Part shown: one piece after another, positions 1-64,000 of the stretch
Layout of the letters: the number at the start of each line of letters is the position of its first letter
How positions within the stretch are numbered: position 1 is the first letter of the stretch
Assembly (NCBI GenBank): GCA_964538685.1
Contig: CAZIFD010000002.1
Coordinates: 13,255 to 77,254 of the forward strand
Source of the DNA: an uncultured Bdellovibrionales bacterium
GTDB lineage: Bacteria; Patescibacteriota; Minisyncoccia; Moranbacterales; UBA2206
DNA: 64,000 bases
Direction of reading: 5' to 3'
The notes under the pieces: generated by a model
What the model was told of the DNA's origin: nothing
Database searches by the model: none
What the model saw: the letters and a program-made list of their open reading frames with translations, nothing else
Translations under genes and position numbers: made by a program

Positions 1-595
1 TTGGGAAAATAATCCGATCCCTAAAACGATCATAGAAATCACTATTGTCTTTTTTTACCAAAAGCCCGGTTTTTTCTATTTCCTCTTTTTTGTAGTTCCT
101 TTTTTGGAGAAAATCAAAAATATTTCTCCAGCCTTGAGGCGCATAGCCTAAACGAAAATTCCTAATTGATTCTTCACTAAAACCCCGATTTTTAAGGTAG
201 TCTAAAATTTTAGTTTTGCCCGATCCCTTCCAAAGTTGAACTTCATAAAATTTGGTAGCCAGCTCCAAAATTTCCAAAGTCCGGTTTTCTTTTTCTTTTT
301 TTTCCGGATTATACGAAGAAAGTTGTACGCCGGCTTTTTCGGCCAGAAGCTTCAAGACTTCCCGAAACTCCAATCCCTCAATTTCCATTACAAAAGAAAA
401 CATATCTCCACCTTTTTGACAACCGAAACAATGCCACATCTGCTTTTCTTCACTGATCATAAAAGACGGACTTTTTTCATTATGAAAAGGACAAAGCGCT
501 CGGTAATTGTTGCCGGCCTTTTCCAGACGCAAATACTCCCCAATTACATCCACGATATTGAGGCGACTTTTTATTTCAGCAATATCATTGTTCAT
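1..595 (-). CDS. dnaG: DNA primase DnaG, N-terminal part (CHC2 zinc-finger domain and start of the next domain); ORF runs off the left edge of the window
   Basis: Reverse-strand translation from the ATG at 595: MNNDIAEIKSRLNIVDVIGEYLRLEKAGNNYRALCPFHNEKSPSFMISEEKQMWHCFGCQKGGDMFSFVM... This is the classic primase zinc-binding motif (CPFHxEKxPSF...CFGCxxGGD). It is absent from the supplied ORF track because it has no stop inside the window. The track ORF 236..664 (+) lies antisense to it. Confidence 0.85.
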   Translation of the reverse strand, partial: MNNDIAEIKSRLNIVDVIGEYLRLEKAGNNYRALCPFHNEKSPSFMISEEKQMWHCFGCQKGGDMFSFVMEIEGLEFREVLKLLAEKAGVQLSSYNPEKKEKENRTLEILELATKFYEVQLWKGSGKTKILDYLKNRGFSEESIRNFRLGYAPQGWRNIFDFLQKRNYKKEEIEKTGLLVKKDNSDFYDRFRDRIIFP

Positions 596-794
596 CTGAT
601 GGATAGAAAACTTAGTGTTTCCACTATATTATACGGCGGAAATAAAGGCAAATTGAAGAAATAAAGCTGTGCGCTTTAGCGTTTTGTGGAAAAAGTGATG
701 TGAGTGCGTAAACTTGATAAATTTTCATAAAAATGCAATACTTATTCATACAATATTGCCTAAACTTGCCAACAGCAAGCATGGCTCAAATAAT

Positions 795-950
795 CCTAGC
801 TAACAAAAACGGCCTCATGGTCGGCGCTTGTTAGCTAGGTCGGTTTTCTGAAAAGAAATCCGGGCATATTCGAAAGAATATGTCGCCTGATCCGTGAGGC
901 TTTTTTTGTTCTTTAAAAATTTAGATTAATAATTAAACCTAGCTAACAAC
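795..950 (+). promoter_or_regulatory. Structured leader upstream of ORF 951: a 12-bp-stem hairpin (795-806 / 828-839) whose arm sequence recurs at 938-949 abutting the start codon, a palindrome at 865-882, and a hairpin + T-run at 884-908
   Basis: Read directly: 'cctagctaacaa' at 795-806, its reverse complement 'ttgttagctagg' at 828-839, and 'cctagctaacaac' at 938-950 immediately before ATG 951. Also 'catattc gaaa gaatatg' at 865-882 and 'gcctgatccgtgaggc' followed by 'ttttttt' at 884-908. Confidence 0.4.
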
Positions 951-2048
951 ATGAAAAAAAATAAAAAGGAACTTCTATTTCATATAGATTCTCCAAAAGA
1001 ATTCAATGAGAAAGAAAATTTAATCAATACAAATGATAATATCCTCGCCATAACTGGATGGATTTTGATTAAAGAAGAACCAGCCAAAGTAAAGGTTAAA
1101 AACATAACAACCGGAGAAAAATATGAATCAAGAATAAAAATTGAAAGAGATGATGTAGCCAAAGCTTTTCCAAAAATACCCGAAGCAAAAAATTCCGGAT
1201 TTTTCGTAAGCATACCACTGAGAAACAAAAATGAAAAAATATCTCTGTATTGTGAGATTGATAATGAAGAAATTGTTCTTGGAGAAATTAAAACAAATTT
1301 TATTCCCAAAAACTACCTTCCCGAATTTAAAAATATCAAAAAGGGAATAAGAAAAGGAAGAAATATCTATGAGGGTTATCAAAGAGGATGGGGTTTGCAA
1401 CATGGCGATCTAATTAAAGAGATTGAAAATGACAATCTTTATAGAGAGGCTATTGAACTGTCCCGATCCAGAACAATTGTAAGAGAAGAACATCTTATGA
1501 ATATTTTCCTGATAATGAAATTTGGCCTTCCGAAAATTTCTCAGGGAGATATTATAGAATTTGGATCATATACTGGAGGAAGTGCTATTTTTATGGCTCA
1601 ACTTACCAAAAGATTACATCCAAATATTAAAGTTTATGCCCTTGATACATTTACTGGAATGCCAGAAACAGATAAATCAATAGATGCTCACAACCAAGCT
1701 GATTTCAATAATGTGAATTTACAAGAACTTAGAAACTACGCCAAAGAAATAGGATTGGATAATTTGGAATTTCATCAAGGAATGTTTGAAGATACGGCTA
1801 TTTCTATTTTGAAAAAAGCCAAAAACATTTCTTTGTCTCACATAGATTGCGATATTTATTCAGCAGTAGCTTTCTCTTATGAGGCAGTCAAAAATTATAT
1901 GGTGCCGGGAGGCTATGTAGTTTTTGATGACGCTTGCATTTCGTCTTGCATAGGAGCTACTGAGGCAGTGGAAGAATACCTTATTAAAAAAGATCAACTA
2001 CATTCAGAACAAATATATCCCCACTTTGTATTTAGAATGGGATTGTAA
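951..2048 (+). CDS. Two-domain protein: unknown N-terminal domain (~170 aa) + C-terminal TylF/MycF-like class I SAM-dependent O-methyltransferase
   Basis: C-terminal half shows macrocin-O-methyltransferase family motifs: IEFGSYTGGSAIFMA (compare E-GV-RGGS), ALDTFTGMPE (compare D-F-G-P), HIDCDIYSAV...GGYVVFDD. A strong hairpin terminator follows. Confidence 0.6.
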   Translation: MKKNKKELLFHIDSPKEFNEKENLINTNDNILAITGWILIKEEPAKVKVKNITTGEKYESRIKIERDDVAKAFPKIPEAKNSGFFVSIPLRNKNEKISLYCEIDNEEIVLGEIKTNFIPKNYLPEFKNIKKGIRKGRNIYEGYQRGWGLQHGDLIKEIENDNLYREAIELSRSRTIVREEHLMNIFLIMKFGLPKISQGDIIEFGSYTGGSAIFMAQLTKRLHPNIKVYALDTFTGMPETDKSIDAHNQADFNNVNLQELRNYAKEIGLDNLEFHQGMFEDTAISILKKAKNISLSHIDCDIYSAVAFSYEAVKNYMVPGGYVVFDDACISSCIGATEAVEEYLIKKDQLHSEQIYPHFVFRMGL

Positions 2049-2066
2049 ATAAATGTTTCAAACACT

Positions 2067-2090
2067 AAAAACCGCCAAGAGGCGGTTTTT
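2067..2090 (+). terminator. Rho-independent terminator after ORF 951..2048
   Basis: 'aaaaaccgccaagaggcggttttt': 7-bp GC-rich stem with a T-run. Confidence 0.7.
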
Positions 2091-2096
2091 AGTTGG

Positions 2097-2199
2097 CGGG
2101 CAATGTCGGTCTAGAACTTGTAATCATAAAAAAGTTTAAGGGTTTTCTAGGGATATGGCAAGAATAGAAATTTAAAAAGGTCGGGTCGCAAATTTTGAA
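2097..2199. repeat. Left copy of a ~100-bp imperfect direct repeat flanking the DUF3800/HD cassette
   Basis: 'gcgggcaatgtcggtctagaact' at 2097-2119 is identical to 3679-3701. 'ggtcgcaa(a)ttttgaa' at 2184-2199 matches 3766-3780, at the same spacing. Confidence 0.6.
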
Positions 2200-2394
2200 T
2201 GAAAATTAAGTGAAGTCTTTTAATAAATTTACTACTACCAATCTAATCATGAAATTCACCTCAAATAAAAGAAAATTCTGAAGTTATCCACAGATACTTG
2301 AAATAACTTAACAAATATACTACTATTGTCATAGAAGTAATTCCTCCTGTGTTGAAATACCGTAAGGCGTTTCGTTAAAGCAGGGGGTTTTCTT

Positions 2395-3024
2395 TTATCT
2401 GAAAAGCAGGCTTTCTTCGATAATTTTGTCTTTTATTTCTTCATAATACCCATAGTCATTTCTTTCATATTTTCTAAAAATTGCCCAACTGACAAAATCC
2501 ACTGCCTGCAGACATTTTTCCGTATGAGATGCTTTAATTTTTATTTCAATTCTCCCATTATTCCCTCTTTTCACCAGATTGTCCTTCAAATATTTTTCAA
2601 AGTTCTCCCTGATAAATTTATTCGTATCTTTTTTGTCTATATAAAGACTGATTGGCTCATCAATCCTGATAAGTCTCCTGTTATGCAACCGATCTAATAA
2701 TATGTTAGCAGTATAGTTGTATAGATAGTTTTTCTGACTTTGCAGATCTACATAAACTTTCTTTTTGTTTAAAACAACGCAGAGTACCTTCAAATCATCT
2801 AGTTCGCACAATTTCCTCAGCATCCTATGTTTTGTGATCGCATCAGAATGATAGGCATGCAACTCTCTTAGCTTGTATTTCTTCTTTAGCCCTCTCCTAA
2901 TATTTTTGATAACCTTTTCAATTTTCTTGTGATCGTTAGTCAAGACAATCGTAAAAAGAAACCATTTACTTGAAGTTTCTTTAAAACCAAGATCTCCGCT
3001 CTCGTCTAAAAATATATGCGCCAT
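2395..3024 (-). CDS. DUF3800-family protein
   Basis: N-terminus MAHIFLDESGDLG matches the hallmark DUF3800 start (hIDESG). Size 209 aa. Spacing and orientation suggest co-transcription with the HD gene upstream. Confidence 0.55.
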   Translation of the reverse strand: MAHIFLDESGDLGFKETSSKWFLFTIVLTNDHKKIEKVIKNIRRGLKKKYKLRELHAYHSDAITKHRMLRKLCELDDLKVLCVVLNKKKVYVDLQSQKNYLYNYTANILLDRLHNRRLIRIDEPISLYIDKKDTNKFIRENFEKYLKDNLVKRGNNGRIEIKIKASHTEKCLQAVDFVSWAIFRKYERNDYGYYEEIKDKIIEESLLFR

Positions 3025-3033
3025 TTTTATTTA

Positions 3034-3582
3034 CTATTTCTTTATAAACTTTTCAACCCACCTATTAAATATTTTCACCTTATCGTCACCAAACTTTAAC
3101 GCTTCAGCCCTGATCATTTCAGGACTTTTTTCTTTAGATAAAAATTCTTCGTTTTTTGTAAAGAATTTATCTGCAAAACAAACTATTTTTTCCTCTACGG
3201 AAATTGGGATCATATCCCTTTTGGGGATGGGTAACTTTTGTTTTTCAATATCTTTTATCGAAATTCCTACTCCCATATGTCTTTCACAAACTAATGCATG
3301 CTTTGGGAAACCCTCTTTTTCCAAAATTTCTCTACCCAAATATCCATGACAAATGTAAGGTTCTTTTCCGAAGCATCCAATTTCCGGAGTATTAGTCAAA
3401 AAGATCCCAATATCATGAAGCATGGCAGATTCCTCAATAAATTTTAAATCAGGATTAAGATGAGAAACATTTTTTCCAATTTCAACAGCTTTTTTAGCAA
3501 CCGCCTCACTATGTTTTACTAAAAATTTATAAGCTTTAGAATCTACCTGGTAATATTTTTGGATTATCTTTAATGGATCCAT
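3034..3582 (-). CDS. HD-domain phosphohydrolase
   Basis: HD motif ...AMLHDIGIFL..., plus downstream His/Asp residues (HGYLGREIL, CFADKF). 182 aa. Confidence 0.7.
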   Translation of the reverse strand: MDPLKIIQKYYQVDSKAYKFLVKHSEAVAKKAVEIGKNVSHLNPDLKFIEESAMLHDIGIFLTNTPEIGCFGKEPYICHGYLGREILEKEGFPKHALVCERHMGVGISIKDIEKQKLPIPKRDMIPISVEEKIVCFADKFFTKNEEFLSKEKSPEMIRAEALKFGDDKVKIFNRWVEKFIKK

Positions 3583-3678
3583 ATATTTCTATTTTAGCAT
3601 AAAACCACATTTCGGTGGCTTTGGAGATTTACCCATTTTTCGAAGTGATTAGGTCACCTTCGATACTATGAGCTTGAT

Positions 3679-3780
3679 GCGGGCAATGTCGGTCTAGAAC
3701 TTTCAGATATCAAGTATTATAAGGATTTTTTGAGATTCGTCTATACGCAGAATTTAAGGCTCCTCGGTCGCAATTTTGAA
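3679..3780. repeat. Right copy of the direct repeat flanking the DUF3800/HD cassette
   Basis: See 2097..2199. A 23-bp identical core plus a second conserved block about 85 bp downstream. Confidence 0.6.
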
Positions 3781-3916
3781 GGGCAAATGAGACACCAGAC
3801 AGCCCTTGTCTTATTTTGGAGAAATAAGACGGTAACCTGTTTCATTTAGACATTGCTACTTATCTATAAACTTTGGTAGAATATAATAGGAAATAAGCAA
3901 TTTAATCAAGTTAAAC

Positions 3917-4546
3917 ATGATATATATAAAAGAAGATTCCATTGTAGATGCTTGGAAAAAAAGCATTAAGGAGCTTTATTTAAAAGGCATAGAATCACAA
4001 AAAGGAGAATTTTATAGATTTTCACATGCTATTATTGAAATCTCAAACACAACATCTAAAGATACATATGATGAAAATTTTCCAATGTCTAAAGAAAGTA
4101 TTGATATCATTAACAATTATCTCTTAACAGGAGAAAATGAAGACAAGGTGATTCATGATTGGACAAAAATTTATAGAAACAGGCTATTTGCAAAAAAATA
4201 TAATCAAATAAAACAAATCATCGAATATCTTAGAAAAAAACCCACTGGAAAACGCGCACAAGCTTCAATTTGGAATCAAGAAGTAGATTTGTACGGAAAA
4301 ATCAGCCCATGCCTTCAATTATTGTGGTTTCAAATAATCAATGGAAAACTTGAAATGCATACCCATATGCGAGCAACGGATTGCTATGGAAAACTTCTTA
4401 TGAATATTAACGAATTTATTACATTGCAAAATTTTATTGCTAAAAAATTAGAATTAAAAAGTGGACTCTATGTTCAATTTATTGACTCACTTCATTTTAA
4501 TTCAAACGATAAAGAGCTAATAGATAATCTCCTAGAAAAAATTTAA
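3917..4546 (+). CDS. Compact thymidylate synthase-like / dNMP hydroxymethylase-like enzyme (209 aa)
   Basis: Alignable by eye to the ThyA core: RAQASIWN (ThyA RRIIVSAWN), ISPCLQLLWFQ (ThyA APCHAFFQF, catalytic Cys), NGKLEMH (DGKLSCQ), RATDCYGKLLMNINEFITLQ (RSCDVFLGLPFNIASYALL), DSLHFNSND (DTHLYSNH). It lacks the N-terminal segments of full-length ThyA. Confidence 0.65.
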   Translation: MIYIKEDSIVDAWKKSIKELYLKGIESQKGEFYRFSHAIIEISNTTSKDTYDENFPMSKESIDIINNYLLTGENEDKVIHDWTKIYRNRLFAKKYNQIKQIIEYLRKKPTGKRAQASIWNQEVDLYGKISPCLQLLWFQIINGKLEMHTHMRATDCYGKLLMNINEFITLQNFIAKKLELKSGLYVQFIDSLHFNSNDKELIDNLLEKI

Positions 4547-4634
4547 AGCCCATGCACAGTTTGTGCTACATGAGCTTTTGTTGGTTATTTTGGTTGTTTT
4601 CAATAAGCTTTCACATCCCCACAATTGGGAAATA

Positions 4635-5192
4635 TTAGAGGCTGTTCAGGTAGTGCTCGTAGATGACTTCGGCAAGTTCCTGATCGCTGCCCTCATGCGT
4701 CGTTACGCACAAGCTGAAATATCCATCGTAGAAGCCCTGATGAAATGCTTGTAGCTCATCTCTGGCTTCAGTAATTCTAGATCCATCCTTATCGCGATTG
4801 TCTTTTGCCAATCTTTTTTCCAATTCCTCGAGAGAGGGTGGAAGTAGATAGACTACACACAATCGGCCTGCAAACGCTTTGGTCATTATGCCTAACCGAT
4901 TCACTGGCCAATCCAAGACTGGAAAGCGTAATTCGTTTAGGGCTGTGGTAATGGGGACGATCGGAGTTGCGTATCGTATGCCATACTTCTCGTTTACCGT
5001 GAGAAATTCTCCGCGTTTAATCATCTCGTTCATGGCGTCATCAGAGATGCAGATTTTGTCTGTTTCACCATCTCTGAGCGTTCTTGTCATATACGGAGAA
5101 ATGTACACAAAGCGCTTATCTAGTTTACAAAGTTGCACTATGATAGTGCTTTTTCCGACGCCTGAAGCACCCAGCATATGTGCTTGCCCCAC
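4635..5192 (-). CDS. Guanylate kinase-like nucleoside-monophosphate kinase
   Basis: Walker A GASGVGKST; SPYMTRTLRDGE resembles Gmk S-TTR-PR-GE; LLPPSLEELEKRL resembles Gmk ILPPS-ELDRRL. The local GC is visibly higher than in flanking DNA. Confidence 0.7.
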   Translation of the reverse strand: MGQAHMLGASGVGKSTIIVQLCKLDKRFVYISPYMTRTLRDGETDKICISDDAMNEMIKRGEFLTVNEKYGIRYATPIVPITTALNELRFPVLDWPVNRLGIMTKAFAGRLCVVYLLPPSLEELEKRLAKDNRDKDGSRITEARDELQAFHQGFYDGYFSLCVTTHEGSDQELAEVIYEHYLNSL

Positions 5193-5241
5193 CCTCTCAG
5201 TGCGCGCACAAAAGTCCGCCCACTATGCGGACGGCTCCCAT

Positions 5242-7461
5242 TTAATTCTGAGTCGCAGTATTAGAAAACTGTTCTTCAAGTATTTGATAATGTTCGGGAA
5301 ACACAGTTTTCATCATCTCAAGCAAATACTTAATATTTTTTTGTGCCTCTGGCGCTAACGAAGGATCAAAACCATCACCAGTGATATGTGATTGATCGTT
5401 GGTAAACTTATAGATCGCAGTTTTTTTATCCTCGTCAAAAACAAGTTTTTCCATTTTCTTGTACGGATTTTCTCCATTCGGTACTCTAAACATTAAAAAT
5501 GTATCAAGGACTTTTCTGGCAACATTCGGTATATGGTAAACAGAGGCAATGCTCCCATCAGTTTCAAATGTATATAAAACCTTAAACAAGTAGTGGTACT
5601 CACTCTCATGGTCTCTCAATTCTTTATCGAGTTCTGAAATAAACGCTGTTCTTCTATCGGTTGTAGAATACTGATTTTTAATCATGTAATACTTATGACC
5701 GCTAGTTCTATTTAGCCAATTCAAGATAAGTTTCAGAAAATTGAAGTTGTGTGTAAAAATGAAAACTTGTTTTGCATCTTTTACCGCATTCTTTAGAAAG
5801 GCAAAGGCTTGAAAAAGTGAATTTGAATCAAGACTTGAGATAGGATCGTCTACAACTATTATGCCATTCGCTACATCAAAATTTTGGTCTTTCAAATGCA
5901 CAACAAAATACACAAATGCAATAGCTGTTTTCTCACCTTCGCTTAAATTCTTTGCAATCACGCCACTACGCTTGACAACATAACCACCCTCAGGAGTTAC
6001 TTCGAAAGTAATCTCATTTCTACCTAAAAATGTTTGTAGTCGTTTATTAAGTGTATCGCATGCTTTATGTTCAGACGAAATCTTGTTTTTGTTTTCAGTT
6101 ATTTTTTTCTTTAAGGCTACAATTCCAACAAAAGCTGACGGTTCATCACCATTTTGAAGTTTTGAAATTTCTTTTTCACACTCTTTAATTTCCGAATCAA
6201 AGGTTTTTACTTCATCAAAAATTTCACTCAAATGGTGTGCTTTCAATAATTCAACGGCTCTGTCTTTCTCTGTTTGGAAATTATCACTCTTTTGATTATG
6301 TTGCTCTATGGTCTCATTTACAGAATCAACGGAAGATTGAAAATTGTTGCTCAATGATCTTGAAAAAGTCACTTCCTCTGTAGTCTTTTGTTTTTTGGAA
6401 TTCAAAATTTCAACCATAGCCGACAATTCGGCGCAGTAGTTATCTTTTTCTTGATTGTAAGTTATAGATCGTGATGTAAACGATGTCTGTAAATCGGTAT
6501 AGAATTGAGCTTTGTTTGGCAATTGAATTGCTTTAATCGTCTGAATAGACTGCTGGAGATTAGTGATTTTCGTGTCTATTTTCTCTTTTAACTTTTTATC
6601 TGCTTCATTGAAATGACCAAGCAATGCTTCAATTCTACCTTTCGGCAAATCTGAACCACAGAATTCGCATTGCTCACTCTCTTTTGTGTGTAAAGTTAGT
6701 CCATGTTCAACCCACGCTGAAATCTCTTGACTCTCGGCAAGTCTACTAATGACATTTATTTCAACGGTTTCTTTGCAAATACCTATAACTTCATCATAGA
6801 CACCAGACAAATCTAGGTCTGAAGTAAGATTGATTTTTGTTATTTTATCTTTCTGCTCCTGTTTAATGACTGCCTGTTGTTTAGCAACCTCATCGGCACT
6901 TAAAATTTTCTTTTCTGTGATAGATTCAAAATCTTTTTCAGCGTCTGGTTTTCTATAATTTCTTGTAGATGATCCAACGAGATTTGCTCCAATAACTTTT
7001 GCTACTTCGGTAAATTTGTTGGCTTTATCAGATTCTTTTCTTGTTTTCTCGGTTTCTTTGGCGCTTTTTTGAGTTTCAAGATTGGCTAAAGTTTCTTCAT
7101 CAGTTTTGATCTTATCGGCAATCTCTTTATTTTCCTCTCCGAGAATAAAAATAGGGTTTGCCTTGCCACTCACTAACTGCACATTTTTCTGTATGTAGTC
7201 CTGATTGAAAACTCGTATTTTTTGATTGAATTGAGAGTTTTCTTTTACAGTTCCACTCTCGTGTTCAATATCATATTCTAAATCGGAAAACTCTAGCGAA
7301 TTACCGTCTTCAAGACACGCAAATAATTTTGATAAGGTTGTTTTTCCTGAGCCATTCCAACCATAAAAAAGATTGTATTTATCAAAATCATTCAAATTAC
7401 TATCCCATGTGTAATCAGAGAATAATCCAAGATTTTTAATTTTTTTTAGCTTCTTTATCAT
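5242..7461 (-). CDS. RloC/AAA_13-like ABC ATPase with a coiled-coil insert and a CxxC zinc-hook-like motif (candidate anticodon-nuclease-type abortive-infection protein)
   Basis: Walker A GWNGSGKTT. Long Lys/Glu-rich coiled coil containing CEFCGSDLP. ABC signature LSEGEKTAIAF. Walker B IIVVDDPISSLD. C-terminal ~200 aa domain. It overlaps the 3' end of the upstream MTase gene by 26 bp. Confidence 0.55.
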   Translation of the reverse strand: MIKKLKKIKNLGLFSDYTWDSNLNDFDKYNLFYGWNGSGKTTLSKLFACLEDGNSLEFSDLEYDIEHESGTVKENSQFNQKIRVFNQDYIQKNVQLVSGKANPIFILGEENKEIADKIKTDEETLANLETQKSAKETEKTRKESDKANKFTEVAKVIGANLVGSSTRNYRKPDAEKDFESITEKKILSADEVAKQQAVIKQEQKDKITKINLTSDLDLSGVYDEVIGICKETVEINVISRLAESQEISAWVEHGLTLHTKESEQCEFCGSDLPKGRIEALLGHFNEADKKLKEKIDTKITNLQQSIQTIKAIQLPNKAQFYTDLQTSFTSRSITYNQEKDNYCAELSAMVEILNSKKQKTTEEVTFSRSLSNNFQSSVDSVNETIEQHNQKSDNFQTEKDRAVELLKAHHLSEIFDEVKTFDSEIKECEKEISKLQNGDEPSAFVGIVALKKKITENKNKISSEHKACDTLNKRLQTFLGRNEITFEVTPEGGYVVKRSGVIAKNLSEGEKTAIAFVYFVVHLKDQNFDVANGIIVVDDPISSLDSNSLFQAFAFLKNAVKDAKQVFIFTHNFNFLKLILNWLNRTSGHKYYMIKNQYSTTDRRTAFISELDKELRDHESEYHYLFKVLYTFETDGSIASVYHIPNVARKVLDTFLMFRVPNGENPYKKMEKLVFDEDKKTAIYKFTNDQSHITGDGFDPSLAPEAQKNIKYLLEMMKTVFPEHYQILEEQFSNTATQN

Positions 7462-8245
7462 AATTTTTTTGATCTATAAAACCCTGTATTCTATTTCTTG
7501 CAAGATCGACATATTTCTCATCTTTCTCGATACCAAGCCATTTGCGACCAAGTGCTTCCGCAACAACAGCAGTTGTTCCGCTTCCCATAAAAGGATCAAA
7601 AACAATGTCGCCTTTGTTGCTAGAGGCTAAAATCACTTGTTGTATAAGTTTAAGAGGTTTTTGTGTTGGATGTGCTTTTATTCCGTTTTCGTCTTTAAGT
7701 CTTTCATTGCCCTTACAAAGACCAAAGACCCAATCTGTATCTTTCATTTGTTTTCCTCCATTCAGTTTTTTCATAAATTCATAATTGAAAGTGTATTTTT
7801 TGCAATCTTTATTTTTTACAGACCAAATCAAAGTTTCGTGATTGTTTGTAAATCTGCGACCATTTAAATTTGGCAGGGCATCAGTTTTCACCCAAATAAC
7901 ATCATTTAAAAACCAAAGTCCGAGATTTTGCATTATTGTGCCAACACGAAAAATATTGTGATACATCCCAATAATCCAAAAAGTTCCTGTTGGCTTTAAA
8001 ATTCTTTGACATTCACTAATCCAAGCATGAGTGAAACTGTCATAATGTTCATAACTTTCAAAGCTATCCCATTCATTATTAACTGGGATAATCTCTGAGC
8101 CGTCGGCTCGTTTTAATCTCTTACCTTTTGGAAGTTGTAAATAATATGGAGGGTCTGCAAAAATTAAATCGACAGAATTATCTGGGATTTTCTTTATTTC
8201 CTCAATACAATCACCATGTATAATTTTGCCAAAATATTTTTCCAT
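7436..8245 (-). CDS. Beta-class amino-DNA methyltransferase (N6-adenine or N4-cytosine), DpnA-like in size
   Basis: Motif IV DPPY (LIFADPPYYL) precedes motif I (VFDPFMGSGTTAVVA), which is the beta-class order. 269 aa. Confidence 0.85.
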   Translation of the reverse strand: MEKYFGKIIHGDCIEEIKKIPDNSVDLIFADPPYYLQLPKGKRLKRADGSEIIPVNNEWDSFESYEHYDSFTHAWISECQRILKPTGTFWIIGMYHNIFRVGTIMQNLGLWFLNDVIWVKTDALPNLNGRRFTNNHETLIWSVKNKDCKKYTFNYEFMKKLNGGKQMKDTDWVFGLCKGNERLKDENGIKAHPTQKPLKLIQQVILASSNKGDIVFDPFMGSGTTAVVAEALGRKWLGIEKDEKYVDLARNRIQGFIDQKNYDKEAKKN

Positions 8246-8247
8246 AA

Positions 8248-9369
8248 CTAAAAATTGTAGATGACAAGGTGTTCAACATCTCTATCGTTTCGACCTTTTA
8301 CATTATAGAGATAGGTTTTATCAAATCTATCAATTTTTATTCCTTTTCTATTTTTATATAAGCTAGAAATAAAAGGCGTGTCTTTAATAATCAAAATGAA
8401 TTTCGCTTTTGTTTCATAAAGACATTTTGCCAGACGCTCCTGATCTTTTTTGTCAAAAGTTGCTTTTTCGTAATCACTGAAATCAGTATCGTATGGTGGA
8501 TCAAGAAAAATAAAATCTTTTTCAGTGAATTTATATTCATTAAAAATTTTCTCAAAATCTTGATTTTTAATGACCGTATTCTTAAAAAGTTTTTTTACTT
8601 CATCGCTAAAAATATGATCTACTTTGCTTCGAAAGTCTTTGTTGTTATAAGCAATACCACCATAAGGAATATTGAAATGACCACTACTGTTAAATCGAAA
8701 CATTGAAGCGTAGCAAAATTCACGAATGAAGTAGTAATTTGCAATTTTTTTAGGAAGACTCGTTGGAAACTTGCTTCCGTTGTAATTCATAACATCACGA
8801 AAGTGCATATAAAAACCGCTTCGGAAAGCTGTTTCAATATTTTTTTGCAAATCACCCTCCGGTAATTTACCTCTTTGTTTCTCAATCTCTCTCGTTCTAG
8901 AAATTTTTGAAATAAGGTTTGAGGAAATTTGCTTTAATAAATTTTGCTCGTCTAAACAGAAATCTTTATGAAAAAGCCCATTAAAACGCTCCTCTTCCTT
9001 TTTCAGAATTGTATTTACTTGTTTTGATAGTTCTATTTTTGAAATTTCATCGTGCCTATATAACTCATAAAGTTTTATAATTTTATTTTCAAATACACTG
9101 ATATATTTGGGAATTTTTTCCCAGTTATTGACATAATTGTATAACTCCCTTTTAAAAACCTCTCTTTGTTTACCTTCTTTTAGTAGAGTATAAAAATCTG
9201 TTAGTTCAGAACAAATATCATTGATGATTGATTTTTTGGGCTGTAATTGAAAGAAAATTGCACCACCACCAAAAAACGGCTCGATATAACGATCAAAAGC
9301 TGGAATTAAATCCTTTATGTAAGGATATTCTTTTGTCTTGCCACCAGGCCATTTTATAAGTGTTTGCAT
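8248..9369 (-). CDS. Dam-like (alpha-class) N6-adenine DNA methyltransferase
   Basis: N-terminus MQTLIKWPGGK...FFGGGAIFF (Dam-family motif I), then FLDPPYDTDF (motif IV) later. Confidence 0.85.
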   Translation of the reverse strand: MQTLIKWPGGKTKEYPYIKDLIPAFDRYIEPFFGGGAIFFQLQPKKSIINDICSELTDFYTLLKEGKQREVFKRELYNYVNNWEKIPKYISVFENKIIKLYELYRHDEISKIELSKQVNTILKKEEERFNGLFHKDFCLDEQNLLKQISSNLISKISRTREIEKQRGKLPEGDLQKNIETAFRSGFYMHFRDVMNYNGSKFPTSLPKKIANYYFIREFCYASMFRFNSSGHFNIPYGGIAYNNKDFRSKVDHIFSDEVKKLFKNTVIKNQDFEKIFNEYKFTEKDFIFLDPPYDTDFSDYEKATFDKKDQERLAKCLYETKAKFILIIKDTPFISSLYKNRKGIKIDRFDKTYLYNVKGRNDRDVEHLVIYNF

Positions 9370-9370
9370 A

Positions 9371-10198
9371 CTAGTCTAAATAAGTTTCTTTTATCGATTC
9401 GAGTGCTGATGTAATAAGGTGTGCGTTTTCTTTATATGTTTCCAAAACTATGTCGTAACCATCATCCGACTTACAGACAAAATTCCAAAAATCTTTTCCA
9501 ATCAAAAGTTCATCTTTTGAAAAAAATTGTAGAACCCGTCCTTGTTTCCATTCTTTATCTTCGCCAAACCTATTATAAGCAGTTGCAAAGTAAGCCTTTA
9601 TTTTTGCATCTTTTCCTAAAGCATTTGAGAGAATTGCATATTGCTCAAAAATAGCTTCCTTTTCAGATCGTGCTTTTTTGTTATCTAAATCTCCCCCTAT
9701 CTTCAACTCAATTAAATGATGAGTATTTGTTTCTTTATCAATAAGATAATAATCACTCACATGGACTTTTGATTTTAGTTTAGAATTTGGACTGGGTTTT
9801 ATTCTTCTTATTTCATCGTAATGAGATAATTGTGGGACTAGAGGATTTTTTGTGTTTTTATAACCTTCCAAAAGTTCGGCTATTTTTGATGTCTGTTCTG
9901 GATATAAATTTCCTTCAACACTTTTATTCACTTCATAAAAGAGTTTAGCAATATTGATAGCCATTCCCTCAAGCATATTTCCAAGAGAGCTATCTAAAGA
10001 ACGAACAAGGGCAGAATAATACTGAATATCTAAACCGAGGGCGGCGATAAAGACATTGTGAATTTTCATATTGATAACCCCATTTGGATTATCAACCTCT
10101 CCTTCATGTCTTGCCTTAAAACCAGTTGCATACGATTCCACTGCTGTCCTAACAATGGATTTTATAGCGTCTTTTTTGTTTAATGTGTTTTTATTCAT
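9371..10198 (-). CDS. Putative Type II restriction endonuclease (inferred from its position in the operon)
   Basis: 275-aa ORF sits immediately between the C-protein gene and two DNA MTases, with a 1-bp gap to the next gene. ...LIELKIGGDLDNKKARSEKE... may hold the PD-(D/E)xK-type catalytic core. The organisation mirrors DpnII-type cassettes (Dam-like MTase + second MTase + REase). Confidence 0.45.
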   Translation of the reverse strand: MNKNTLNKKDAIKSIVRTAVESYATGFKARHEGEVDNPNGVINMKIHNVFIAALGLDIQYYSALVRSLDSSLGNMLEGMAINIAKLFYEVNKSVEGNLYPEQTSKIAELLEGYKNTKNPLVPQLSHYDEIRRIKPSPNSKLKSKVHVSDYYLIDKETNTHHLIELKIGGDLDNKKARSEKEAIFEQYAILSNALGKDAKIKAYFATAYNRFGEDKEWKQGRVLQFFSKDELLIGKDFWNFVCKSDDGYDIVLETYKENAHLITSALESIKETYLD

Positions 10199-10203
10199 AA
10201 TAA

Positions 10204-10488
10204 TTATTTTAAAAGTTGATCTACGCTCACACCAAGCACTTTGGCGACCTTTTCCATTGTGCTAATTGTAAGATTTTGTTTGCCATTCTCAACATTACTA
10301 ATATACGCTCGGTCTAAACCTAACTCTCGGCAAATGTCGCCTTGCGACATGCCTTTTTCGAGTCGTATTTTTTTCATGTTTTCGCCAAATTTTTGTGCTG
10401 TGGTTTTTGCCATATTGTATGAAAACTTATCAACATGGTTATTATAGCACTCTCTTGTGTTTTGACTCAATGTTAAGTTATAATACAA
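10204..10488 (-). CDS. XRE-family HTH regulator (RM controller C-protein candidate); the true start is probably the internal Met at 10413 (MAKTTAQKF...)
   Basis: HTH: IRLEKGMSQGDICRELGLDRAYISNVENGKQNLTISTMEKVAKVLGVSVDQL. It is the first gene of the RM operon, consistent with C-protein architecture. Confidence 0.6.
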   Translation of the reverse strand: MYYNLTLSQNTRECYNNHVDKFSYNMAKTTAQKFGENMKKIRLEKGMSQGDICRELGLDRAYISNVENGKQNLTISTMEKVAKVLGVSVDQLLK

Positions 10489-10518
10489 GTGTGCAAAACA
10501 GTATTTTTATGAAGCGTC

Positions 10519-10612
10519 GGAACCAAAACCAAAAATTTTCCTTTCCATTTTTTGCCGGCTCCCCCACACCCCCCGCTGAAAGAGGAATTGTAAGGAAATT
10601 TTTGGTTTTGGG
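10519..10612. promoter_or_regulatory. Large inverted repeat (about 21-22 bp arms, ~50 nt spacer) between the C-protein gene and the serine recombinase gene
   Basis: 'ggaaccaaaaccaaaaattttcctt' (10519-10543) matches the reverse complement of 'aaggaaatttttggttttgg' (10592-10612) with one indel. A C-rich spacer and the GC palindrome 'ggcgcgaagcgcc' (~10748-10762) follow. Confidence 0.5.
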
Positions 10613-10819
10613 ATCGCGACCGAAGGGAGCGTGCGAGGCGCAAGTATCATTCGTCAAAATCCTGCGGATTTTACCCGAAATACATTCGAACTTTGTCCAA
10701 TACACACCGCCAAAATTGAAAATCGGAATCGGAAGCAAAAATGCGGTCGGCGCGAAGCGCCGTCTGTTCTGAATTCCCCCCAAAAAATCCTGAATCTGAA
10801 AGGGTTCGCCAATACAATT

Positions 10820-12394
10820 ATGAATAATCAAACCAAAAAATTTTTCATTTATACTCGCAAGTCTACGGACGACAAAGACAGACAAGTCCGCAGTATTTCT
10901 GACCAATTAGCTGAGCTGAAAAGTTTAGCGTTAAAAGAACAACTGGAAGTGGTAGATGTCTTTGTCGAAAAGCAGACCGCCAAAATACCAGGTCGGCCAG
11001 TGTTTAACGAAATGTTGGAGCGAATGGAGAAAGGCGAAGCGACTGGTATTTTGGCATGGCACCCCGACAGATTGGCGAGAAATAGTGTTGATGGTGGAAA
11101 AATTATCTACCTCGTTGATACTGGTGTAATTTCCGAAATGAAATTTCCAACTTTTTGGTTTGATCCGACACCGCAAGGCAAATTCATGCTTTCAATCGCT
11201 TTTTCGCAATCCAAGTATTATGTGGACAATTTAAGCGAGAATATAAAGCGTGGTAAGCGAAACAAAGTGAAAGACGGAATATGGCCTCAAATGTCTCCGC
11301 TTGGATATGTGAATAAAAATAGAAAGATTGTTCCCGATGAAAATATCGCACCCTTAATCAAGAAAACATTTGAGGCATATTCGTCTGGGTCTTTCACTTT
11401 GCGCGAACTTCGTGACAAATTTAACGGACTTGGATTGAAGCGAAAAAGCGGAAAGGAACTTGCGGTGTCGAATTATCAAAAACTTCTCAAAAATCCTATT
11501 TACACTGGTCTAATGCTCTACAACGGAGAGATTTTTGAGGGCAAGCACGAACCGATTATCACAAAGAAGCTTTTTGATTCTGTTCAAGAAGTGATGATGA
11601 GAAAATCTCAACCGAAAGGAAAAGGACTAAAGCCATTTTTGTATAGAGGATTTTTCCGTTGTGGGGAATGTGGCTGTTTCATTACCACCGAAACGCAGAA
11701 AGGTCATAACTATTTGCGATGTACCAAACGGAAAAATCCCTGCTCACAAAAATATGCTCGCGAGGAAATCATCACTTCAGAAATTCAAAAGGAAATCAAA
11801 AAAGTTTCTTTGCCAGACGATTGGGCTTCTTGGATGTTAGTGGAAAACGAAAAGGATAAATTGGTGGAAGCCCAATCGTCTACGCTTTTTGCAGACAACA
11901 CAAAAGCCGAAATTTCTCTTTTGGATTCCAAGATTGAGAAGCTGATGAACGCCTATTTAGAGAACATACTTTCGCTAGAAGAATATCGGGATGTTAAAAG
12001 TGCGTTAGTGAACCAAAAACAGCTTCTCAAAGAGAAATTATCGGCTTTTGAGCAAAAAGCGAATAATCGGTTCGAACTTGCCGAAAAGTTTTTAAAATAC
12101 AATGTGGAATTGGCAAACGAGGGAATAAATGAAGAGAAACTTCATTTATTCAAAAAAGTCGGTTCGAACTTTATTATTGAAGCTCGAACCGTACTTTTTG
12201 AGCCACGCGGAGCGTGGAAAAACCTTTTGAATTCGGGAATTCTTGGCGGGAATGCATTTGTGTCGGCGCTTCGCGCCGACCGCATTTTTGCTTCCGATTC
12301 CGATTTTCAATTTTGGCGGGCTACTCGAGTTAAGTACCCACGATATACAAGCATTGTAAGGCTTTTTGAGCGATCTGTAAATGGTTGGATTTAA
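10820..12394 (+). CDS. Large serine recombinase (integrase)
   Basis: Start reassigned to MNNQTKKFFIYTRKSTDDKD (resolvase catalytic-Ser motif YxRxST). Recombinase domain, Cys-rich zinc ribbon (CGECGCF...CTKRKNPC) and C-terminal coiled coil. The track ORF begins upstream at 10631. Confidence 0.85.
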   Translation: MNNQTKKFFIYTRKSTDDKDRQVRSISDQLAELKSLALKEQLEVVDVFVEKQTAKIPGRPVFNEMLERMEKGEATGILAWHPDRLARNSVDGGKIIYLVDTGVISEMKFPTFWFDPTPQGKFMLSIAFSQSKYYVDNLSENIKRGKRNKVKDGIWPQMSPLGYVNKNRKIVPDENIAPLIKKTFEAYSSGSFTLRELRDKFNGLGLKRKSGKELAVSNYQKLLKNPIYTGLMLYNGEIFEGKHEPIITKKLFDSVQEVMMRKSQPKGKGLKPFLYRGFFRCGECGCFITTETQKGHNYLRCTKRKNPCSQKYAREEIITSEIQKEIKKVSLPDDWASWMLVENEKDKLVEAQSSTLFADNTKAEISLLDSKIEKLMNAYLENILSLEEYRDVKSALVNQKQLLKEKLSAFEQKANNRFELAEKFLKYNVELANEGINEEKLHLFKKVGSNFIIEARTVLFEPRGAWKNLLNSGILGGNAFVSALRADRIFASDSDFQFWRATRVKYPRYTSIVRLFERSVNGWI

Positions 12395-12421
12395 GGTGTT
12401 TGGGTCGGGGTCTAAAACAAG

Positions 12422-12472
12422 AATGAGACAAATGAGACACTAAAAGGGTGTCTCGCACCTCTGTCTCATTTG
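12422..12472. repeat. att-like imperfect palindrome about 30 bp downstream of the recombinase stop
   Basis: Tandem 'aatgagaca' x2 (12422-12439), 'gtgtctc' (12448-12454), 'gtctcatttg' (12463-12472). 'caaatgagacac' also occurs at 3784-3795. Confidence 0.35.
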
Positions 12473-12510
12473 CTATACTTGATTATTTATGGTCTGATAT
12501 GAAGTTTTGA

Positions 12511-13218
12511 TTAGTAGGGTCTGAAATAAGATATTTCGCCAGTTTCAGAGTCTTGAACAACGTTCTCAATCCTACGCTTATAACCGAGAAAAACATCCTC
12601 ATCAAGTGAATGAGCGTAAAGAGATCTAAGTCCTCTCGCTCTATATTCAAGACTAAAAAAGAGGTAGGTCGTGAATGAACCAGTAAATCGATAGCAACGA
12701 ACACAAGTTTCCAGCTGATCCTCTAATTCAGATTCATATCCCTTCCAAGAGAATAAGCAAGGAAAACTCTCAATCCAATAACCAACGGTGAATTTAAGAA
12801 GTGAAATAATTTCTTGTTTAGCCGACAAATTTCCTTTTTGAGAAATTCTTACCAAAGCAATGCTGATGTCGTTTCTTATTTTTCTATCCTCAGAATCCTG
12901 CGGTGACAAAAAGGTATATCTTTTATCTTTGTATTTTTTGAGAATCAAATTTACTTCTTTTTTACTGCGATACCATTTTAATGCCTTCCATTGCTTTTTA
13001 GTTTTGCTGTGTTTGCAAGTCCATTTTTTCTGAAATTTTTTATCCAGCTTACTTACGATTTTATCCCAATCAATATCGCCAATTTCATTTTTTAGATTTT
13101 TCCAGATGAATCTATAAATACGGGGCGCATTTGTATATATCCAAGAACTACTTATTCTTGGGGGTTGCTTTTCTAAAAGAAGTTTATTGAGATCTTTGAT
13201 TACTTGATTGAAATCCAT
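12511..13218 (-). CDS. Hypothetical protein (235 aa, basic, W/K-rich)
   Basis: Clean ORF with no recognisable motif; possibly phage-derived. Confidence 0.35.
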   Translation of the reverse strand: MDFNQVIKDLNKLLLEKQPPRISSSWIYTNAPRIYRFIWKNLKNEIGDIDWDKIVSKLDKKFQKKWTCKHSKTKKQWKALKWYRSKKEVNLILKKYKDKRYTFLSPQDSEDRKIRNDISIALVRISQKGNLSAKQEIISLLKFTVGYWIESFPCLFSWKGYESELEDQLETCVRCYRFTGSFTTYLFFSLEYRARGLRSLYAHSLDEDVFLGYKRRIENVVQDSETGEISYFRPY

Positions 13219-13285
13219 TTTTCATTTTTGTTGTTTTGCTCTTTATATTACAAGCATATCAAAATAATCAACTTCTAACGATAAT

Positions 13286-13810
13286 TTAATTCAAGAATCC
13301 TCTTATAAAACCTTCGTAATCAGAATTGCTTGTAACCAATTTAGCGTCATCTAATAAAACTTCTTTAGAATTTTTATTATAAAAGAGTCGTAAGCCGTTT
13401 TCATCTTCCAGAATTATTATATCTCCAGATTCACCTTTCTTTTCTAATTTAGTTTTTCCAATGCTTTGAGGAGGTAAACTATTAAGAGCTACTATTTCAT
13501 CAAGTATTAAAACATCCTTATTATTTGTGGTCTCAATTGCGTAATATTGTCTTGCATCTCTAGGTTGATCATTCTCATTGTTTAATTTAACAAATCCTCT
13601 TAGCTCTCCCGTAAATGAACCATCGGAAGGATAGTATACTAAGGTGTTTGTAAGATTTATATGCGGTATAGCCTTGTAATTTATTAGAGAAAATTTCAAA
13701 TTTTGTTTTTCCTCAAATAAATTAAGCGTGGTGATTGCTAAGATAACAATCAGTATTATTTTCCAATGCTTTTTTAAGAATTGGACTACTCGTTCTTTTA
13801 TCTTTGCCAT
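13286..13810 (-). CDS. Hypothetical membrane-anchored protein (N-terminal TM helix, 174 aa)
   Basis: N-terminal hydrophobic segment WKIILIVILAITTLNLF followed by a soluble domain. Confidence 0.35.
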   Translation of the reverse strand: MAKIKERVVQFLKKHWKIILIVILAITTLNLFEEKQNLKFSLINYKAIPHINLTNTLVYYPSDGSFTGELRGFVKLNNENDQPRDARQYYAIETTNNKDVLILDEIVALNSLPPQSIGKTKLEKKGESGDIIILEDENGLRLFYNKNSKEVLLDDAKLVTSNSDYEGFIRGFLN

Positions 13811-13870
13811 AAATAAAACGACTTAATAATTAAGTCGCCGAGAAATTTCCTTGAGAGGACGACCCGGCGG

Positions 13871-13987
13871 ATACCACACTCAAGAAAACACTAGGTGTCT
13901 CTATTGCGTGCACCGAATCGCCCACTAAAGGGCACAATAGAGACAAGTTTTACTTGTTTTCCTAATATTTTATATGAGTGTGGTATC
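13871..13987. other. Nested long inverted repeats in non-coding DNA (possible structured RNA or recombination/partition site)
   Basis: Outer arms 'ataccacactca' (13871-13882) / 'tgagtgtggtat' (13976-13987). Inner arms 'ggtgtctctattg' (13894-13906) / 'caatagagaca' (13935-13945). Central 'gcgtgcac' palindrome. Confidence 0.4.
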
Positions 13988-14110
13988 GTCTTTAATATAG
14001 CATGGAATTGCCCAAAAAGAAAGCCTTTTTAATGAGAAAAACAGAGCCATTTTCAATCCGCTTTGACAAAAATTCAGTAAATTGATAAAATATTATTAAC
14101 AATTGAATAA

Positions 14111-14210
14111 GGAAGGATAGGCGTGATTCATCACGCTGTTCGAATGTCTTCCTTGTTCATATATAGACTTCCTAAACAGCGGATGAATTACAAATTCATT
14201 CGCTGTTTAA
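14111..14210. promoter_or_regulatory. Palindrome cluster immediately upstream of the ParB-MTase gene
   Basis: 'gcgtgattcatcacgc' perfect palindrome (14121-14136). 15-bp inverted repeat 'aaacagcggatgaat ... attcattcgctgttt' (14174-14208) followed by a T-rich tract. Confidence 0.45.
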
Positions 14211-14229
14211 TTTTTAATTAAAAAACGCT

Positions 14230-15585
14230 ATGCAAAAAGCAAGCAACAACGAAATCGTAGAAGAAAAACTTCACGTGCAGTATGTTCCGACTGCTGATCT
14301 CAAAACCGCGGACTATAATCCGCGTAAATGGAGCAAGGAAGCTGAAGCTCAGCTTCAGGAGAGTATAATTTCTTATGGACTGGTTGATCCGTTTATCGTG
14401 AATGCCGCTCCACAAAGAAAAAATGTTTTAATCGGAGGACATTTCCGATTGAGTATTGCTAAAAAATTGGGAATCAAAGAGGTGCCAATTGTTTACATTA
14501 ATATTCCAGACTTGGAAAAAGAAAAAGAATTAAACATTAGGTTAAACAAAAACACTGGTGAGTTCGATTGGGAAATGCTGGCCACCTTTGACGAGCAATT
14601 TCTTTCGAAAGTTGGCTTCTCCTCTGAAGAATTAGACGACATTTTCCACATAGAAGATAATCCGGAAGAATTTGATTTAGAAAAAGAACTGGCCAAACTC
14701 AAGATAGATAAAATTGAAATCAAAAAAGGAGATGTTTGGATGTTGGGCGATTCGAAATTATGTTGCGGCGATTCAACCATTGAGGCAGATATGCAAAAAC
14801 TCATGAGAAATGAAAAAGCCGATATGTGCTTTACTGATCCACCTTACATCCTGGATTATCTTCATGGAAAAAAGAAAAATGGAAAGCCAATCACAGGATT
14901 CGGGGCAAAACGTGATCGTAGATATTTGGAAACCGATTCATTACCGGATAATTTTACAGAGTTGTGGATGAAAAACATAAAGACAATATCTAAAGATGAT
15001 TTCCATATTATTGTTTACGAAAATTGGAAGAATCTCAGAATCATCTGGGGCGAAATGGAAAAATATTGGAAAGTAAAAAACATGATAGTTTGGCATCTGC
15101 CCAATCGAGTGCAGGGCTTTGCCGCTAAATATAAGTTCTTCAATAAGCATGATATTGCGATGGTAGGTACTTCTCATGAGAAAATAGAGCTTAACACTGA
15201 TCCGGAAGACAAGATTTTGGAAGAAGAATATCAAACAGCTCTCTACGCTATTTCAGGTAAACCACATTGGGAAGGATATGAGAAAGGCAAAAGGATTTGT
15301 CCAACTGATTTCATTGAATTCAACGCTGATGATGCAAAACACTCTGGTCAAGGAATAATCTTCGGAACAAAACCCCTGGAAATTCTCATTCCATACATCA
15401 AAGTACTTACCAAGCGTGGAGATTTGATTGTGGAGCCATTTGGTGGATCAGGCTCGACTCTCATGGCCGCAACCAAAATGAATAGAAGATGCTACCTTAT
15501 GGAGAAATCGCCAGTATATGCTGAAGTGATAAAAAATAGGTGGGAGAAATTAACAGGCAGGAAGGCTCAAAAGATAAATGGATGA
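14230..15585 (+). CDS. ParB-like nuclease domain fused to a beta-class DNA methyltransferase (phage/plasmid-type orphan MTase)
   Basis: N-terminal ParB/Srx motifs (DYNPRKWSKE ... IGGHFRLSIAKKLG ... VPIVYI). Then motif IV FTDPPYILDY and C-terminal motif I VEPFGGSGSTLMAA. Confidence 0.8.
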   Translation: MQKASNNEIVEEKLHVQYVPTADLKTADYNPRKWSKEAEAQLQESIISYGLVDPFIVNAAPQRKNVLIGGHFRLSIAKKLGIKEVPIVYINIPDLEKEKELNIRLNKNTGEFDWEMLATFDEQFLSKVGFSSEELDDIFHIEDNPEEFDLEKELAKLKIDKIEIKKGDVWMLGDSKLCCGDSTIEADMQKLMRNEKADMCFTDPPYILDYLHGKKKNGKPITGFGAKRDRRYLETDSLPDNFTELWMKNIKTISKDDFHIIVYENWKNLRIIWGEMEKYWKVKNMIVWHLPNRVQGFAAKYKFFNKHDIAMVGTSHEKIELNTDPEDKILEEEYQTALYAISGKPHWEGYEKGKRICPTDFIEFNADDAKHSGQGIIFGTKPLEILIPYIKVLTKRGDLIVEPFGGSGSTLMAATKMNRRCYLMEKSPVYAEVIKNRWEKLTGRKAQKING

Positions 15586-15979
15586 GAAAAATAACTTTGA
15601 TGAAACAATTGAGAAAAGACAGGAAGAATTAAAGCAAGCCATTATTGACCAGCTCAAAGAAACTCCAATTATAACCGTAGCCTGCAAAAGATCAGGCGTT
15701 GGTCGAGCAACTTATTACCGTTGGCGAAGCGAAGATCCACAATTCACCATGGCGATTAATTCCGCCCTTAAAGAAGGTATTGAACTTATAAACGACCTGA
15801 GTGAGTCTCAAATAATCCAGCTTATCAAGGAAAAGAAGCTTCCGGCTATTTCGCTGTGGTTAAAACATAATAATCCTCGTTATGGAGGAAGAAATATGCG
15901 CAGAGATTTGCCTGTTGCTCCTGAGCCTTTAACTGAAGATGAAGAAAAGCTATTCAAAAAAGCTTTGGGGCTAAAATAA
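15578..15979 (+). CDS. Phage terminase small-subunit-like HTH protein
   Basis: HTH ITVACKRSGVGRATYYRWRSEDPQF. Overlaps the MTase gene by 8 bp and is followed directly by the terminase large-subunit ATPase ORF. Confidence 0.5.
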   Translation: MDEKNNFDETIEKRQEELKQAIIDQLKETPIITVACKRSGVGRATYYRWRSEDPQFTMAINSALKEGIELINDLSESQIIQLIKEKKLPAISLWLKHNNPRYGGRNMRRDLPVAPEPLTEDEEKLFKKALGLK

Positions 15980-15988
15980 CAAATCCGT

Positions 15989-17086
15989 ATGTTAGAAGAA
16001 ATAACAGAAAAAGAAATAGCGCAGATAATGCAAAATAAAAGATTAAGGCAACGGCTTGCTTTTGAAGATCCAATGTGGTTTTCCCTTATTTATCTAAGGC
16101 ATCATTTCGAATTTCCCTTTGCTCCTTTTCACATGGAAATGTTTCAGATAATGAAAAATTCAAAATATGAATTGATAGTAACAATGGCCTTCCGAGGATC
16201 GGGAAAATCTACCCTCTTAAACATGGTAAACACCCTATGGTCAATCCTAGGAAAACCGCGGAAAAAATTCGTGGTGATTGTCAGCCAAACGCAAGAACAA
16301 GCTAAAAATCATTTCTCTAACATTAAAGAAGAACTAGTGACCAACGATCTTTTGCGAGAAGATTTTGGACCATACACTGAAGATGAAAGGGAGTGGAAGA
16401 AAACATCCATGGATCTTGTTTATCATGAGTCAAAAATACTGTCGGTTTCTTGGGAGACAGGCATCCGTGGAATCAAATATAAATCGATGAGACCTGATCT
16501 TATCATCTGCGATGACCTTGAAGACAGTTCGGCTAGAGTGGATAAAATAAAACGAGATGAGCTCTATTCTCGCTTTGTCAGTGAGGTTCTTCCCTTGGGA
16601 AGTAAAGATACACGAATTATTGTTTTGGGAAATTTGATTTGTAAAGAATCACTTCTCATGCGACTCAAAGATGATATTGAAAATAATCGGCAAGATGGAA
16701 TATTTCGAGCCTATCCCATAATTGATAATAGCCGCCGTATTTTATGGCCAGAAAGATATAAAAATATTGAGGAGATTAAGAAGATATGGAAAAAAGTGCC
16801 AACAAGTGTATGGGCAAGTGAATATGTTTTAAAATCGATTGGTTTTAATGAAAATGGAGAAATGCCAGTTATTATTCTCGATAATTTATTTGGAAATGAT
16901 GATCCAATTTATAAAAAAGACGTGAATTTATCACATCAGAAAGCTCTTATATCTCAAATGAGAAAGTTTAATATTTCACCACCGAGCAAAAAAGAAATAA
17001 CATTTGTTTACTCAAGTGAAAATGATCCAGAATATTGGCACAACTTTGGAAATATATTTTTGGATAAGCCGAGATCAAAAAAATGA
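15989..17086 (+). CDS. Phage terminase large subunit, ATPase domain only (nuclease domain apparently missing; truncated or degenerate)
   Basis: Walker A FRGSGKST, Walker B LIICDDLED, coupling motif VLGN. At 365 aa it is shorter than complete TerL proteins. Confidence 0.6.
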   Translation: MLEEITEKEIAQIMQNKRLRQRLAFEDPMWFSLIYLRHHFEFPFAPFHMEMFQIMKNSKYELIVTMAFRGSGKSTLLNMVNTLWSILGKPRKKFVVIVSQTQEQAKNHFSNIKEELVTNDLLREDFGPYTEDEREWKKTSMDLVYHESKILSVSWETGIRGIKYKSMRPDLIICDDLEDSSARVDKIKRDELYSRFVSEVLPLGSKDTRIIVLGNLICKESLLMRLKDDIENNRQDGIFRAYPIIDNSRRILWPERYKNIEEIKKIWKKVPTSVWASEYVLKSIGFNENGEMPVIILDNLFGNDDPIYKKDVNLSHQKALISQMRKFNISPPSKKEITFVYSSENDPEYWHNFGNIFLDKPRSKK

Positions 17087-17087
17087 G

Positions 17088-17636
17088 TTATTTATAAAAC
17101 AACTCGTGATTTCTGAGTTCATTCTTTATTTCCAAATAATCTGGCATGAGTTTTTCAACCAGCGACCAGAACCTTCTGGAATGGTTAAATTCTTTTAAAT
17201 GGCATAACTCATGGACAATAATGTAGTCCTGTTGCTTTTTTGGCAGAAAAATAATTTTGTAGTTGAAATTGAGGTTCCTATTTTTAGAACAGCTACCCCA
17301 ACGAGTCTTGTGGTTTTTGATATTTAAAGCATTATATGAAAAAGCAAATTTTTTACTAAATACTTTGATGCGAGCAAGGACTAATTGAACTGCTTCGTCT
17401 TTATGCTTTAAATAGTCATCCTGAGAAAAAGTTCGGATAGCTTTGCTATCAATACTCTTAAAGAAATTTATTTTATCAGTCAGCCATTGTTTTTTGTCTG
17501 CAATGAATTTTTCAATTATTGTTTGATTTATTCCGAAAGGAGTAGTAATAACAACACTGCCATCACAATAAACAGCCAGTCGCATTCTTTTGGCTCTTTT
17601 GCTTTTCTTGATAATGTATTTCGGCTTTCTAATCAT
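17088..17636 (-). CDS. DUF45/YgjP-like (M48/WLM-type) metal-dependent hydrolase, the usual hsdR-downstream partner
   Basis: HELCHLKEFNHSRRFW (HExxH...H). Sits 5 bp downstream of hsdR, a common arrangement in Type I RM loci. Confidence 0.7.
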   Translation of the reverse strand: MIRKPKYIIKKSKRAKRMRLAVYCDGSVVITTPFGINQTIIEKFIADKKQWLTDKINFFKSIDSKAIRTFSQDDYLKHKDEAVQLVLARIKVFSKKFAFSYNALNIKNHKTRWGSCSKNRNLNFNYKIIFLPKKQQDYIIVHELCHLKEFNHSRRFWSLVEKLMPDYLEIKNELRNHELFYK

Positions 17637-17641
17637 ATTAC

Positions 17642-20557
17642 CTAAAATTTCTTTATGATAATATCCACAAGCCTATTCATGAATTTAGGAAAATCTTTCA
17701 CAGTAAACTTTTCCCTATAATCTCTCAGGATAAGCTCCTGTAGTGTTTGTTTTATGTCTTTGATAAACGTATCTCGCTTAGAAGATTCTTGCCATCCAGC
17801 ATCCGTATCATCTTCAATCCTTGCTCTCAGCTCTTTTACAAAATCTTTGATATCATTTTCTTGGGCATCGGAAATAAATTCTTGAGAAATAACATAAAGA
17901 GCATATTCTCTTAAATCCATCCCCAGATTTTTAGCTTCTTCTCCCTTTGTTTTAATATCTTTCATCAATTCTTCATAGCGTCGGATACGCTCTGCCAAAT
18001 CAATCTGATTCTGTTCAAATTCACGGCGAATTGCTCCAAGCCTTTCACTAAATTTCTGATACGCCGGATCCTCATCAAGATTGATAGAAATTTCTTGTTT
18101 CAGCATCTTTTCAAGATTGAGGGCTTTTTCCTCATCACCCATATCCTTTAGGCGTTCCAGCGTATAAAGCTCATTGACTTTAAGCTCACGAAAGTTTTTT
18201 GTGATACCCTCATAGTCTATAATATTACTTTCTCGAATAAGATTCTTAACTTTTTCTCCATACTCTTCCAACAAATAACGATCATCTTCACTACGAAAAT
18301 CTTTCAAAAATGCCAAATAGAAACTTGTTACCCATTCAAAAGGTCGAATATATTGTTTCAGGAACGGATCGGGAGAAAGAAATTCAAACAAGCTTTTTAG
18401 TTTGGCATATTTTTCGGCAAAATATTTTTGCTTGTCTTGATTGTCGATGAAAATCTTCAAACATCTGCGAAGATTATCCATTGAAGGATCTTCGATGTTA
18501 ACTCCTGTAAAAATTTTCATAACGTCGTTCATAACATCAGAAAATTTCGCCTTCACTCGTTCGATATCGATCATAGCCGAATCAATTACATCCTCGTCAA
18601 AGTCCAAAGCATTATAGAGATTTCTGGTAATTCCGTAATAATCAATGATTTTCCCAGCTTCCTTGTTTTTATAAACCCGATTCGTTCTGGCAATCGCCTG
18701 CAGGAGATTATGATCACGTAGGGGTTTATCAAGATACATCACTTGTTCAATTGGCGCATCAAAACCAGTTAACAACATATCGCACACAAGCAAAAACTTT
18801 AGAGATGAATTCGGATCTTTGAACTTTTCAATAATCTGCTCCCGCTCTTTTTTGCTGGTATTATAAATTTTCAAATCGTCAGCATCACTATTTGGATCCC
18901 CAGGAGAATACACAACCGCTGACCATTCTGCCGGAACGAGCTTGTCAAACAATTTTCTATAATCTGCCACCGCTTCGCGATCATAGGCAACTACCTGTGC
19001 CTTGAAACCATTTGGCTCAACATACAATTTATAATGCTCGACAATATCTCTTGCAACTGCCTCCATTCTTTTTGGAAGCTTTACTAATGCCGCCTTCTTG
19101 CCATATTTCTTTACCAATTCCGTCTTTTGTTTGTCAGACAAGTCACTCGCAATCTCATCGAATTGCTTATCTAGCTTCTCTTCATCAATGGAAAATTTAG
19201 AAAGACGTGCCTCGTAGGTAACTGGGATTGTCGCTCCATCATCAATGGCCTCTTGAATTGAGTAATAATCCAGATAGCGTTTTCCTTCACCTTCATAATT
19301 TCTGAAAGTGTTGGTATGAGTTTTATCTACTGGTGTGCCGGTAAACCCAAAGAAGAATGCTTTTTTGAAAGCATTTCTCATGTTTATTCCTGAAACTCCC
19401 TCATCTCCACGATGAGCCTCATCGGAAAGAATTATTACATTCTCATCCAAATTTTCGACTTCGTTGCCAAGCTCCGAAAACTTTTGAATAGTCGTGATAA
19501 ATATTCCGCGTTCCGGTGATTGTATTTTTTCTTCCAAGTCTTTTCGCGAGGTAACACGGACAATATTTTTTCCTCCGGCATTGGTAAAAGTATCAAATAT
19601 TTGTTGATCCAAGTCTACTCGATCCACCAAGATGAAGATTTTTGGATTTTGCAATAATTTATTAAAACGCAATTTCCAAGCCGTAAAAAACATTGTGAGA
19701 GTTTTTCCTGAACCTTGTGTGTGCCAAATAAGCCCTTGGTGTTTTTCCTTGTTCACTACACGATTAACAATCTTATTTGTGGCTCTTAGTTGTTGATAGC
19801 GAGCAATCTTTTTAACCAGTTTCTCTTTTTCTTTTTCAAACAAAATGAAATTTCCGACAATATCCAATAGATTAGGCTTGTTAAGTAGAACAAAGAGAGT
19901 CATTTCCAATTCCCCTCCCAGTTCTTTTTCCAAGTCCTCGTCTCGCCACTGTAAAAAGTATTGTTTTGGCGCATAAGTTGCTCCGTAAACAGTTTTTAGT
20001 CCGTCACTGGCAATATTAAAGCAGTTTGGGAAAAATAATTTGCGTGCCACTTTTTCATATCTTTTAATCTGATCAATTCCATTCTCAAAGGTCACACTTT
20101 CCGAAGCAGTTGGGCTCTTAGCTTCAATATCAACTAGCGGCAGACCATTTACAAAAATCATGACATCCGGTCGGATGTTTTCGGTGTCACCTTCGAAATA
20201 GAATTGATTAGTGGCAACAAAGTGATTATTTTCAGGATTTTCAAAATCAAGTAATTTATAATCCTGCATTTTTCCAGTCTTTGAACTTTTCAAGTTGATT
20301 CCTTCGCGCAAAGCCTTTAGAAATCCTTCATTAGTGTCAATTTTGTTTACTTCTCTAACTACACTGACAATCTCATCATCATTTGCGTCAGGATTATTTT
20401 TTTTGATTGCATTCTCAAGTAAGGACTTTATTATATATTCACTTTCAAGACTCCTAAGTTTTGAAAATTCTTCGGGTTTAATATATTCATAATCAAGTTT
20501 GTCTTTTATGAATTTGATTATGTAATTTTCAATTGTTACTTGTTCGTTAAATTTCAT
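17642..20557 (-). CDS. hsdR: Type I restriction enzyme R subunit
   Basis: N-terminal nuclease region. SF2 helicase motifs TQGSGKTLTM (motif I) and ILSDEAHRG (DEAH). 971 aa. Confidence 0.9.
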   Translation of the reverse strand: MKFNEQVTIENYIIKFIKDKLDYEYIKPEEFSKLRSLESEYIIKSLLENAIKKNNPDANDDEIVSVVREVNKIDTNEGFLKALREGINLKSSKTGKMQDYKLLDFENPENNHFVATNQFYFEGDTENIRPDVMIFVNGLPLVDIEAKSPTASESVTFENGIDQIKRYEKVARKLFFPNCFNIASDGLKTVYGATYAPKQYFLQWRDEDLEKELGGELEMTLFVLLNKPNLLDIVGNFILFEKEKEKLVKKIARYQQLRATNKIVNRVVNKEKHQGLIWHTQGSGKTLTMFFTAWKLRFNKLLQNPKIFILVDRVDLDQQIFDTFTNAGGKNIVRVTSRKDLEEKIQSPERGIFITTIQKFSELGNEVENLDENVIILSDEAHRGDEGVSGINMRNAFKKAFFFGFTGTPVDKTHTNTFRNYEGEGKRYLDYYSIQEAIDDGATIPVTYEARLSKFSIDEEKLDKQFDEIASDLSDKQKTELVKKYGKKAALVKLPKRMEAVARDIVEHYKLYVEPNGFKAQVVAYDREAVADYRKLFDKLVPAEWSAVVYSPGDPNSDADDLKIYNTSKKEREQIIEKFKDPNSSLKFLLVCDMLLTGFDAPIEQVMYLDKPLRDHNLLQAIARTNRVYKNKEAGKIIDYYGITRNLYNALDFDEDVIDSAMIDIERVKAKFSDVMNDVMKIFTGVNIEDPSMDNLRRCLKIFIDNQDKQKYFAEKYAKLKSLFEFLSPDPFLKQYIRPFEWVTSFYLAFLKDFRSEDDRYLLEEYGEKVKNLIRESNIIDYEGITKNFRELKVNELYTLERLKDMGDEEKALNLEKMLKQEISINLDEDPAYQKFSERLGAIRREFEQNQIDLAERIRRYEELMKDIKTKGEEAKNLGMDLREYALYVISQEFISDAQENDIKDFVKELRARIEDDTDAGWQESSKRDTFIKDIKQTLQELILRDYREKFTVKDFPKFMNRLVDIIIKKF

Positions 20558-20964
20558 AATTTTTTGCTTAAGAGAAAGTCGACTATTTCTAAGCCTTCAT
20601 TGTATTTATCGCAAATTTCTTCTTCCAATTTACTATAATCATCTTTTTCAATAATTGTATGCACTATATTATTTCTAAAATCAATATAACTATTAAGACT
20701 TTCGAATTCTTTTTTATTCAAATAACTAGAAACACGCGATTCACGTGCGGCTTGACCAAAATTTCTTGGTGCTTTTAATCCAACTATTTTGTTTTTCTTA
20801 TTGCATTCACAACTAAATTCCCGTATTAATCCCTCGATGACACTGGCCTGCAAAAGAAAAGCCTGTATAAATCTAGGTTCTTGATCTTCATCTGGAGCAA
20901 ATAAGAAGTCTCCTTGAGCTCTGTTTATTAGCAACTTTGCATTTTCAACAATTTCTTTTTTCAT
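20554..20964 (-). CDS. Hypothetical small protein with an HEPN-like Rx4H motif (DFRNNIVHT)
   Basis: 136 aa, typical HEPN size. Located between hsdS and hsdR. Overlaps hsdR by 4 bp. Confidence 0.35.
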   Translation of the reverse strand: MKKEIVENAKLLINRAQGDFLFAPDEDQEPRFIQAFLLQASVIEGLIREFSCECNKKNKIVGLKAPRNFGQAARESRVSSYLNKKEFESLNSYIDFRNNIVHTIIEKDDYSKLEEEICDKYNEGLEIVDFLLSKKL

Positions 20965-20966
20965 AT

Positions 20967-21260
20967 CTACTTTTTCAGCAGTCTGTTTCTAGGTGGTTTT
21001 TCTTGTTTAATAATTTTCTTTTCCAATATCTCAGCCTTTTCGACAGTTCCCGTTTCAATAACTCTAAAATTTGTACCACCTTTAAACTGACCTTTATGCT
21101 CGTAAACTCTATCTCCAAGACGACCCGCCTTTGCTTTTCCAACATAAAGCAACTCGTCTTTAGCATTTACTATTTTATACACACCAGCACTTTTACCAGA
21201 CAATTTTTCTACGTTTGTCTTGGTGATTTGTCTCTTTGGACTGAAGCTTTGTTTCTTCAT
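20967..21260 (-). CDS. Small standalone GIY-YIG nuclease-domain protein
   Basis: GVYKIVN...LLYVGKA...RLGDRVYEH...EKAEILEKKII...PPRN matches the GIY-YIG core (GIY, YIG, Arg, His/Glu, C-terminal E..LI..P.N). 97 aa. Confidence 0.7.
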   Translation of the reverse strand: MKKQSFSPKRQITKTNVEKLSGKSAGVYKIVNAKDELLYVGKAKAGRLGDRVYEHKGQFKGGTNFRVIETGTVEKAEILEKKIIKQEKPPRNRLLKK

Positions 21261-21347
21261 AGATTTTTTATTAATTTATTATTTACCCTAACTTCCCAAC
21301 TCAAAGATCTTGCGTCAGACCTTTTTTTGAGTTGAGCAGTTTAGATT

Positions 21348-22094
21348 TTAACTTTTAAATTTTTTTCTTATCATATTAAAAATTTTATCTGAAAATTTTT
21401 CAAAAGAATTTCTTGCCTCTTTATAGTCAGCCTCTTTCAGCTTAATCGGATCATTAATATTATATCTTTTTTTAATCTCTATATTCCTGATTTGCTTTAA
21501 AAACTTATCATCAATTATCGCTGCATTATGAATTATTACGTTTCGCAAAGCTTGATACTCAATAAGTTTATTCTTCAATTCATCTTCGACAATTAAATCA
21601 AGATGCAAATATTCTTTCAAGAAATTAATAGTGCTTTGTAAGTCTTGGAAATTATATTTTTCTCTTAAAGATGATCCGATTATCAAGCTGCCTATTGTTG
21701 GAGATGAATATTTTAAAATATTTGGATCAAAGCTAATTTGCTTTTTTTCCGGCCAATTAATTATATCAGGATAATTATCTATGATATTTTTAATCAAGTC
21801 GTTCATAAATGACTCGAATGTAGCAATTACTAAAACAACTGACTGGTTATAAATAATCTTGTATTTTTCAATCAATATGGGATGGTTTTTGATATTTCTT
21901 ATCTGATCAATAACGATATCTAATTTTTGCTTGTAGGGTAAAAAAGCAGACATCCTTTCGTTTTCTCTTTTTAGGTTTCCAAGCATTTCCAAAAGAATAT
22001 TTCCCGCGTCTGAGCCAATTTCGCTTAATTGATCAATTTGTTTAAGATTATTCTTAAAAGTTTCTAAAACATTATTGATTTTTTCCATATACAC
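21348..22094 (-). CDS. Hypothetical protein with an HEPN-like Rx4H motif (ALRNVIIHN)
   Basis: 248 aa. Overlaps the hsdS 3' end by 23 bp. No other recognisable domain. Confidence 0.35.
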   Translation of the reverse strand: MYMEKINNVLETFKNNLKQIDQLSEIGSDAGNILLEMLGNLKRENERMSAFLPYKQKLDIVIDQIRNIKNHPILIEKYKIIYNQSVVLVIATFESFMNDLIKNIIDNYPDIINWPEKKQISFDPNILKYSSPTIGSLIIGSSLREKYNFQDLQSTINFLKEYLHLDLIVEDELKNKLIEYQALRNVIIHNAAIIDDKFLKQIRNIEIKKRYNINDPIKLKEADYKEARNSFEKFSDKIFNMIRKKFKS

Positions 22095-23271
22095 TAATCC
22101 TCACTTTCCCACTCAAAAGATCCTGCGCCAGACCCTTTTTAAGTTGGGTAAGTTTAGATTTTAACTTTTTATTAATTGAAATTTTTTCATCAATGGCTGA
22201 AAGAATTTCTGCAATTTTATCTTGTTCATCTTTTTCCGGTTTCAAAATCAATAGGGGTCTAAGTTTTTCTAGGTTTATGTTTTTTTGTGCAGACTGGGTT
22301 GAAATCTTGTTTAAATAATCTTTCCTTGTCCTCAAAAAATACTCCAAAAAAACACTATTCATTTGATAATTGGAAGTTATTCCTACTAAGCTGTCAGGAA
22401 AACATGAATCAAATTCAAGTATTCCAGTATCTCCAATATTAGCGGCTATAGTTAAAACTATTGTTCCTTTCTTGAACATTCTGCTAACCTTTAATCCATT
22501 TTCATTTAGTGTTTGGCTATACTTTGTAATTTTACCATTTGAACCTATAACATCACCTGTTTGAATAAATGGAATATCACCGCCATAAAATCTTGCGTCA
22601 TTCCTTGGTCTATGAGAAAACTTACCCCTTTCAACCTGAGCAATTTCCTCTAATTTAACAACGTCCCATTCCTCCGGAATTTCACCAAGCTTAGTTTTTT
22701 TGAATTTTTTATGACCAATTCCGCGCGTAAAAAGATCCTGCATCAAACCTTTTTTCAGTTTCCCCGCTTTATCAATCACTTCTTGCGTTTTCAAAATATC
22801 CTCATCTACAGATCCAAGAATTTCAGCGATTTTTTGTTGCTCAGTTTTTGATTCTGGCATCCAAATATCAAGGTTTTGATACTGGGAAATATAATATCGT
22901 TTATGGTTTGCAATAGGAAATTTTATAAGATTTATTACTTCATAAATAAATTTCAGATCAGAACTTTGATCTTTGCATTTCAAAATTTTGATTGCCGACG
23001 ACTTTACCTTGAATGGAAAATCTACGAACTTGCTATCGGTAGTAAAATCGTCAAATATAATGACTGGAAAATCTTTATATATTCCAAAATCTTCATCGGT
23101 ATATCCCAAAATAAAAGATTTATTAGCAGTCAAGACAGGTGTTTTATTATTGGAATCATAATTTGTGCTTTTTACAATATACTTATCCGGCCTTTCATAA
23201 TCCAAAACGTCACTTATTTTTCTAAGTGTCCATCCTTGGGGAGTATTTTTTTGTGCAGTATTATTTTTCAT
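22072..23271 (-). CDS. hsdS: Type I restriction-modification specificity subunit
   Basis: Two target-recognition domains separated by conserved repeats (LKKGLMQDLFTRG ... LKKGLAQDLLSGKVRI). 399 aa. Confidence 0.8.
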   Translation of the reverse strand: MKNNTAQKNTPQGWTLRKISDVLDYERPDKYIVKSTNYDSNNKTPVLTANKSFILGYTDEDFGIYKDFPVIIFDDFTTDSKFVDFPFKVKSSAIKILKCKDQSSDLKFIYEVINLIKFPIANHKRYYISQYQNLDIWMPESKTEQQKIAEILGSVDEDILKTQEVIDKAGKLKKGLMQDLFTRGIGHKKFKKTKLGEIPEEWDVVKLEEIAQVERGKFSHRPRNDARFYGGDIPFIQTGDVIGSNGKITKYSQTLNENGLKVSRMFKKGTIVLTIAANIGDTGILEFDSCFPDSLVGITSNYQMNSVFLEYFLRTRKDYLNKISTQSAQKNINLEKLRPLLILKPEKDEQDKIAEILSAIDEKISINKKLKSKLTQLKKGLAQDLLSGKVRISVYGKNQ

Positions 23272-23275
23272 AATG

Positions 23276-24058
23276 TTATTGATTGTCTTGCGACCTTAAT
23301 GCTTCCGCAAGTTCTCCTGGGGAAAATATTTTTATTTTCAATCCGATATCGTCAAATTCCTTTTGGTTTTGATTGATTCTGTTTAAAATAGTTTCTTTAT
23401 CTAGTGTCAGAAAATAGTCTAGTTCAGATTTTTCTGCTTGAAAAATATGTTCCGCATCGTCAATATCGAAAAATGATTTTAGTCTTGAAAAAAGCGGGTT
23501 CTCCACACTACCTCCTCCTCCGAAAGTTGAAGTCCCGAAGGTAACTGAACCAAAACAGGCAGATGTATGCTCAATTAAATTTGCCGACGGCACATTAGTA
23601 ATCAAATTGCAAAAGAATAAAATTAAACCTTTCTTTTTTTCATCATCTATTTTTTGTATTTCTTCCTTGGCTTTGGATGAAGTAAAAAATTTTATTTCAT
23701 CCTTTTGATATCGTTCAGAAATCTCAGCTAATGATTGAATTTCTTTTTCTTTGACCCTAAAGTCATTTATCCTCGAAATAATATTTGTATCCAAATAAAC
23801 TTTTGGTGTATTATCAGTTTTTTCATATTCAATCTCAATATGTCCCAATCTGGAATGATCATAATAAATCGCATTAACAACCTTTAAAAAATTCTTTATG
23901 CCAGCAGAATTACTGTGTTCTAGAATGTCACCCTCGACTATGGGCAAGGTCACATCATTAATATAAATTTTGTTTTGCACGCTAGCTTTAATATTTTTTA
24001 TCCTGCTGGAATCTTTTTTTATTAAAACTAAATTGTCTGTCATGAAATGATCCATCAT
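23276..24058 (-). CDS. Two-domain protein: unknown N-terminal domain (~85 aa) + PIN-like nuclease domain
   Basis: VYLDTNIISRIN (PIN beta-1 with the first Asp), a later Glu, DIDDAEHIF and FLTLDK acidic positions. A Gly-rich linker (GTSTFGGGGS) is also present. Confidence 0.45.
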   Translation of the reverse strand: MMDHFMTDNLVLIKKDSSRIKNIKASVQNKIYINDVTLPIVEGDILEHSNSAGIKNFLKVVNAIYYDHSRLGHIEIEYEKTDNTPKVYLDTNIISRINDFRVKEKEIQSLAEISERYQKDEIKFFTSSKAKEEIQKIDDEKKKGLILFFCNLITNVPSANLIEHTSACFGSVTFGTSTFGGGGSVENPLFSRLKSFFDIDDAEHIFQAEKSELDYFLTLDKETILNRINQNQKEFDDIGLKIKIFSPGELAEALRSQDNQ

Positions 24059-24864
24059 ATATTTTTATTCCCATTTACTTTTTGAGCTATGTCTGCAATT
24101 GCCTTTTTAACTAAGGATTCTTTTTTATTCTTCACATCTTCCTCAATTTTCTGATCAAGAATAAGGATGATCGATAGCTTTAGGGCAGGAAAATAGGCAA
24201 GGCATTCCTCTTCACTTAATTCATGAACTCCTTTGCTTAAAATTCCATAAACTACTTTCATTTCCACCAACTGACTTGGGAGGTAATCTTTTAGAAAATC
24301 AACTTTTTCATCCATTCTTTTTTTCAAGAAATCATCATCAGAAATTCCTAACTTATCTTTATGCTCTTTATATGTATTCCAAATAACATTTTCAAAAATA
24401 CGTCTTAAATACACGAGAGATCCTGCTCCGGCGCCGTGTGCCATGAGGCCAATTGATTTTTTTAAGTCATGCAGATCCTGCTTGGGCAACACCTTATCAT
24501 ATTTTTTACCAAGTTCAGCAAACTGTATGTCAGCAATAGAAGGAAACTGTCCTACTTTCACAATGATTTCATTATTATCATACACGAAAAATCTTAGAAC
24601 ATCATTGCTTTTTCTTTTACAAGTTAAGGTAATTTTATAAAAATTATTAAAACTTGATTCATATTGTCCATTAACACGACAGGAGTAAATTTTGTATGTA
24701 GTATCAATTCCATTTGCTGCACTGTATGCATCTACATCACCTTCGTGAATATCCTCCTCTAATTGCTCTTTTTTTATAAAATCGTAAAGAGGAGTTTCAA
24801 AATAAAAGTCGTGCTTATTAACATTTTTTAATTCTTCTGCTGGCTGTTCTTTTTCTTCTGGCAT
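24055..24864 (-). CDS. Hypothetical protein (269 aa), translationally coupled to the downstream PIN gene by a 4-bp overlap
   Basis: No confident motif. The C-terminal half (LVYLRRIFENVIW ... SKGVHELSEEE) is faintly reminiscent of HEPN/DUF4145-type domains found in RM loci. Confidence 0.3.
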   Translation of the reverse strand: MPEEKEQPAEELKNVNKHDFYFETPLYDFIKKEQLEEDIHEGDVDAYSAANGIDTTYKIYSCRVNGQYESSFNNFYKITLTCKRKSNDVLRFFVYDNNEIIVKVGQFPSIADIQFAELGKKYDKVLPKQDLHDLKKSIGLMAHGAGAGSLVYLRRIFENVIWNTYKEHKDKLGISDDDFLKKRMDEKVDFLKDYLPSQLVEMKVVYGILSKGVHELSEEECLAYFPALKLSIILILDQKIEEDVKNKKESLVKKAIADIAQKVNGNKNI

Positions 24865-24890
24865 ATTTTTAGCAAATTAGTTTTTTAGAG

Positions 24891-26195
24891 TTATAGCAAA
24901 ACTACGGACTGTTTTGCTCGCGCAACACAAACCCCGTCTTTTATTGCATAGCATTCAGCATAATGTCTGCCTTTATATTTTGTGCTTTCGGGGACATTTC
25001 TTGTTTGATCACAAGTAATTTCTCCTCTTGGTTCCGTGCAATTGTCATCATTTTTTACCTTCCAATTGTAAGTACATCCATCTATGCGATGTAGTCTTTT
25101 GAATTTCAGGTATCTGCCAGAATCAATCACCCCTTGATTATTTAATGGCCTTTGGGTATTGCCAGCTTTATCTGTGATATCGGCAGATATAGAAAATTGA
25201 GAATATTGTGGGTCAGTAAAAGTTGGTATCTTTTTATCAAATAAATATTCCTCTGCAAGCGATTTTCTCTTATGCAGATTTACAGTCAACAAAAAATCAA
25301 TACTATCTTTTTCGTCCAAATTTTCAAGTTTTATCAAAAAATAATCTCGCACTTGTTTAATTTTCTCTTTTTGCTCTGGGGTAAATTTTTCAAGGTAATC
25401 ATCAATAAATTTATCGCCATTCGCCCTATCCTTTATTTGATTCGGATTGTTTATAATATCTGGCAAATCGACGAAAAATTTAAATATCGCATCGAATACG
25501 CATGTGTCAGAAAATTGTTGAAATAATTTTGTGATGACTTGCTCAAGATGAAACGACTTCAATTTCAATTTCTCATCGAAATCATTTAGGTTATTTTTCC
25601 ACTTTTTAACAAGTTTTACGACCTTCCTAAAGTCTTGATTTTGTCCCACCAGTGTAGCAACCTTGATATAGCCCCTAGGATCAGATTTTATCCAGTCATG
25701 AATATTATTAGAATCCCAAGTCATACTTTTTCTAAAATCATGATTTTTTTCTTTTAAAATCTCCGGAACCATATAGGTATCCTGCTGAAATTCGTTTTTC
25801 CCATAAGAATATGCAGGAACAATATCTACGGAAAATACTTCTTCATCATCTTTAGAATATATAACTGTAACTGAGTGAGCCTGTAGCGATGAACTTACAG
25901 TAAGACTTGTCGGATTCACATAATCACTATTAATTTGACTAAACAATTTTTTAAGCGTTTCCGATGGATCATGACTATTTTCACTCCATTGACCTAAAAT
26001 GTACAAAATATCAAGATCATGAATAGGCGTAATGGAAGTAAAGCGAGGATATGAACCAATTTGAATACAGTTATCTATTCCAAACAAATCATTAAATGAT
26101 TGATAAATTTTGTTTACCAAGTTCTGTTCAGAGGTACTCGGGGATAGACTCCTTGCAAACTCCCTCAATTTTGAATTGAATTTATCTTTTTTCAT
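24891..26195 (-). CDS. Pol-beta-superfamily nucleotidyltransferase of the CD-NTase/SMODS type (candidate CBASS-like cyclase)
   Basis: IGSYPRFTSITPIHDLDILYI matches the GS-x9-13-[DE]h[DE]h pattern. FSVDIVPAYSY matches the third acidic residue in an hDhhPa strand. Cys-rich C-terminal tail. 434 aa. Confidence 0.5.
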   Translation of the reverse strand: MKKDKFNSKLREFARSLSPSTSEQNLVNKIYQSFNDLFGIDNCIQIGSYPRFTSITPIHDLDILYILGQWSENSHDPSETLKKLFSQINSDYVNPTSLTVSSSLQAHSVTVIYSKDDEEVFSVDIVPAYSYGKNEFQQDTYMVPEILKEKNHDFRKSMTWDSNNIHDWIKSDPRGYIKVATLVGQNQDFRKVVKLVKKWKNNLNDFDEKLKLKSFHLEQVITKLFQQFSDTCVFDAIFKFFVDLPDIINNPNQIKDRANGDKFIDDYLEKFTPEQKEKIKQVRDYFLIKLENLDEKDSIDFLLTVNLHKRKSLAEEYLFDKKIPTFTDPQYSQFSISADITDKAGNTQRPLNNQGVIDSGRYLKFKRLHRIDGCTYNWKVKNDDNCTEPRGEITCDQTRNVPESTKYKGRHYAECYAIKDGVCVARAKQSVVLL

Positions 26196-26727
26196 AACTT
26201 GTGCTAAGCAAGGTAGTTATAATATCATTCATGAGGCGGCCGCGCATATTAACAACCGTGGTAAATTGTTCATTATTGATCGCTTTCATCATTTCCTTGG
26301 AAATAACATTTTCTGGCGGAGAGAATTCCGGAAAATAGAATATAAATCCTGTGGCAGCATTTTTATACGAAAGTATTTTTTTTATATCATCCTCGCTAAA
26401 GGATTGATAATGAACCAGCACTAGGCTCTCATTCTTTATTTTAGTTAATGATTGATTGGTGATTTGCTCAATATTTTTTTCTCTAAAAACCCCGGTATCA
26501 ATAAGATCAGTCTTAATATTTCTATAAGTCTCATCATTAGCCGCAATTTTTATTTTTCTGGTCCATCTGCCAAATCCAAGTCTTAAAAATAATGGGAAGA
26601 TGCCCATAGACCAACTTATAATTGCCCAAATAAATAATCCTATCGCAAAAATAGTTGTTAAAACACCAATAATGTCTATAAAAAGTTTAATAAAATTTAA
26701 CAAAGTCATAAATTTATTTGATCCCAA
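26182..26727 (-). CDS. Two-TM-helix membrane protein with a ~125-aa cytoplasmic domain (candidate Cap15/SLATT-like CBASS effector)
   Basis: Two N-terminal hydrophobic helices (LLNFIKLFIDIIGVLTTIFAIGLFIWAIISWSMGIFPLFL), then a soluble domain. Overlaps hsdM (14 bp) and the NTase gene (14 bp). Confidence 0.4.
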   Translation of the reverse strand: MGSNKFMTLLNFIKLFIDIIGVLTTIFAIGLFIWAIISWSMGIFPLFLRLGFGRWTRKIKIAANDETYRNIKTDLIDTGVFREKNIEQITNQSLTKIKNESLVLVHYQSFSEDDIKKILSYKNAATGFIFYFPEFSPPENVISKEMMKAINNEQFTTVVNMRGRLMNDIITTLLSTSYEKR

Positions 26728-28414
26728 GATCTTTTAAATAATTATCTACTTTTTTATCTGCTATATCTCGTTCTTTTTCAATTTCTTTCAGTTCCTTCCA
26801 AGCAGATTTCACATCCACAATTTCCTCAACGTCTCCGTTTTCTACGTACCGACGGACATTTAGGTTGAAGCCATTCTCTTCGATTTCCTTGAGAGGAACC
26901 ACTTTGGCATATTTCTCGATGTTGCGATATCCCTCATAAGCCGAAACTATCTTTTCAATATCTTTTTTCCTGAGACGATTCTGATTTTTTCCTTCTTCAA
27001 AGTCCTTTTCCGCATCGATAATCAGAATCTTGTTCCTATGCGTCTCCGGCTTGTTTTTATTGAAAATAATGATCGCTACCGGAATGCCAGTCCCATAAAA
27101 AAGTTTAGGAGGAAGTGCGATAATAGCCTCAATCAAATCATTTTTGATGATTTGTTCACGGATAGCTCCTTCTGCTCCGCCACGAAAGAGAACGCCATGA
27201 GGAAGTAATATTCCGGCTCGTCCGTTTTCGTTCATTGATTTGATCATGTGCAAAACAAAAGCATAATCAGCCTTTTTCTCTGGCGGCATTTCATAACCAG
27301 AGAGTCTGCCATATTTATCAGACTTGAACATTTCAGATTCCCACTCTTTGATTGAGTAGGGTGGGTTTGCAACGCAGATATCGAATGTCTTGAGTGAACC
27401 GTCCAGGTTTAAGAATTTCGGATCAGCCAAAGTATCTCCACGCTGGATATCAGCACTATCAAGTCCGTGTAAAAACATATTGATCTTCGCAATCGCAAAA
27501 GTCCCGATGTTTATTTCTTGTCCATAAAGATAAAGCGAGCGTGCTTTTCTCTCGCCAGCTTTTTCCTTGAGATAATGATAGGCTTCCAAAAGAAAACCAC
27601 CTGATCCAACCGTCATGTCATAAATATGATCTTTCTCGTGAGGTTTTAGGATTTGAATGATAACTCGCTCGGTTTCGCGCGGAGAATAAAATTCACCACC
27701 TTTTTTCCCAGCATCGGCCGCAAATTGCTCAATGAGGTATTCATAAGCATCGCCGAGCAGATCCGAACTGATATAGCTATCTCCAAAATTGTACTGTGAA
27801 AAATGATTAACCAGCCTTTGCAGTGTTTCATTTGGAAATTTATCTTTATTGGCAAAATCAAGATCATCAAAAATTTTGTCGAGCTTTGGGCTATTGGCGT
27901 TTGTCAGTTTGTCAAAAATTTCATTAAGTCTCTGTCCGATTCCTCCGGCTTGTTTTTGAATAACTTCCCAGCGACAATCTTTGGGGACTTGGAAGCGGTG
28001 ATTGTAATCAGCGCGTGCGATTGTTTCATCATGAAATTCATCCAGCACTTTTTTATATTCTTCATCCCAAGTATCGCTGATACGTTTATAAAAGAGTAAA
28101 CCGAAAATATATTTTTTGTAATCTGAGCTGTCTATTTTTCCTCTTAAAATATCAGCACTTCTCCAAAGGAATTGTTTGAGGTGAGCCAAGGTCATTTTTT
28201 CGCCAGTCCCGCTAATTTCACTGAGAACTGCCCCCATCTTTTTATCGATAAATTTTTCCAGATCTTCTATTCTATATTTTCTGTCTGCCCTGGTTCCGAC
28301 TCGCAGCGGCGTTATCTTTCCCTCTTTTTCCCAATTGCGAAGAGTGTCCTTGTTTATTCCAAGAAGTTCGGATGCCTGTTTAATTGAGAGTAATTTTGGC
28401 GAATTTTTGCTCAT
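26714..28414 (-). CDS. hsdM: Type I RM N6-adenine methyltransferase subunit with an N-terminal MerR/excisionase-type HTH extension
   Basis: N-terminus LLSIKQASELLGINKDTLRNWEKEGKITP (HTH). HsdM N-domain. Motif I DMTVGSGGFL. Motif IV VANPPYS. 566 aa. Confidence 0.9.
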   Translation of the reverse strand: MSKNSPKLLSIKQASELLGINKDTLRNWEKEGKITPLRVGTRADRKYRIEDLEKFIDKKMGAVLSEISGTGEKMTLAHLKQFLWRSADILRGKIDSSDYKKYIFGLLFYKRISDTWDEEYKKVLDEFHDETIARADYNHRFQVPKDCRWEVIQKQAGGIGQRLNEIFDKLTNANSPKLDKIFDDLDFANKDKFPNETLQRLVNHFSQYNFGDSYISSDLLGDAYEYLIEQFAADAGKKGGEFYSPRETERVIIQILKPHEKDHIYDMTVGSGGFLLEAYHYLKEKAGERKARSLYLYGQEINIGTFAIAKINMFLHGLDSADIQRGDTLADPKFLNLDGSLKTFDICVANPPYSIKEWESEMFKSDKYGRLSGYEMPPEKKADYAFVLHMIKSMNENGRAGILLPHGVLFRGGAEGAIREQIIKNDLIEAIIALPPKLFYGTGIPVAIIIFNKNKPETHRNKILIIDAEKDFEEGKNQNRLRKKDIEKIVSAYEGYRNIEKYAKVVPLKEIEENGFNLNVRRYVENGDVEEIVDVKSAWKELKEIEKERDIADKKVDNYLKDLGIK

Positions 28415-28690
28415 AGTTATGATTTACAAAATTTATGTTTTTTCTTACCTTTTCATATGTTAGCACGACAACTTTAATCTTGTCAATACTTTTTACAAAA
28501 ATTCTGATGATTTCATAGGTTATTATATTTAAGTGCTATTGAGCAGAAAGACACTCTTTTTGTAAGTTTATGAGGATTTAAGGCTATTTAAAGCCAATAA
28601 GTTATCAACAGGTAACCTACTTGGGACGCTCTGGACTCTTTCATGAGAGTGCGTCATTCATTGAGTTGTAACAAATAAGACCAAAATCCT

Positions 28691-30019
28691 ATGGATTACC
28701 CAAAAACCAACCAAATAGGGGCGATTACCAAATCAGAGCCAATTGCGATGCCTGTCCGATATTGTCTCTACGCCCGCAAAAGTACCGAGAGTGAGGAGCG
28801 CCAAATACTCTCTATTGATTCCCAGATCAAGGAGATGCTTCAACTGGCAGAGCGTGAAAGCTTGGAGATAGTTGAAATAAAGCGCGAATCGCATAGTGCC
28901 AAGGAAACAGGGCAAAGACCGATTTTTAATGAAATTGTTGAAGAAATAAAACAAGGAAAATTCAACGGTATTCTGACTTGGGCACCGGATAGAATTTCCA
29001 GAAATGCTGGAGATCTTGGAAAAATAGTAGATCTGATGGACAGCGGAGCTTTAAAAGAAATCAGAACTTATGGGCAACGATTTACTGATTCGCCAAATGA
29101 AAAATTTCTACTAATGATTTTGGGATCTCAAGCTAAACTAGAAAATGATAATCGTGGCATCAATGTAAAGCGAGGACTTCGTGCCAGATGCGAAATGGGA
29201 CTATGGCCAACGGTGGCACCGCTTGGATATCTCAATCAAAGGCACATGGACAAAAAATGCCAGCTGATTCAGGATCCACAAAGAGCGTCAGTTATAAAAA
29301 AGATATTTGAAAAAGTAGCTTATGAACATTATTCGGGCAGGAAAATATATCATTGGTTAAGATTTGAGCTAAATTTCTATACCAGAGGAAATAAGCCACT
29401 GACATTAGGTGGGGTGTATCGGGTTCTTGAAAATCCTTTCTACTATGGAGTCTTTGAATACCCAGTCAAAAGCGGAAATTGGTATACCGGAAAACATGAA
29501 CCGATAATCACCCAGGAGATATTCGAAAAAGCCCAGGCCTGGCTAAAAAGAGATAAAATTGTCCGGGAAAATAAAGAGTTCGCCTTTACTAAATTGTTCA
29601 CCTGCGGATATTGCGGATCGGGAATATCCGCCGAAGAAAAATACAAACAACTGAAAGACGGTACACACGCCAGATATATCTACTATTCCTGCTCGAGAGC
29701 CAGAGACCGGCATTGCAAAAACAAATATATCCGCGAGGAAGAATTGATCACCGAGCTTCTAAAAATAATCGATCAAATGAATATCAATGAACTAGGAATG
29801 AGGCAGAAATTGGAAGATGAAATCAATCGCTTCAATATTTTTCAAAAATCAGTGATGGGAGAAAAACACAAAATTCAAAATACCAAAGATACAGATATCC
29901 GAAATTATGCCAAATACCTACTTAAAGAGGGGTCGGTATCGGAAAAAAGAGAACTTCTCGGAAATCTAAGATCGAGGATAATATACAAAGATAAAAAACT
30001 GGAGCTGGTGAAAGAATAG
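28691..30019 (+). CDS. Large serine recombinase (integrase), adjacent to tRNA-Ser
   Basis: RYCLYARKSTESEE (catalytic Ser motif), resolvase and recombinase domains, Cys-rich zinc ribbon (CGYCGSG ... YYSCSRARDRHC). 442 aa. Ends 112 bp from the tRNA-Ser 3' end. Confidence 0.85.
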   Translation: MDYPKTNQIGAITKSEPIAMPVRYCLYARKSTESEERQILSIDSQIKEMLQLAERESLEIVEIKRESHSAKETGQRPIFNEIVEEIKQGKFNGILTWAPDRISRNAGDLGKIVDLMDSGALKEIRTYGQRFTDSPNEKFLLMILGSQAKLENDNRGINVKRGLRARCEMGLWPTVAPLGYLNQRHMDKKCQLIQDPQRASVIKKIFEKVAYEHYSGRKIYHWLRFELNFYTRGNKPLTLGGVYRVLENPFYYGVFEYPVKSGNWYTGKHEPIITQEIFEKAQAWLKRDKIVRENKEFAFTKLFTCGYCGSGISAEEKYKQLKDGTHARYIYYSCSRARDRHCKNKYIREEELITELLKIIDQMNINELGMRQKLEDEINRFNIFQKSVMGEKHKIQNTKDTDIRNYAKYLLKEGSVSEKRELLGNLRSRIIYKDKKLELVKE

Positions 30020-30029
30020 AAAACAAAAA

Positions 30030-30058
30030 ACAGCGGAGAAAAATTCGCTGTTTTTTTG
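30030..30058 (+). terminator. Rho-independent terminator after the recombinase gene
   Basis: 'acagcggagaaaaattcgctgt' hairpin followed by 'ttttttt'. Confidence 0.65.
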
Positions 30059-30131
30059 TTCAATTTTTTATGTCTTCGGGTCGCTCATTCGTCTCGATAG
30101 AATGGGTCTATCCGATAAAAAATTGTCGATG

Positions 30132-30218
30132 CGGAGAGAGGGAGATTCGAACTCCCGAGACCCGTTAAGATCTACTTGCTTTCCAAGCAAGCGCACTCGA
30201 CCACTATGCGATCTCTCC
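30132..30218 (-). tRNA. tRNA-Ser (anticodon GGA), class II with long variable arm; no encoded CCA
   Basis: Reverse complement GGAGAGATCGCATAGTGGTCGAGTGCGCTTGCTTGGAAAGCAAGTAGATCTTAACGGGTCTCGGGAGTTCGAATCTCCCTCTCTCCG. 7-bp acceptor stem. Anticodon stem CTTGC/GCAAG with loop TTGGAAA. Long variable arm. T-arm GGGAG-TTCGAAT-CTCCC. Confidence 0.85.
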
Positions 30219-30306
30219 AAAATATAGTTGAATAATTGAGAAACAAAGCAAGGCTCATCCTCAAGCCTCGCTTTATAATCTAACAGCTAACAATGATTTA
30301 ATCAAG

Positions 30307-31731
30307 TCAAATCTCCTCAATTCCAATCAATCTCATTTTCTTTCCCCCCGGCAATTTTCCCATAATCACCACCACCTTGTCTCCTTTTTTAAGCCTTTTT
30401 TCTTCCTGGGAAATTTTACTCAAAATAGAAATAAAATCATCAATATTTTCTTTTTCCGAAAGATAAAATCCTCGCACTCCCCAAAGAATTGAAGTTTGGA
30501 AATAGGTGTTTAAATTATTGGTTGCCACCAACATTATTTGCTTTGGACGATGTTGCGACATCATAAGCGGAGTTGTTCCGGAAAAACTAAACGACAAAAT
30601 TGCTTTAGCCTTGGAACTTTTAGCCAGTTCATGAGCACTGTCAATAATAGCTCTGTATTCTTCCAAATCTGAATGGTCAAAAAGTTTTTTTCCACTGTCA
30701 TCATAAGGAGATTCTTCAGTGTCGGCAATTATTCTAGCCATAGTTGCTACCGCTTCAATCGGATATTTTCCGTTGGCTGATTCTCCGGAAAGCATCACCG
30801 CATCAGTGTGATCAATAACTGCATTGGTCACATCCGACACTTCCGCTCGTGTTGGAAGAGGATTTTCAATCATCGTTTCAAGCATCTGAGTCGCCACAAT
30901 TACCGGCGTATTCATTTGCAAGCATTTCTCAATAATTTGTTTTTGATAAACAACAACTTTAGTTTCCGGCAATTCAATCCCCAAATCGCCTCGCGCCACC
31001 ATAACCGTGTCCGTTGTTTCAATTATTTCATCAATGTTTTTTATGGCTTCTTTTCTTTCTATTTTAGCCACGATTTTGGGATAAACATCTTTCTCTCCCA
31101 AAGTTTCTTTTATCTTCATTCTCAAATCCTGAATATCCTTGGCATTTCCCACAAAAGACAAAGCCACAAAATCAACTTCTTTTGACAAAACAAATTTCAA
31201 ATCTTCGTCATCTTTTTCCGTCATCGCTCCGAAATTCAATTTAGCGTCCGGAATATTCACTCCCTTGTGATTTCTAACAACTCCGGAAACTAAGACTTCG
31301 GAAAGCAAAAAACCGGCCTGCCTTTCAACAACCCTGAACTTTATTTTTCCATCTTCAACCAAAATTTCATTATCAACATTTATTCCTTCCAGAATATCTT
31401 TGTCCAAATAAAAAACTTTTGTTTCCGAGTTCTCTCTTTTTTCCGATTTAATGTCTCCAATTAATATTTTTTCTCCTTTTTCCACCGCCACCTCATTGTC
31501 TGTCATTATTCTAATTCTCGGTCCCTGAAGATCGGCCAAAATTCCAATCGGTTTCCCCAATTCTTGACGCAATTCTTTGACTTTGTCTATAAGTTCGCCG
31601 TTTGTTTCGTGAGTTCCATGGGAAAAATTTATCCGAGCTACATTCATTCCGGACTCAATCATTTTGCGGAGAGTTTCTTTATCTTTTGAGGCTGGTCCGA
31701 TAGTGGCGACTATTTTGGTTCTTTTTTGCAT
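30307..31731 (-). CDS. pyk: Pyruvate kinase
   Basis: MQKRTKIVATIGPAS...NVARINFSHG...GPRIRI... Canonical PK motifs. 474 aa. Confidence 0.9.
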   Translation of the reverse strand: MQKRTKIVATIGPASKDKETLRKMIESGMNVARINFSHGTHETNGELIDKVKELRQELGKPIGILADLQGPRIRIMTDNEVAVEKGEKILIGDIKSEKRENSETKVFYLDKDILEGINVDNEILVEDGKIKFRVVERQAGFLLSEVLVSGVVRNHKGVNIPDAKLNFGAMTEKDDEDLKFVLSKEVDFVALSFVGNAKDIQDLRMKIKETLGEKDVYPKIVAKIERKEAIKNIDEIIETTDTVMVARGDLGIELPETKVVVYQKQIIEKCLQMNTPVIVATQMLETMIENPLPTRAEVSDVTNAVIDHTDAVMLSGESANGKYPIEAVATMARIIADTEESPYDDSGKKLFDHSDLEEYRAIIDSAHELAKSSKAKAILSFSFSGTTPLMMSQHRPKQIMLVATNNLNTYFQTSILWGVRGFYLSEKENIDDFISILSKISQEEKRLKKGDKVVVIMGKLPGGKKMRLIGIEEI

Positions 31732-31861
31732 ATATTCTTTATTCTCCTGAATTAATCAGGATTTTTTAAACTTAACTTAACTAATCCAATCTTCTCATAT
31801 CAAGCAAAAACAGGCAACCAGAAAAGGAAAGCCTGTTTTTTTAGCCGGAAAAAGTAAAAAA

Positions 31862-32293
31862 TTATTTAAGAATTTCCACTCCACCAATAACCGGAAGTTT
31901 TTTCATTTCTCCCTTAGACGCATTAATAACACCCATGATCATAAGCACTAACAGAAAAATTGTTCCCAATGGCAAAATTATAAACCAACCGATAATCGGC
32001 AAAATTCCTCCCACTGCATTCACCACTATCCAAGAAATGAGAAGCATCAATTGTTGATTGGCATGAAACTTGGCAAAAGGACTGTTTTTCGCTTCGCCCA
32101 AAAGCGGTACAAAAAACAAAATAGGAATGATATATCCAACAATGGCCATCGCTTTGTTTTTTTCCACATCGTCATTCTTGGCTTTTGGTTGAGCTTCTTT
32201 TACCGGCTCTTCCTGTTTCTTTTGTTCCTCCATGTTTATCACCTGCCTTTCTATTTTATTAAGATTAAATTTATCTTTTCTAAATGATACCAC
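31862..32293 (-). CDS. Small integral membrane protein (DUF4870-like)
   Basis: Charged N-terminus, then 3 TM helices (AIVGYIIPILFFVPLL...; LISWIVVNAVGGILPIIGWFIILPL...). Confidence 0.4.
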   Translation of the reverse strand: MVSFRKDKFNLNKIERQVINMEEQKKQEEPVKEAQPKAKNDDVEKNKAMAIVGYIIPILFFVPLLGEAKNSPFAKFHANQQLMLLISWIVVNAVGGILPIIGWFIILPLGTIFLLVLMIMGVINASKGEMKKLPVIGGVEILK

Positions 32294-32307
32294 AAAAAAA
32301 GCATATA

Positions 32308-32655
32308 CTAAAGATTGCCACCGGAAATTTCCTGAAGAATATCCTCGGGAATCGGATTATTTTTAGGGCTTACTCCAGGGTATCTCCAAGCACTAATAAT
32401 TTTAAATTTTCCCGGAATTAAGCTTAATTTTTTAGTTTTTCGTTCTTTTTGATACATCGCCCAAATCTCTTGTTTCCAAAATTCCTTGCCATCAACCTTT
32501 TTTGAACTTTGCGGTTGCATAACCGCAACTGTATTTTTGACAATTCCCTCTTCTTTGCGATAAGGACTCCTTATTACCCGCCTGATTCGCTGTTCACTCA
32601 AACCATATTGTTTGAGTTTAAACTTAGCGTGTTCGGTCCAAAAATATTTATCCAT
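32308..32655 (-). CDS. Hypothetical small protein, possibly BrnT/DUF4258-like; the track ORF's N-terminal extension to 32712 is an artefact of read-through into a repeat element
   Basis: From MDKYFWTEHAKFKLKQYGLSEQRIRRVI (pattern F-W-[DT]-E-x-K......[HY]G[VL]S-E, reminiscent of BrnT). Residues ILAFAGMTF of the longer ORF are encoded by the REP-like element. Confidence 0.3.
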   Translation of the reverse strand: MDKYFWTEHAKFKLKQYGLSEQRIRRVIRSPYRKEEGIVKNTVAVMQPQSSKKVDGKEFWKQEIWAMYQKERKTKKLSLIPGKFKIISAWRYPGVSPKNNPIPEDILQEISGGNL

Positions 32656-32659
32656 AAAT

Positions 32660-32691
32660 GTCATTCCCGCAAAAGCGAGAATCCAGTCATT
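32660..32691. repeat. REP-like palindromic element, copy 1 of 3
   Basis: 'gtcattcccgcaaaagcgagaatccagtcatt' is nearly identical to 58622-58652 'tcattcccgcgaaagcgggaatctagtcatt'. Confidence 0.6.
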
Positions 32692-32723
32692 AGTCTTAAC
32701 TGAAAAAAACAAACAAGAAAAAA

Positions 32724-33617
32724 TTATTCAATATCCATACCCCGCAATCTAGCCACTCTTTCTTCAATTGGCGGATGAGTGGCAAAAAATTTGGAAACTT
32801 TTTTTCCTTTGAAAGGATTGGTAATAAAAAGATGGGCTGTCGCACGATTAGCCACTTCAAGCGGTTTTGTGTCTTGGGATATTTTTTCCAAGGCCCGAGC
32901 CAACCCTTCGGGATAGCGAGTCAAAAGCGCTCCATCAGCATCAGCCAGAAATTCTCTCTTTCTTGAAATTGCCAATTGCATTAAAACAGAAGCAATTGGA
33001 GCCAAAATAGCCAAAACTATGGCAACTATTGTCATTATAATTTGCAACTGATTCCCCTCTCTGTCATCACTTCTCCGACCGCCAAAAATACTCCAACGCA
33101 AAAACCAATCCGCCAAAAGAGAAATAAATCCGACCAAAATAACTACCACTGTTCCGAGCAAAATATCTCTGTTTCCAATATGCGACAATTCGTGAGCAAT
33201 CACACCTTCCAGCTCTACTTTTTCTAAACGATCAACAATTCCGGTTGTCAAACAAATTACTCCGTGTTTTGGATCACGACCGGTCGCAAAGGCATTCAGG
33301 GCATCATCAGAAATGATGTAAATTTTGGGAACCGGCAATCCAGCTGTAATGCAAAGATTTTCCACTAAGTTATAAATCTGGGGATTGTCTTTTTTGGATA
33401 TTTCCCGCGCCGAACTCATTGCCAAAACTATTTTGTCGCTCCACCAATACGATCCAAGACTCATAAAAACCGAGAATAAAACAGCAATGTATAAAATATC
33501 CCTGTTTCCCAAAGCTTCTGAAAAAACATAGCCAACACCAATCACAAAAACCAAAAACCCAGACATATAAATCCAGGTTAGGCGAGTATTTCTATCTTTT
33601 TGCGTGTATAGAGTCAT
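32724..33617 (-). CDS. htpX: Zinc metalloprotease HtpX (M48)
   Basis: N-terminal TM helices. HELSHIGNRD (HExxH). Additional TM helices. 297 aa. Confidence 0.85.
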   Translation of the reverse strand: MTLYTQKDRNTRLTWIYMSGFLVFVIGVGYVFSEALGNRDILYIAVLFSVFMSLGSYWWSDKIVLAMSSAREISKKDNPQIYNLVENLCITAGLPVPKIYIISDDALNAFATGRDPKHGVICLTTGIVDRLEKVELEGVIAHELSHIGNRDILLGTVVVILVGFISLLADWFLRWSIFGGRRSDDREGNQLQIIMTIVAIVLAILAPIASVLMQLAISRKREFLADADGALLTRYPEGLARALEKISQDTKPLEVANRATAHLFITNPFKGKKVSKFFATHPPIEERVARLRGMDIE

Positions 33618-33624
33618 AAAAAAA

Positions 33625-34176
33625 CTAAAATTCCACTTTCACATTTTCTTTTTCTCCTTCTTCTGCTTCAAAAAATTCTCTTTTGGTAAAATTAAGCATT
33701 CCGGAAATCAGATTGTTGGGAAAAATCTCAATTTTAGTGTTGAAATCACGCACATTGCCATTGTAAAATCTCCTAGCAGCCTGAATTTTGTCTTCAGTGT
33801 CAGTCAACTCTCTTTGCAATTCCAAAAAATTCTGATTGGCTTTCAAATCCGGATAACTTTCCGCCACTGCAAACAACGATTTCAAAGTTCCCGAAAGCGC
33901 ATTTTCCGCCTGCTCCTTGTCAGCTGGATTGACCGCTCCCATGGCTGCCGTTCTGGCTGCCGTCACTTTTTCAAACAATTCTTTTTCGTGAGTCGCATAA
34001 CCCTTGACAGTATTGATCAAATTGGGAATCAGATCATATCTTCGTTTAAGCTGAACATCAATATCACTCCAAGCTTCATCCACTCTGTTTTTGAGACGAA
34101 TCAAGCCATTGTAAATTCCAATAAGCCAAATGGTCAATCCGACCAAAACTATTACAATGATTAAACTTATGGACAT
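33625..34176 (-). CDS. lemA: LemA family protein
   Basis: N-terminal TM. NGLIRLKNRVDEAWSDIDVQLKRRYDLIPNL is the typical LemA motif. 183 aa. Confidence 0.8.
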   Translation of the reverse strand: MSISLIIVIVLVGLTIWLIGIYNGLIRLKNRVDEAWSDIDVQLKRRYDLIPNLINTVKGYATHEKELFEKVTAARTAAMGAVNPADKEQAENALSGTLKSLFAVAESYPDLKANQNFLELQRELTDTEDKIQAARRFYNGNVRDFNTKIEIFPNNLISGMLNFTKREFFEAEEGEKENVKVEF

Positions 34177-34250
34177 ATTTTTTATTTTATTTGTTATATT
34201 TTAATTGTACCAAAGAAAATACCTTTTGACAAACCAAAAAATATGATAAA

Positions 34251-34730
34251 ATGGAAAAAATAATCATAAACAATACTATGGAAAACTTCTTTGAATTTTT
34301 ATCTCCCTATTATATCTTCCTCATTCCCATTTTGGTTGGATTTATTACTCAACTGACCAAATTTATTGTTTATTCCCTAAAACACGGCTACAATTGGCGC
34401 TATGCAATGACTCACGGCCATATGCCAAGCGCTCACACTGGATTTATTATTTCTCTTGTTACTTCGGTTGGATATTATGATGGATTAACTTCCGGCGCTT
34501 TCACGGTAGCCGTAGCCTTGGCTATTATTGTTGTTGATGACGCCGTACGACTCAGAGCCTATATGGGAGATCAAGGCAGATACCTCAATATGCTTATTCG
34601 TCAACTAAACATCAATGAAGATCAATTTCCTCGTCTCAAAGAAAGAATGGGACATCGCTTAAGCGAAGTAGTTGTCGGAGGAATTTATGGATTTATCCTA
34701 ACAATGGTCTTTGTCACTATCTTCAAATAA
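34251..34730 (+). CDS. Divergent PAP2 / acid-phosphatase-related membrane protein (DUF212/YuiD-like)
   Basis: GHMPSAHTGFIISL ... IIVVDDAVRLR motifs and 3-4 TM helices. 159 aa. Confidence 0.55.
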   Translation: MEKIIINNTMENFFEFLSPYYIFLIPILVGFITQLTKFIVYSLKHGYNWRYAMTHGHMPSAHTGFIISLVTSVGYYDGLTSGAFTVAVALAIIVVDDAVRLRAYMGDQGRYLNMLIRQLNINEDQFPRLKERMGHRLSEVVVGGIYGFILTMVFVTIFK

Positions 34731-34750
34731 ATCTCTCTTTATTTTTAATG

Positions 34751-34775
34751 AAAAAGCGCCTAGGCGCTTTTTCTT
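34751..34775. terminator. Bidirectional hairpin terminator between convergent genes (overlaps the Mur ligase stop codon)
   Basis: 'aaaaagcgcctaggcgcttttt' perfect palindrome with flanking A/T runs. Confidence 0.6.
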
Positions 34776-36022
34776 TTTTCCATTTCCTCCAAAATAACCA
34801 GCTTGTCATTCCAGGGAATTCTTTCTTTGCCGACAGCCATCGTTTCCTCTGCCCCTTTTCCTGTTACCAAAACAAAATCGCCCGACTTGGCCAATTGTAA
34901 AGCTTTGGCAATCGCCTCCCGACGATCCATAATTTTCCAAAAATTTTCATTTTCTTTTTTCTTTTTGATTCCTACTGCCACCTCATTAATAATTTGCCAA
35001 GGATCTTCAAAAAAAGGATCCTCGTTAGTCAAAATAATATAATCTGTCGCTTCGTCTACAATCCCGCCCATTATCGGTCGTTTTCCCCTATCTCTCTCCC
35101 CACAAGATCCAAAAACCGCAAGCACCTTTCCTTGCCCCTTAATTTCTCCGACATACTCATAAAGTTTTTGGAGTGAATCCGGAGTTACTGCATAGTCAAT
35201 AATAATATTTATTCCCTGATTATTAGGCACGCTTTCCAATCTTCCCGGAACGCTCTTGATTTCACTCAAAGCTTCGGCAATATTTTTAAGTTTAATTCCT
35301 TCGCAAATTCCGACACAAGTTGCCGCCAAAGCATTTTCAATGTTGAATTTTCCCGGAAGTTGCAATCTAAATTCTTGCTTATCAACTTCAAATTCAGATC
35401 CGTCTGATCGCAATCTTATTTCCTTGGCTTGAAGAACTTTCAGTTTTATTTCCGGATTTTTTTCTGAAGTTGCATAACCATAGGCCTTTTCCATATTTTC
35501 GCTCAAAAAATCTTTCGGATTTTCAATATCCAAGTTAATAATCGCCACCTTGGATTTCCTGAATAATTTCAGTTTAGCAGAGCGATAGTTATCCATCGTC
35601 TTGTGATAATCTAAATGCTCACGAGTAATGTTAGTTATTACTGCTACATAAAAAGGAATGCCCCAAACCCGATTTTGATCCAAAGAATGAGATGACACTT
35701 CCAAAACCGCATATTCGCATTTTTTTCTAACGGCTTGGGTCAAAAATTTTTGAATACTCCAAGCGGAAAGAGTAGTAAATTTGGTTGTATTCACCCACTC
35801 TCTTTCTCCCAACTTAAAATTAATAGTTGAAGCCAACGCCACTTTCTTGCCGGATTTTTCCAAAATTTTGGTTATCATCTGACAAGTCGTGGTTTTGCCA
35901 TTGGTTCCCGTCACCCCAATCACTTTTATTTTTTTTCCCGGAAAAACAAAAAATAAACCAGCCCAAACCGCTTTTCCAAAATGATAAAAATTTTTTATAA
36001 ATTGCGGGATTATTTTTTTCAT
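34760..36022 (-). CDS. Mur ligase family protein (MurE-like UDP-N-acetylmuramoyl-tripeptide ligase)
   Basis: VIGVTGTNGKTTT (Mur ligase P-loop), central and C-terminal Mur ligase domains (DYAVTPDSL, LTNEDPFFEDP). 420 aa. Confidence 0.7.
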   Translation of the reverse strand: MKKIIPQFIKNFYHFGKAVWAGLFFVFPGKKIKVIGVTGTNGKTTTCQMITKILEKSGKKVALASTINFKLGEREWVNTTKFTTLSAWSIQKFLTQAVRKKCEYAVLEVSSHSLDQNRVWGIPFYVAVITNITREHLDYHKTMDNYRSAKLKLFRKSKVAIINLDIENPKDFLSENMEKAYGYATSEKNPEIKLKVLQAKEIRLRSDGSEFEVDKQEFRLQLPGKFNIENALAATCVGICEGIKLKNIAEALSEIKSVPGRLESVPNNQGINIIIDYAVTPDSLQKLYEYVGEIKGQGKVLAVFGSCGERDRGKRPIMGGIVDEATDYIILTNEDPFFEDPWQIINEVAVGIKKKKENENFWKIMDRREAIAKALQLAKSGDFVLVTGKGAEETMAVGKERIPWNDKLVILEEMEKRKSA

Positions 36023-36023
36023 T

Positions 36024-36965
36024 TTATTTTATTTTTTGAATCAATCTATATAAAAAATATTTTGGCGGATTTAAAACAAGATCATAACTTCCCAAATATT
36101 TTGTCGGTTCTGTGTTTTGGGAAAAACCCAGTTTAAACCGAGTAATTCCTTGCCAGTTGTTATTCTTGCTCTCAAGTTTAATCCCTCCAAAATCAAACTT
36201 ATTGCATCCCGCCTTTTTTGCGTCCAAAATCTCCCGCCATTTGAGAAGATGAGGAGCCATTACATTTCGGTATTCATCATCCGAAGCTCCGTGAAGATAA
36301 GTCGCTGTTTTTTTATAAAAAACAATCAGATCAGTTGCCACAATTTTCCCTTGATATTCTGCTATATATAATTTCAAAATGCCAACTGGGATTTGTTCAA
36401 ACATCTTTTGATAATACACATCTGGATGAGGAGTGATTCCCTGCCTTTTGGCCATTATTTTGGTAAGCCTCAAAAAATCGGAAAAATATTTATTATCTCT
36501 ATTTTCATAAGAATAACTTTTTATCAAAATCCCTTTCTTTTCGGCCAAACGAATATTATATCTGGTTTTTGATTTCATTTCGGCCAACAACACATCTTCC
36601 GATTTGTTTATGTTAATAATAAAAACTTCTTTCGGTTGCGTGTCATGAGGAGCTTTGATGATCTGAAAACTACTGCCATCTTTCAAAGACGCTAATGTTT
36701 TTTCATTATCAATATCCAGTCTAATCCAACCAACACCGTTTTTTCTAGCCAAATCGCAAACCCTTTCCAAAAAAATTTTTATTTCTCCTGAGTCAATATT
36801 TTTTTTGAAATAAATTCCTCTGGGAACATAAAAATACTTTCCAATAATCGGCAATTTATGCTCAACAATACTGGTTTCAAAATTTTCATCCTCCACAAAA
36901 AAAGTTTCCCGACCAACACTTGTCTGAAATTCTCTCCATTCTCTTGATTGCAAAAAGTCATTCAT
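36024..36965 (-). CDS. FemAB-family peptidoglycan bridge-forming aminoacyltransferase-like protein
   Basis: MNDFLQSREWREFQ... start and overall 313-aa architecture are typical of FemAB/GNAT-fold proteins. Adjacent to the Mur ligase gene. Confidence 0.6.
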   Translation of the reverse strand: MNDFLQSREWREFQTSVGRETFFVEDENFETSIVEHKLPIIGKYFYVPRGIYFKKNIDSGEIKIFLERVCDLARKNGVGWIRLDIDNEKTLASLKDGSSFQIIKAPHDTQPKEVFIININKSEDVLLAEMKSKTRYNIRLAEKKGILIKSYSYENRDNKYFSDFLRLTKIMAKRQGITPHPDVYYQKMFEQIPVGILKLYIAEYQGKIVATDLIVFYKKTATYLHGASDDEYRNVMAPHLLKWREILDAKKAGCNKFDFGGIKLESKNNNWQGITRFKLGFSQNTEPTKYLGSYDLVLNPPKYFLYRLIQKIK

Positions 36966-37537
36966 TATTTCTTTCCCAAACTTTTAAGAGCCAATCTTAT
37001 TTTTTGGCTAATATCTTTTGTGCTTTTTGGAACCAATTTCAAAGCTTCCCGTGCTTCGGTAATGTTGTACCCCATAGTCATCAAAGCTTCAATAGCATCC
37101 GAATCCGCCACAGCTTCATCTTTGTCATCATTTGAAATGTCTCCAACCTTATTCTGAAGCTCCAAAATAACCCGCTCCGCTGTCTTTTTTCCAATCCCCG
37201 ATACTTTAGTCAATATGGAGGAATCCTCGTTTAAAATAGCTGTTTTGATGGTTTTTGGAGTAGCAATGGTTAGTATTCCCAAGGCCGCCTTAGGACCAAT
37301 GCCACTTATGGAAATCAGAAGTTCAAACATTCCCAATTCTTCCAAACTCAAAAAACCATAGAGAGCCAGCGCATCTTCTCTAACATAAGTATAAGTAAAA
37401 AAACTCACCGACTCTTGACCGGAAATTTTTCCCAATGAATAACTGGTAAGATAAATTTTGTAGCCAATCCCCCCAACTTCAACTACTACATAGTTTTCTC
37501 TTATGTATTCAATTTTTCCGCTTATTTTGGCAATCAT
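36965..37537 (-). CDS. ruvA: Holliday junction branch-migration protein RuvA
   Basis: MIAKISGKIEYIRENYVVVEVGGIGYKIY... (OB domain), HhH motifs (LISISGIGPKAA; VSGIGKKTAERV), C-terminal domain. 190 aa. Confidence 0.85.
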   Translation of the reverse strand: MIAKISGKIEYIRENYVVVEVGGIGYKIYLTSYSLGKISGQESVSFFTYTYVREDALALYGFLSLEELGMFELLISISGIGPKAALGILTIATPKTIKTAILNEDSSILTKVSGIGKKTAERVILELQNKVGDISNDDKDEAVADSDAIEALMTMGYNITEAREALKLVPKSTKDISQKIRLALKSLGKK

Positions 37538-37597
37538 AATAATATTTTAGCACAAAATAAAAGCCCGGAGAAACCCGGGCTTAAAATATACGAAATA

Positions 37598-38332
37598 TTA
37601 TTCAGTTTTTTTTCTGGAAAAAAACCAAGCACCCAAAGTAATAGCAAAGATTAACAATAATCCAAAAATAATATTATTAAACATATTGCTCCCAGAATCA
37701 TCATCTTCCGCATCTAGAATCAATTGCTCATCTTCATTTGCTTCTTCCGTTTTATTTTGATCCTGAATTTGTTCTTCATTTCTTGGTTCTTCTTTTATTT
37801 CCTCCTCAACCGGTTGCGATTGAGCGGAAACAGGAGAAACTGTTTCTGTTTTAGTTTCTTTAGTCAACACTTTAGCTGTTGCCGGTTTTGGTCTATAGGC
37901 AATCTTTATAGCGTAAGGAGAAGAACTTTTGCCAGAATATTTTACATTTCCAGCTTCATCTTCAGCTTTGATGTAATATTCCAAGGTTCCAGCTTTCACA
38001 GGAGCAGTAAGAGAGGTTCTATAAACCCGACTTTTATTATTTTTCATTTTTCTGCTTCGCCACTCACCACCATCAATTCGGTATCTCAATTTTACACTGT
38101 CAACTCCGGAATCGGAATCTTTCACTGTAGCAGAAAACTTTATTTCTTCTCCAATATAAGCCAAGTTGATTTGAGCATGTTTAATGCTGGGATCCTTTTT
38201 ATCAGTAGCAGTTCCGCCATATCCGGCCAAAACCAAGCTTCCAATGGTACCATTAGGACTAAAAATTCCGGAAAAAAGACTTAATAGAGCAATAAAAATC
38301 ACACTTAAAACCATTATTCTTCCCTTTTTCAT
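37598..38332 (-). CDS. Secreted, C-terminally anchored surface protein with an Ig-like domain and an acidic low-complexity linker
   Basis: Signal peptide, Ig-like domain, E/Q-rich linker, C-terminal TM (FGLLLIFAITLGAWFF) + RKK tail. Confidence 0.4.
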   Translation of the reverse strand: MKKGRIMVLSVIFIALLSLFSGIFSPNGTIGSLVLAGYGGTATDKKDPSIKHAQINLAYIGEEIKFSATVKDSDSGVDSVKLRYRIDGGEWRSRKMKNNKSRVYRTSLTAPVKAGTLEYYIKAEDEAGNVKYSGKSSSPYAIKIAYRPKPATAKVLTKETKTETVSPVSAQSQPVEEEIKEEPRNEEQIQDQNKTEEANEDEQLILDAEDDDSGSNMFNNIIFGLLLIFAITLGAWFFSRKKTE

Positions 38333-38448
38333 ATTTTTTTACTTACTTATTATATGTTTAATTCTCACAATTTTGATTAGTAAATGATTGTAGCCTGTTT
38401 TTGCTTCTGTTGTCAAGTAAAAAAGACTTTTTTGTTTTCTTGAAAAGT

Positions 38449-40140
38449 TTAGCGAACACTATAAACACTCAATCCGTTTTCTTCAAATATTTTTTTCAAT
38501 TTTTGAGAATTAAGAAATTCATAGTTGAAATTATCCTTTCCAATCAGATCATGAGAAAAAATTATATAACCAATATTATATTTTTTCATACTATTAATTA
38601 TTTCATCTTGCTCCAGTTCGCTACTTTTTTGAATTAATTCCTGAATTTCAAAAACATTATCTTCTTTGGCAATAGTATTGCCGTCATTATTTTTTAGGAG
38701 TTCCATATCTAAACTTGAAACTATTTGTTTCCCGAAAAATCTTCCAGCTGGATTAACACTTAAAATATTATTATTAAAACCCAAAGAATAATATTGATGC
38801 CAAGGAAGAAATAATGTTTTTTTATTAAATCCATCTTCCTGAATTATATTTTTAGCCTTTGCCCAACTCTCTGGATAGAAAACCGGCCGAAGCTGACCCC
38901 AAAATCCTCCCAACATCAGATGCATACCCGAAACTAAAAACAGTAAAATAATAAAACCAATAAAATCTTCCCAAAACTGCCTTGCCTTTATTTTTATTTT
39001 TTGACTCAGAAAATCCAAGATCACAGAAACACCTAAAGACAGGAAAAACGAATAAGCAAAAACCAAAAAAGCCGAAATTTTATTGGTATCTCTAAGCCCT
39101 CGCCAAAAATACAAATTCTCAAATATCCACCGATTAACTCCCTGAAACACGGACTCTCCAAGTCCGCAGGAAAAAACAAAAGAAGTTGTCCCTAAAAGCA
39201 AAAATATGCTTGTTATATTTTTATTGTTTTTTAATCCCCTGAAAATACCCAAAACGAGAAGGATAAAAAGTCCCCAAAAATAACTCCAAGCCACAAACCG
39301 ATTATCAGTTATCCATAAAAATTGCTTAGACCAAGGCTTATCTTCTCCCCAGAATCCCCGAAGAGTCGCAACTCTGAGCAAAGTTTCACCATTATTTTTG
39401 CCTGCAGTTGAAAAAGCTTCCCAATGACTTTGGTCAAATTGTTGAACGATAAATCCATTAAGATTAATTAAATTGGGAATTATCCAAAATCCGCCAAATA
39501 TAAGAAAAACCAAAAAACCAATTGAAAAAATTTTAATAAAACTGATAATTTTTTTCGCATTTTTGGAAAATAACAACCTAACTAAAATCACCAAGGCTTC
39601 AATTAAAAAAATAATTAATGCGAGAGCCAATAGATGCAAAGAAAAAAAACTAATCAATAATAACCAAAAAAATATTTTTAACAAATCTTTTCTCTCCATT
39701 TTTCTCGCATACCTAAAAAGATAATAAAAAAGCGGAGGAATAAAAGCATAAGCGAAAAGTAACATCCAATGTCCGGCTAAAAACCTGGTATACACAAAAG
39801 GATTGAATAAATAAAAAAATGCCCCGGCATATCGAGAAAAAGAATTGTTTCTAAAAAAAGAATATTTCCAAGCCAGATAACCAATTAAAAAGAAAAGCGC
39901 AATTAAAATTAATTTTTGCACCAACCAAATCGGCATCAAAAATCCTAAAAATTTAATCAAACATAAAATTGGCAATAAATTATAGGAGCTCGGGCTATCA
40001 ATCCAGACACCCATATCCGGAGCAAAAGACATATCCATAGTTAAAATATAACCAGGTAAAATCATTTTTCCCAAAATTAACAATGAGATCGCCAAAAACA
40101 GCCAGCACTCAAATTTTATTTTTTTAAAAAAGATTTTCAT
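38449..40140 (-). CDS. Polytopic membrane protein (possible GT-C-type glycosyltransferase)
   Basis: At least 12 predicted TM helices followed by a C-terminal soluble domain. 563 aa. Confidence 0.35.
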   Translation of the reverse strand: MKIFFKKIKFECWLFLAISLLILGKMILPGYILTMDMSFAPDMGVWIDSPSSYNLLPILCLIKFLGFLMPIWLVQKLILIALFFLIGYLAWKYSFFRNNSFSRYAGAFFYLFNPFVYTRFLAGHWMLLFAYAFIPPLFYYLFRYARKMERKDLLKIFFWLLLISFFSLHLLALALIIFLIEALVILVRLLFSKNAKKIISFIKIFSIGFLVFLIFGGFWIIPNLINLNGFIVQQFDQSHWEAFSTAGKNNGETLLRVATLRGFWGEDKPWSKQFLWITDNRFVAWSYFWGLFILLVLGIFRGLKNNKNITSIFLLLGTTSFVFSCGLGESVFQGVNRWIFENLYFWRGLRDTNKISAFLVFAYSFFLSLGVSVILDFLSQKIKIKARQFWEDFIGFIILLFLVSGMHLMLGGFWGQLRPVFYPESWAKAKNIIQEDGFNKKTLFLPWHQYYSLGFNNNILSVNPAGRFFGKQIVSSLDMELLKNNDGNTIAKEDNVFEIQELIQKSSELEQDEIINSMKKYNIGYIIFSHDLIGKDNFNYEFLNSQKLKKIFEENGLSVYSVR

Positions 40141-40963
40141 TTTTTCTTCTTAATTGTCTTTCTCTAGACTTTATTATTGTGCCAGCCATAATCACATTAT
40201 TTATGAAAATATCAATAATTTCCTTTTTTCTCTTTTGAATCTCCATTTCTTCCTGACTTATTTTTTGTTTAAAAAATGACTCCTGCTTGTCTGGTTTAAA
40301 GATTATTCTTGCCTTTTTGTTTTTATTATGATTAAAAAATACCTTGACTAATTGAACAGCCCTAATTTTGATGCTAATTGCAAAATTATTCACCAAAAAT
40401 TTAAATTTTTTAATAATATCAAGCCGAAAAACAAAGCTGGTTCTGATTATATTTTTAATTAGTAGGGATTTATTAATCTTTTGTCCCACCGCCCCTTCAC
40501 TAATTTTTTCCGGAACTTTGGAAAAAATCTCTTTCTCGCAAAAAATTTCTCTCGCTCTGAGAAAAAGGGTCATACTAAAAAAATAAAAAGCTAAAATAGA
40601 CATCTTTTCGGCAATTTCCTCATAATTCAACATCAAAAACAAAGGCGAGAGTAAAATTGAAAATATTCCCAAAAAAGAAACTACTTTTATTTCCCACTGA
40701 AAAAAAAAGAAACAAAGAAAAATCATCAATAAAAATGTTTTTTCAAATCCAAGCCAAATAAAAATCAAACTTAGAATAACCAAGGCCAGTATGCTTCCAT
40801 TTTTATGTTTTTTAAAATCTAACTCTGCTCTGTCAAAAGCCGAATTTATTTTTGAAATAACCAAGGAATAAAATTCGTTTACTCTGAGTTTGATTTGTTG
40901 ATTTATTTTTTTCATCTTAAATTTAGTTTTAATCAGAAATAACAGGCTCTTCTTTGTTTTCAT
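40124..40963 (-). CDS. Hypothetical membrane protein
   Basis: Several hydrophobic helices. Overlaps neighbouring genes at both ends. No motif recognised. Confidence 0.3.
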   Translation of the reverse strand: MKTKKSLLFLIKTKFKMKKINQQIKLRVNEFYSLVISKINSAFDRAELDFKKHKNGSILALVILSLIFIWLGFEKTFLLMIFLCFFFFQWEIKVVSFLGIFSILLSPLFLMLNYEEIAEKMSILAFYFFSMTLFLRAREIFCEKEIFSKVPEKISEGAVGQKINKSLLIKNIIRTSFVFRLDIIKKFKFLVNNFAISIKIRAVQLVKVFFNHNKNKKARIIFKPDKQESFFKQKISQEEMEIQKRKKEIIDIFINNVIMAGTIIKSRERQLRRKNENLF

Positions 40964-43289
40964 TTGATTTTTTAATTTTCCTCCCTTGCCAACGGATAAA
41001 TTTATAAATCAACCAAAAAACTAACAAACAAGCCACCCAAACAACGAAACAAACAAGTTTATACCATTCATTTTGCAAAATCAATTGAATTTCAAAGCTT
41101 CCGTCCTGATTTTTTTGACATAATCCTTTGGCAAAACACAAATCATCCACACTCACAATCCACGCATTGGCATAGTTGTTCCAACGAAAATGAGCTTTCT
41201 CTGAAATCGGTTTATTAAAAATATTTCCGGAAAATGACAAGCTTCCCAAATTATCATTTCTAATTGAATCATCCACTTTTTTTGATATAAATCCCGAACC
41301 AACTTGAGAAATCAATCCTTCTTCCAAAAACCGACTGACCTCTTCCAATGAAGCCTGGCGATTATATTCTTTTTCTGAGACAGTATAATCATTTAAATTA
41401 GTCAGATTGTCTGCAAAAAAATCACTTTTTTTCGGATAAACTTTCCATGAATCGTTATATTTTTCTGAAGAAAAAATCAATAAGTTGTTTTTGGCGCCAT
41501 GGATTATTATTTCTGTTTGAAATTTATTTAATGGATTATATTCAACTGAGGAAAAGTTTTTTATATTTTGAGTCTCAGTAGAAGAAAACAAATAATAGTT
41601 TTCAATATTCTTTGGGGCATATTCGGTCAAACGAACATTGTCGTATAAATTCTCAACTTCCTTGTTGCCATTTGAAAGAGCATAAAAGAATATTTGAATG
41701 GAATTGAAATCATTATTTTTTGAATTAATTACTACTTCCAATTCATTCCAATTATTATCATCCACATCCAAAAACTCACTGCTTTTTTTGATTATTTCTC
41801 CATTTTTATTTTCCAATTGGTAGTAATATCCAATCTCTCCTCCTTTTTTGCTTTTATAATTGAAACTTAATTTATAAAGTTTTTCATTGTCAGGATTAAC
41901 GGAAAATTTCTTATTGGTGCAAGCATTGTGATTAGCAGAAGCAATTCTAAGCGAATGCGATCCCAAAAAAGCTTCTTCCGATAAATCCATTGAAAAATCT
42001 GAATTGCCAGGCATCTCTTTGTTGCAATCATAAGGACGGCTAGTCCACAAACCATTTTCAAAAGAAGCATCTTCAGTATTTAATAAATTTTTTTCAGAAG
42101 ATTCAAATTTTAATTCATTCTCACCCAAAACCAATGAAATATTGTCGGCCAATTTTAAACTTTCTTCGGTTATGGAAGTTCTTTCAATTTTTAGAGTGCC
42201 TTGTTGGGAATAAGCTTCCAACTCAACATTGTCATACAGATTTTCCACTTTTTGATTCTCTTCCGATGGAGCATAAAAAAATATTTGCACGGCAGAAAAT
42301 TCTTTAGGTTGGAAAACTTTTTCAAAATGCTTCCAATTGGAATCAAGTGGCTTAAAAAATTCGCTCTCTTGAAAAATATTCTCTCCGTTTTCACCTAAAA
42401 AAGCTATAAAATAACCCACTTTTGATCCCGCTAATGCCTTGTAATCAAAAGAAAGTTTATAAACAGCTTCTTGTCCGCCTTTGAGGTTGAACTTTTTGCC
42501 AACACAAGCATTATGGTTTTCTGATCTTAGCAACATAGATCTTTTGCCTTGGGTGGAATCTGAAGAAAATCCCGTATAAATTTTGGCTTCTCCGGGAGAA
42601 TTTTTGCTACAATCAAAAGCCTTCCTTGACCAAAGTGAATTTTCAAAAGAAGAAGAATTTTCATCTAAAAGATTTTTTCCCGATAATCTGAAAATACTAG
42701 CTTCAGAATTTTCCAATGCTTCATAAGAAAGGAGATTATTATCACCAAAGTTATCAAGATTAAAAAGATGGCTTTCTCCTATTTTGAGAATAGATTCATT
42801 ACTCAAACCACTAATTGAAAAAAGTGATTTGTCAGAAGTAGAAACATTTTGTTTTCCAATTTGAAAATTATTTTTAGAAAATACAAAGTTAATTCTTTGA
42901 TCTGTCGGATTATAAACAGCCTTCAAGAGACTTTCCTTTTCAATTTTTTGAAACAAAGAAAATTTATTTTCTAAACCGTATTCATTTCTGAAAATATATT
43001 TTTTATCCTCATTAATCTCCAGTGGCAAAAAAATATCCCTAGTCATTTCCAAAAGACCAGTAAAATTTTTCTTTTCATCCGAATAATCTGATTTCGCAAC
43101 TGAAAAACCGCCTTTTTGATCTAAAATTGACTCACCACTAGAAAGCAAAACGGTTTCAACAAAATTTTTTCCACCAATCAAAAGATTCTCCTTTTTAAAC
43201 AAGAATGTAATAAAAAGACTTAAAATCAAGATTATTAAGAATAAGCTACCCGCAATTATTTTAAACCATTTTTTACTGATATTTTTCAT
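40929..43289 (-). CDS. Large membrane-anchored surface protein with two tandem ~160-aa repeat domains (carbohydrate-binding-like)
   Basis: N- and C-terminal TM segments. Internal repeats: NLLDENSSSFENSLWSRKAFDCS...ENLYDNVELEAY and NLLNTEDASFENGLWTSRPYDCN...ENLYDNVRLTEY. Confidence 0.5.
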   Translation of the reverse strand: MKNISKKWFKIIAGSLFLIILILSLFITFLFKKENLLIGGKNFVETVLLSSGESILDQKGGFSVAKSDYSDEKKNFTGLLEMTRDIFLPLEINEDKKYIFRNEYGLENKFSLFQKIEKESLLKAVYNPTDQRINFVFSKNNFQIGKQNVSTSDKSLFSISGLSNESILKIGESHLFNLDNFGDNNLLSYEALENSEASIFRLSGKNLLDENSSSFENSLWSRKAFDCSKNSPGEAKIYTGFSSDSTQGKRSMLLRSENHNACVGKKFNLKGGQEAVYKLSFDYKALAGSKVGYFIAFLGENGENIFQESEFFKPLDSNWKHFEKVFQPKEFSAVQIFFYAPSEENQKVENLYDNVELEAYSQQGTLKIERTSITEESLKLADNISLVLGENELKFESSEKNLLNTEDASFENGLWTSRPYDCNKEMPGNSDFSMDLSEEAFLGSHSLRIASANHNACTNKKFSVNPDNEKLYKLSFNYKSKKGGEIGYYYQLENKNGEIIKKSSEFLDVDDNNWNELEVVINSKNNDFNSIQIFFYALSNGNKEVENLYDNVRLTEYAPKNIENYYLFSSTETQNIKNFSSVEYNPLNKFQTEIIIHGAKNNLLIFSSEKYNDSWKVYPKKSDFFADNLTNLNDYTVSEKEYNRQASLEEVSRFLEEGLISQVGSGFISKKVDDSIRNDNLGSLSFSGNIFNKPISEKAHFRWNNYANAWIVSVDDLCFAKGLCQKNQDGSFEIQLILQNEWYKLVCFVVWVACLLVFWLIYKFIRWQGRKIKKSNENKEEPVISD

Positions 43290-43304
43290 AAATTTATCCT
43301 TAAG

Positions 43305-45638
43305 CTAGTTCTTTCTTAAAAAATATATATTCAAAAAAATCAAACTGACAAAAACCAAAAAGCAATCAATTATAATTCCCAGATAAAAATAGCTTTGTGG
43401 CAAAAAATAAATAATAATATTAAAATCCAAACTTTTGTCAGAATTTTCCCTATAATATTCGTTGGAAAAATTATTTTTAATAAATTCCGGATTGATTTCC
43501 CATTGATTAGAAAAATTAGAATCCAGACTGTGATCTTCTTCAAAAATTGAGTTTTTAAACAAATAACTTATTTCTTCTCCCTCAAAAAAAACTTTACTAG
43601 AACGACATTCTCGGCTTGAAAAATTAACATATTCATAAATTGGATTACAAGTTAATTCCTCATTAATAGGTTTGAGATAGAGTTTCCACTGAGAATTAAA
43701 AGATTGTAAAAGGTTCAGTTTTTCCTTTCCTTTAATATTTTTTATGCTTATTTTATATTTTGTAGGATTTATTTTTTCAAAAATTAAATCACTCCCAACG
43801 CTGATAGGAGGTAAAATATTTTCTTCCGACAATTCGTATAAAATAAAATAATCATTCTCTTCAATTTTCTTCAATTTTTTCGCCTCTTCCAAGTTTTCTA
43901 AAAAAAATCTGATTTTTTCCGTACCCAAAAACCAATCTTCAGGAATATCTTTGTGAAACATAATATAGCGAGCTCCAAATTTTTTTACTTCTTCCAACAA
44001 ATAACGAGATTCTTGACTTCTTTCATTGACCTCCTTGAATGAAAGTCGGGTTTCCAAGAGCGGATGATCATAACTATTGGCGCTAATATAGCGCTTATTA
44101 TAAAGAAGATATAAAAAATCATGTCCGACAAAATTCCATTTTGGATAATTGGACCAATTAAGGGAATTAACTTTGGCATAAGGCAAAGAAATAATAGCCG
44201 TATCTTCGTCGCTTTGGTTGATTTTTTTTGCCACTTCTTTGTATTCTTGGGGGATTTCAACTGAAATTTTATAGCCGTTGTCCGATGGCTCCAAAAGATT
44301 TTTGTCCAGCTCCCAATTGAGATATTTATTAATTCCGCCAAAATAAAAAGGGAATGGAATGAGTAATAACAGGATGAAAATTATATTTGCTGTTTTCTTT
44401 TTTAAGTCAAAAAATGAAATTGCTAAAACCAGAGAAAGGGTTAAAAAATATTGAAAGAAAACTTGAATTTTATCCGGCGACCGAAAAAGCAAAAAACCGG
44501 GAAGTCGGAAAAGAAATTCGGAAATTGCTTCAAATGGAGAAGTGATTCTGGCTACAAGAATAATACTCAAAAAAAATACCAAAAGAATAATGATTGAAAT
44601 TTTTAAATCTTGCCAATTGTTTTTTTTATTTTTCCAAAAATAAAGCCAAAATAAAATCAAAATAATTGGCAAAAAATTAAGTGCTTGCGGAATCAATTTT
44701 CCCCAAAAATTACTACTAAAATAATTTAATCCCGGAAAATGATACTTTTGAGTGTTTAATCCAAAAACTTCCAAGAGACTATTTGATCTTGTCCGAATAT
44801 TGTTAATTGCATCTCCGCCAAAACTTTCCGTAGTTTCAATTTTTTCAGCATATTCTATTTGAGAAGCAACAAAAGGAGCTAAAAAATAAAGCGATAAAAT
44901 AATTTGAAGAACCAAAACAACTAAAAACGAAACTAATATTTTTTTGTCAAATTTTTCCAAAAAATACGCTAAAGCAAAAACCAATCCCTCAAAAAGAAAA
45001 AGGGCAGCTAAAAAAGCGATATTATTAAAACTCACCGTTGATAAGAAAAAGACAATTATCATTATGAAATAATATTCTTTTTTTCTTTTTAAAAGACAAC
45101 TAAGAAAGACTGCCATCAAAGGAGGAATGAAAAGATAGATCAAAAAATGATGCAAATATCCGTAGCTAAAAGACAAAACATTAAATGTAAAAATATTAAG
45201 CGCATAAATCAAACCACCCCAAAAACTAACTATTCCGCCAAGTTTGTTTCTGTTAATAAACAGTTTTGAAATCAATCGCAAAGAAAAATAAAAAGATAAA
45301 AAGGCCCCATAAAGAAAGCCAAACGCCAAAACTTGAGCGATTTGCGAATATTCAAGTCCGATTTCTTCCAAAAGCATCTGGAGAAAATAAAAAGGGAAAG
45401 CTACGGTAAGTGGATTGAATTGTCCTTGCCCAGAGTGGTAGAACCAAGTGAATAAATAATTGCGGAAATTTTCCTTGATATTAATAAGTTGATAGAAATC
45501 TCCCTGAGCAATAACCGAGCCTGGTTGAAAAGGATTTAACGAGAAAACAACAACCGCCAAAAAAACAGCCACGCTCAAATGAGCCACAAGCCGAGGCTTT
45601 TGAAGAATTAGTTGTTTAATTTTTCTTAAAATCAGCAT
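43305..45638 (-). CDS. Large polytopic membrane protein (YfhO/GT-C-like) with a C-terminal extracytoplasmic domain
   Basis: About 13 N-terminal TM helices, a soluble domain, and a final TM. 777 aa. Confidence 0.35.
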   Translation of the reverse strand: MLILRKIKQLILQKPRLVAHLSVAVFLAVVVFSLNPFQPGSVIAQGDFYQLINIKENFRNYLFTWFYHSGQGQFNPLTVAFPFYFLQMLLEEIGLEYSQIAQVLAFGFLYGAFLSFYFSLRLISKLFINRNKLGGIVSFWGGLIYALNIFTFNVLSFSYGYLHHFLIYLFIPPLMAVFLSCLLKRKKEYYFIMIIVFFLSTVSFNNIAFLAALFLFEGLVFALAYFLEKFDKKILVSFLVVLVLQIILSLYFLAPFVASQIEYAEKIETTESFGGDAINNIRTRSNSLLEVFGLNTQKYHFPGLNYFSSNFWGKLIPQALNFLPIILILFWLYFWKNKKNNWQDLKISIIILLVFFLSIILVARITSPFEAISEFLFRLPGFLLFRSPDKIQVFFQYFLTLSLVLAISFFDLKKKTANIIFILLLLIPFPFYFGGINKYLNWELDKNLLEPSDNGYKISVEIPQEYKEVAKKINQSDEDTAIISLPYAKVNSLNWSNYPKWNFVGHDFLYLLYNKRYISANSYDHPLLETRLSFKEVNERSQESRYLLEEVKKFGARYIMFHKDIPEDWFLGTEKIRFFLENLEEAKKLKKIEENDYFILYELSEENILPPISVGSDLIFEKINPTKYKISIKNIKGKEKLNLLQSFNSQWKLYLKPINEELTCNPIYEYVNFSSRECRSSKVFFEGEEISYLFKNSIFEEDHSLDSNFSNQWEINPEFIKNNFSNEYYRENSDKSLDFNIIIYFLPQSYFYLGIIIDCFLVFVSLIFLNIYFLRKN

Positions 45639-46674
45639 AAATTTTAATTATTTGTTCCACTCTATTGTGATAAGTGTGATTTTTCAGCACTCTCTTTTGA
45701 CCAGCTTCAATAATCGGAATTTTTTCTTTTGGATTTTTAAGATAATAATCAATTTGAGAAAACCATTCTTTTTTATCTTTGGCTAACACAATCTCTTTTC
45801 CTACTCTGAAATATTTCTCCAAGCACGGCACCGCATCGGAAATTTCAAAACCTCCACAAAGCGGAATTTTAAAAGTCCGTTCATTACAATCGCCTCCAAA
45901 ACTTTTCTGGTAGTCTTCGTGAACATTGATGCAAATTTTGGCTGAAGAATATATTTTGGATTCATCTTCCAGTTTTAGTTTTGGCTTTTGAATTGATCGA
46001 AGAAGTGGAAGATTGAAATATTGACCGATTTTTTGAATAAATCCCAACAGCCTGTCTTTTCGCGTCCAGTCTTGTCCATAGAGCTTGAGATCATACTTTT
46101 CTCCTAAAGGAAAAACAAATTCCTTAAAAAATTTCCGCTTGGCTGGCAAATAAGTTCCAACAAAAGCAATATCAGAAACAAACTTCTCATCAAAAAAATT
46201 TTTCATTAAAGTTTTGTCTGCCGCCAATGGAATAGTATGCCATTTTTTTCCGGTTGTTTCAAAAAATCCCTCCATTCGCCCGTCGCCTTGTTCCACCACA
46301 TGAAAAAACACATCACCTAATTTATTATTTTTAATAAGCTCAATGGTTTTTTTGTCAGTTTTCATTCCTCCCGGTTCATTAACTTGAGTTTTTCTGACAG
46401 GAGAATTCCAATAATCCAATTTCACAAAAACAACCATTCCCTTTTTTCTGTAGTTTTCCAGAATGTTCAAATTCAAAAATTTTTGATAATAAAAATGAGA
46501 AGCGGTTAGAAATATGTCCGGCCGATTATTTCTCAAAAAACATTCCAAATCATCACCAGCCGTAAAAGTAAAAAATTCATGTCCCAGATCTAAGAAAGCA
46601 TTGCGAAATCCGTGATAGATGGTTCGCTGAGCATAAATGCTTGACAGCGATGGCATATGATAAGCTATTTTCAT
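45616..46674 (-). CDS. CgeB-like glycosyltransferase (DUF3880 + GT1/GT4-type C-terminal domain)
   Basis: C-terminal E-x7-E-type motif (IEAGQKRVLKNHTYHNRVE) and overall 352-aa architecture. Confidence 0.45.
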   Translation of the reverse strand: MKIAYHMPSLSSIYAQRTIYHGFRNAFLDLGHEFFTFTAGDDLECFLRNNRPDIFLTASHFYYQKFLNLNILENYRKKGMVVFVKLDYWNSPVRKTQVNEPGGMKTDKKTIELIKNNKLGDVFFHVVEQGDGRMEGFFETTGKKWHTIPLAADKTLMKNFFDEKFVSDIAFVGTYLPAKRKFFKEFVFPLGEKYDLKLYGQDWTRKDRLLGFIQKIGQYFNLPLLRSIQKPKLKLEDESKIYSSAKICINVHEDYQKSFGGDCNERTFKIPLCGGFEISDAVPCLEKYFRVGKEIVLAKDKKEWFSQIDYYLKNPKEKIPIIEAGQKRVLKNHTYHNRVEQIIKIYADFKKN

Positions 46675-47300
46675 TTTTTTTTGGCTATGATTAAAATAGT
46701 TTCCCTAAATTTTTTTCCAAAAATTTTGCATAACCAATAATTTAAAACTACTAGCGGGGTGTCTTTGGGAAAAGGAAAATGCAAATAATCAAGCCTTGTT
46801 ATTTGAAACTCATATCTCCTTAAAAGCTCCTGAATCGTTTTGGGAGTAAAATAAACCGTATGTTCATCATTAACCGGCGGTTCATTGGTAAATCCAGCCA
46901 AAATCCGTACCAACCTAGCCAAAGAAAAAGTATTGGGCGTAAGAATTACCAATTCACCACCAGCTTTGAGATTTTTTTGGGAACATTCCAAGAAATTTCC
47001 CGGATTAGACAAGTGTTCAATCAGGTCACCAGCAAACACCAAGTCAAATTTTCTGTCCGCAACAAAATTTTCCGCATTGCCATAAACTATTTCATAACCC
47101 TCTTTTTGAGCTTCTTCCACATCTTTTTTTAAATAATCAATTCCCAAAACCGTCTTGGCTGATTGCCTTAAAACATCAAAGTTCCAGATTTTTTCTTTTC
47201 CCCTTTGAGAAAAATTATGCTGAATACTGCCAATATCCAAAACTTCTTTGTCTTTTGTTATTTGGCCTATTTTTTTGTAATATTCTTCTTGAAGTTTCAT
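46671..47300 (-). CDS. Class I SAM-dependent methyltransferase
   Basis: VLDIGS (motif I region) ... DLVFAGDLIEHL ... GGELVILTPN, the Methyltransf_11/23 pattern. Confidence 0.65.
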   Translation of the reverse strand: MKLQEEYYKKIGQITKDKEVLDIGSIQHNFSQRGKEKIWNFDVLRQSAKTVLGIDYLKKDVEEAQKEGYEIVYGNAENFVADRKFDLVFAGDLIEHLSNPGNFLECSQKNLKAGGELVILTPNTFSLARLVRILAGFTNEPPVNDEHTVYFTPKTIQELLRRYEFQITRLDYLHFPFPKDTPLVVLNYWLCKIFGKKFRETILIIAKKK

Positions 47301-48136
47301 AATATTTTTTTTGATCGCAAAAAATTAAATGCTTGAAATTTAAATTTAGCTGGTATTAAAAACATACTGAGGTACTGAAAGAAAAAATAAATCTTGTCTG
47401 AAAATCTCATTGAATAATCATATTCCATAATTGATTTAATTCTAATGTAAAGAGTGAATTTTTCCTGATTTTTAGCCCTATTAAGACTAATTCCATTAGG
47501 ATTGGTTCTCATTTTATAGAGTTGATCTTCCAAATTGGCAAAATGACCCAATCGTCCAATACGAAAATAAAAATCATAATCTTGAGCGGCAAAAAATTTT
47601 TCGTTATATCCTCCAATTTTCTGAGCTACTTGAGTTTTATAAATTGTCGTGGCATGGCAAAAAGGACTATAGCGAAAGATTTTTTTTCTGATTTCAGCAT
47701 CTTTTTTTCCATATTTTCTAAGATTAACAAATTTTAAATCTTGATCACAAACCACCATTGTTCCTCCACTTATGACCACGCTTGGATTTCTTTCCATAAA
47801 CTTAAATTGCTTGCTAAGCCGGTCAGGAAAAGACCAATCATCGGCATCCATTCGGGCAATATATTTTCCTCGAGCCACCTCAATCCCCCGATTAAGCGTA
47901 GCTGCGATTTTCAAATTTTCCCGATTGCGAAATGGAACAATGCGTGAATCTTTTTGGGCATATTCCGAAATAATTTCCCAAGTGCTGTCAGTTGAACAAT
48001 CATCAATAATAATAAATTCAAAATCCGAAAAAGACTGATGCAAAATACTTTCAATAGCTTTGGAAATATAATCCTCAGCATTAAAAGCTGGCATCAAAAC
48101 AGAAACTTTAGGATTTTTTTCTTGTATTGTTTTCAT
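47297..48136 (-). CDS. Family 2 glycosyltransferase
   Basis: VSVLMPAFNAEDYISKAIESILHQS...FIIIDDCSTD...YIARMDADD (DxD). Confidence 0.8.
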   Translation of the reverse strand: MKTIQEKNPKVSVLMPAFNAEDYISKAIESILHQSFSDFEFIIIDDCSTDSTWEIISEYAQKDSRIVPFRNRENLKIAATLNRGIEVARGKYIARMDADDWSFPDRLSKQFKFMERNPSVVISGGTMVVCDQDLKFVNLRKYGKKDAEIRKKIFRYSPFCHATTIYKTQVAQKIGGYNEKFFAAQDYDFYFRIGRLGHFANLEDQLYKMRTNPNGISLNRAKNQEKFTLYIRIKSIMEYDYSMRFSDKIYFFFQYLSMFLIPAKFKFQAFNFLRSKKIL

Positions 48137-48140
48137 ATTA

Positions 48141-49091
48141 TTAAAAATTCTTCTTGCGACTGATTACGAAAAGCGGGCGCGCCAAAACTTCCTGATAGAT
48201 GTTTCCAATATAAAGCGCCACCAACCCCAAACAAGATAAAATCACTCCCACTAAAAACAAGATTATAACCGCTAAAATAGCCGAGCCAGAAAAATTCAAA
48301 TTCCAAGCATCAGCAAAAACATATTTTTCAAAAAATATAAACAATCCCATAGTTCCCGAAAGTAAAGTGATAATTGAACCCAAATAACCAGCAAGCTTGA
48401 GCGGAAAAAGACTGTGTGATACAAAAGAGCTCATTGCTAAATGAAGTAACTTGATTTTAGAATAGCTAGGCTCACCAAACTTTCGCTTATCCACATTAAA
48501 CTCCACAAAAGCTTTTTCAAATCCCAACCAATCAATCAATCCGCGCGTAATTCGTCCATGTTCGGAAAACCGCTTAAATTCATCAATGACTCTCCGATCA
48601 ATCAGACGAAAATCGCTTGAACTTGGCATCAAATTAGTTTCACCAATCAAATTCATTATGAAATAAAATATTTTGGAAATCAGATTTCCCCAAAATCCCT
48701 TGCCGTTGCCGTTTTTTCGCACTCCCACCACCACGAGAAAACCTTCTTCCCATTTTTTTAAAAAATTTGGAATAGTTTTGGGCGGATGTTGCAAATCAGC
48801 ATCCAACATCACTGCCGCATCACCCAAACAAAACGAAAGTCCAGCAGTCGTTGCCAATTCTTTTCCAAAATTGCGAGAAAATTCCAAATATTTCACCCGG
48901 GAATATTTCTCAGATAGCCTTTGACAAATAATGGCACTTTTATCACAACTGCCATCATTGACAAATATAACTTCAAAAAAATATTTTCCAATTAGTTTTT
49001 GTTCCACTTTTAAAACTTCCCTAAGTACCAAAGGAACATTTTTTTCTTCGTTAAAAACAGGAATAATGATAGATATTAATTTTTCTTTCAT
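48141..49091 (-). CDS. Family 2 glycosyltransferase with C-terminal TM helices (polyprenyl-phosphate sugar synthase-like)
   Basis: ISIIIPVFNEEKN...FVNDGSCDKS...MLDADLQHPP, then 2 C-terminal TM helices. Confidence 0.75.
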   Translation of the reverse strand: MKEKLISIIIPVFNEEKNVPLVLREVLKVEQKLIGKYFFEVIFVNDGSCDKSAIICQRLSEKYSRVKYLEFSRNFGKELATTAGLSFCLGDAAVMLDADLQHPPKTIPNFLKKWEEGFLVVVGVRKNGNGKGFWGNLISKIFYFIMNLIGETNLMPSSSDFRLIDRRVIDEFKRFSEHGRITRGLIDWLGFEKAFVEFNVDKRKFGEPSYSKIKLLHLAMSSFVSHSLFPLKLAGYLGSIITLLSGTMGLFIFFEKYVFADAWNLNFSGSAILAVIILFLVGVILSCLGLVALYIGNIYQEVLARPLFVISRKKNF

Positions 49092-50407
49092 AGCTTTGTT
49101 TCTGCTATCAATTGCTTACCTAAAAAAATATGATTAAACCCAAATATTAAGGAAAAACCGAAAACCAAAACGATTGTCAAAGACTCAACTAATGACTTGA
49201 GACTACTATTGAAAATAGAAACTAAAATCAACATTAAAACCAAAATAATCAGTATAATCCAAGAAACCCGAAAGTCATTCCTGGAAAAAGACCAATTAAT
49301 TTCCAGCATCAGGATTGAAAGCAAAAAAATATTAAGAATAAACCATGGAAGTAAAAAGGCATAAAGAGTAAATTTATCTCCAAAAATAAAACCCATCAAC
49401 ATCTCCGGAAAGAGCCAACTGAAAACAAAAACTCCCAGACTTAGAATCGTTATGGTTAGATAGGAAAAAAACATCGTTTTCTGCTGATTTTTTTCACTGT
49501 CATTAAAATGAAAAATTCTAGGAAGAGCCACTGAAACCACCGACATATTGAGCCAAAAAAGAGTTTTGGAAAAAGTGCTTAGTGCCCCGAAATGACCCGC
49601 CATTTCAGGGGAAATAAAAATTTTGGAAAAAAGAATATCCGCATTTTGAAACAAAACCACCAAAAAAGAAAAGCAAGCAATAATCCAAATATTTCTTCCG
49701 ATGTTCTCTTGGGGAAAATATTTTTCTTTCCAATCTTTTCCATCTCCTAATTTCGGTTTTCCGATTTTTTTTCTAACTGCCATTTTCCAAAAAATAAAAC
49801 TGGACAAAGAAGCCAAACAAAATGACAATGCAATAATTGAAGCTTTGGCAAAAAACAAAGCCAATAAAAGACCAAGAATTAGTTTGATTCCGGCGGACAA
49901 AACCGAACCGACTCCAAAATGAAAAAAATCTTCAAAAGCCGAAAGATTAGCGCCATAGACTACCGCCAAGGAAGTAAAAATTGCCGAAAAAAAGATAAAT
50001 ATTAATCCATAATAATCAGAAAGTTTAAAAATATTAAAAATCCAAGGAGAAATTAAAAAGAAAAAAATAAAACCTGCAAGAGATGCTTTCCAAATGGAAT
50101 TTTCAGTTTTTTTCAAAAACTGAAAATTTGCTTTCAAATCATTGTTCTTCCTAAAAACAGCAACGAATTTTACCACAAAATAAGTGATGGCCTGAGAAGC
50201 AAAACCAAAAACCACCGAAAGAGAAATCAATACTTGCAATTCACCATAAGCTATAACAGAAACTTGTCGGGAAACCAAAAAATGAAATAAATAATTTAAA
50301 AAGCCAGCCAAAAAAGCTCCCGTAGCATAGAAGATGAAATTTTGAAACAAAATATGGTTTTCTGGAGCTTTTTCAAGCATTTTTTCTTTCTCAAAGTTGA
50401 CCTGCAA
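49088..50407 (-). CDS. Polytopic membrane protein (Wzx/MATE-like oligosaccharide flippase candidate)
   Basis: About 12-14 TM helices, 439 aa. Operonic with the glycosyltransferases. Confidence 0.45.
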   Translation of the reverse strand: MQVNFEKEKMLEKAPENHILFQNFIFYATGAFLAGFLNYLFHFLVSRQVSVIAYGELQVLISLSVVFGFASQAITYFVVKFVAVFRKNNDLKANFQFLKKTENSIWKASLAGFIFFFLISPWIFNIFKLSDYYGLIFIFFSAIFTSLAVVYGANLSAFEDFFHFGVGSVLSAGIKLILGLLLALFFAKASIIALSFCLASLSSFIFWKMAVRKKIGKPKLGDGKDWKEKYFPQENIGRNIWIIACFSFLVVLFQNADILFSKIFISPEMAGHFGALSTFSKTLFWLNMSVVSVALPRIFHFNDSEKNQQKTMFFSYLTITILSLGVFVFSWLFPEMLMGFIFGDKFTLYAFLLPWFILNIFLLSILMLEINWSFSRNDFRVSWIILIILVLMLILVSIFNSSLKSLVESLTIVLVFGFSLIFGFNHIFLGKQLIAETKL

Positions 50408-50536
50408 TTATACATAATTTTTCAATTTTGTCAAATAAACCAACCTGCCAATTTTAGCCTTGCCAAAAAACTCTAGGTATGGTAAAAATGATTATGTCTC
50501 AGTAATTTTTTTAATTCACTTTTAATTTTAGAAAAA

Positions 50537-50806
50537 ATGCCTATCAAAAAATCAGCCAAGAAGTATATGCGGGTTACTGAAAGAAAAACCGAAAAAAACC
50601 GCAAAATAAAAGGGGCTTTCCGAAGCGCCATCAAAAAAACTCAGGAGTGCTTGAGTAAAAACGAGATTGAAAAAGCTCAAGAGTCTCTCAAAAAATCCAT
50701 CAAGGCCATTGACAAAGCTATTCAAAAAAAAGTTCTCAAAAAGAACACCGGTGCTCGCAAAAAATCCCGACTCAACAAAAAAGTCAAAGAATTGGCTAAG
50801 AAGTAA
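50537..50806 (+). CDS. rpsT: 30S ribosomal protein S20
   Basis: MPIKKSAKKYMRVTERKTEKNR... Basic, 89 aa, typical bS20. Confidence 0.85.
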   Translation: MPIKKSAKKYMRVTERKTEKNRKIKGAFRSAIKKTQECLSKNEIEKAQESLKKSIKAIDKAIQKKVLKKNTGARKKSRLNKKVKELAKK

Positions 50807-50824
50807 GTTCTTCCAAACAAAAAA

Positions 50825-50852
50825 ACCTCAATGATCTGTTGAGGTTTTTTTG
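50825..50852. terminator. Hairpin + T-run terminator after rpsT (probably bidirectional, also serving holA)
   Basis: 'acctcaatgatctgttgaggt' followed by 'tttttttg'. Confidence 0.65.
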
Positions 50853-50874
50853 TTTTGCAAAGAGCGCTTGTTTT

Positions 50875-51843
50875 TTAAACTTCTACCAAAAACTTTTGCA
50901 AAGCCAATTTGATGTCAATTTTACCGGTTTTTATTTTTTGGTCCAAACCGGATAATTTGGCGTAAATTTTTTTCAATTTAAGAAAAGGCAAATTTCTAAT
51001 TTGCGAAAGGCTTTTTTTGACCACGAAAGGATGCATTTTGGCCAGTTTGGCAATTTCATATTCATTATTAACTCCGATTTTTTGCAATCCGGAAACCTTG
51101 ATTAAATTTCTAAACTGATAGACTAACATTGAAAAAAGATAAAACGGATCATCTCCATTTTCCAAATGATTTTCCAGTAACTCCAAGGCTTTTTGTTTGT
51201 TGTTTTCTCCCACTGCGTCAATTGTGGCAAAAATATTACTGTCCAAAATTGATCGCACCAAAGATTCAACGGCTATTTCATTTATTTCCGGATCATCGGA
51301 AAAATTCACCAATTTTTTGATTTCATTATTCAGAAAAAAAATATTTCCTCCGGTGTAGGCAATGAGCTTTTGGATTGCCTTCGGAGAAATATTCTTCTCC
51401 GAATCAATATATTTTATTTTCTTGACAATCCAACTTTCAAGATTAGCTCCGACTAGAATTTCAAATTGTTGCTTATTTATTTCTTTTTCTTTTTCCAGAA
51501 ATTTAAAAAAACTATTGTTTTTTCTGGGAAGTCCGTCTTCCCGAAAAACCACTTCTAGATTTTGGTCGGAAAAAATATTTCGGTTTTTTTTAAAATATTC
51601 CAGAAGCAAATCTTGTTCTTCTTTTTTTCCGAGAGTAATCATATTTTCCACAATCACCAATCGCTTTTCCGAAAACAATCCTCGGGAAACTAAAGCTTCA
51701 ACAATATTGTTTTCTCCGGAATCGGAAAAATCAAAAACCGAAAGGCCGGAACCAAATTGTTCCGACCCCAAAAATTTATCTTTTATTTCCTTGAGTTTTT
51801 CTTTGGAGCGAAAAGTGTCTTCGCCATAAAAAAAGAAAATCAT
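50875..51843 (-). CDS. holA: DNA polymerase III delta subunit
   Basis: MIFFFYGEDTFRSKEKLKEIKDKF... is the typical HolA N-terminus. 322 aa. Confidence 0.7.
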   Translation of the reverse strand: MIFFFYGEDTFRSKEKLKEIKDKFLGSEQFGSGLSVFDFSDSGENNIVEALVSRGLFSEKRLVIVENMITLGKKEEQDLLLEYFKKNRNIFSDQNLEVVFREDGLPRKNNSFFKFLEKEKEINKQQFEILVGANLESWIVKKIKYIDSEKNISPKAIQKLIAYTGGNIFFLNNEIKKLVNFSDDPEINEIAVESLVRSILDSNIFATIDAVGENNKQKALELLENHLENGDDPFYLFSMLVYQFRNLIKVSGLQKIGVNNEYEIAKLAKMHPFVVKKSLSQIRNLPFLKLKKIYAKLSGLDQKIKTGKIDIKLALQKFLVEV

Positions 51844-51923
51844 AGAATATCAAACTTCAAGCACAAAACTAAAATTAATATTTTTATTTTGTGCTTATCG
51901 TTCCCATTATTCAAGCTAAAACA

Positions 51924-53015
51924 CTAAATTCCAGGAGTCCATTTGAGAGATTGGCCCGGCTCCAATATTTCCACCCAAATTTGACCAGGAACAAATTTTA
52001 CTTCTTGACCGGATTCATCATAGAAATATAATTTGCTATCCAATTTGGATTTATCTTTTTTCCAAGAGCCCTTATATTCCTTGCCATTCATATAATAGTG
52101 AGCTTCTCCAGAATCGGAAGTGTCATACCAAGGATCTCCGATTTGAACATTGTTATATTGTCCTTCTATTTGCTCTGAGGCCGCAAAAATAACAACAATA
52201 TTTTTGGGAGCAATTCGTTCACCGTTATTTCTGTCGGTATCAGCCGTGTTTCCCCAAGTTCGCAAATATGAATTATTTTCTTTTTCATAAGTATATTCAA
52301 CAGCAAACGGTCCGGCAAAAGCTACTCTCAGATTTCCTCCGTTGTTGCCTCTTTCTTCCAATGAAGCCTCAGCTTGATGATGATAACCGGAAAAATTATT
52401 TGTCATTCTGTATCCAAAAGCCTCAGCACCTTCCAAAAGCTTGGAAAATTTGGCATATCCCGTATCCACTCCCCGCATCGTTCCGGTCGCCTCTTTGCGA
52501 TAGCAATACTGTCCGGCCGATTGTCCGCCATCGTTATTGCAATTCATATTTTCAATTACACCCTCGTTCAACTTTTCTTTAGCAAAATGAGATCCTCCCC
52601 AATGAACAAAAATAGCATCCAATCCTTTAGCCAGAGCAATATAATCGTGTCGTGAACTTCTCATTGAACCAACATCATCCGGATTACCACAAACATAAAC
52701 TCCCATCAACCGCGTGATAGAAGCAGTGATTACTGGCATTTCAATTACCATATCCGCCTGAGAAAATCCAGCGGCAGGACGAGCCGTCACATCGGCCGGT
52801 TGCATCACAGCAAAAGGTCGCCTATTCCAATTCTCACAAGCCAATCCGGAAATCGGACTCACATCTCCTGTATTAGCCGGACCGGTTTCCTGAGTAATAT
52901 TGCTATTTAAATCAATTTGTTTGTCAGCCTTCTTTGTGCGAGAAAAGAAATACACCAGCCCTCCGGCTAAAACAATAACCAGAATAGCAATAATTATTTT
53001 TTGCTTTTTGCTCAT
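51924..53015 (-). CDS. Membrane-anchored lipoprotein-like protein (DUF3048/YerB-like)
   Basis: N-terminal TM/signal anchor, 363 aa soluble domain. Weak family assignment. Confidence 0.35.
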   Translation of the reverse strand: MSKKQKIIIAILVIVLAGGLVYFFSRTKKADKQIDLNSNITQETGPANTGDVSPISGLACENWNRRPFAVMQPADVTARPAAGFSQADMVIEMPVITASITRLMGVYVCGNPDDVGSMRSSRHDYIALAKGLDAIFVHWGGSHFAKEKLNEGVIENMNCNNDGGQSAGQYCYRKEATGTMRGVDTGYAKFSKLLEGAEAFGYRMTNNFSGYHHQAEASLEERGNNGGNLRVAFAGPFAVEYTYEKENNSYLRTWGNTADTDRNNGERIAPKNIVVIFAASEQIEGQYNNVQIGDPWYDTSDSGEAHYYMNGKEYKGSWKKDKSKLDSKLYFYDESGQEVKFVPGQIWVEILEPGQSLKWTPGI

Positions 53016-53104
53016 TTTATATTTTCCACAGCTGAAAACGCAATGCGTTGATAGTTATCCTAAATTAAAAAACTATCACTAAGCGCAAACAGCGGAGCTA
53101 AAAA

Positions 53105-53962
53105 TTATTTTTGACACTTTGGACAAAGAAAAACACTTCTTTGACCTATTTTTGAACGCACTATTATTGTACCACATTTTTGACATTTTTCACCCTGACG
53201 ATTATAGACTTTGAGAACTTTTTGAAAGTTGCCGGGAGCGCCGGAAGTATCCCGATAATCACTGTCTGATGTTCCCCTTAGTTCCACAGCTTGCCTTAAA
53301 ATTTTCTTGATGTTTTGAAAAATTTCTCTCTTTTCATCAGAACTTAAGCTTTCCGTTTTTCTTTCCGCTTTAACCCCAGAAACAAAAAGGATTTCACTTC
53401 TATAAATATTGCCAATTCCGGCAATCAAACCTTGCTCCATCAACAAAATACCTATTGGCTTTTTGGGTCTTTTTTTTAAAATTTCCTCAAATTTATTGAA
53501 AGTAAATTTTTCACTCAGCGCATCCACTCCCAGGACTTTTATTTCTGGTAATTCTTCTACCTCGTTAGTATCCACCAAAACAATCTTTCCAAATTTTCTA
53601 AGATCTGAAAATTCCAAACTTTTTCCGCTTTTGAAAATCCATTTGTGATGAATATATTGATTGACTTTGTCAGAAAAATAATCTTCGTTTTTCTTTGTTA
53701 TTTTTTCGTTTTTCACCAACAAATGTCCGGTCATTTTAAGATGGATATAAATTGTTTTTCCCCCTGACAAATCAATAAAAATATTCTTTCCAATTCTTCT
53801 CGCTCCCAAAATACTCCGCCCAATTATTTCTTTTTTAAATTTCTGAAGAGTCGCATTTTTGACAGCGCTTGGCCAGTCAGACCAAAAAGAGACGATCTTT
53901 TCGCCTTTTATCTTTTTGTTTAAATCGCTAACCACAGTTTGGACTTCGGGTAATTCCGGCAT
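53105..53962 (-). CDS. mutM: Formamidopyrimidine-DNA glycosylase (Fpg/MutM)
   Basis: MPELPEVQTV (catalytic Pro2, Glu3), H2TH region, C-terminal zinc finger CQKCGTII...CPKCQK. Confidence 0.85.
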   Translation of the reverse strand: MPELPEVQTVVSDLNKKIKGEKIVSFWSDWPSAVKNATLQKFKKEIIGRSILGARRIGKNIFIDLSGGKTIYIHLKMTGHLLVKNEKITKKNEDYFSDKVNQYIHHKWIFKSGKSLEFSDLRKFGKIVLVDTNEVEELPEIKVLGVDALSEKFTFNKFEEILKKRPKKPIGILLMEQGLIAGIGNIYRSEILFVSGVKAERKTESLSSDEKREIFQNIKKILRQAVELRGTSDSDYRDTSGAPGNFQKVLKVYNRQGEKCQKCGTIIVRSKIGQRSVFLCPKCQK

Positions 53963-53966
53963 AAAT

Positions 53967-56684
53967 TTAAATTTCTCCCCAATTATTTCCCACTTTCACA
54001 TCCACCACCAAAGGAACCCTTAAACTATAAACTTCTTCCATAACTTTTTTAATTTTTTCGGAAAAATCCTTGACCACATCTTCACGAACTTCAAAAATAA
54101 GTTCGTCATGAATTTGAAGAATCGTTCGCACTTTGGAAGAATATTTTTCCACCAGCTTTTCCGCTTCAATTGTGGCTAATTTCATAATGTCGGCCGCCAA
54201 GCCTTGAATCGGCATATTAATCGCCATTCGCTCGGCCGAATTTTTGACCATAAAATTGGAAGAGTTGATTTCTGGCAAATATCTTCTTCTTCCCAGAAGC
54301 GTTTCAACAAATCCTTTTTCTTTGGCTGACATTTTTGTTTCTCGCATATAATTCGCTACTCCGGAAAATTTGGACATATATTCGTCAATGAATTTTTTTG
54401 CTTCCTCCCGTTCAATATCAGCTCCCAAAGAAAAGCCAAAAACACTCATTCCGTAAATTATTCCAAAATTAAGTGCCTTGGCTCCGTTTCTCATTTTTTC
54501 CGTCACCTTGGAAAGAGGAACTTTGTTAATTTCAGCCGCGGTAGTTTTGTGAATATCTTCACCTCTAAGAAAAGTTTCAATCATTTTTTTGTCAGCACTC
54601 ACATGCGCCACCACCCGAAGATCAATCTGGGAATAATCCGCTCCAACTAATTTCCAGCCTTTCGGAGCCTCAAAAGCTGTTCTTAGGAATTGTCCTAAAT
54701 CAGTTTTAGCAGGAATATTTTGCAAATTTGGATCGGATGAAGATAATCTTCCGGTCGCTGTCACTGCCTGATTAAAAGAAGTATGAATCCGGGAATCATT
54801 ATCACAAAGTTCCGGCAAAGCGTCCAAATAAGTTGTCTTCAGTTTGAAAAGCTCTCTATATTCTTCAATCCTAGAAATTACCAGACTTTCTTTTTTAATT
54901 TTTTGCAATTCCGAAGAAGCTGTGGAAAATCCAGTCTTGCCTTTTTTAATTTCATCAGTGGGAATACCAAGTTTTTGGAAAAGGATTTCAGCCAACTGTT
55001 TTGGAGAATTAATATTAAATTGTTCTCCGGCCAACTTGTAAATAGCTTTTTCCAAAGCGGAAATCCTCAACGAAAGTTTGTCTGCTATATCGGAAAATAT
55101 TTTTTTATTAAGATAAATTCCGTTCATTTCCATTTCAGCCAAAATCGGAACAAGTGGCATCTCAATTCTTTCAAAAATTGTTTGAATATTTTTGCTCTCA
55201 GATTGACCGGCGCTGATTGATTTTATTTTTTCCGTTAAGATACTTTTGAGCTTCCAAATATAGTCCGCTTTTTGGCAAATTTTTTTAGCTATGTCGCTTT
55301 CTGATTCAATGGAAAGTCCCAATTGCCCGCTCTTTTTTTCGGCTTCAGAAAATTCTTCGCCGATTTCTTCCAAAACCATTTCCGAAAAATTAATTTTTTC
55401 TCCCGGAGAGAGGACATATTTCGCCAAAAGCACATCAAAATGTATTCCTCGCAATTTCACCTTGTAGTTCATCAAAACTTCCAAATCGGCTTTTAGATCA
55501 AAACCTATTTTGTTTATTTTTTCATTTTCCAAAATTGACTTCAGTTTTTCCTTTGTTTTTTCATTCCAAAAAATATATTTCGCTCGGCCTGTTTTCCACG
55601 AAAAAGCCAGCCCTTCAATTTTTTGATCAAAATATTTCTTGCCACCTATGGTTTTGGAAGCCAGCGCCACCACTTCTTGTTTTTTCAATTCTTCCAAAAA
55701 CTCATCTAATTTTTCTTCGGTAATTATTTCAAATTTAAAATCAGCCACTTCTTTTTTGTCTGCCATTTCGTTTTTTTCTCCTGTTTCTTTCTCAGAAATA
55801 GTCAAACTATTTTCCGGTATTCTTTTTATTAAACTGAAAAAATTCAAATTCTTGAAAAGTTCCACCAGTTTTTCGCGATCAAATTCTTCCAAGTGAGCCT
55901 TAGAAAAATCCAGAATCAAAGGCACATCTTTCCGAATGGTGGCCAAACGCTTACTCATAAAAGCTTGCATTTTGTCTCTTTCTAATTTGTCTTTGACAGC
56001 CCCTTTTATTTCAAGCAAATTTGCGTAAACACCCTCAATGGTTTTGTATTTCTTAAGAAGCGACACAGCGGTTTTTTCGCCAATCCCCTTTACTCCCGGA
56101 ATATTGTCTGACGGATCCCCGCGGAGACCCTTATAGTCAATCATCTGATCAGTTCTAAGTCCGTATCTTGCCAAAACTTCTTCTTCTCCATAAATAACCG
56201 TGTCGCTCATTCCTCTTCTTAGGGCATAAACTTTCGTTTGAGAAGAAATTAATTGCAAAGCGTCCAAGTCTCCGGTGACAATAATATTTTCAATATTTTC
56301 TTCAGCATTTTCCGCCTGACAAACCAGTGTCCCAATCACATCATCCGCTTCAAAACCGGATTGTTCATAAATTGGAATTCCAAAAGCCCGCACCACCTCT
56401 TTCACTCTTTCAATCTGAGCATAAAGTTCGTCCGGCGCTTTCATTCGGGTAGCTTTGTAGTCGGCATATTCTTTGTGCCGGAAAGTCGGAGCTTTCAAAT
56501 CAAAAGTAGCTACAATATATTTTGGCTTAATTTCAGATATAACCTTAAGAAGCACACTTGTAAATCCATAAACCGCATTTACCAGTTCTCCGCCTTTGGT
56601 CGTGAGAGGTGGCAGAGCATGATAAGCCCGGTGAATAAGGGCATTTCCATCAATCAGTACCAATTTTTGAGATTTTTTATTCAT
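53967..56684 (-). CDS. polA: DNA polymerase I
   Basis: N-terminal 5'-3' exonuclease domain (LVLIDGNALIHRAYHA), C-terminal family A polymerase motifs (DYSQIDLRV; HDELIFEV). 905 aa. Confidence 0.95.
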   Translation of the reverse strand: MNKKSQKLVLIDGNALIHRAYHALPPLTTKGGELVNAVYGFTSVLLKVISEIKPKYIVATFDLKAPTFRHKEYADYKATRMKAPDELYAQIERVKEVVRAFGIPIYEQSGFEADDVIGTLVCQAENAEENIENIIVTGDLDALQLISSQTKVYALRRGMSDTVIYGEEEVLARYGLRTDQMIDYKGLRGDPSDNIPGVKGIGEKTAVSLLKKYKTIEGVYANLLEIKGAVKDKLERDKMQAFMSKRLATIRKDVPLILDFSKAHLEEFDREKLVELFKNLNFFSLIKRIPENSLTISEKETGEKNEMADKKEVADFKFEIITEEKLDEFLEELKKQEVVALASKTIGGKKYFDQKIEGLAFSWKTGRAKYIFWNEKTKEKLKSILENEKINKIGFDLKADLEVLMNYKVKLRGIHFDVLLAKYVLSPGEKINFSEMVLEEIGEEFSEAEKKSGQLGLSIESESDIAKKICQKADYIWKLKSILTEKIKSISAGQSESKNIQTIFERIEMPLVPILAEMEMNGIYLNKKIFSDIADKLSLRISALEKAIYKLAGEQFNINSPKQLAEILFQKLGIPTDEIKKGKTGFSTASSELQKIKKESLVISRIEEYRELFKLKTTYLDALPELCDNDSRIHTSFNQAVTATGRLSSSDPNLQNIPAKTDLGQFLRTAFEAPKGWKLVGADYSQIDLRVVAHVSADKKMIETFLRGEDIHKTTAAEINKVPLSKVTEKMRNGAKALNFGIIYGMSVFGFSLGADIEREEAKKFIDEYMSKFSGVANYMRETKMSAKEKGFVETLLGRRRYLPEINSSNFMVKNSAERMAINMPIQGLAADIMKLATIEAEKLVEKYSSKVRTILQIHDELIFEVREDVVKDFSEKIKKVMEEVYSLRVPLVVDVKVGNNWGEI

Positions 56685-56790
56685 GGTTTAATTATACCAG
56701 TTTTGGGGCGAAAATAAAGTAAAAGATGGTTTTGAATTTTTTGGCCAATTTGAGCCAAATAGCGAAAAAATTTGACAAAACACCAGTTTT

Positions 56791-57603
56791 ATGCTAGGAC
56801 GAATGGTCAGCCAGGTCTTTGGACTTCGCTGTCAGCTCTTTGAAAAATGTCTTTCTGCCGCTATTTGGAAGCGGATTGCAAAAGAGTGGCCTTTCGCAAA
56901 AGCGAGTACAGAAAGGAACAGAAAAATGTTGAAAGAAAAAAAGGAAAATCTGGAAAAGAATCAAGAGCAAAATCCTTCCTTTTATTTCCCCATGACGAAT
57001 ACCTGTCTTGGCGGGGGATATCCCACTCCCTCCACTTTCCCGTACAAGCCAGAGAAAGATAATAATGATGACTTTTTCATCTTTGATAATCCCCGTTTCG
57101 AAGATACGGGGATGGAGGAGTATGAAGGACAAGGGATCAGCTACCCAGTTCCGATGGAGGACGTGAAGTTGATCGCTGCTGCGATCAGCTTTATGGATCA
57201 TAAGTATTATAAAGAGATCAAACTTGGTCTCCGAAAACTTTGCTGCTCACTCAACCATGAGAAGTACGAGCGACTGAGTCGTTCACCCCTCCTCTGGGGG
57301 CGGTTCTATATTGCAGATGAGGATGTATACCCCCATCTGCGGTATACCAATAACTGGAAAAAGATAAAACGCGACGACTGCCTGATTTTCGGAACTGGCA
57401 GTCGAATATTTTATTTATATGAAGACCGCTTCGAAGCAGTCTTCACCGTGAACGAGGAGGATCCGTCCGTAACATTCGCGTTCTGGACGGCTGCTTATCT
57501 CCTTGGGGCTGGTGTCAGCCTCGAGGAGATCCATGTCACTGTCGTCAACAATGACGACAGTGAAGAAGAAATGACAGCCCAGGCTTGGCTGTCCTTAAAA
57601 TAA
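56791..57603 (+). CDS. Hypothetical protein in a GC-rich islet (true start may be the internal Met near 56926, MLKEKKENLEK...)
   Basis: The ORF has markedly higher GC than its surroundings. No recognisable motif. Followed by a 13-bp-stem hairpin. Confidence 0.4.
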   Translation: MLGRMVSQVFGLRCQLFEKCLSAAIWKRIAKEWPFAKASTERNRKMLKEKKENLEKNQEQNPSFYFPMTNTCLGGGYPTPSTFPYKPEKDNNDDFFIFDNPRFEDTGMEEYEGQGISYPVPMEDVKLIAAAISFMDHKYYKEIKLGLRKLCCSLNHEKYERLSRSPLLWGRFYIADEDVYPHLRYTNNWKKIKRDDCLIFGTGSRIFYLYEDRFEAVFTVNEEDPSVTFAFWTAAYLLGAGVSLEEIHVTVVNNDDSEEEMTAQAWLSLK

Positions 57604-57648
57604 ACAAAAAGGTTAGTATTGAGAATAACCGTGGTTCGGTTCTTCTCT

Positions 57649-57678
57649 GGAGTAGCGTCGCGTTGCGACGCTACTCCC
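57649..57678. terminator. Strong GC hairpin (13-bp perfect stem, no T-run) after ORF 56791..57603
   Basis: 'ggagtagcgtcgc gttg gcgacgctactcc'. Confidence 0.45.
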
Positions 57679-57931
57679 TCAAACTGAATTCATTTCAAAA
57701 GAAGTGGGTTCTGATGAGAAAATAATTCTTCCCTACTTTTTGACAAGCGAAGACTTCTTTAATGAAGAAAATAAAAAAGTTATCTTTATAAAAATCCGAA
57801 AACTCTCTCTTTTGGTTTTTTATTTAAAAATACTTTTTTATTTTTCGCTTGTCGCAAAGTTTGGAAGAAAAACAAAAAAAACGCTTTAATCAATTCAAAG
57901 CGTTTTTTTGGTTTAGAATTTTCCCGAAAAT

Positions 57932-58612
57932 CTATTTCTTCTCAATTAAAGTTATTTTTTCAATTATTACATTTTCCAATGGACAATCGCGGGAATCAGT
58001 GGAAACTTCTTGAATTTTGAGCGCCGTCTCCATTCCCGATTCCACTTTTCCAAAAACCGTATAGCTCGGCGGAAGCGGATAGCCAGGCAAAGCCGTCACA
58101 ATGAAGAACTGAGAACCATTAGTGTTAGGTCCGGAATTAGCCATCGCCAATGTCCCTTGAGAATAAGTTTCTTTTCCTGTGAGCTCGTCCTTGAATTTGT
58201 ATCCCGGTCCGCCTGTTCCCCAGAAAGATTTTTTCGCATCTTCTTTGGAAAGCGGATCGCCACCCTGAATCATAAAATCCTTGATCACCCGATGAAATTT
58301 GGTTCCGTCATAAAATCCTTCGTTCGCAAGTTTCAAAAAATTATTGACCGTTACTGGAGTCGTTTCTACGAAAAATTTTATTTCAATATCCCCCAAATTG
58401 GTTTTGAGAATGGCGCCGTAATATTTTTCTGCGTAGTTAATTTCATCATTCATAGCCTTGTTTATTTGATTATTTTTATTATTAGCAGTTGTTTGAATAT
58501 TTTTTTCGGCTTGAATTTTCGTTTCCAATGCCTCGTTTTTCTCGCTTGAAGAAGCGCAACCGGATAGCAATATCAAAATTGGGATTAAAATCAATATTTT
58601 TATTTTTTGCAT
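57932..58612 (-). CDS. Cyclophilin-type peptidyl-prolyl cis-trans isomerase, lipoprotein
   Basis: Lipobox LLSGCASS. FHRVIKDFMIQGGDP and SMANSGPNTNGSQFFI cyclophilin motifs. Confidence 0.85.
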   Translation of the reverse strand: MQKIKILILIPILILLSGCASSSEKNEALETKIQAEKNIQTTANNKNNQINKAMNDEINYAEKYYGAILKTNLGDIEIKFFVETTPVTVNNFLKLANEGFYDGTKFHRVIKDFMIQGGDPLSKEDAKKSFWGTGGPGYKFKDELTGKETYSQGTLAMANSGPNTNGSQFFIVTALPGYPLPPSYTVFGKVESGMETALKIQEVSTDSRDCPLENVIIEKITLIEKK

Positions 58613-58621
58613 AAAATTGTT

Positions 58622-58695
58622 TCATTCCCGCGAAAGCGGGAATCTAGTCATTAAATTTAGCTACTTCACTGGATTCCCGCTTTCGCGGGAATGAC
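58622..58695. repeat. Two inverted copies of the REP-like palindromic element (copies 2 and 3)
   Basis: 58622-58652 'tcattcccgcgaaagcgggaatctagtcatt' and 58671-58695 'ggattcccgctttcgcgggaatgac'. Each contains the palindrome 'ttcccgc(g/t)(a/t)(a/t)(a/c)gcgggaa'. Confidence 0.6.
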
Positions 58696-58722
58696 AATCA
58701 GCTCAATTTTGATCTTATTATT

Positions 58723-59196
58723 TTAATATTTTACATTGAATAAAATCTCTCTTTCATTCTCCCCTAGCCACCTAAAATTGAACCAACAGGCCGACTCAGG
58801 AACAATGTTTTTGATTCTTTCCGGCCATTCAATGATTATAACATTTTCCGGATTACCAATCATTTCTTTCCAGCCTAAATCCAAAATATCTTTTTCAACC
58901 ACCCGATAGGTGTCAATGTGATAGATTTTTTTGATTTTTGATTTTTGATTTGATGTTTTTAGATTATATTCTTTCATAATGAGAAATGTCGGACTAGTGT
59001 AGGGCTTCTGGGCTCCCAATTCTTCCAAAATTCCTTGAGTAAAAGTGGTTTTTCCGCTTCCCAAATCTCCTGCCAGACAAATTATTTCTCCGCCTTGAAA
59101 ATTCCTAGCTGATTTCTTGCCCAATTCCCTCGTTTCTTCAAAATTTTTACTAATTATTTTTTTCATATTAATTAGTTTAATATAAGCACTACTCAT
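58723..59196 (-). CDS. tsaE: tRNA threonylcarbamoyladenosine biosynthesis protein TsaE
   Basis: P-loop GDLGSGKTTFTQG and the HIDTYR motif of YjeE/TsaE. 157 aa. Confidence 0.8.
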   Translation of the reverse strand: MSSAYIKLINMKKIISKNFEETRELGKKSARNFQGGEIICLAGDLGSGKTTFTQGILEELGAQKPYTSPTFLIMKEYNLKTSNQKSKIKKIYHIDTYRVVEKDILDLGWKEMIGNPENVIIIEWPERIKNIVPESACWFNFRWLGENEREILFNVKY

Positions 59197-59266
59197 AAGC
59201 TATCGCAAATTTGAAAAAAAGAAAAGCGGGCGGGGCAACAAGTTGCCCACGCCCGACGAAATATTC

Positions 59267-59677
59267 TTATTTGCGGTTTTTTATCTCCCCAAGGCCAATT
59301 GCTCGGCCTCGGTCCCGCTCCGCCGATTGCCAGATGCGGAATTCTCGCTCCTGTAACTGGCGAAGTGTTCGCCAATAAGCCGCCTCCATTTCAGGTGGGC
59401 CAAAACAATAAAAAGGTTCTCCTGCCCTCCAATCAGAGAGTGCTTTGGCCTCTCCTAATTTTTGATTGGCAATTTTTTGGTTCATCACTTCTTTTTGGTA
59501 GCGATGAACCAATTCTTCGGCCCTGCCCAGATTCGCCTCGGGCGAGCCCAGTGACCCCGGACGACGATACCCGCCGTCCCCGATGGGCCAGGGGGCGTGC
59601 GGGTTGACATAACACCCGCTGACAAACAAAGTAAAGACTATTACTATTATCGCCATTGTTTTGACGAAATTTCTCAT
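59267..59677 (-). CDS. Hypothetical small lipoprotein in a GC-rich islet
   Basis: Signal peptide with Cys (FTLFVSGCYV). Coding GC is near 50%, versus ~33% locally. Confidence 0.4.
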   Translation of the reverse strand: MRNFVKTMAIIVIVFTLFVSGCYVNPHAPWPIGDGGYRRPGSLGSPEANLGRAEELVHRYQKEVMNQKIANQKLGEAKALSDWRAGEPFYCFGPPEMEAAYWRTLRQLQEREFRIWQSAERDRGRAIGLGEIKNRK

Positions 59678-59842
59678 TTCCTATTTCCTTCCTCCGGATC
59701 AATAACCCGGATTTTTATTTTTCATGTACTATTTTTCGTTTTTAACAGAAAAACATAGCACAAAACAAAGAAAAAGTCAAACAAAACAATCCTCAAGCGA
59801 TTGCCTTCTTAATATAGAAAATAATTTTTATTTACTTATTTA

Positions 59843-60406
59843 CTATTGCCCCCGTCTGTATTCTTTGTATCTCTCCATTCCCCGAACCTTACCTCTTTCT
59901 TTTATTATCCTTCTTTCATTTGCCTTTTTTTCTCTTTCCCAACTTTTTATAACGGAAAGTCGTCCTTTTTGATAAAAATTTAATTTATTTCTATCTCTCG
60001 GAAAAATATCTGATCGGCAACTGGGATGACCATTTTCTGCAATAAATTTTTCTTCGTCCGCTTTTCCCTCCATATACTCCGCTCTACCTTCCATTTTTTC
60101 GTCTCGTTCAATTAATTTTCCATAAGTATCATTGGCTTCCACTTCTTCTTCCAATGGACCTCTAATGATATTAATTGCATCACTAAAAATCCCTCTCTCT
60201 CTGGCTTCCGCGTTTTTTGGAGTCGCCATATTCAACATTGCCGCCCCAGTCAGAGCAACCAAAGCAATCATCAATTTTTTCGCCCAAGACTTTTCAGCCA
60301 AATTTCTTAATACCCCTTCCGCATTAGAAAACTCAGTCAATGTATCAATTTTAGTTTCGGTTTTATTTTCCCCCAAACCAGACACTGGCATTTGTTCAAA
60401 GCTCAT
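59843..60406 (-). CDS. Hypothetical protein with one TM helix
   Basis: Clean ORF, 187 aa, hydrophobic segment LMIALVALTGAAMLNMA. Confidence 0.3.
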   Translation of the reverse strand: MSFEQMPVSGLGENKTETKIDTLTEFSNAEGVLRNLAEKSWAKKLMIALVALTGAAMLNMATPKNAEARERGIFSDAINIIRGPLEEEVEANDTYGKLIERDEKMEGRAEYMEGKADEEKFIAENGHPSCRSDIFPRDRNKLNFYQKGRLSVIKSWEREKKANERRIIKERGKVRGMERYKEYRRGQ

Positions 60407-60410
60407 AGAT

Positions 60411-60701
60411 TTATTCTTTACTATTTAGTTCTTGAATTTTTTCTTTTTCTTCCTCCAAAATTTCCCGAAGCATTGCTTTGGCTTTTTCGGAATCGGTTTT
60501 TGCCAATTCAAAGGCCTTGATTTTTCTTTTGTAAATATCATTAAACCAAGAAAGTTCTTCCGGATTGCTCTTCAATGCGTCCAAAATGGAGAAAGCGAAA
60601 TCATCCGGCGCTTTCTGAATCAGATCGCTCCACATTTTTTTGTCTTCCTCGGAAGAAAGTCCGGCATTCATAATTTCCAATAATTCTTTTTTGGGATCCA
60701 T
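60411..60701 (-). CDS. Hypothetical small acidic protein
   Basis: 96-aa ORF, E/K-rich, no motif. Confidence 0.3.
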   Translation of the reverse strand: MDPKKELLEIMNAGLSSEEDKKMWSDLIQKAPDDFAFSILDALKSNPEELSWFNDIYKRKIKAFELAKTDSEKAKAMLREILEEEKEKIQELNSKE

Positions 60702-60816
60702 AATTTTAATTTAATTTTTGTGGTTGTATTTTACCATATTGGCAAAAAAAACATAATTGACAGTCCGCTTTTCTTCTGTTAGTCTGGAATACTGATTTAA
60801 ATTCAGATCAAATTTT

Positions 60817-61953
60817 ATGAGCCTTGAACCATTGGAACAACTAAAAACTTTTTTGGAAAAATCGGAAGAACCGCTAATTCTTCTTCCGGAAAATCCCGAC
60901 GGCGATGCAGTTGGCGCAGCTTGGGGACTTTTCTTTTTTTTGAAAAACAAAGGAGTTTCTCCTACTATCGCCTTTTCCGGAGAACTACCTCAAAAAACCG
61001 CTTTTCTTCCCCGACCGGAAAAAATTCTCCCCGGAATTACCGGCGCCCGAGATTTCGTTTTGTCTTTTGACACTTCCAGAAACAAAATCAAGAACATTCG
61101 CAGTGAACAGCTGGGGAATCAATTTAATATTTTTGTCACTCCGGAGAAAGGCACCGTCAATCCTCGGGATTTTTCTTTCATTTTGGCCAAATTCAAATAT
61201 GACTTGATTATTGTCATCAATTGCCCTGATTTGGAATCATTGGGAAAAGTTTACGAAGAAAATCCGGATTTATTTTTTGAAGTTCCTGTCATTAACATTG
61301 ATCACAAAAGCAATAATGATAATTTTGGTCAAATTAACTTGGTTGATGTTACTGCTTCTTCCTGTTCGGAAATAATTTATGGTCTTTTGGAAAACATCAA
61401 CGAATCATTAGCTGATGAAAAAATCGCTGAATGTTTGCTTTCCGGAATTATTCTAGCCACTGATCGTTTTCAGAAAAAAAATACCACTCCTAAAACTTTT
61501 CACTTGGCAGCTAAATTGATGGACAAGGGAGCAGATCAACAAAAAATAGTCCGCTGGCTCTACAAAACTCAACCTCTTTCTATTTTGAAACTCTGGGGTC
61601 GCGCCATGGCTAATCTTCGCTGGGAAGAAAATTTCGGCCTTATCTGGTCAAGCATTAGTGTAGAGGATTTTGTCCAAAGTCGTTCTGACCAAAAATCCAT
61701 TCCTACAATTTTGGAAAAACTTCAAGAAAATTATAGCGACGGAAAATTGTTTATGCTAATTTGGAACGACACGCCTCATTCTTCAATTGCGCTTATTACC
61801 TCTCCTGACAAAGAATTGCTAAGCGAACTCAATGCTTTTTTGGGCGGAATTATCAATTCAAAAAACTTGGAAATCAGAAGCGATTTTAACAACCTAGAAA
61901 TGGCGGGAGAAAAAATCCAAGAAAAAATAGCTTACTTTTTTAATCACCGTTAA
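60817..61953 (+). CDS. DHH-family phosphoesterase (NrnA-like nanoRNase/pAp phosphatase)
   Basis: DHH motif region (ENPDGDAVGAA ... NIDHKSNN) and DHHA1 C-terminal domain (GGH-like GGI). 378 aa. Confidence 0.75.
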   Translation: MSLEPLEQLKTFLEKSEEPLILLPENPDGDAVGAAWGLFFFLKNKGVSPTIAFSGELPQKTAFLPRPEKILPGITGARDFVLSFDTSRNKIKNIRSEQLGNQFNIFVTPEKGTVNPRDFSFILAKFKYDLIIVINCPDLESLGKVYEENPDLFFEVPVINIDHKSNNDNFGQINLVDVTASSCSEIIYGLLENINESLADEKIAECLLSGIILATDRFQKKNTTPKTFHLAAKLMDKGADQQKIVRWLYKTQPLSILKLWGRAMANLRWEENFGLIWSSISVEDFVQSRSDQKSIPTILEKLQENYSDGKLFMLIWNDTPHSSIALITSPDKELLSELNAFLGGIINSKNLEIRSDFNNLEMAGEKIQEKIAYFFNHR

Positions 61954-61969
61954 AAAATCAAACTGAAAA

Positions 61970-61999
61970 AACCTCCGAAAAAACCGTCGGAGGTTTGTT
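61970..61999 (+). terminator. Rho-independent terminator after the DHH phosphoesterase gene
   Basis: 'acctccgaaaaaaccgtcggaggtttgttt'. Confidence 0.65.
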
Positions 62000-62035
62000 T
62001 AATTTGGACAAATAAATTAGAATAAAGAAAAAAAT

Positions 62036-64000
62036 ATGATTAAAATATTACCTCCTCAAAAAAATCAAGAGGAATCTCAAAAATCCGAAGAAACAAAAAA
62101 GATTCTAGCCAAACTAAAACATCAAGACGAGGAAGAAAAAGCTAGTTTGTTTGCCAAAGAAATCGGCTTCCCTTATATTGACACCAATATTTTTCCGGTG
62201 AGCACTGAAAGCATTAAAAATATTTCCGAAGAAAACGCCAGAAAATTCAAAGTGCTTATCATTCAAAAAACCGGAAAAAATGTTTCTTTCGTTTCCACCA
62301 ATCCGACTCAAAAAGAAACTGTGGAATTTATTAAATCAACCTCAGAAGAAAATGGCTGGAAAGCAACTGTTTTCGTTGTTTCCGAAACCAATTTCAATCA
62401 AATACTCAACAAATACAAAACGATTGTCTTTTCCAATTTGATTGACGAGCTAAGCATTAATCTGAAAACTGAAGATATTGAAAAATTTGAAAAAGAACTG
62501 GAAGATTTGGTTTCCCTGAAAACTCGGATTAGGGAACTTCCCACCACTCAAATTCTCAATATTCTAATGGCCGGTGCCTACAAACTCGGCGCCAGCGATG
62601 TTCACATTGAACCTCAAGAAAATTTATTGCGTATTCGCTACCGAATTGACGGCGTTTTGCACGATGTCATTGAATTGCCTTTCAATATTCACCGGCCCGT
62701 AGTTTCTCGCATCAAAATGATGTCCGGAATGAAAATTAATATCAGAGATACCGCCCAAGACGGAACTTTTGAAATAAATTTAGACAAAAAAAAGATTGAC
62801 ATCAGAGTTTCAATTCTGCCGGGAAATTTTGGAGAAACAACCGTAATGCGTCTTCTTGACCCTGCTTCCATTCAGGTTGATCTTAACAATTTGGGACTTC
62901 GTGGCTTGGCTTATGAAACGATTCAAAAAGAAATTAATGCTCCCGACGGAATGATTCTCACTACCGGACCGACTGGTAGCGGAAAAACCACCACTCTTTA
63001 CGCTATTATTAACAAACTCAATAATCCCGAAAAAAAAATTATCACTATTGAAGATCCGATTGAATACGAAGTTAAGGGTATTTCCCAATCTCAAGTGGAA
63101 AATTCCCGGGGTTATTCTTTCGCCAAAGGACTCCGATCAATTGTTCGCCAAGATCCGGATGTTATTCTGGTAGGAGAAATCCGAGACGACGAAACCGCCG
63201 ACATTGCTGTCAATTCGGCTCTTACCGGACATTTGGTATTGTCAACCATTCATACTAACAATTCTGTTGCCACCATTCCCCGTCTTATTGAAATGGGTAT
63301 CAAGCCCACCCTCATTCCTCCGTCTGTCAATGCTATCATCGGACAAAGATTGGTCAGGAAACTTTGTCCGCATTGTCGGGAAGAATATACTATTGCCAAA
63401 GAATCTTTGGAATCCATAAAAAAAACATTATCCATCATTTCCCCCAAGGCTAAACTGGAAATTCCTAAAAACATCACCAAACTTTATCGCCCCAAAGGTT
63501 GCCCAAAATGCAACGGTATTGGCTACAAAGGTCGGATTGGAATTTTTGAAGTTCTCACCATCAACAGTGCAATAGAAAAATTAATTTTGGAAATGGCTGG
63601 AAAATCAGATTTGATTATGGCTGCCCTGGAAGCCGGAATAGTCACTATGCTTCAAGATGGAATTTTGAAAGCCATAGAAGGAACCACCACTATTGAAGAA
63701 GTTAAGAGAGTGACCGGTGAAGGAGATTTCTTGGAAGGACTTTATGAAAGTTTAATGAATCAAGTTTTTTCCAGAAAAATAATCATTGATAACAAAACCT
63801 ATCAAATAGTTAAAGCCAGTCTCCAATCTCCTCTTGGTTTTCAAAAACTCATTCAAGAATCAAAAACTAAAGATATCAACAAATTGGTTTTTTCCGCCGC
63901 CTTACTTATGAAAGCTGGCGACATTCACTTGGAACCAGGAGAAAAGGAAATTCATATCCGTTTCCGAATTGACGGCATTTTGCAAACCATCGCTTCTTTT
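62036..64000 (+). CDS. pilB: Type IV pilus / type II secretion assembly ATPase (PilB/GspE family), with a C-terminal extension beginning a second N2-like module; ORF runs off the right edge of the window
   Basis: Walker A GPTGSGKTT, Asp box, Walker B VILVGEIRD, His box, tetracysteine CPHC...CPKC. After the canonical C-terminus (...IEEVKRVTGE) the frame continues with AGDIHLEPGEKEIHIRFRIDGILQ, a repeat of the earlier N2 motif GASDVHIEPQENLLRIRYRIDGVL. Absent from the ORF track because there is no stop in the window. Confidence 0.85.
   Translation, partial: MIKILPPQKNQEESQKSEETKKILAKLKHQDEEEKASLFAKEIGFPYIDTNIFPVSTESIKNISEENARKFKVLIIQKTGKNVSFVSTNPTQKETVEFIKSTSEENGWKATVFVVSETNFNQILNKYKTIVFSNLIDELSINLKTEDIEKFEKELEDLVSLKTRIRELPTTQILNILMAGAYKLGASDVHIEPQENLLRIRYRIDGVLHDVIELPFNIHRPVVSRIKMMSGMKINIRDTAQDGTFEINLDKKKIDIRVSILPGNFGETTVMRLLDPASIQVDLNNLGLRGLAYETIQKEINAPDGMILTTGPTGSGKTTTLYAIINKLNNPEKKIITIEDPIEYEVKGISQSQVENSRGYSFAKGLRSIVRQDPDVILVGEIRDDETADIAVNSALTGHLVLSTIHTNNSVATIPRLIEMGIKPTLIPPSVNAIIGQRLVRKLCPHCREEYTIAKESLESIKKTLSIISPKAKLEIPKNITKLYRPKGCPKCNGIGYKGRIGIFEVLTINSAIEKLILEMAGKSDLIMAALEAGIVTMLQDGILKAIEGTTTIEEVKRVTGEGDFLEGLYESLMNQVFSRKIIIDNKTYQIVKASLQSPLGFQKLIQESKTKDINKLVFSAALLMKAGDIHLEPGEKEIHIRFRIDGILQTIASF

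Follow-up and report, generated by a model that had tools for sequence, protein, structure and literature searches.

Structure of the dnaG/tRNA-Ser locus

In the 64,000-nt stretch of DNA analysed here (the window; island coordinates are counted from its first letter), the N-terminal part of dnaG (2-595, minus strand, 198 codons; Pfam Zn_ribbon_DnaG and DNAG_N) on the left and tRNA-Ser(GGA) (30131-30218, minus strand; ARAGORN and Rfam) with pyk (30307-31731, minus strand; Pfam PK and PK_C) on the right enclose a composite, defence-gene-rich block, in agreement with a preliminary description of this DNA. The content listed there was also recovered: RM systems, nucleases, a nucleotidyltransferase (identified as a CBASS cyclase), terminase genes and two large serine recombinases, LSR1 (10820-12394) and LSR2 (28691-30019), each with the three LSR domains (Pfam Resolvase, Recombinase, Zn_ribbon_recom).

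The contexts of related loci were drawn from metagenome assemblies. In the closest relative, L002 (pyk 73% identical to that of the window; DnaG of L002 and L006 66-71% identical), pyk, tRNA-Ser(GGA) and dnaG follow each other with a tRNA-dnaG gap of 72 bp, and L003 has the same order with a gap of ~250 bp; the position of tRNA-Ser(GGA) beside pyk is kept in L002, L003, L006, L093 and L112. Window positions 107-655 match L002 4349-3813 (blastn), and the homology stops at 655, at the end of the dnaG upstream region (596-655; blastn, alignment), which marks the left insertion edge; the inserted DNA comprises 29,474 bp (656-30129) versus a 30-bp spacer in L002. Since relatives show the empty site, with nothing between dnaG and tRNA-Ser, the 29.5-kb block is a genuine insertion in a Patescibacteria (CPR) genome and no chance pattern. 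Across relatives and window the locus was found in four states: empty (L002, L003), with an LSR1 unit only (L112: MamF, pyk, tRNA-Ser, LSR1 unit, two genes, dnaG, rpoD; in L121 and L143 LSR1 likewise adjoins tRNA-Ser and pyk), with an LSR2-type element only (L093), and with both (the window).

As to composition, the expected deviation from the core was absent for GC content (0.347 in the island vs 0.352 in the flank) and modest for tetranucleotide correlation to the core (0.91-0.96 across the island vs 0.97-0.99); the missing GC contrast is a poor argument against insertion, because the elements circulate among similarly AT-rich CPR genomes. Both recombinase element types are highly conserved and recur at tRNA-Ser in many other CPR contigs; between CPR lineages, homologues of LSR1 and LSR2 show 80-92% identity where pyk shows only 45-56%, a conservation far above that of pyk that indicates horizontal spread. 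A search for a tRNA fragment repeat at the island found none.

The left part of the island

The segment 656-2095 (plus strand), extra relative to L002, contains a LOOT RNA (757-884; Rfam RF03000, 60.4 bits) and a TylF-like methyltransferase gene (951-2048; Pfam TylF), and its terminator with GCGG (2066-2099) is similar to the B arm at the empty site of L002 (junction alignment). It is lineage-specific or mobile; being devoid of a mobile signature, it may be of native origin. The 9-bp motif 'agctaacaa', noted earlier with the remark that it may be coincidence, was rejected as an att site: the copy at 799-807 pairs with its reverse complement at 829-837 to form a single hairpin within the LOOT RNA match, and the rightmost copy lies at 30286-30294, not at 30276-30284 as first given.

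Segment E1 (2096-3678, minus strand) consists of a DUF3800 gene (2395-3024) and an HD-domain gene (3034-3582; both Pfam) bracketed by a perfect 24-nt direct repeat, GCGGGCAATGTCGGTCTAGAACTT, with copies at 2096 and 3679 (repeat search). At the left copy, the E3-type left end described below was matched weakly and in part (nhmmer E=0.1, 2097-2165), while segment E2 (3679-10512, mainly minus strand; nhmmer, Pfam, PADLOC) starts with a full-length match to the profile of this end (class C; 3679-3799, nhmmer E=3.4e-9). E2 encodes thymidylate-synthase-like (3917-4546, plus strand) and guanylate-kinase-like (4635-5192, minus strand) proteins, AAA_13/PDC-S06 (5242-7461, minus strand; Pfam, PADLOC PDC-S06 5e-253) and a type II RM system composed of an N4/N6 methylase (7436-8245), a Dam-type methylase (8248-9369), a TdeIII endonuclease (9371-10198; all Pfam) and a C protein (10204-10488; PADLOC control protein 2e-18), all on the minus strand. 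Recombinase genes are absent from E1 and E2, and the E3 tail profile recognised no tail in either; both are probably former elements, judged by a left-end similarity that is significant for E2 only. The left part thus holds at least one extra left end of an element (at 3679), which makes the block a tandem array of more than two units: of the formerly suggested accretion of two elements, the composite nature and the boundary just past LSR1 stand, the number does not.

The LSR1 unit

A 0.6-12.5 kb element with LSR1 as its integrase, implied by one earlier reading, was rejected; LSR1 belongs to a self-contained mobile unit of ~1.8 kb (~10513-12319, plus strand, left extent approximate; inverted repeat search and nucleotide identity to other copies). 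The unit comprises a conserved upstream stretch (class B, ~10519-10706), a left arm (IR-L, 10707-10811), the recombinase gene (plus strand) and a right arm (IR-R, 12215-12319; both arms by inverted repeat and alignment); its identity to other copies (84-88% at the nucleotide level) stops exactly at 12319, and the annotated ORF overruns this end by about 75 nt, to 12394. The arms of ~105-120 nt flank the recombinase gene; those of the window are 84% complementary with a perfect core of 56 nt, those of four distinct copies (L082; the P0008 copy on L083, L086 and L088; L087) are 120-138 nt long, 94-100% complementary and about 1400 nt apart.

The metagenome scan showed either a tRNA-Ser gene or class B after the arm end ...TTTTGGCGG, and in dozens of contigs a tRNA-Ser gene (anticodon GGA, CGA, TGA or GCT) had one arm fused to its CCA end. 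Among 76 informative junctions, 72 had the standard and four, on independent contigs, the flipped orientation; the flipped L087 encodes protein P0008, identical to that of the standard copies L083-L086. Chimeric assembly across the 120-nt repeat could in principle account for the flipped junctions. The flanks on the class B side differ wholly between copies (copper ATPase, dnaG, ABC transporters, RM), the unit adjoining an HTH/C-protein RM cassette in the window and in L083. Many LSR1-bearing contigs are only 1.7-3 kb long, and assemblies break at such units. At GCGG, the IR-R of the window passes straight into the left end of E3 (junction alignment), which is the expected product of E3 inserting between the LSR1 unit and the tRNA.

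Element E3 and its relatives

E3 (12320-30130) is complete, with left end, backbone, cargo slot, LSR2 and a tail at the tRNA. The boundary lies at 12319/12320, where the left end (class C, 12320-12448, plus strand) starts at the common GCGG core; L093, L102 and L142 share a conserved class C, and L220 has a weak match to it (E=0.006). The att-like palindrome reported after the first recombinase is present as an imperfect nested palindrome (~12422-12471) in this end. A variable slot (12511-13810, minus strand) follows with two hypothetical genes (235 and 174 aa) that had no match in Pfam or PHROG; it is filled by non-homologous genes in L090, L093 and L220. The backbone (13815-17086, plus strand; Pfam, PHROGs, NCBIfam; 78-80% nucleotide identity to L090) consists of a conserved non-coding stretch (13815-13927), a ParB-N6/N4 methylase (14230-15585), a small-terminase-like protein (15578-15979) and a large-terminase-like ATPase (15989-17086), all three genes on the plus strand; the last is a short form of 365 aa (368 aa in L090) whose similarity to terminase profiles is confined to their ATPase part, without the nuclease part.

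The cargo slot (17073-28572, 11.5 kb; genes 17088-28414, all minus strand; Pfam, PADLOC) encodes a YgjP-like peptidase, HsdR (17642-20557; Pfam), a HEPN-like protein (20554-20964), a GIY-YIG protein (20967-21260; Pfam), a hypothetical protein (21348-22094), HsdS (22072-23271; Pfam), two hypothetical proteins (23276-24864), the CBASS cyclase (SMODS nucleotidyltransferase, 24891-26195; PADLOC PDLC00785 1e-165), a CBASS 1TM effector (26182-26727; PADLOC PDLC00664 2e-50) and HsdM (26714-28414; Pfam). This cargo amounts to a type I RM operon into which a type I CBASS is embedded, with a defence function predicted from gene content. LSR2 with its conserved upstream region (28573-30019, plus strand) completes the gene set; nucleotide homology to L090, L093 and L096 upstream of LSR2 begins at 28573-28600.

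As first described, the LSR2 stop lies exactly 112 bp from the tRNA 3' end; the LSR2-type genes of L090 and L093 end at the same distance, the tail lying within that spacer. This right-end tail (30068-30130, plus strand; ...GGGTCGC...CCGATAAAAAATTGTCGAT) ends at the GCGG core common to the tRNA 3' end, and the tail profile from five other loci had its sole window match there (E=1.5e-18). In the window as in five other independent loci (L090, L093, L096, L224, L225; three further loci were counted for the backbone only), the tail lies directly against a tRNA-Ser gene (GGA or GCT), and it stays at the tRNA even with 2.9-8.7 kb of extra genes between LSR and tail. Owing to this recurrence, the integrase/tRNA arrangement noted earlier for LSR2 probably reflects site-specific targeting, with the tail as putative P arm of attR. 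An alignment search for a half-site in clear dyad symmetry with the tail found none; a dyad TATC-N13-TCGA ... TCGA-N13-GATA in tail and left end was read by eye, without a statistic.

Window positions 13815-17072 and 28573-30166 are 78-83% identical to L090 at the nucleotide level, with different intervening cargo (UvrD helicase in L090; KAP NTPase in the slot of L220), and the order ParB-methylase, TerS, TerL, cargo, LSR is common to L090, L096, L220, L221, L222 and L225. ParB-methylase, TerS and TerL are hence a backbone conserved within a family of small elements (about 4-18 kb).

Origin of the array

In our judgement, 656-30129 is probably an array of LSR integrative elements with defence cargo that accumulated at the 3' end of tRNA-Ser(GGA) in a Moranbacteria-like Patescibacteria host. 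Each incoming element would insert between the tRNA and the earlier occupant; with newcomers inserting at the tRNA side, the youngest element would adjoin the tRNA, and this would be the complete E3. LSR2 would act on an attP made of the tail (30068-30130) followed by the left end (from 12320) and recombine it with the 3' end of tRNA-Ser, with a crossover in or near the common GCGG. The 1.8-kb LSR1 unit, a widespread unit that would dock on tRNA-Ser genes at their CCA end and carries a gene segment that may invert, would have lain against the tRNA before E3 came, and E2 (type II RM, PDC-S06) and E1 (DUF3800, HD) would be recombinase-less remains or passengers. Neither an excised circle nor a free attP-bearing element nor a product of precise excision was seen; LSR1 and LSR2 are the putative catalysts of these events.

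A vertically inherited, lineage-specific variable region with the recombinases as bystanders is hardly credible: GC content equal to the flank and the unrelated genes between tRNA-Ser and dnaG in relatives (histidine-kinase-like in L006, PMT glycosyltransferase in L093) would suit it, but it is contradicted by the empty sites and by conserved element ends placed exactly at the tRNA, and the backbone recurs at 78-83% nucleotide identity in unrelated contigs at a different tRNA-Ser isoacceptor, next to the lowered tetranucleotide correlation. The degraded prophage of the preliminary description, i.e. a temperate phage with a serine integrase at tRNA-Ser that lost its structural genes before RM genes were inserted, is improbable as well. 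Terminase-like genes and a ParB-methylase are typical of phage packaging regions, two related loci are catalogued in IMG/VR, and the TerL-like protein covers only part of the terminase profiles; however, all nine related loci (L090, L093, L096, L220, L221, L222, L224, L225 and the window) are small and lack portal, capsid and tail genes, backbone order and ends are constant around differing cargo, the short TerL is conserved in L090, and 50,697 deposited phage genomes contained no close relative (TerL identity at most 32%).

That E3-type elements are PICI-like phage satellites, excised by LSR2 and packaged into helper capsids with their own TerS/TerL and ParB-methylase, is a tentative option that concerns the cell-to-cell transfer of E3 and is compatible with the tRNA-Ser array. 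Terminase-like genes in the absence of structural genes, the small size and cargo placed between conserved modules speak for it; against it, replication or helper-interference genes were not recognised in E3-type elements, no helper phage is known, the nuclease part is missing from the short TerL, and the available DNA of L093 and L224 shows no terminase module (the L224 contig ends 1.9 kb upstream of the LSR). LSR1 might possibly act mainly as a DNA invertase on its two 120-nt arms rather than as an integrase, being ON when co-directional behind the tRNA-Ser promoter and OFF when convergent to it, or might control neighbours, e.g. the divergent RM control-protein gene. The long, near-perfect inverted repeats with their spacing of about 1400 nt in four distinct copies, the flipped junctions including L087 and the adjoining RM cassettes in the window and L083 are consistent with such a switch, but the recombinase gene is the only content of the inverted segment, the class-B-side flanks differ entirely, the unit is clearly mobile across unrelated genomes and always at tRNA-Ser, and RecA-mediated inversion between perfect 120-nt repeats would also yield flipped copies.

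Comparison with known systems

The tRNA-Ser array differs from complete phages such as SPbeta, phiC31, Bxb1 and A118, which integrate mostly within protein-coding genes: its elements target a tRNA 3' end and have no structural genes, and its LSRs are at most 28% identical to phage integrases (nearest solved LSR structure: SPbeta integrase, E=4e-12); the three-domain recombinase and the position of its gene at the element end by the att junction are shared. As in the Hin/Gin/Cin switches and invertons, the LSR1 unit has a segment bracketed by inverted repeats and found in both orientations. Hin/Gin/Cin, however, rely on small serine recombinases and arms of about 26-34 bp, whereas the LSR1 unit has 120-nt arms and a large enzyme, its invertible segment is the recombinase gene itself, and it is mobile and docked on a tRNA gene. 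With Tn4451/Tn5397 (TnpX/TndX) and IS-like elements it has in common that small LSR-moved units occur in many copies across genomes; Tn4451/Tn5397 have loose dinucleotide targets and no long terminal inverted repeats, unlike the LSR1 unit, which is 1.8 kb long, has no gene but the recombinase and targets tRNA-Ser CCA ends specifically.

The closest analogues are SCCmec-type composite islands and tycheposons. SCCmec islands employ Ccr large serine recombinases, target rlmH/orfX and carry antibiotic-resistance cargo. Like the array, they collect LSR elements at a single position of the chromosome, at which a housekeeping RNA-related gene has its 3' end, and successive elements in tandem form composite islands with adaptive cargo and recombinase-less passengers beside complete elements; in contrast, the array targets tRNA-Ser, resides in CPR/Patescibacteria, has a backbone with ParB-methylase and terminase-like genes and anti-phage instead of resistance cargo, and its proteins are only distantly related. 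The tycheposons of Prochlorococcus carry tyrosine recombinases in 910 of 937 elements and leave partial tRNA repeats (10.1101/2020.12.28.424599), whereas both array families use large serine recombinases, without a tRNA fragment repeat, and replication genes were not recognised in the array elements. Yet tycheposons also target tRNA genes, form tandem islands at a specific tRNA with the integrase type setting the island, and exist in cargo-carrying and satellite-like, terS-bearing forms (10.1101/2020.12.28.424599); site-specific tRNA targeting, cargo and terS-bearing forms and tandem islands are thus common to them and to the tRNA-Ser array.

Insertion site and composition of the island

The window derives from a Patescibacteria (CPR) genome that is close to Moranbacteria (its pyk is 73% identical to that of the MAG JBMOKR01 and 54-56% identical to those of Moranbacteria and Parcubacteria MAGs). 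The contig was also detected in SRR5581382. The island is enclosed by dnaG (2-595, minus strand) and tRNA-Ser(GGA) (30131-30218, minus strand), with pyk (30307-31731, minus strand) beyond the latter. An unoccupied site is present in related genomes: The contig of the closest species representative (L002) carries pyk, tRNA-Ser(GGA) and dnaG, the tRNA being 72 bp away from the start of dnaG, and a further relative (L003) has the order pyk, ppsA, tRNA-Ser, dnaG, rpoD with approximately 250 bp separating tRNA and dnaG; in L006, two unrelated genes are located between tRNA-Ser and dnaG. Because the blastn matches to L002 stop at the island borders (window 107-655 corresponding to L002 4349-3813, window 30130-32658 to L002 3783-1310), 29,474 bp (656-30129) are present in place of a 30-bp spacer. 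A second copy of the tRNA 3' 26-mer, i.e. the distal direct repeat of islands formed by tyrosine integrases, was not found with up to three mismatches allowed, as is expected for serine recombinases. Common to all junctions is a GCGG core (tail of element E3/GCGG/tRNA; right arm of the LSR1 unit/GCGG/class C, the left end of E3; empty-site spacer of L002/GCGG/tRNA).

The gene list of the preliminary description was confirmed by Pfam, PADLOC, PHROGs and NCBIfam scans; the compositional contrast that it led one to expect was absent for GC, by which the island is not marked (0.347 versus 0.352 elsewhere in the window), and modest for tetranucleotides (correlation to the core of 0.91-0.96 in the island versus 0.97-0.99 outside). 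Outside the island, the GC content drops to 0.29-0.31 at 38000-46000, well under the rest of the window. The related Parcubacteria genome L006 contains a group I intron (20405-20616; Rfam RF00028, 56.7 bits) approximately 1.7 kb downstream of dnaG.

The two recombinases

According to their predicted translations, LSR1 (10820-12394, plus strand) and LSR2 (28691-30019, plus strand) are canonical large serine recombinases: Each comprises the resolvase catalytic, recombinase and zinc-ribbon domains (Pfam PF00239, PF07508, PF13408), the R-x-S serine motifs read YTRKST and YARKST, respectively, and PHROG 95 "integrase" is matched at 1e-78 and 1e-63. The nearest solved structure for both is the SPbeta integrase; the proteins are 35% identical to each other. 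No candidate for a recombination directionality factor was identified for LSR1 or LSR2. For the proteins of the island, deposited phage genomes contained distant relatives only (at most 32% identity, a value obtained for TerL), and the literature searched on serine recombinases in Patescibacteria/CPR yielded incidental co-mentions and nothing relevant.

Element E3

The element harboring LSR2 (E3, 12320-30130) consists of two hypothetical genes (12511-13810, minus strand), a ParB-methylase, TerS-like and TerL-like gene triplet (14230-17086, plus strand), an 11.3-kb minus-strand cargo block (17088-28414) and the recombinase gene, whose stop codon is separated from the tRNA 3' end by a conserved stretch of 112 bp. 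The loci compared with E3 were obtained by exact-protein look-ups of LSR2 homologues, and more of them by a viral-contig scan with the TerL-like protein. In L090, a 94% identical recombinase lies behind a ParB-methylase (450 aa), two genes of 133 and 368 aa (the latter TerL-like) and a UvrD helicase on the minus strand; window positions 13815-17072 and 28573-30166 share 78-83% nucleotide identity with this locus, and only the DNA between the conserved blocks differs (11.5 kb with RM and CBASS genes in the window, a 2-kb helicase region in L090). The same succession of methylase, TerS-like gene, TerL-like gene, variable minus-strand cargo and recombinase was found in L096, L220, L221, L222 and L225, where the cargo slot is filled, for example, by a 280-aa gene (L096, with a KAP NTPase to the left of the backbone) or a KAP NTPase (L220); L222 carries a CBASS with SAVED to the left of the backbone.

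Both ends of E3 are conserved. The right end, or tail (the last approximately 60 nt, ...GGGTCGC...CCGATAAAAAATTGTC..), directly adjoins a tRNA-Ser 3' end (GGA or GCT) both in the window and in L090, L093, L096, L224 and L225, with 2.9-8.7 kb of additional genes separating recombinase and tail in L096, L224 and L225; a profile built from five other tails matched the window solely at 30068-30135 (E=1.5e-18). The opposite end is formed by class C, a conserved stretch of 129 nt (12320-12448), in the distal part of which the palindrome noted earlier downstream of LSR1 is located. Class C also occurs at the left of a small LSR2-type element at the same dnaG-pyk locus of another relative (L093), adjoins LSR1-type arms in L102 and L142 (the latter with a ParB-methylase approximately 4 kb away) and, in L220, has a weak match (E=0.006) some 1 kb ahead of the ParB-methylase. 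Independent genomes thus carry members of this element family at tRNA-Ser, with the element ends kept at the junction, and we infer E3 to be a complete integrative element. Its attP would consist of the tail joined to class C, and the crossover would be located in GCGG or close to it.

The nature of this element was considered with regard to prophages and phage satellites. Apart from the recombinases, PHROG matches were limited to the TerS-like, TerL-like and ParB-methylase genes, without structural or lysis genes or remnants thereof, and capsid, portal and tail genes were absent from E3 and from the related loci examined; the view of the island as a "degraded prophage" is therefore not upheld. 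Of the traits of a PICI-like phage satellite, integrase and terminase-like genes were seen, and a replication module was not recognised.

Several further observations concern E3 and its relatives. The TerL-like proteins encoded at 15989-17086 and at L090 4801-5907 have 365-368 aa and match just the ATPase half of terminase profiles, this short form being kept in two elements; the relatives in L096, L220, L222 and L225 have 430-484 aa, with Terminase_6C or Terminase_6N matches in L096, L222 and L225. Upstream of the ParB-methylase, the non-coding stretch 13815-13995 (80% identity with L090 over 13815-13927) contains a 12-bp long-range stem (gataccacactc at 13871/gagtgtggtatc at 13977) that encloses a hairpin; it may serve the element as a regulatory RNA, as an origin or as a packaging site. 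Folding of the class C region as RNA gave no signal (z = -0.34). A half-site in the form of an inverted copy of the E3 tail was sought by local alignment against 600-1000 and 10000-14300, and no convincing match was obtained. In L224, two tandem tRNA-Ser genes with the anticodons GCT and ACT were called at 9375-9602, of which the unusual ACT could stem from a wrong call or from a variant copy; a tRNA-Ser(ACT) call also adjoins an LSR1 arm in L169.

Predicted defence cargo of E3

The gene order of the cargo block is YgjP-like peptidase, HsdR, HEPN-like, GIY-YIG, hypothetical, HsdS, two hypotheticals, CBASS cyclase, CBASS 1TM effector and HsdM. The presence of hsdR, hsdS and hsdM in one locus (Pfam HSDR_N/SWI2_SNF2, Methylase_S, HsdM_N/N6_Mtase) identifies a type I RM system, the operon of which is interrupted by seven other genes. 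The cyclase is matched over its full length (PADLOC PDLC00785, 1e-165; Pfam SMODS and AGS_C) and its gene is overlapped by 14 nt by that of the "1TM" effector (PDLC00664, 2e-50); with a CD-NTase-type cyclase adjoining an effector and without ancillary Cap2/Cap3 or HORMA genes, the pair is predicted to be a type I CBASS. Cyclase and effector are placed together with two unknown ORFs between hsdM and hsdS (in 20554-26727), and the ORF 21348-22094, the GIY-YIG gene and the HEPN-like gene between hsdS and hsdR; the five unknown or weakly annotated ORFs in 20554-26727 are candidate defence genes. At its N-terminus, HsdM possesses a MerR/HTH_17 domain. Two copies of the hsdS 3' end (21293-21356 and 22106-22169; 64 nt, 77%) bracket the hypothetical ORF 21348-22094, which looks like a gene cassette put into, or substituting part of, an hsdS gene.

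The LSR1 unit

LSR1 is bordered by inverted arms of 105 nt (10707-10811 and 12215-12319) that are 84% complementary with a 56-nt perfect core, as revealed by repeat search. More than 100 homologues of the protein exist at 82-92% identity (named from Pacebacteria, Liptonbacteria, Shapirobacteria and Minisyncoccia), many of them on contigs of 1.7-3 kb. In the four distinct copies that were fetched (L082; the copy encoding the LSR1-type protein P0008 on L083/L086/L088; L087), the arms measure 120-138 nt, are 94-100% complementary and lie approximately 1400 nt apart; the right arm of the L082 copy extends into the tRNA-Ser(GGA) 3' end. The nucleotide homology of other copies to the window unit (84-88%) stops exactly at 12319; in consequence, the annotated LSR1 ORF reads out of the unit, and the protein lengths are therefore variable. 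On the other side, a conserved stretch upstream of the left arm (class B) extends approximately 165-190 nt past it before the homology among copies ends. The unit (approximately 10513-12319) thus has a size of approximately 1.8 kb with the recombinase as its sole gene, and LSR1 does not belong to a 12-kb element as proposed in the preliminary description.

A metagenome scan with the arm end retrieved at least 120 loci, in which the arm end ...TTTTGGCGG is followed either by a tRNA-Ser gene (anticodons GGA, CGA, TGA, GCT) or by class B. The TGGCGG at the arm/tRNA-Ser junction is the complement of the CCGCCA end of the tRNA, and the fusion of the arm to the tRNA-Ser CCA end was found on dozens of contigs. 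The flanks of the unit are unrelated among copies (copper ATPase, ABC transporters, RM genes, or dnaG itself). On the question whether the unit is an insertion sequence or transposon, the observations were ends shared between copies, the unrelated flanks and the occupation of four tRNA-Ser isoacceptors across contigs. Class B comprises a palindromic stretch beside the arm, as well as two hairpins of high GC content whose loops are C-rich; RNAalifold predicted three hairpins with one covarying pair only (n=14 sequences). An interpretation of class B and class C as pseudo-tRNAs was supported neither by ARAGORN, also with lowered thresholds, nor by Rfam (E<=10), and a short T-loop resemblance stays.

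The standard orientation, with the recombinase 3' end toward the tRNA and its 5' end toward class B, was observed at 72 of the 76 informative arm junctions; the remaining four (L087, L105, L127, L131) are flipped, the recombinase segment being downstream of the tRNA and co-directional with it. Since the protein of the flipped L087 is exactly that of the standard copies L083-L086, the recombinase segment inverts in nature: Like an invertible switch, it is bracketed by inverted repeats (105-138 nt) and found both ways. LSR1 and RecA are both candidate agents of this inversion.

Arms of LSR1 type that lack a recombinase were observed beside tRNA-Ser in L122, L150, L153, L159 and L170 (solo arms of approximately 32-105 nt, and a fold-back remnant in L153); these are decayed or non-autonomous derivatives of the unit. 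L083 4150-4510 displays a right arm, an approximately 20-nt tRNA-Ser 3' fragment, approximately 170 nt of other sequence and a second, inverted class B, which suggests a rearrangement between two LSR1 units.

A far-reaching reading, to which we assign a rather low probability, would regard the LSR1 unit as an undescribed kind of minimal mobile element: a large serine recombinase gene enclosed by identical inverted arms of 120 nt and permanently docked on tRNA-Ser CCA ends across CPR. An attP-like copy inside the unit would be made up of the arm, the palindromic class B stretch and the two conserved hairpins. By inverting itself, the unit would link the expression of the recombinase to transcription that reads through from the tRNA promoter, and it would act as a phase-variable gatekeeper or landing pad that determines which islands, E3 among them, can stack at tRNA-Ser.

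Left part of the island and proposed order of arrival

Adjacent to the LSR1 unit, the type II RM genes (7436-10488, minus strand) encode two methylases, a TdeIII endonuclease and a control protein (Pfam RE_TdeIII, N6_N4_Mtase, MethyltransfD12, HTH_3; PADLOC control protein 2e-18). They are preceded by a thymidylate-synthase-like gene (3917-4546, plus strand), a guanylate-kinase-like gene (4635-5192, minus strand) and an AAA_13 protein gene (5242-7461, minus strand; PADLOC candidate system PDC-S06, 5e-253). Further to the left, DUF3800 and HD genes (2395-3582, minus strand) are flanked by two perfect 24-nt direct repeat copies, one at 2096 and one at 3679. As the latter is homologous to class C over its full length (nhmmer E=3.4e-9), the segment 3679-~10512 (E2), with type II RM, PDC-S06 and the two nucleotide-metabolism-like genes, has the appearance of a second element of E3 type, though without recombinase or tail; the copy at 2096 is a weak partial class C match (E=0.1), and 2096-3678 (E1) may be a further one. 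The right ends of E1 and E2 are unrecognisable, the five-tail profile matching only at 30068-30135; a tail-like similarity seen by eye at 3650-3678 was dropped for this reason.

No mobile signature was detected in 656-2095, and its terminator and GCGG resemble the empty-site spacer of L002; at the onset of accretion, the tRNA may have had this segment as its native neighbour. It contains a TylF-like methyltransferase gene (951-2048, plus strand) and, upstream of it, a match to the full-length LOOT RNA model (757-884, plus strand; Rfam RF03000, 60.4 bits), which is absent from the corresponding region of L002, L003, L005, L006 and L007 and on which the literature searched offered nothing relevant. 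Two of the three left copies of the agctaacaa motif, earlier proposed as a possible att site, form a hairpin within this RNA match (799-807, 829-837) and the right copy lies past the tRNA on the pyk side, which disposes of that role.

The order of arrival can be approached from other occupancy states of the locus. The gene order at this chromosomal locus in L112 is MamF, pyk, tRNA-Ser(GGA), LSR1 unit, two genes, dnaG, rpoD; an LSR1 unit is also situated beside tRNA-Ser and pyk in L121 and L143, and an LSR2-type element stands alone at the dnaG-pyk locus in L093. In the window, GCGG connects the LSR1 arm with the left end of E3, and the tRNA follows the E3 tail. According to the simplest reading, the LSR1 unit would have come first to lie against the tRNA, and E3 would then have integrated between the two. 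The unusually diverged arms of the window unit (84% versus 94-100% in the fetched copies) are compatible with an old, sidelined copy. The central idea of a composite, defence-rich island built by tandem accretion of serine-recombinase elements at tRNA-Ser was right and has gained base-level support.

Significance and comparison with known systems

Mobile elements and defence islands of CPR are poorly described. For two element families, the locus supplies ends known to the base and a defined target, namely the 3' end of tRNA-Ser, along with an empty site and several states of occupancy; together these provide a basis for testing integration and for annotating islands across thousands of CPR genomes. 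For genome engineering, serine integrases whose target is short, conserved and ubiquitous are of practical interest as tools, and the cargo slots could serve to catalogue CPR anti-phage systems (CBASS within type I RM, PDC-S06, KAP NTPases and several unknown genes). The part of the locus most worth pursuing is the LSR1 unit.

Large serine recombinases, a single chromosomal site, tandem stacking and recombinase-less passengers characterize the SCCmec-type composite islands, which the window array resembles in all four respects. It is also similar to the tycheposons, tRNA-specific cargo or satellite-like elements that build islands, mostly by tyrosine recombinases (bioRxiv 10.1101/2020.12.28.424599), in place of which the window array uses serine recombinases. 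In contrast to both systems, it combines a serine recombinase with a tRNA-Ser target, has a CPR host range, contains a backbone of methylase and terminase genes that is devoid of structural and replication genes, and includes the self-inverting LSR1 unit bracketed by inverted repeats.

Follow-up and report, generated by a model that had tools for sequence, protein, structure and literature searches.

We propose that positions 2096-3678 of the window, the whole 64-kb stretch of DNA analysed here, probably form a small integrative module that has no recombinase, lies last in a head-to-tail array and is mobilised in trans. The sequence of these ~1.58-1.6 kb reads as one unit made up of a leader, a gene for an HD phosphohydrolase, a gene for a DUF3800 protein, a small RNA and a terminal repeat (R1), with no recombinase gene inside. 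In this Patescibacteria (CPR) genome, a ~28-kb island follows tRNA-Ser(GGA), and the module occupies the far end of that island. Little is known about the gain and exchange of accessory genes in the reduced genomes of the CPR/Patescibacteria. The locus provides base-precise boundaries for a very small mobile unit, and it offers a candidate attachment site (a CCGC core, the R arm and a leader motif) together with two candidate recombinases, all of which are directly testable.

The two protein genes are bracketed by direct repeats. A direct-repeat search identified a 24-nt exact repeat at 2096-2119 and 3679-3702; its 23-mer GCGGGCAATGTCGGTCTAGAACT occurs exactly twice in the 64-kb window (2096-2118 and 3679-3701), with 0 occurrences expected per 100 dinucleotide shuffles when up to 3 mismatches are allowed. 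The 23-bp identity described in the initial annotation is real, although its first copy starts at 2096 and not at 2097, and the second shared block, ggtcgcaa(a)ttttgaa, lies at 2184-2199 and 3766-3780 just as claimed there. Alignment of the two ~100-bp repeats shows homology over ~115 nt, with a Smith-Waterman score reached by 0/2000 shuffles; between the two conserved blocks, R1 and R2 are ~60% identical. It had also been claimed that the repeats exactly flank the operon. Both genes indeed lie between them, but the repeats do not abut the genes: the end of R1 is 181 nt beyond the DUF3800 stop codon, and 97 nt separate the HD start codon from the R2 core upstream of it.

R1 (2096-2213, minus strand) is the 3'-terminal site of the module. 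Its 24-nt core (2096-2119) reads AAGTTCTAGACCGACATTGCCCGC| in module orientation, where the bar marks the boundary, and a promoter scan of its ~95-nt arm finds an outward-facing promoter-like site, TTGCCA-17-TAAACT (2161->2133). R2 (3679-3795, minus strand; core 3679-3702) is the terminal site of the neighbouring ThyA unit, and the same scan places a promoter-like site in its arm, TAGACG-16-TATAAT (3743->3716), directed into the HD module. Because such sites in the R arms point outward, the module may also drive its own downstream neighbour. A third, diverged copy, R3 (12316-12431, minus strand), was overlooked in the initial annotation. It ends in ...GTAGCCCGC|, abuts an inverted-repeat arm beside the large serine recombinase LSR#2, was found by nhmmer at E 0.004 with R3 left out of the profile, and aligns with R2 at a score reached by 0/2000 shuffles. 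All three copies in the 64-kb window share one orientation, lie downstream of the tRNA-Ser(GGA) 3' end and fall at unit boundaries, and ~80 other loci contain no R except in copies of the same module; R is thus not an intergenic element scattered without relation to cassette boundaries.

A scan of genome contigs with exact 20-mers of the core gave 1 match, a 22-nt exact match in a Neisseriaceae intergenic region; by our own estimate, ~1 chance match to a 20-mer is expected in 596 Gb, so this single match is about what chance would yield. The same exact 20-mers had 0 matches in 2.9 million viral contigs and JGI metagenome contigs, and the leader and R-arm patterns had 0 matches in viral contigs. 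Folded as single strands in both senses, R1 and R2 are no more stable than shuffles (z-scores +0.5 to +1.8, all positive), and for this reason R was rejected as a structured RNA and as an attC site. Rfam, searched at gathering thresholds and at E<=10 over 1950-4000 and 2290-2420, gave no match for R or for the small RNA.

The module boundaries were defined by comparison with independent metagenome contigs. The unit recurs in three independent assemblies (L009-L012) at 93% nt identity over 2093-3621 plus 3651-3682, and in L081 at 83% nt identity over 2095-3622 plus 3652-3682, with flanking genes that are wholly different from those in the window. Against L010 and L081, the homology reaches precisely as far as the outer edge of R1 on one side and the inner edge of the R2 core on the other; in the alignments of all three, every right end stops at ...CCGC| and every left end starts CCGC|ATCAAGCTCATAG. 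R1 moves along with the module in L010 (81% identity) and L081, whereas R2 is missing upstream of HD in both, and a tRNA-Ser-like site or a true tRNA-Ser 3' end is found there instead. Since the unit recurs with breaks at CCGC| and R1 travels with it while R2 does not, R2 belongs to the neighbouring ThyA unit. The initial annotation's proposal of a site-specifically inserted cassette is therefore kept in modified form: the unit is discrete and transferable and its ends coincide with the repeats, but only R1 is part of it. Direct core repeats at both ends and different contexts with breakpoints at CCGC| are the features of an att-flanked module.

The left flanks connect the module to tRNA-Ser. 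In L081, the flank is the true T-arm and acceptor end of tRNA-Ser, GGGTTCGAATCCCTGTCTCTCCGC|, and the module comes directly after this gene. In L010, it is a tRNA-Ser-like remnant that is identical at 13/15 positions to the 3' end of a tRNA-Ser(GCT) 1.8 kb upstream, a match reached by 11/5000 shuffles; a second tRNA-Ser-like site in the same contig precedes the neighbouring methyltransferase unit. To the right of the module, L081 also has an 18-nt repeat of the tRNA end, a potential attR. We rejected it in this role because L010 shows a similar tRNA-like structure behind its tRNA-Ser(GGA) with no module there, so the L081 repeat is probably pre-existing. The R core itself was also rejected as a tRNA 3' end by shuffle tests, its similarity to the tRNA-Ser 3' end being non-significant; the tRNA link comes from L081, the L010 remnants and positional analogy.

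On the other side of R2, the rest of the ThyA unit (3796-4672, plus strand) comprises a thymidylate-synthase-like gene (3917-4546; Pfam, NCBIfam) plus its flank. Over 2043-4672 the window is matched at 99.7% identity by L002, a strain variant; beyond this stretch, L002 instead carries a DUF5680 gene ending in a related AAGTTCTAAC... site, and this left breakpoint, at ~4672-4690, is the next unit boundary. In the window, no recognisable R site lies where the LSR#2 unit meets the ThyA unit (~4672). To look for an empty site, the genes for the TylF methyltransferase, the ThyA-like protein, the GK-like protein and P0241 were queried by exact look-up, with no record for any of them. Neither an empty site nor an excised circle was found; the flanking TylF gene has no close relative (the best is 60% identical).

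The module leader (3583-3678, minus strand) begins |ATCAAGCTCATAG, carries TATCGAAGGTGACC at 3665-3652 and has an extended -10 element, TGCTAAAAT, immediately ahead of the HD start codon; the leader's first base is exactly where homology to L010 and L081 sets in. It is the proposed P' side of the att site. The motif CCGC-N11-16-TATCGRR-N0-6-GACC has 9 occurrences in 1.1 Mb, all of them at module leaders or at two tRNA/LSR junctions (window position 30134 and the viral contig L089), and its position-specific form, CCGC-N13-TATCGRR..GACC, connects module leaders with tRNA/recombinase junctions. The window's tRNA-Ser(GGA) (30131-30218, minus strand; ARAGORN, Rfam), with the 3' end and trailer ...CTCTCCGC|ATCGACAATTTTTTATCGGATAGACCC, anchors the island at its head, 26 kb from the HD-DUF3800 module. 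Its 3' end is faced, at a distance of 111 nt, by the 3' end of the gene for LSR#1 (28691-30019, plus strand; Pfam), a large serine recombinase and candidate trans-acting recombinase. The second large serine recombinase, LSR#2 (10631-12394, plus strand; Pfam Resolvase, Recombinase and Zn_ribbon_recom), is 35% identical to LSR#1, and inverted repeats of 105 nt (10707-10811 and 12215-12319) bracket its gene, their outer ends beginning CCGC|CAAAATTG. Both recombinase genes come directly after a core, LSR#1 after tRNA-Ser and LSR#2 after R3. Homologues of LSR#1 with 59-79% identity are found in IMG/VR contigs, and the one in L089 also faces a tRNA-like 3' end with the same junction motif. LSR#1 and a ParB-methyltransferase are common to the window and the IMG/VR contig L086, so 12.3-30.1 kb of the window looks like an integrated mobile element. 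The island is rich in defence genes, including type I restriction-modification, further restriction and DNA-methylase genes, SMODS and a PDC-S06/PrrC-like AAA_13 gene.

From these observations we infer how the module could move and which enzyme could move it. Each module starts with the conserved leader and finishes in an R-type site, with a ~95-nt arm and a core ending CCGC. A circular module would carry R-arm, core and leader as attP, with the predicted R1-to-leader junction ...ATTGCCCGC|ATCAAGC (also ...GACCGACATTGCCCGC|ATCAAGCTCATAG). A site-specific recombinase supplied in trans, most likely one of the island's two large serine recombinases, would then join attP to any resident site with a compatible core, whether this lies at a tRNA-Ser 3' end, in a tRNA-Ser-like remnant or in the R site of a module that came before. 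In the window, integration into the R site of the ThyA unit would have left the 24-nt core on both sides as the direct repeat now seen, and the corresponding empty site is predicted to read R2 core|CAACTAAAAACC, with the R2 core joined to CAACTAAAAACCGCC. The sites of large serine recombinases normally share only a short crossover sequence; a 24-nt identity is therefore more than these enzymes require, and it may alternatively be due to gene conversion or to the common descent of R1 and R2.

The module carries two co-oriented protein genes, HD (3582->3034) and DUF3800 (3024->2395), separated by a 9-nt gap. The HD/HDIG phosphohydrolase (3034-3582, minus strand; 182 aa) matches Pfam PF01966 (E 6e-9, 36.6 bits, cut-off 22) and NCBIfam HDIG TIGR00277 (31.7 against a cut-off of 27.6), while its match to TIGR00295 is below cut-off and a PDB sequence search gave no match. 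The DUF3800 protein (2395-3024, minus strand; 209 aa) matches Pfam PF12686 with 60.8 bits (cut-off 21, E 3e-16). Its AF2 model (pLDDT 82.8) has a predicted RNase H2-like fold, and the best PDB matches of the model are RNase HII, H2A and HIII (1eke, E 1.4e-6, TM 0.57). Among 39 sequences, E8, D130, Q173 and D176 are invariant and D7 is nearly so, giving an N-terminal DE motif and a C-terminal QxxD motif. The protein is thus a predicted RNase HII-like nuclease, always accompanied by an antisense small RNA.

This structured small RNA of ~65 nt (2331-2400, plus strand; RNAalifold, covariance model) runs convergent to DUF3800; it folds into a long hairpin, a U-run comes after this, and the 3' end of the RNA overlaps the DUF3800 stop codon. 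RNAalifold predicts 23 pairs, 12/23 with compensatory changes. The covariance model scores 85.3 bits in the window and has one match per locus in 45 other loci; all 46/46 sites are antisense to DUF3800 and next to its stop codon, and the RNA abuts the stop codon in all but the most distant loci. A sigma-70-type promoter, TTGAAA-17-TACTAT (2298-2326, plus strand), was identified by promoter scan; it is positionally conserved and reaches the full consensus TTGACA-17-TATAAT in some loci. The perfect DnaA-box sequence TTATCCACA (2284-2292, plus strand), read from the sequence, lies ~5 nt upstream of the -35 hexamer, and the same sequence occupies the corresponding position in about a quarter of the aligned loci. 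The constant partner of DUF3800 is this convergent small RNA and not HD. Our best guess, which we hold with low confidence, is that DUF3800 and the small RNA form a nuclease module, selfish or defensive in character, that is controlled or directed by RNA.

Other explanations of the repeats need to be weighed against mobilisation in trans. It is possible, if unlikely, that R is a duplicated promoter-bearing intergenic segment and that cassettes are swapped by homologous recombination between such linkers, for example after DNA uptake, with no dedicated recombinase. The promoter-like sites in the R arms fit this idea, as does the 24-nt identity, which is near the minimum length that RecA can use. 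The identity between the window and L010 is also mosaic: ~85-90% in HD, 99% in DUF3800 plus 190 nt and 81% in R1. The 99% block within an 81-90% module is a trace of recent homologous exchange or gene conversion, so homologous exchange also acts inside the module. However, the left flanks of L010 and L081 share only CCGC with R (plus AAGTTCTA in L010) and yet break at the same base, and the outer sides offer no homology for a double crossover. Hallmarks of site-specific integration are also present: one junction has a genuine tRNA 3' end, and recombinase genes lie beside two cores. We consider it very improbable that R is a dispersed REP- or MITE-type repeat that lies to either side of the operon by chance. 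The presence of three copies in 64 kb, and the exact Neisseriaceae match, would be in keeping with this, but the copies all have one orientation and lie at boundaries that contig comparison defines independently, R has neither terminal inverted repeats nor a stable fold, and none was found in other loci, the 2.9 million viral contigs or the JGI metagenome set.

Integron attC sites, with the unit as a cassette captured by an IntI-type tyrosine integrase, are the reading to which we give hardly any credence. It was suggested by a homologue of HD (79% aa identity; 82% nt, ORF only), which is a single-gene unit in an integron-like array (L082-L085) of co-oriented genes; behind each of these comes a repeat of ~100-150 nt whose ends are RYYYAAC...GTTRRRY-like, and such a repeat is also found near one DUF3800 locus, L037. 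R, however, has no stable hairpin on either strand, the boundaries read CCGC| with no GTTRRRY or G|TTRRRY, a profile of the L082 repeats gives no match in the window, the ThyA gene is inverted relative to its site, and no tyrosine integrase (Phage_integrase) is present among the ORFs examined (1-31.7 kb). The initial annotation suggested that HD and DUF3800 could be a two-component defence or toxin module. That the pair is a dedicated anti-phage or toxin system of two proteins, with the repeats incidental, seems to us quite improbable. The two genes are predicted to be co-transcribed, remain together in three module lineages differing by 7-17% nt and lie in a defence-rich island, and DUF3800 domains are found in type VII retrons and Cas12a2-linked loci (PMC7736814, PMC10910872). 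Against this, DUF3800 has no adjacent HD gene in ~45/51 non-redundant contexts, HD occurs without DUF3800 in the array above, neither protein matches any family of PADLOC-DB 2.0 at E<=0.01, and it is the small RNA that is conserved as the partner of DUF3800. The cargo is not one system, HD being a phosphohydrolase gene that stands by itself.

The module, with its probable mobilisation in trans, is in our judgement a new member of the att-flanked, recombinase-less mobilizable elements. Cis-mobilizable elements (CIMEs) and the tandem accretion of integrative elements at tRNA genes, such as ICESt1/CIME in Streptococcus thermophilus, are close in architecture: at a conserved gene's 3' end, att-flanked, integrase-less units lie head to tail with elements that bear an integrase, the att core is repeated at each junction, and one unit can be found in different arrays. 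The units described here differ in their size (1.0-1.6 kb), in their candidate large serine recombinases where CIMEs use tyrosine integrases, in their CPR host, and in that their mobility is read from sequence. Composite islands of the SCCmec type with pseudo-SCC elements, mobilised by the large serine recombinases CcrAB, are similar in having a large serine recombinase at a conserved gene 3' end, accessory or defence cargo, and recombinase-less cassettes in arrays separated by direct repeats of the integration site. Their target is rlmH, in contrast to the tRNA-Ser 3' end here; the sites here are unrelated in sequence to those of SCC, a homologous arm of ~95 nt forms part of the repeat, and the case for mobility is likewise read from sequence. 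Integrons also consist of small cassettes that each end in their own recombination site, with a repeat between neighbours, but R has neither the hairpin of attC nor its R'/R'' core sites, and the cassettes here carry promoters, have mixed orientation and are accompanied by no IntI gene among the ORFs examined (1-31.7 kb).

A bolder and rather doubtful extension is that the R/leader sites make up an integron-like cassette platform of the Patescibacteria that works with large serine recombinases, is anchored at tRNA-Ser and carries the DUF3800/RNA conflict module as one recurrent cargo. If so, promoter-bearing 1-1.6-kb cassettes without a recombinase would be taken up in head-to-tail order and exchanged among genomes, and the RNase HII-like DUF3800 enzyme, together with an antisense or guide RNA of its own, would be a new RNA-dependent conflict module.

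The DUF3800 domains of type VII retrons and of the TPR-DUF3800 proteins linked to Cas12a2 share with the present protein the Pfam domain, the RNase H2-like fold, the N-terminal DE motif and an associated non-coding RNA (PMC7736814, PMC10910872); the protein here differs in standing alone, at 209 aa, with no reverse transcriptase, Cas or TPR partner. DUF3800-associated RNA motifs I-XI are conserved structured RNAs next to DUF3800 genes on either strand (Weinberg et al. 2017, PMC5737381), and they often end in an intrinsic terminator (PMC5737381). With its covarying structure beside DUF3800 genes, the small RNA belongs to this group in the broad sense. It differs in that the ~65-nt hairpin RNA matches no DUF3800-* family in Rfam 15 (none at E<=10 in window 2290-2420, and none in 20 loci at the gathering threshold) and in its fixed arrangement, convergent with the 3' end over the stop codon, the promoter often having a DnaA box. 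The function of DUF3800-associated RNAs has been open since 2017. The locus presents a compact and very widespread DUF3800/RNA version that is absent from Rfam, in which an RNase HII-like protein is paired with a 65-nt RNA that is always convergent and has a consensus promoter and, frequently, a DnaA box, and it may serve as a simple experimental system. Among toxin-antitoxin loci of type I, txpA/RatA and bsrG/SR4 have antisense RNAs that overlap at the 3' end. The present locus resembles them in its convergent small RNA overlapping the 3' end of a protein gene and in the strong, constitutive-looking promoter, and differs from them in that the protein is a 209-aa enzyme with a nuclease fold and not a small membrane peptide.

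The HD gene (3582 to 3034) and the DUF3800 gene (3024 to 2395), both on the minus strand and 9 nt apart, are bracketed by R1 (2096-2213) and R2 (3679-3795), two homologous elements of ~115 nt, each headed by an exact core, as the initial annotation had described. The window does contain just two exact copies of the reported 23-mer (2096-2118 and 3679-3701), the first coordinate having been off by one in that annotation. No copy is expected by chance, even with three mismatches tolerated, and the exact identity of R1 and R2 spans 24 nt, which exceeds what a serine recombinase needs in its site. The second shared block, ggtcgcaa(a)ttttgaa, was also found (2184-2199 and 3766-3780), and outside the exact core the repeats are ~60% identical, with an alignment score matched by 0 of 2000 shuffles. 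A third, diverged copy, R3 (12316-12431, minus strand), has the same orientation, is nearer R2 than R1 and terminates in GTAGCCCGC at the junction; all three copies are downstream of the tRNA-Ser(GGA) 3' end. R matched no Rfam family at gathering or E<=10, its folding on either strand was no better than that of shuffled sequence, and the tRNA likeness of its core alone was not significant.

In Neisseriaceae bacterium JH1-16, an intergenic stretch matches 22 nt of the R core exactly (L001:2182-2203; 25 nt with one mismatch). About one chance match to a 20-mer is expected in the 596-Gb collection, and this match in an unrelated proteobacterium is probably chance, though its extension is slightly longer than expected. 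The 10-mer GTCGGTCTAG, common to the core (window plus strand 2105-2114 and 3688-3697) and the D-loop of a tRNA-Ser(GCT) (L010:4064-4073), is possibly also a chance sharing.

Some 85 related loci emerged from look-ups of exact proteins and from a metagenome scan guided by protein sequence; among them the module recurs in other contexts. In L009-L012, which come from three independently made assemblies (ENA, JGI, Logan), 1.53 kb match window 2093-3621, plus 3651-3682, at 93% identity, with a CMAS-type methyltransferase on one side and a small, unrelated ORF on the other; in L081 the HD-DUF3800 module stands at 83% identity in a third context. Read in module orientation (the window's reverse complement), all left ends begin directly after CCGC with ATCAAGCTCATAG, and all right ends stop at GACCGA[CA/AG]T[TC]G[CT]CCGC (alignments A2 and A3). 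These shared end points define the unit as window 2096-3678, comprising a leader, HD, DUF3800, a non-coding stretch of ~190 nt and R1. R1 moves with the module, and R2 does not. The earlier proposal of an inserted cassette is therefore supported and sharpened, since the module recurs elsewhere and ends exactly at CCGC. Identity between window and L010 is ~85-90% in HD, 99% in DUF3800 and the 190 nt, and 81% in R1, whereas against L081 it is uniform along the module. A 99% block (window 2204-3060: DUF3800, small RNA and the 190 nt) inside an 81-90% module indicates, from these identities, a recent exchange or gene conversion of the DUF3800/RNA sub-unit within an older module.

In these other contexts the leader is preceded by tRNA-Ser or tRNA-Ser-like sequence. 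L081 has a genuine T-arm and acceptor end of tRNA-Ser there, GGGTTCGAATCCCTGTCTCTCCGC. The L010 counterpart is AAGTTCTAACTTCGTCCCACCTTCTCCGC, the last 15 nt of which match the 3' end of tRNA-Ser(GCT) at 13 of 15 positions, a score attained by 11 of 5000 shuffles; the tRNA-Ser(GCT) gene itself lies 1.8 kb upstream. The methyltransferase gene next door is preceded by a second tRNA-like site and then a homologous leader, so the units of L010 form an array on the downstream side of a tRNA-Ser gene. Two loci (L081:1618-1700 and L010:655-745) also carry, after the tRNA-Ser or R core, a tRNA-like minihelix in which the stem is acceptor-like and a hairpin of 25-35 nt interrupts the T-arm; the L081 minihelix duplicates 18 nt of the tRNA-Ser 3' end.

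The window is organised by the same logic. Its tRNA-Ser(GGA) (30131-30218, minus strand) comes after pyruvate kinase, as in L010, and the 28 kb downstream of it, R3 included, form a dense defence and mobile island (4635-30130). The large serine recombinase LSR#1 (28691-30019) has its 3' end facing the tRNA. Module leaders carry TATCGAG..GACC 13 nt downstream of CCGC, and the tRNA-Ser trailer between tRNA and LSR#1 reads CCGC-N13-TATCGGATAGACC, with the same motif and spacing; in the viral contig L089 the motif, spaced by 15 nt, separates a tRNA-like 3' end from an LSR#1 homologue (A10). Within the 1.1 Mb made up by window and loci, CCGC-N11-16-TATCGRR-N0-6-GACC has 9 occurrences, all of them at junctions, namely module leaders and the tRNA/LSR junctions of the window and L089. 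We propose that the attachment site of this recombinase family would have the leader as its P' side and the R arm with its core as its P side, and that recombinase-less modules would be mobilised in trans, as are CIMEs and pseudo-SCC elements. On these motifs, a large serine recombinase is the likely candidate driver of mobility. Look-ups of the flanking genes' relatives yielded no empty site, which the initial annotation had suggested seeking, and no excision product. The best placement of the module is among the att-bounded mobilizable units that lack a recombinase and accrete at tRNA genes, as a new member from CPR bacteria.

A second large serine recombinase, LSR#2, lies between 105-nt inverted repeats (10707-10811 and 12215-12319; 84% complementary) whose outer ends both begin after CCGC with CAAAATTG, one arm abutting the R3 core; the segment may be invertible, or the repeats may be att sites in inverted orientation. 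Island cargo includes type I restriction-modification (HsdR/M/S), SMODS with AGS_C, a ParB-methyltransferase, a TdeIII restriction enzyme with a D12 methyltransferase, an N4/N6 methyltransferase, a PDC-S06/PrrC-like AAA_13 ATPase, a guanylate-kinase-like gene, a YgjP-like peptidase and a terminase-like HTH; a HEPN match is weak and sub-threshold. Homologues of LSR#1 and the ParB-methyltransferase occur together on one IMG/VR contig (L086).

R2 forms the 3' terminus of the adjoining unit, which contains a thymidylate-synthase-like gene. The near-identical strain variant L002 is 99.7% identical to the window over 2043-4672 and diverges from ~4672, where it continues into a DUF5680 gene with a related site, AAGTTCTAAC, at its end. 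In L002, the sequence that corresponds to the final ~12 codons of the guanylate-kinase-like ORF is non-coding and begins the ThyA unit (window 4635-4690 versus L002:870-942), so the ORF runs across the unit junction. The adjoining thymidylate-synthase-like protein (genes within 3917-5192) is short, 209 aa, its best NCBIfam match being the methanogen-type TIGR03283, below cut-off; the two genes may be a nucleotide-modification pair. Immediately upstream of a TylF-like methyltransferase gene is a LOOT RNA (RF03000; 757-884, plus strand), which scores 60.4 bits where the gathering score is 46.4.

The suggestion that HD and DUF3800 form a two-component defence pair was not supported. HD adjoins DUF3800 only in three module lineages among 51 non-redundant DUF3800 contexts, an HD homologue of 79% amino acid identity stands as a unit of one gene among the co-oriented genes of an integron-like array, and neither protein has a PADLOC match. 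Each gene of that array is followed by an attC-like repeat of a family unrelated to R. L082:1-10546 (also L083-L085) looks like a chromosomal integron array, with ~15 small co-oriented genes (two HD, two NUDIX, UDG, isochorismatase, Lactamase_B and others) and, after most of them, an attC-like repeat of ~100-150 nt, CTAACA...CCCAAATT...AACTTC...ACGTTATA. The AF2 model of DUF3800 (pLDDT 82.8) best matches RNase HII, H2A and HIII, in agreement with published fold predictions (PMC7736814, PMC10910872).

What accompanies DUF3800 constantly is a small RNA. Across contexts, the DUF3800 unit shows nucleotide homology from at most 9 nt before the ATG to ~62 nt past the stop, and this conserved tail is a small RNA gene of ~65 nt on the opposite strand (2331-2400, plus strand), convergent with DUF3800. 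The RNA forms a long hairpin with compensatory changes in 12 of 23 pairs, its G-U pairs being compatible with the plus strand alone, and its 3'-terminal U-run extends over the stop codon of DUF3800. A covariance model finds one match per locus; at all 46 sites, including a locus with DUF3800 only 22% identical, it adjoins DUF3800, abutting the stop codon except in the most distant loci. It matched no Rfam family, the DUF3800-* families included; a 2017 study described DUF3800-associated RNAs whose function is unknown (PMC5737381). A sigma-70 promoter is predicted at 2298-2326 (plus strand), with the full consensus TTGACA-17-TATAAT in some loci. A perfect DnaA box, TTATCCACA (2284-2292, plus strand), lies ~5 nt upstream of the -35 hexamer and recurs at this promoter in many loci, identical, with one mismatch or inverted, which suggests, at the sequence level, DnaA-linked control. 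We regard the DUF3800/antisense-RNA pair as the most intriguing part of the cargo. In L063, a DUF3800-V RNA (RF02964; 144-259, minus strand; 64.5 bits) lies 3.7 kb from a DUF3800 gene that also has the new convergent RNA, and thus two different DUF3800-associated RNAs share one neighbourhood.

Follow-up and report, generated by a model that had tools for sequence, protein, structure and literature searches.

In the window, the 64,000-nucleotide stretch of DNA analyzed here, two genes face each other tail to tail. A compact thymidylate synthase (TS)-family gene of 209 codons, starting with ATG, occupies 3917..4546 on the + strand, and a gene for an NMP kinase with the guanylate kinase (Gmk) fold occupies 4635..5192 on the − strand; both reading frames lie where a preliminary description of this DNA had placed them. 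The kinase is 185 aa long from its GTG codon at 5192, or 180 aa from ATG 5177, upstream of which is the purine-rich stretch GAGAGGGTGGGG. The 88-nt spacer between the convergent genes (4547..4634) keeps its position in relatives and lies inside a continuous blastn block with two of them (L009, L010); a terminator-like site was looked for there without success. Upstream of the TS gene is a conserved region (3852..3916, +), DNA homology with L010 starting at ~3852. It includes a promoter-like site at 3853-3882 on the same strand (TTGCTA, an 18-nt spacer, TG and TAGAAT), recognized by consensus match only.

On its other side the pair is bordered by mobile DNA. Homology to related operons ends at a recombination junction (5175..5180), with island sequence to the right. 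A terminator-like hairpin with a T-run (5214..5234, − strand) follows directly after the stop codon of the island gene PDC-S06 and is placed upstream of the kinase, 22 nt from its GTG. The first island (5242..12394), which is context outside the module, encodes the PDC-S06 AAA_13 protein (5242-7461, −; PADLOC PDC-S06, E = 5e-253), two DNA methyltransferases (7436-9369, −), a TdeIII-like restriction enzyme (9371-10198, −), an HTH protein (10204-10488, −) and a large serine recombinase (10631-12394, +). It is one of two adjacent serine-recombinase islands, ~25 kb in all (~5180-30100), that carry PDC-S06, restriction-modification systems and a SMODS cyclase.

The TS gene is intact. The protein matches Pfam Thymidylat_synt (PF00303) with E = 3.8e-15 and 56.2 bits (gathering score 24.3), and the catalytic residues are in place, which bears out the earlier claim that the catalytic core is retained. 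The N-terminal TS segments had also been said to be missing, which holds in part only. The Pfam match covers just profile positions 105-224, but the match to NCBIfam TIGR03283 (thy_syn_methano) spans residues 3-198 of 201 (E = 6e-28, 97.7 bits), and the AlphaFold (AF2) model (pLDDT 95.2) shows the whole of a compact TS fold. Compared with E. coli ThyA, the protein chiefly lacks loop material and the ~40 C-terminal residues. In Foldseek the model is matched with probability 1.00 to many TS structures, and it can be superposed along its entire length on a TS homologue of 217 aa (TM 0.83/0.80). Since 97.7 bits falls short of the TIGR03283 trusted cutoff of 174.55, we regard the compact TS as probably a sister family rather than a member of that equivalog. 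The NCBIfam ThyA equivalogs score 44-53 bits against cutoffs of 108-427, none of which is reached.

The motifs named in the preliminary description are largely there: the catalytic Cys block is I129-S-P-C132 and the WNP-like element is S117-I-W-N120-Q, but the supposed R-x-D is R152-A-T-D155, an R-x-x-D comparable to R166-S-C-D169 of E. coli. The catalytic Cys132, the pair Lys112/Arg113 and Arg152 are equivalent to E. coli C146, R126′/R127′ and R166; Tyr86, Trp82 and His193 are further key residues. Among 21 family members C132, R152, D155, N163 and H193 are invariant, and I129, K112 and R113 nearly so. A residue code worked out for TS homologues (in E. coli numbering) assigns N177 to dUMP, a bulky hydrophobic residue at 143 to a methyl product and D169N to hydroxylases (PMC13326640). 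The compact TS has N163, I129 and D155 at positions 177, 143 and 169, from which we infer a uracil substrate (dUMP) and a methyl product, and not a hydroxylase; the reading is borrowed from the code of other TS homologues. The signature of the hydroxymethylases T4 gp42 and MilA (Asp/Glu at 143, and Asp at 177 for cytosine) is absent, given I129 and N163, and so is that of the flavin-dependent 5-hydroxy-dCMP synthases (Asn169 with Asp177), D155 and N163 being invariant. Many of the more distant short TS homologues do have D, E or H at 143, or the N169 and D177 pair.

The cofactor side has changed more. The folate-contacting D-V-F-L-G-L-P-F-N of ThyA is an invariant D-C-Y-G-K-L-L-M-N in the compact family, whose Lys159 stands at the position of E. 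coli Gly173. The folate-binding elements L172/G173/F176 and the C-terminal lid have no counterpart, the protein stopping at about E. coli residue 223. E. coli Tyr209, a contact to the 3′-OH, is Asn195 here, at a position that varies across the family; the substrate may therefore be a ribo- or a deoxynucleotide. The altered cofactor pocket (Lys159, no lid), together with the fact that the nearest solved structures are a flavin-dependent dCMP hydroxylase and MilA, leaves room for non-folate chemistry.

Homologues of the compact TS (n=69, ~205-212 aa) are from Patescibacteria where they are named, and a scan of GTDB species representatives adds DPANN and a few other phyla, the best match having 60% identity. 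The genes beside them in other genomes encode enzymes that act on pyrimidines: OMP decarboxylase, a dCTP-deaminase-like protein and an NT5C-like nucleotidase. A search of 2.9 million viral contigs returned no close relative, only distant canonical TS genes of 28-37% identity in the C-terminal part, and a phage origin was rejected on this ground. Of the two likenesses proposed earlier, that to minimal archaeal TS-like enzymes thus survives, whereas that to phage dCMP/dUMP hydroxymethylases does not, given the Asn, Ile and Asp at the code positions. By sequence, the ORF appears to be an intact compact TS from a family of Patescibacteria and DPANN that is akin to the methanogen type, and the gene probably still works in this genome.

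The convergent ORF is a P-loop kinase with the Gmk fold, as had been supposed. It matches Pfam Guanylate_kin with E = 3.4e-13 (50.1 bits, gathering score 25.2), and its score of 72.3 bits against the NCBIfam guanylate-kinase equivalog TIGR03263 is below the cutoff of 160.45. Residues are numbered here as in yeast Guk1, with a numbering that reproduces published residue positions. K14, R38, R41, E44, Y78, D98, R131 and R146 are kept, and the equivalents of K14, R38, R41, R131 and R146, which make up the P-loop and the NMP-phosphate and lid arginines, are conserved in all 16 kinase sequences. The GMP-recognition residues are replaced just as consistently (16/16): S34 by P, Y50 by K, E69 by T, V, A, I or L, and D100 by P. 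As every guanine-binding residue is replaced, the kinase is not gmk, and the housekeeping gene, which the preliminary description had left as a possibility, is excluded. The remodelled base pocket points to an NMP other than GMP as the substrate. A role like that of PhnN, the ribose-1,5-bisphosphate kinase, was considered and found unlikely: the score (31-45 bits) is lower than that for Gmk, and the second NMP arginine is still in place.

The two genes differ sharply in base composition. The kinase has a GC content of 0.461 (GC3 0.484), the TS gene 0.279 (GC3 0.214) and the neighboring genes 0.32-0.34; the kinase is indeed above its local background, as first reported. The high GC3 of the kinase persists in a low-GC genome. 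In four related loci the kinase has 0.455-0.465 and the TS gene 0.34-0.39. Because the contrast is common to relatives, it is no marker of separate acquisition. The idea that the kinase operon has a uniform GC of ~0.46 everywhere was weakened, holding only for nearer relatives; the kinase gene has 0.30, 0.33, 0.51 and 0.58 in L023, L044, L046 and L013, respectively. Two further results stand against the mosaic of separately acquired genes that had been proposed. Positions 3918-5174 align with the TS gene, spacer and kinase of a relative as one continuous block of 1259 bp with 71% identity, and the convergent arrangement of the pair recurs in no fewer than nine other distinct loci. There is a true mosaic junction, at ~5175-5180, inside the 5′-end of the kinase and not between the two genes.

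The kinase belongs to a conserved operon, of which it is the last gene; the others encode a small Zn protein, a GTP cyclohydrolase II (GCHII) homologue lacking Tyr105 and a type-2 OMP decarboxylase. The OMP decarboxylase gene is directly upstream of the kinase in 46 of the 50 related loci with enough upstream sequence, the GCHII-like gene is nearby in 36/40 loci and the Zn protein gene in 39/40. In distant loci the core is reduced to GCHII-like gene, kinase and Zn protein, without OMP decarboxylase. In the closest relatives of the window the compact TS gene is convergent with the operon, and the pair sits among cell-wall, tRNA-synthetase and other housekeeping genes. On a Nanobdellota (DPANN) contig the five genes all point the same way and overlap at their ends, forming one operon. 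GCHII-like genes adjoin the compact TS in four phyla. The TS and kinase genes are thus old neighbors from a nucleotide-metabolism cluster conserved in CPR/Patescibacteria and DPANN, and the functional link suggested for them at the outset is upheld. The compact TS adjoins the kinase in only 9/68 kinase loci, so the primary role of the operon need not be thymidylate synthesis. No riboswitch or other Rfam family that would point to a ligand turned up near the pair or in any of ten related loci.

Ordinary pyrimidine metabolism is a good fit for the OMP decarboxylase of the operon, which passes the curated pyrF cutoff and retains the DxKxxD motif. All ten GCHII-like copies examined keep the Zn ligands Cys54/65/67, Arg128 and Lys154, but have L, M or F for Tyr105. 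In GCHII, Tyr105 is needed for deformylation. Spoonamore and colleagues are said to have found in 2006 that Tyr-to-Met variants of GCHII stop at the formylamino-pyrimidine intermediate. The GCHII reaction has two steps and passes through that intermediate (PMC9478397). The small Zn protein could be modelled moderately well (pLDDT 82); naming it by its fold was given up, the only matches being non-significant ones to beta-tent proteins (RIG-I-like C-terminal domain, YPEL5, bacterial cereblon).

In the window the operon has been broken. The kinase is an orthologue of the operon kinases (66-71% identity) detached from its operon, and blastn alignments with L009, L010, L001, L013 and L014 end at 5173-5176. 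None of the OMP decarboxylase, GCHII-like and Zn protein genes was found anywhere in the 64 kb, nor were the displaced genes or the lost kinase N-terminus found at the island ends (12380-12530, 28400-28700 and 30000-30320). As judged from these comparisons, the islands appear to have taken the place of about six kinase codons and of the three operon genes that once lay upstream. The family N-terminus xKFLLLLG has become GQAHMLG, and at least eight residues precede the P-loop in 112 of 114 family members. The rest of the protein has been spared: all 34 family-invariant residues are kept, and the ORF is open over the whole conserved length. The depositor's annotation has only 151 aa, from Met35, and hence is without the P-loop. 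The hairpin at 5214..5234 is island DNA and would shield the kinase from transcripts that start further upstream; no promoter-like site for the kinase strand was found from the kinase start to 5400, the end of the scan. The lack of a promoter of its own and the damaged first beta-strand suggest that the kinase is a remnant, probably impaired or silent. If translation begins at the GTG, AHML might still make up strand 1, and the kinase may retain activity.

We favor, with moderate confidence, the view that the window holds an intact, dTMP-making compact TS and a non-guanine operon kinase, left from a cluster clipped by islands, of housekeeping type and not defence. In the inferred chemistry, Cys132 would attack C6 of dUMP while Asn163 reads the uracil face and Lys112/Arg113 and Arg152 hold the phosphate. 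Ile129 would keep water out, so that C5 receives a methyl and not a hydroxymethyl group, giving dTMP. The kinase, with its ATP- and NMP-phosphate-binding machinery, would phosphorylate an NMP other than GMP, the likeliest candidates being pyrimidine nucleotides from its own pathway, for example dTMP or UMP. Two serine-recombinase islands with defence systems would then have inserted, displacing the three operon genes and the 5′ codons of the kinase, and the pair, as housekeeping-type nucleotide metabolism, would border a defence island by chance.

The pair could still be a minimal two-step unit, in which the TS makes dTMP or a C5-modified pyrimidine NMP that the kinase, translated from GTG 5192 or ATG 5177, phosphorylates, the island insertion having been neutral. 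The open kinase ORF with its 34 invariant residues and the purine-rich GAGAGGGTGGGG ahead of ATG 5177 agree with this, and phage TS homologues act with a cognate NMP kinase, a proven functional pairing (PMC13326640). Against it are the loss of the conserved strand-1 motif KFLLLL, the upstream terminator-like hairpin with no promoter-like site on that strand to 5400, the near absence of kinases without their operon partners (OMP decarboxylase upstream in 46/50) and the depositor's start at Met35, which would miss the P-loop; we consider such a unit rather unlikely, if worth keeping in mind. Somewhat more doubtful is the proposal, drawn from gene context and residue patterns, that the cluster and the TS form an undescribed pathway distinct from classical folate-dependent dTMP synthesis. 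The Tyr105-less GCHII homologue might supply a ring-opened formylamino-pyrimidine nucleotide as cofactor, one-carbon carrier or substrate, or a URC-like route might act on uracil nucleotides. Much of the above would suit it: GCHII-like genes beside the compact TS in four phyla; ten copies that keep the Zn ligands, Arg128 and Lys154 yet replace Tyr105; the formylamino-pyrimidine intermediate of GCHII (PMC9478397); a TS cofactor pocket with an invariant Lys and no folate lid; a kinase pocket not built for guanine; and distant loci that keep GCHII-like gene, kinase and Zn protein without OMP decarboxylase. Our literature searches also turned up no description of the cluster, and full-text searches yielded nothing directly relevant on the gene combination in CPR/DPANN, on MJ0757 or on URC1 as a GCHII homologue. 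However, the core cluster encodes neither a reductase nor any further enzyme that a new one-carbon carrier would require, the OMP decarboxylase looks ordinary, most operon loci lack the TS and the fold matches of the Zn protein are non-significant.

Two readings link the pair to DNA modification or defence. A dUMP/dCMP hydroxymethylase or hydroxylase with a dNMP kinase, putting a modified base into DNA, would be the classical phage arrangement, and both the fold of the TS, whose nearest matches are AfhB, a short dCMP hydroxylase, and MilA, a CMP hydroxymethylase, and the restriction-modification systems nearby are in its favor. Phage-like hypermodification is nevertheless improbable. Asn163 is not Asp, Ile129 not Asp/Glu and Asp155 not Asn; the family is chromosomal in Patescibacteria/DPANN and has no close relative in the 2.9 million viral contigs; no glycosyltransferase or other downstream modification gene is beside the pair in relatives; and the TM-scores to canonical ThyA are nearly as high (0.73-0.79 vs. 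0.83). That the pair is part of the adjacent island, acting by nucleotide depletion or a self-protective modification as the preliminary description suggested, we find hardly credible. It does adjoin PDC-S06 and restriction-modification genes, and in two relatives the kinase operon, too, has restriction-modification or Gabija-like genes at its side. But neither protein matches any PADLOC-DB family (0 matches), the cluster is conserved in non-defence contexts with housekeeping surroundings, the pair is at the island edge, where the junction cuts the kinase instead of framing it, and the hairpin separates PDC-S06 from the kinase. The defence genes beside the operon vary between loci, which fits a hotspot in a variable region better than a functional link.

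If the favored view of a clipped housekeeping-type cluster is right, the pair does not qualify as a system for defence or hypermodification; it is nucleotide metabolism clipped by a mobile island. The cluster is tightly conserved in Patescibacteria and is a single operon in a DPANN archaeon, and no member looks plainly housekeeping: the TS lacks the folate lid, the ‘guanylate kinase’ does not read guanine and the GCHII is without Tyr105. Patescibacteria and DPANN are thought to depend on their hosts for nucleotides. Once known, the product of the cluster would sharpen models of thymidylate and pyrimidine supply in ultra-small microbes, and the automatic names ‘guanylate kinase’ and ‘GTP cyclohydrolase II’ for its genes would need correction. 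It is a tentative and rather doubtful thought that the five genes constitute an undescribed nucleotide pathway common to CPR bacteria and DPANN archaea, both ultra-small symbiont radiations. An example would be a thymidylate or pyrimidine route that uses GTP-derived formylamino-pyrimidine instead of, or besides, folate; in that case the copy in the window would be one broken by nature.

Among known systems, the methanogen-type TS (TIGR03283) is like the compact TS in its length of ~200 aa, its near whole-model alignment and its lack of the long ThyA loops and C-terminal extension. The compact TS, however, comes from Patescibacteria, DPANN and scattered other bacteria, not methanogens, and often adjoins the operon of GCHII-like gene, OMP decarboxylase and kinase. 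With canonical ThyA (E. coli, L. casei) it shares the catalytic Cys, the phosphate Arg/Lys, Asp169, Asn177, His207, Tyr94 and a hydrophobic residue at 143, and its model has TM-scores of 0.73-0.79 to solved ThyA structures. It differs in being 55 residues shorter, in having no C-terminal lid (E. coli ~224-264) and in carrying Lys for Gly173, Leu for His147, Ala for Ser167 and Asn for Tyr209. The best structural matches (TM 0.83) are the phage 5-hydroxy-dCMP synthases (RB69 gp48, DLP3 gp80 and HY126 AfhB; PDB 9iqu/9iqc) and MilA (5jnh), and the AfhB chain, at 217 residues, is close to the window TS in its compact size. These enzymes have Asp at the N177 position and Asp/Glu at that of L143, and the hydroxylases also Asn at that of D169 (PMC13326640), whereas the window TS has Asn, Ile and Asp, and identity is only ~20%.

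The kinase is like Gmk (yeast Guk1; S. aureus Gmk, 2j41) in fold, P-loop, R38/R41, lid arginines and Tyr78, and unlike it in the replaced guanine pocket and in a family setting that is a specific operon, not the usual gmk context. The GCHII-like protein keeps the TNNPKK motif of GTP cyclohydrolase II (RibA), and E. coli RibA is its best PDB match (E = 2.7e-20). Unlike RibA, it has an extra N-terminal extension of ~50 residues, scores below the RibA cutoffs and is encoded in a cluster with no other riboflavin genes.

The window holds a thymidylate-synthase-like (TS-like) ORF (3917-4546, + strand; 209 aa, ATG start) convergent with a guanylate-kinase (Gmk)-like ORF (4635-5192, − strand; 185 aa, GTG start), both present as the preliminary description placed them. 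The pair is ancestral and belongs to a larger conserved cluster. The convergent arrangement recurs in Andersenbacteria contigs (TS 60% identical), where the kinase comes last in an operon that reads, in transcription order, a ~130-aa protein, GTP_cyclohydro2, OMPdecase and kinase. The same five genes, with different flanks, are found on contigs with a 71% and a 72% identical TS, in the metagenome-assembled genomes L013 and L014, and on a 541-kb contig. In a Nanobdellota archaeon, the genes for the GTP-cyclohydrolase-II (GCHII)-like protein, OMP decarboxylase, kinase, TS and small Zn protein are co-directional, with overlapping ends. A metagenome scan for the kinase family gave 68 loci. Where there was enough sequence to tell, OMP decarboxylase was immediately upstream of the kinase in 46 of 50 loci, and the GCHII-like gene and the small Zn protein were present in 36 and 39 of 40, respectively. 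Of the 68 loci, 9 have the compact TS next to the kinase, among them every one of the window kinase's closest relatives; counting only the 46 loci in which 800 nt or more follow the kinase, the figure is 7. The four-gene operon is thus the core unit, which the compact TS joins repeatedly in one clade and in DPANN. Variant TS/GCHII associations are found outside CPR: a 602-aa protein with two GTP_cyclohydro2 domains adjoins the compact TS in Bdellovibrionota (locus L021, 5585-7393, +), as does a row of dCTP-deaminase-like, HAD phosphatase, SDR and GCHII-like genes in Melainabacteria (locus L020, 6708-9757, −).

The operon partners can be described from the relatives. The OMP decarboxylase scores 165 bits (curated pyrF type-2 cutoff, 110.6) and retains the DxKxxD motif. 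The GCHII-like protein shares its zinc ligands, Arg128 and Lys154 with E. coli RibA, but has Leu, Met or Phe at RibA Tyr105 in all 10 copies examined, from four phyla. Tyr-to-Met variants of Streptomyces GCHII reportedly stop at the formylamino-pyrimidine intermediate, which provides a lead for this Tyr105-less protein. The GCHII route passes through that intermediate and then deformylation (PMC9478397). The small Zn protein has two CxxC pairs, both invariant; its model is moderate, and its fold matches, all non-significant, are beta-tent proteins that include a bacterial cereblon domain whose solved structure contains deoxyuridine. Elsewhere, a dCTP-deaminase-like protein, an NT5C-like nucleotidase, a PfkB kinase and Maf adjoin the compact TS or the operon. 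The gene context is thus consistently one of nucleotide metabolism, mostly pyrimidine, and it is from this context alone that we infer the substrate of the kinase.

The kinase stands out in base composition, with GC 0.461 against 0.279 for the TS-like gene and 0.32-0.34 for the genes flanking the pair (GC3 0.484 for the kinase and 0.214 for the TS-like gene; 0.48 vs. 0.21-0.37 for neighboring genes). The contrast had been taken as a sign that the two genes were acquired separately. However, window 3918-5174 aligns with locus L009 by blastn as a single 1259 bp block of 71% identity spanning TS, spacer and kinase. Nearer relatives also have the same contrast (kinase 0.455-0.465; TS-like gene 0.34-0.39, following the local background), so it came down with the cluster. 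It does not hold everywhere: kinase GC is 0.58 in L013, 0.33 in L044, 0.30 in L023 and 0.51 in L046. Kinase GC is ~0.46 and GC3 0.40-0.52 in the window and in loci L001, L009, L010, L045 and L046, despite differing backgrounds. In relatives the whole operon, beyond the kinase, shares the GC of ~0.46 and this GC3 range, and the adjacent TS-like gene tracks the background; the L046 operon has GC 0.49-0.54 inside a 0.38 GC locus. The steady composition may reflect repeated transfer, or selection acting on the mRNA or the codons.

In the window, the cluster is cut short. Homology to all relatives in blastn stops at 5173-5176, and where the family begins M-x-x-K-F-L-L-L-L-G, the window kinase has M-G-Q-A-H-M-L-G; in 112 of 114 family members, eight or more residues come before the P-loop glycine. 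Immediately upstream of the kinase, just past the stop codon of the next gene, PDC-S06, is a terminator-like hairpin with a run of T, and no promoter-like site was found on the kinase strand upstream to 5400, the end of the scan. The depositor's gene call starts at Met35 and gives a 151-aa protein that would be without the P-loop. None of the three operon partners (OMP decarboxylase, GCHII-like gene, Zn protein) is present in the 64 kb window, and no displaced operon fragments were seen at the other island ends. The island to the right, or a deletion accompanying it, therefore stripped away the operon as far as about the sixth codon of the kinase, which in this genome reads as a decapitated operon remnant. 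The conserved CPR/DPANN cluster merits experimental work, and the window instance is of modest interest. On an 85.9 kb metagenome contig, L110, positions 6001-6222 encode only residues 6-77 of a kinase-family protein, without operon partners; the operon may have been truncated there a second time, independently.

Rightward from the kinase, the genes are as follows. The block 5242-10488 (−) starts with PDC-S06, a candidate defense gene for an AAA_13 protein with a weak PrrC-like C-terminal match, and continues with two DNA methyltransferases, a TdeIII-like restriction enzyme and an HTH protein. A large serine recombinase (10631-12394, +) and a ParB-methyltransferase precede a type I restriction-modification locus (17642-28414) comprising HsdR (17642-20557, −), HsdS (22072-23271, −) and HsdM with an N-terminal HTH/MerR domain (26714-28414, −). 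A SMODS + AGS_C nucleotide cyclase (24891-26195, −) and four ORFs without Pfam match (21348-22094, 23276-24058, 24055-24864 and 26182-26727, all −) break up this locus. A second large serine recombinase (28691-30019, +) ends ~110 nt from tRNA-Ser(GGA) (30131-30218, −), beyond which ordinary housekeeping genes resume. The pair therefore marks the left edge of a composite island of ~25 kb, and does not lie inside it as had been proposed. The two recombinases, 16 kb apart and each ending a defense-gene block on the right, suggest that two islands integrated in tandem, although att sites were not identified. The PDC-S06 gene overlaps the first methyltransferase by 26 nt, and the arrangement is reminiscent of PrrC/RloC-type anticodon-nuclease systems linked to restriction-modification. 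The cyclase region may be a CBASS-like or other signaling module nested in the restriction-modification locus.

A defense role for the pair finds no support. PADLOC models match neither protein, while the neighboring PDC-S06 is matched at 5e-253; no close TS relative was found in the viral contigs searched; and the relatives lie beside Ddl/Mur ligases, tRNA synthetases, response regulators and the like. Type III or type II restriction-modification genes are found just downstream of the kinase operon in L044 (7596-13527) and L046 (8198-14564), the latter also with a Gabija-like AAA_15/OLD-TOPRIM gene. As the genes differ between the two, they suggest that the operon is prone to lie beside variable regions, and not that it is their functional partner; in several Patescibacteria it seems to adjoin a variable or defense hotspot. 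On the left, DUF3800 and HD-domain proteins (2395-3582, −) immediately adjoin the TS-like gene, the HD protein being closest to the archaeal TIGR00295 family, under its cutoff. Farther left, a full-length match to the Rfam LOOT RNA (RF03000; 757-884, +; 60.4 bits, gathering score 46.4) is closely followed by a TylF-like methyltransferase ORF (951-2048). Four consecutive large ORFs without Pfam match (38449-45638, −; 563, 279, 786 and 777 aa), upstream of glycosyltransferase and methyltransferase genes, may encode cell-surface proteins.

The kinase matches Pfam Guanylate_kin (3.4e-13) and scores 72 bits against the cutoff of 160 of the guanylate-kinase equivalog model. We aligned the family to yeast Guk1, in a numbering that reproduces the known ligand residues. 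K14, R38, R41, E44, Y78, D98, R131 and R146 are kept, and the GMP-recognition residues are replaced in all 16 members (S34 to P, Y50 to K, E69 to T, V, A, I or L, D100 to P). By these residues, the protein is a Gmk-fold NMP kinase with a different predicted base pocket, and not the housekeeping gmk.

The TS-like ORF matches only the C-terminal half of Pfam Thymidylat_synt (3.8e-15), and aligns with positions 3-198 of 201 of the NCBIfam methanogen-type TS model (6e-28; 97.7 bits, trusted cutoff 174.55). Homologues are ~205-212 aa throughout. Those with names are Patescibacteria (Andersenbacteria, Parcubacteria, Dojkabacteria), and a scan of species-representative genomes added scattered ones from Bacteroidota, Planctomycetota, Melainabacteria, Bdellovibrionota and two DPANN archaea. 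The AlphaFold model (pLDDT 95.2) is closest in the PDB to two short TS homologues, AfhB, a flavin-dependent dCMP hydroxylase, and MilA, a CMP hydroxymethylase (TM 0.83); canonical ThyA is just below (TM 0.73-0.79), and identity is ~17-20% in either case. A published residue code speaks against the hydroxymethylase proposed in the preliminary description. In E. coli numbering, C146 is catalytic, dUMP is selected by N at 177 and dCMP by D, the product is methyl with a bulky hydrophobic residue at 143 and hydroxymethyl with D/E, and D169N marks hydroxylases (PMC13326640, 2026). By the offset in the PDB alignments, these positions are C132, N163, I129 and D155, all invariant or nearly so across the family. 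More distant short homologues, from a profile search of 1.8 billion representatives, have D/E/H at 143 or N169 with D177; the code therefore discriminates within the superfamily. By these residues, the enzyme looks like a thymidylate synthase, methylating C5 of a uracil nucleotide, and it is probably functional in this genome. A housekeeping role is consistent with the statement that dTMP synthesis belongs to the minimal repertoire of Patescibacteria (PMC12455944).

In sum, the preliminary description was right about a compact TS-like enzyme paired with a non-housekeeping Gmk-like kinase, and wrong about separate acquisition, hydroxymethylase character and a defense role. The compact enzyme departs from ThyA in the cofactor site: the ThyA stretch D-V-F-L-G-L-P-F-N is D-C-Y-G-K-L-L-M-N, with the Lys invariant, Tyr209 is Asn195, and the C-terminal lid of ThyA is missing.
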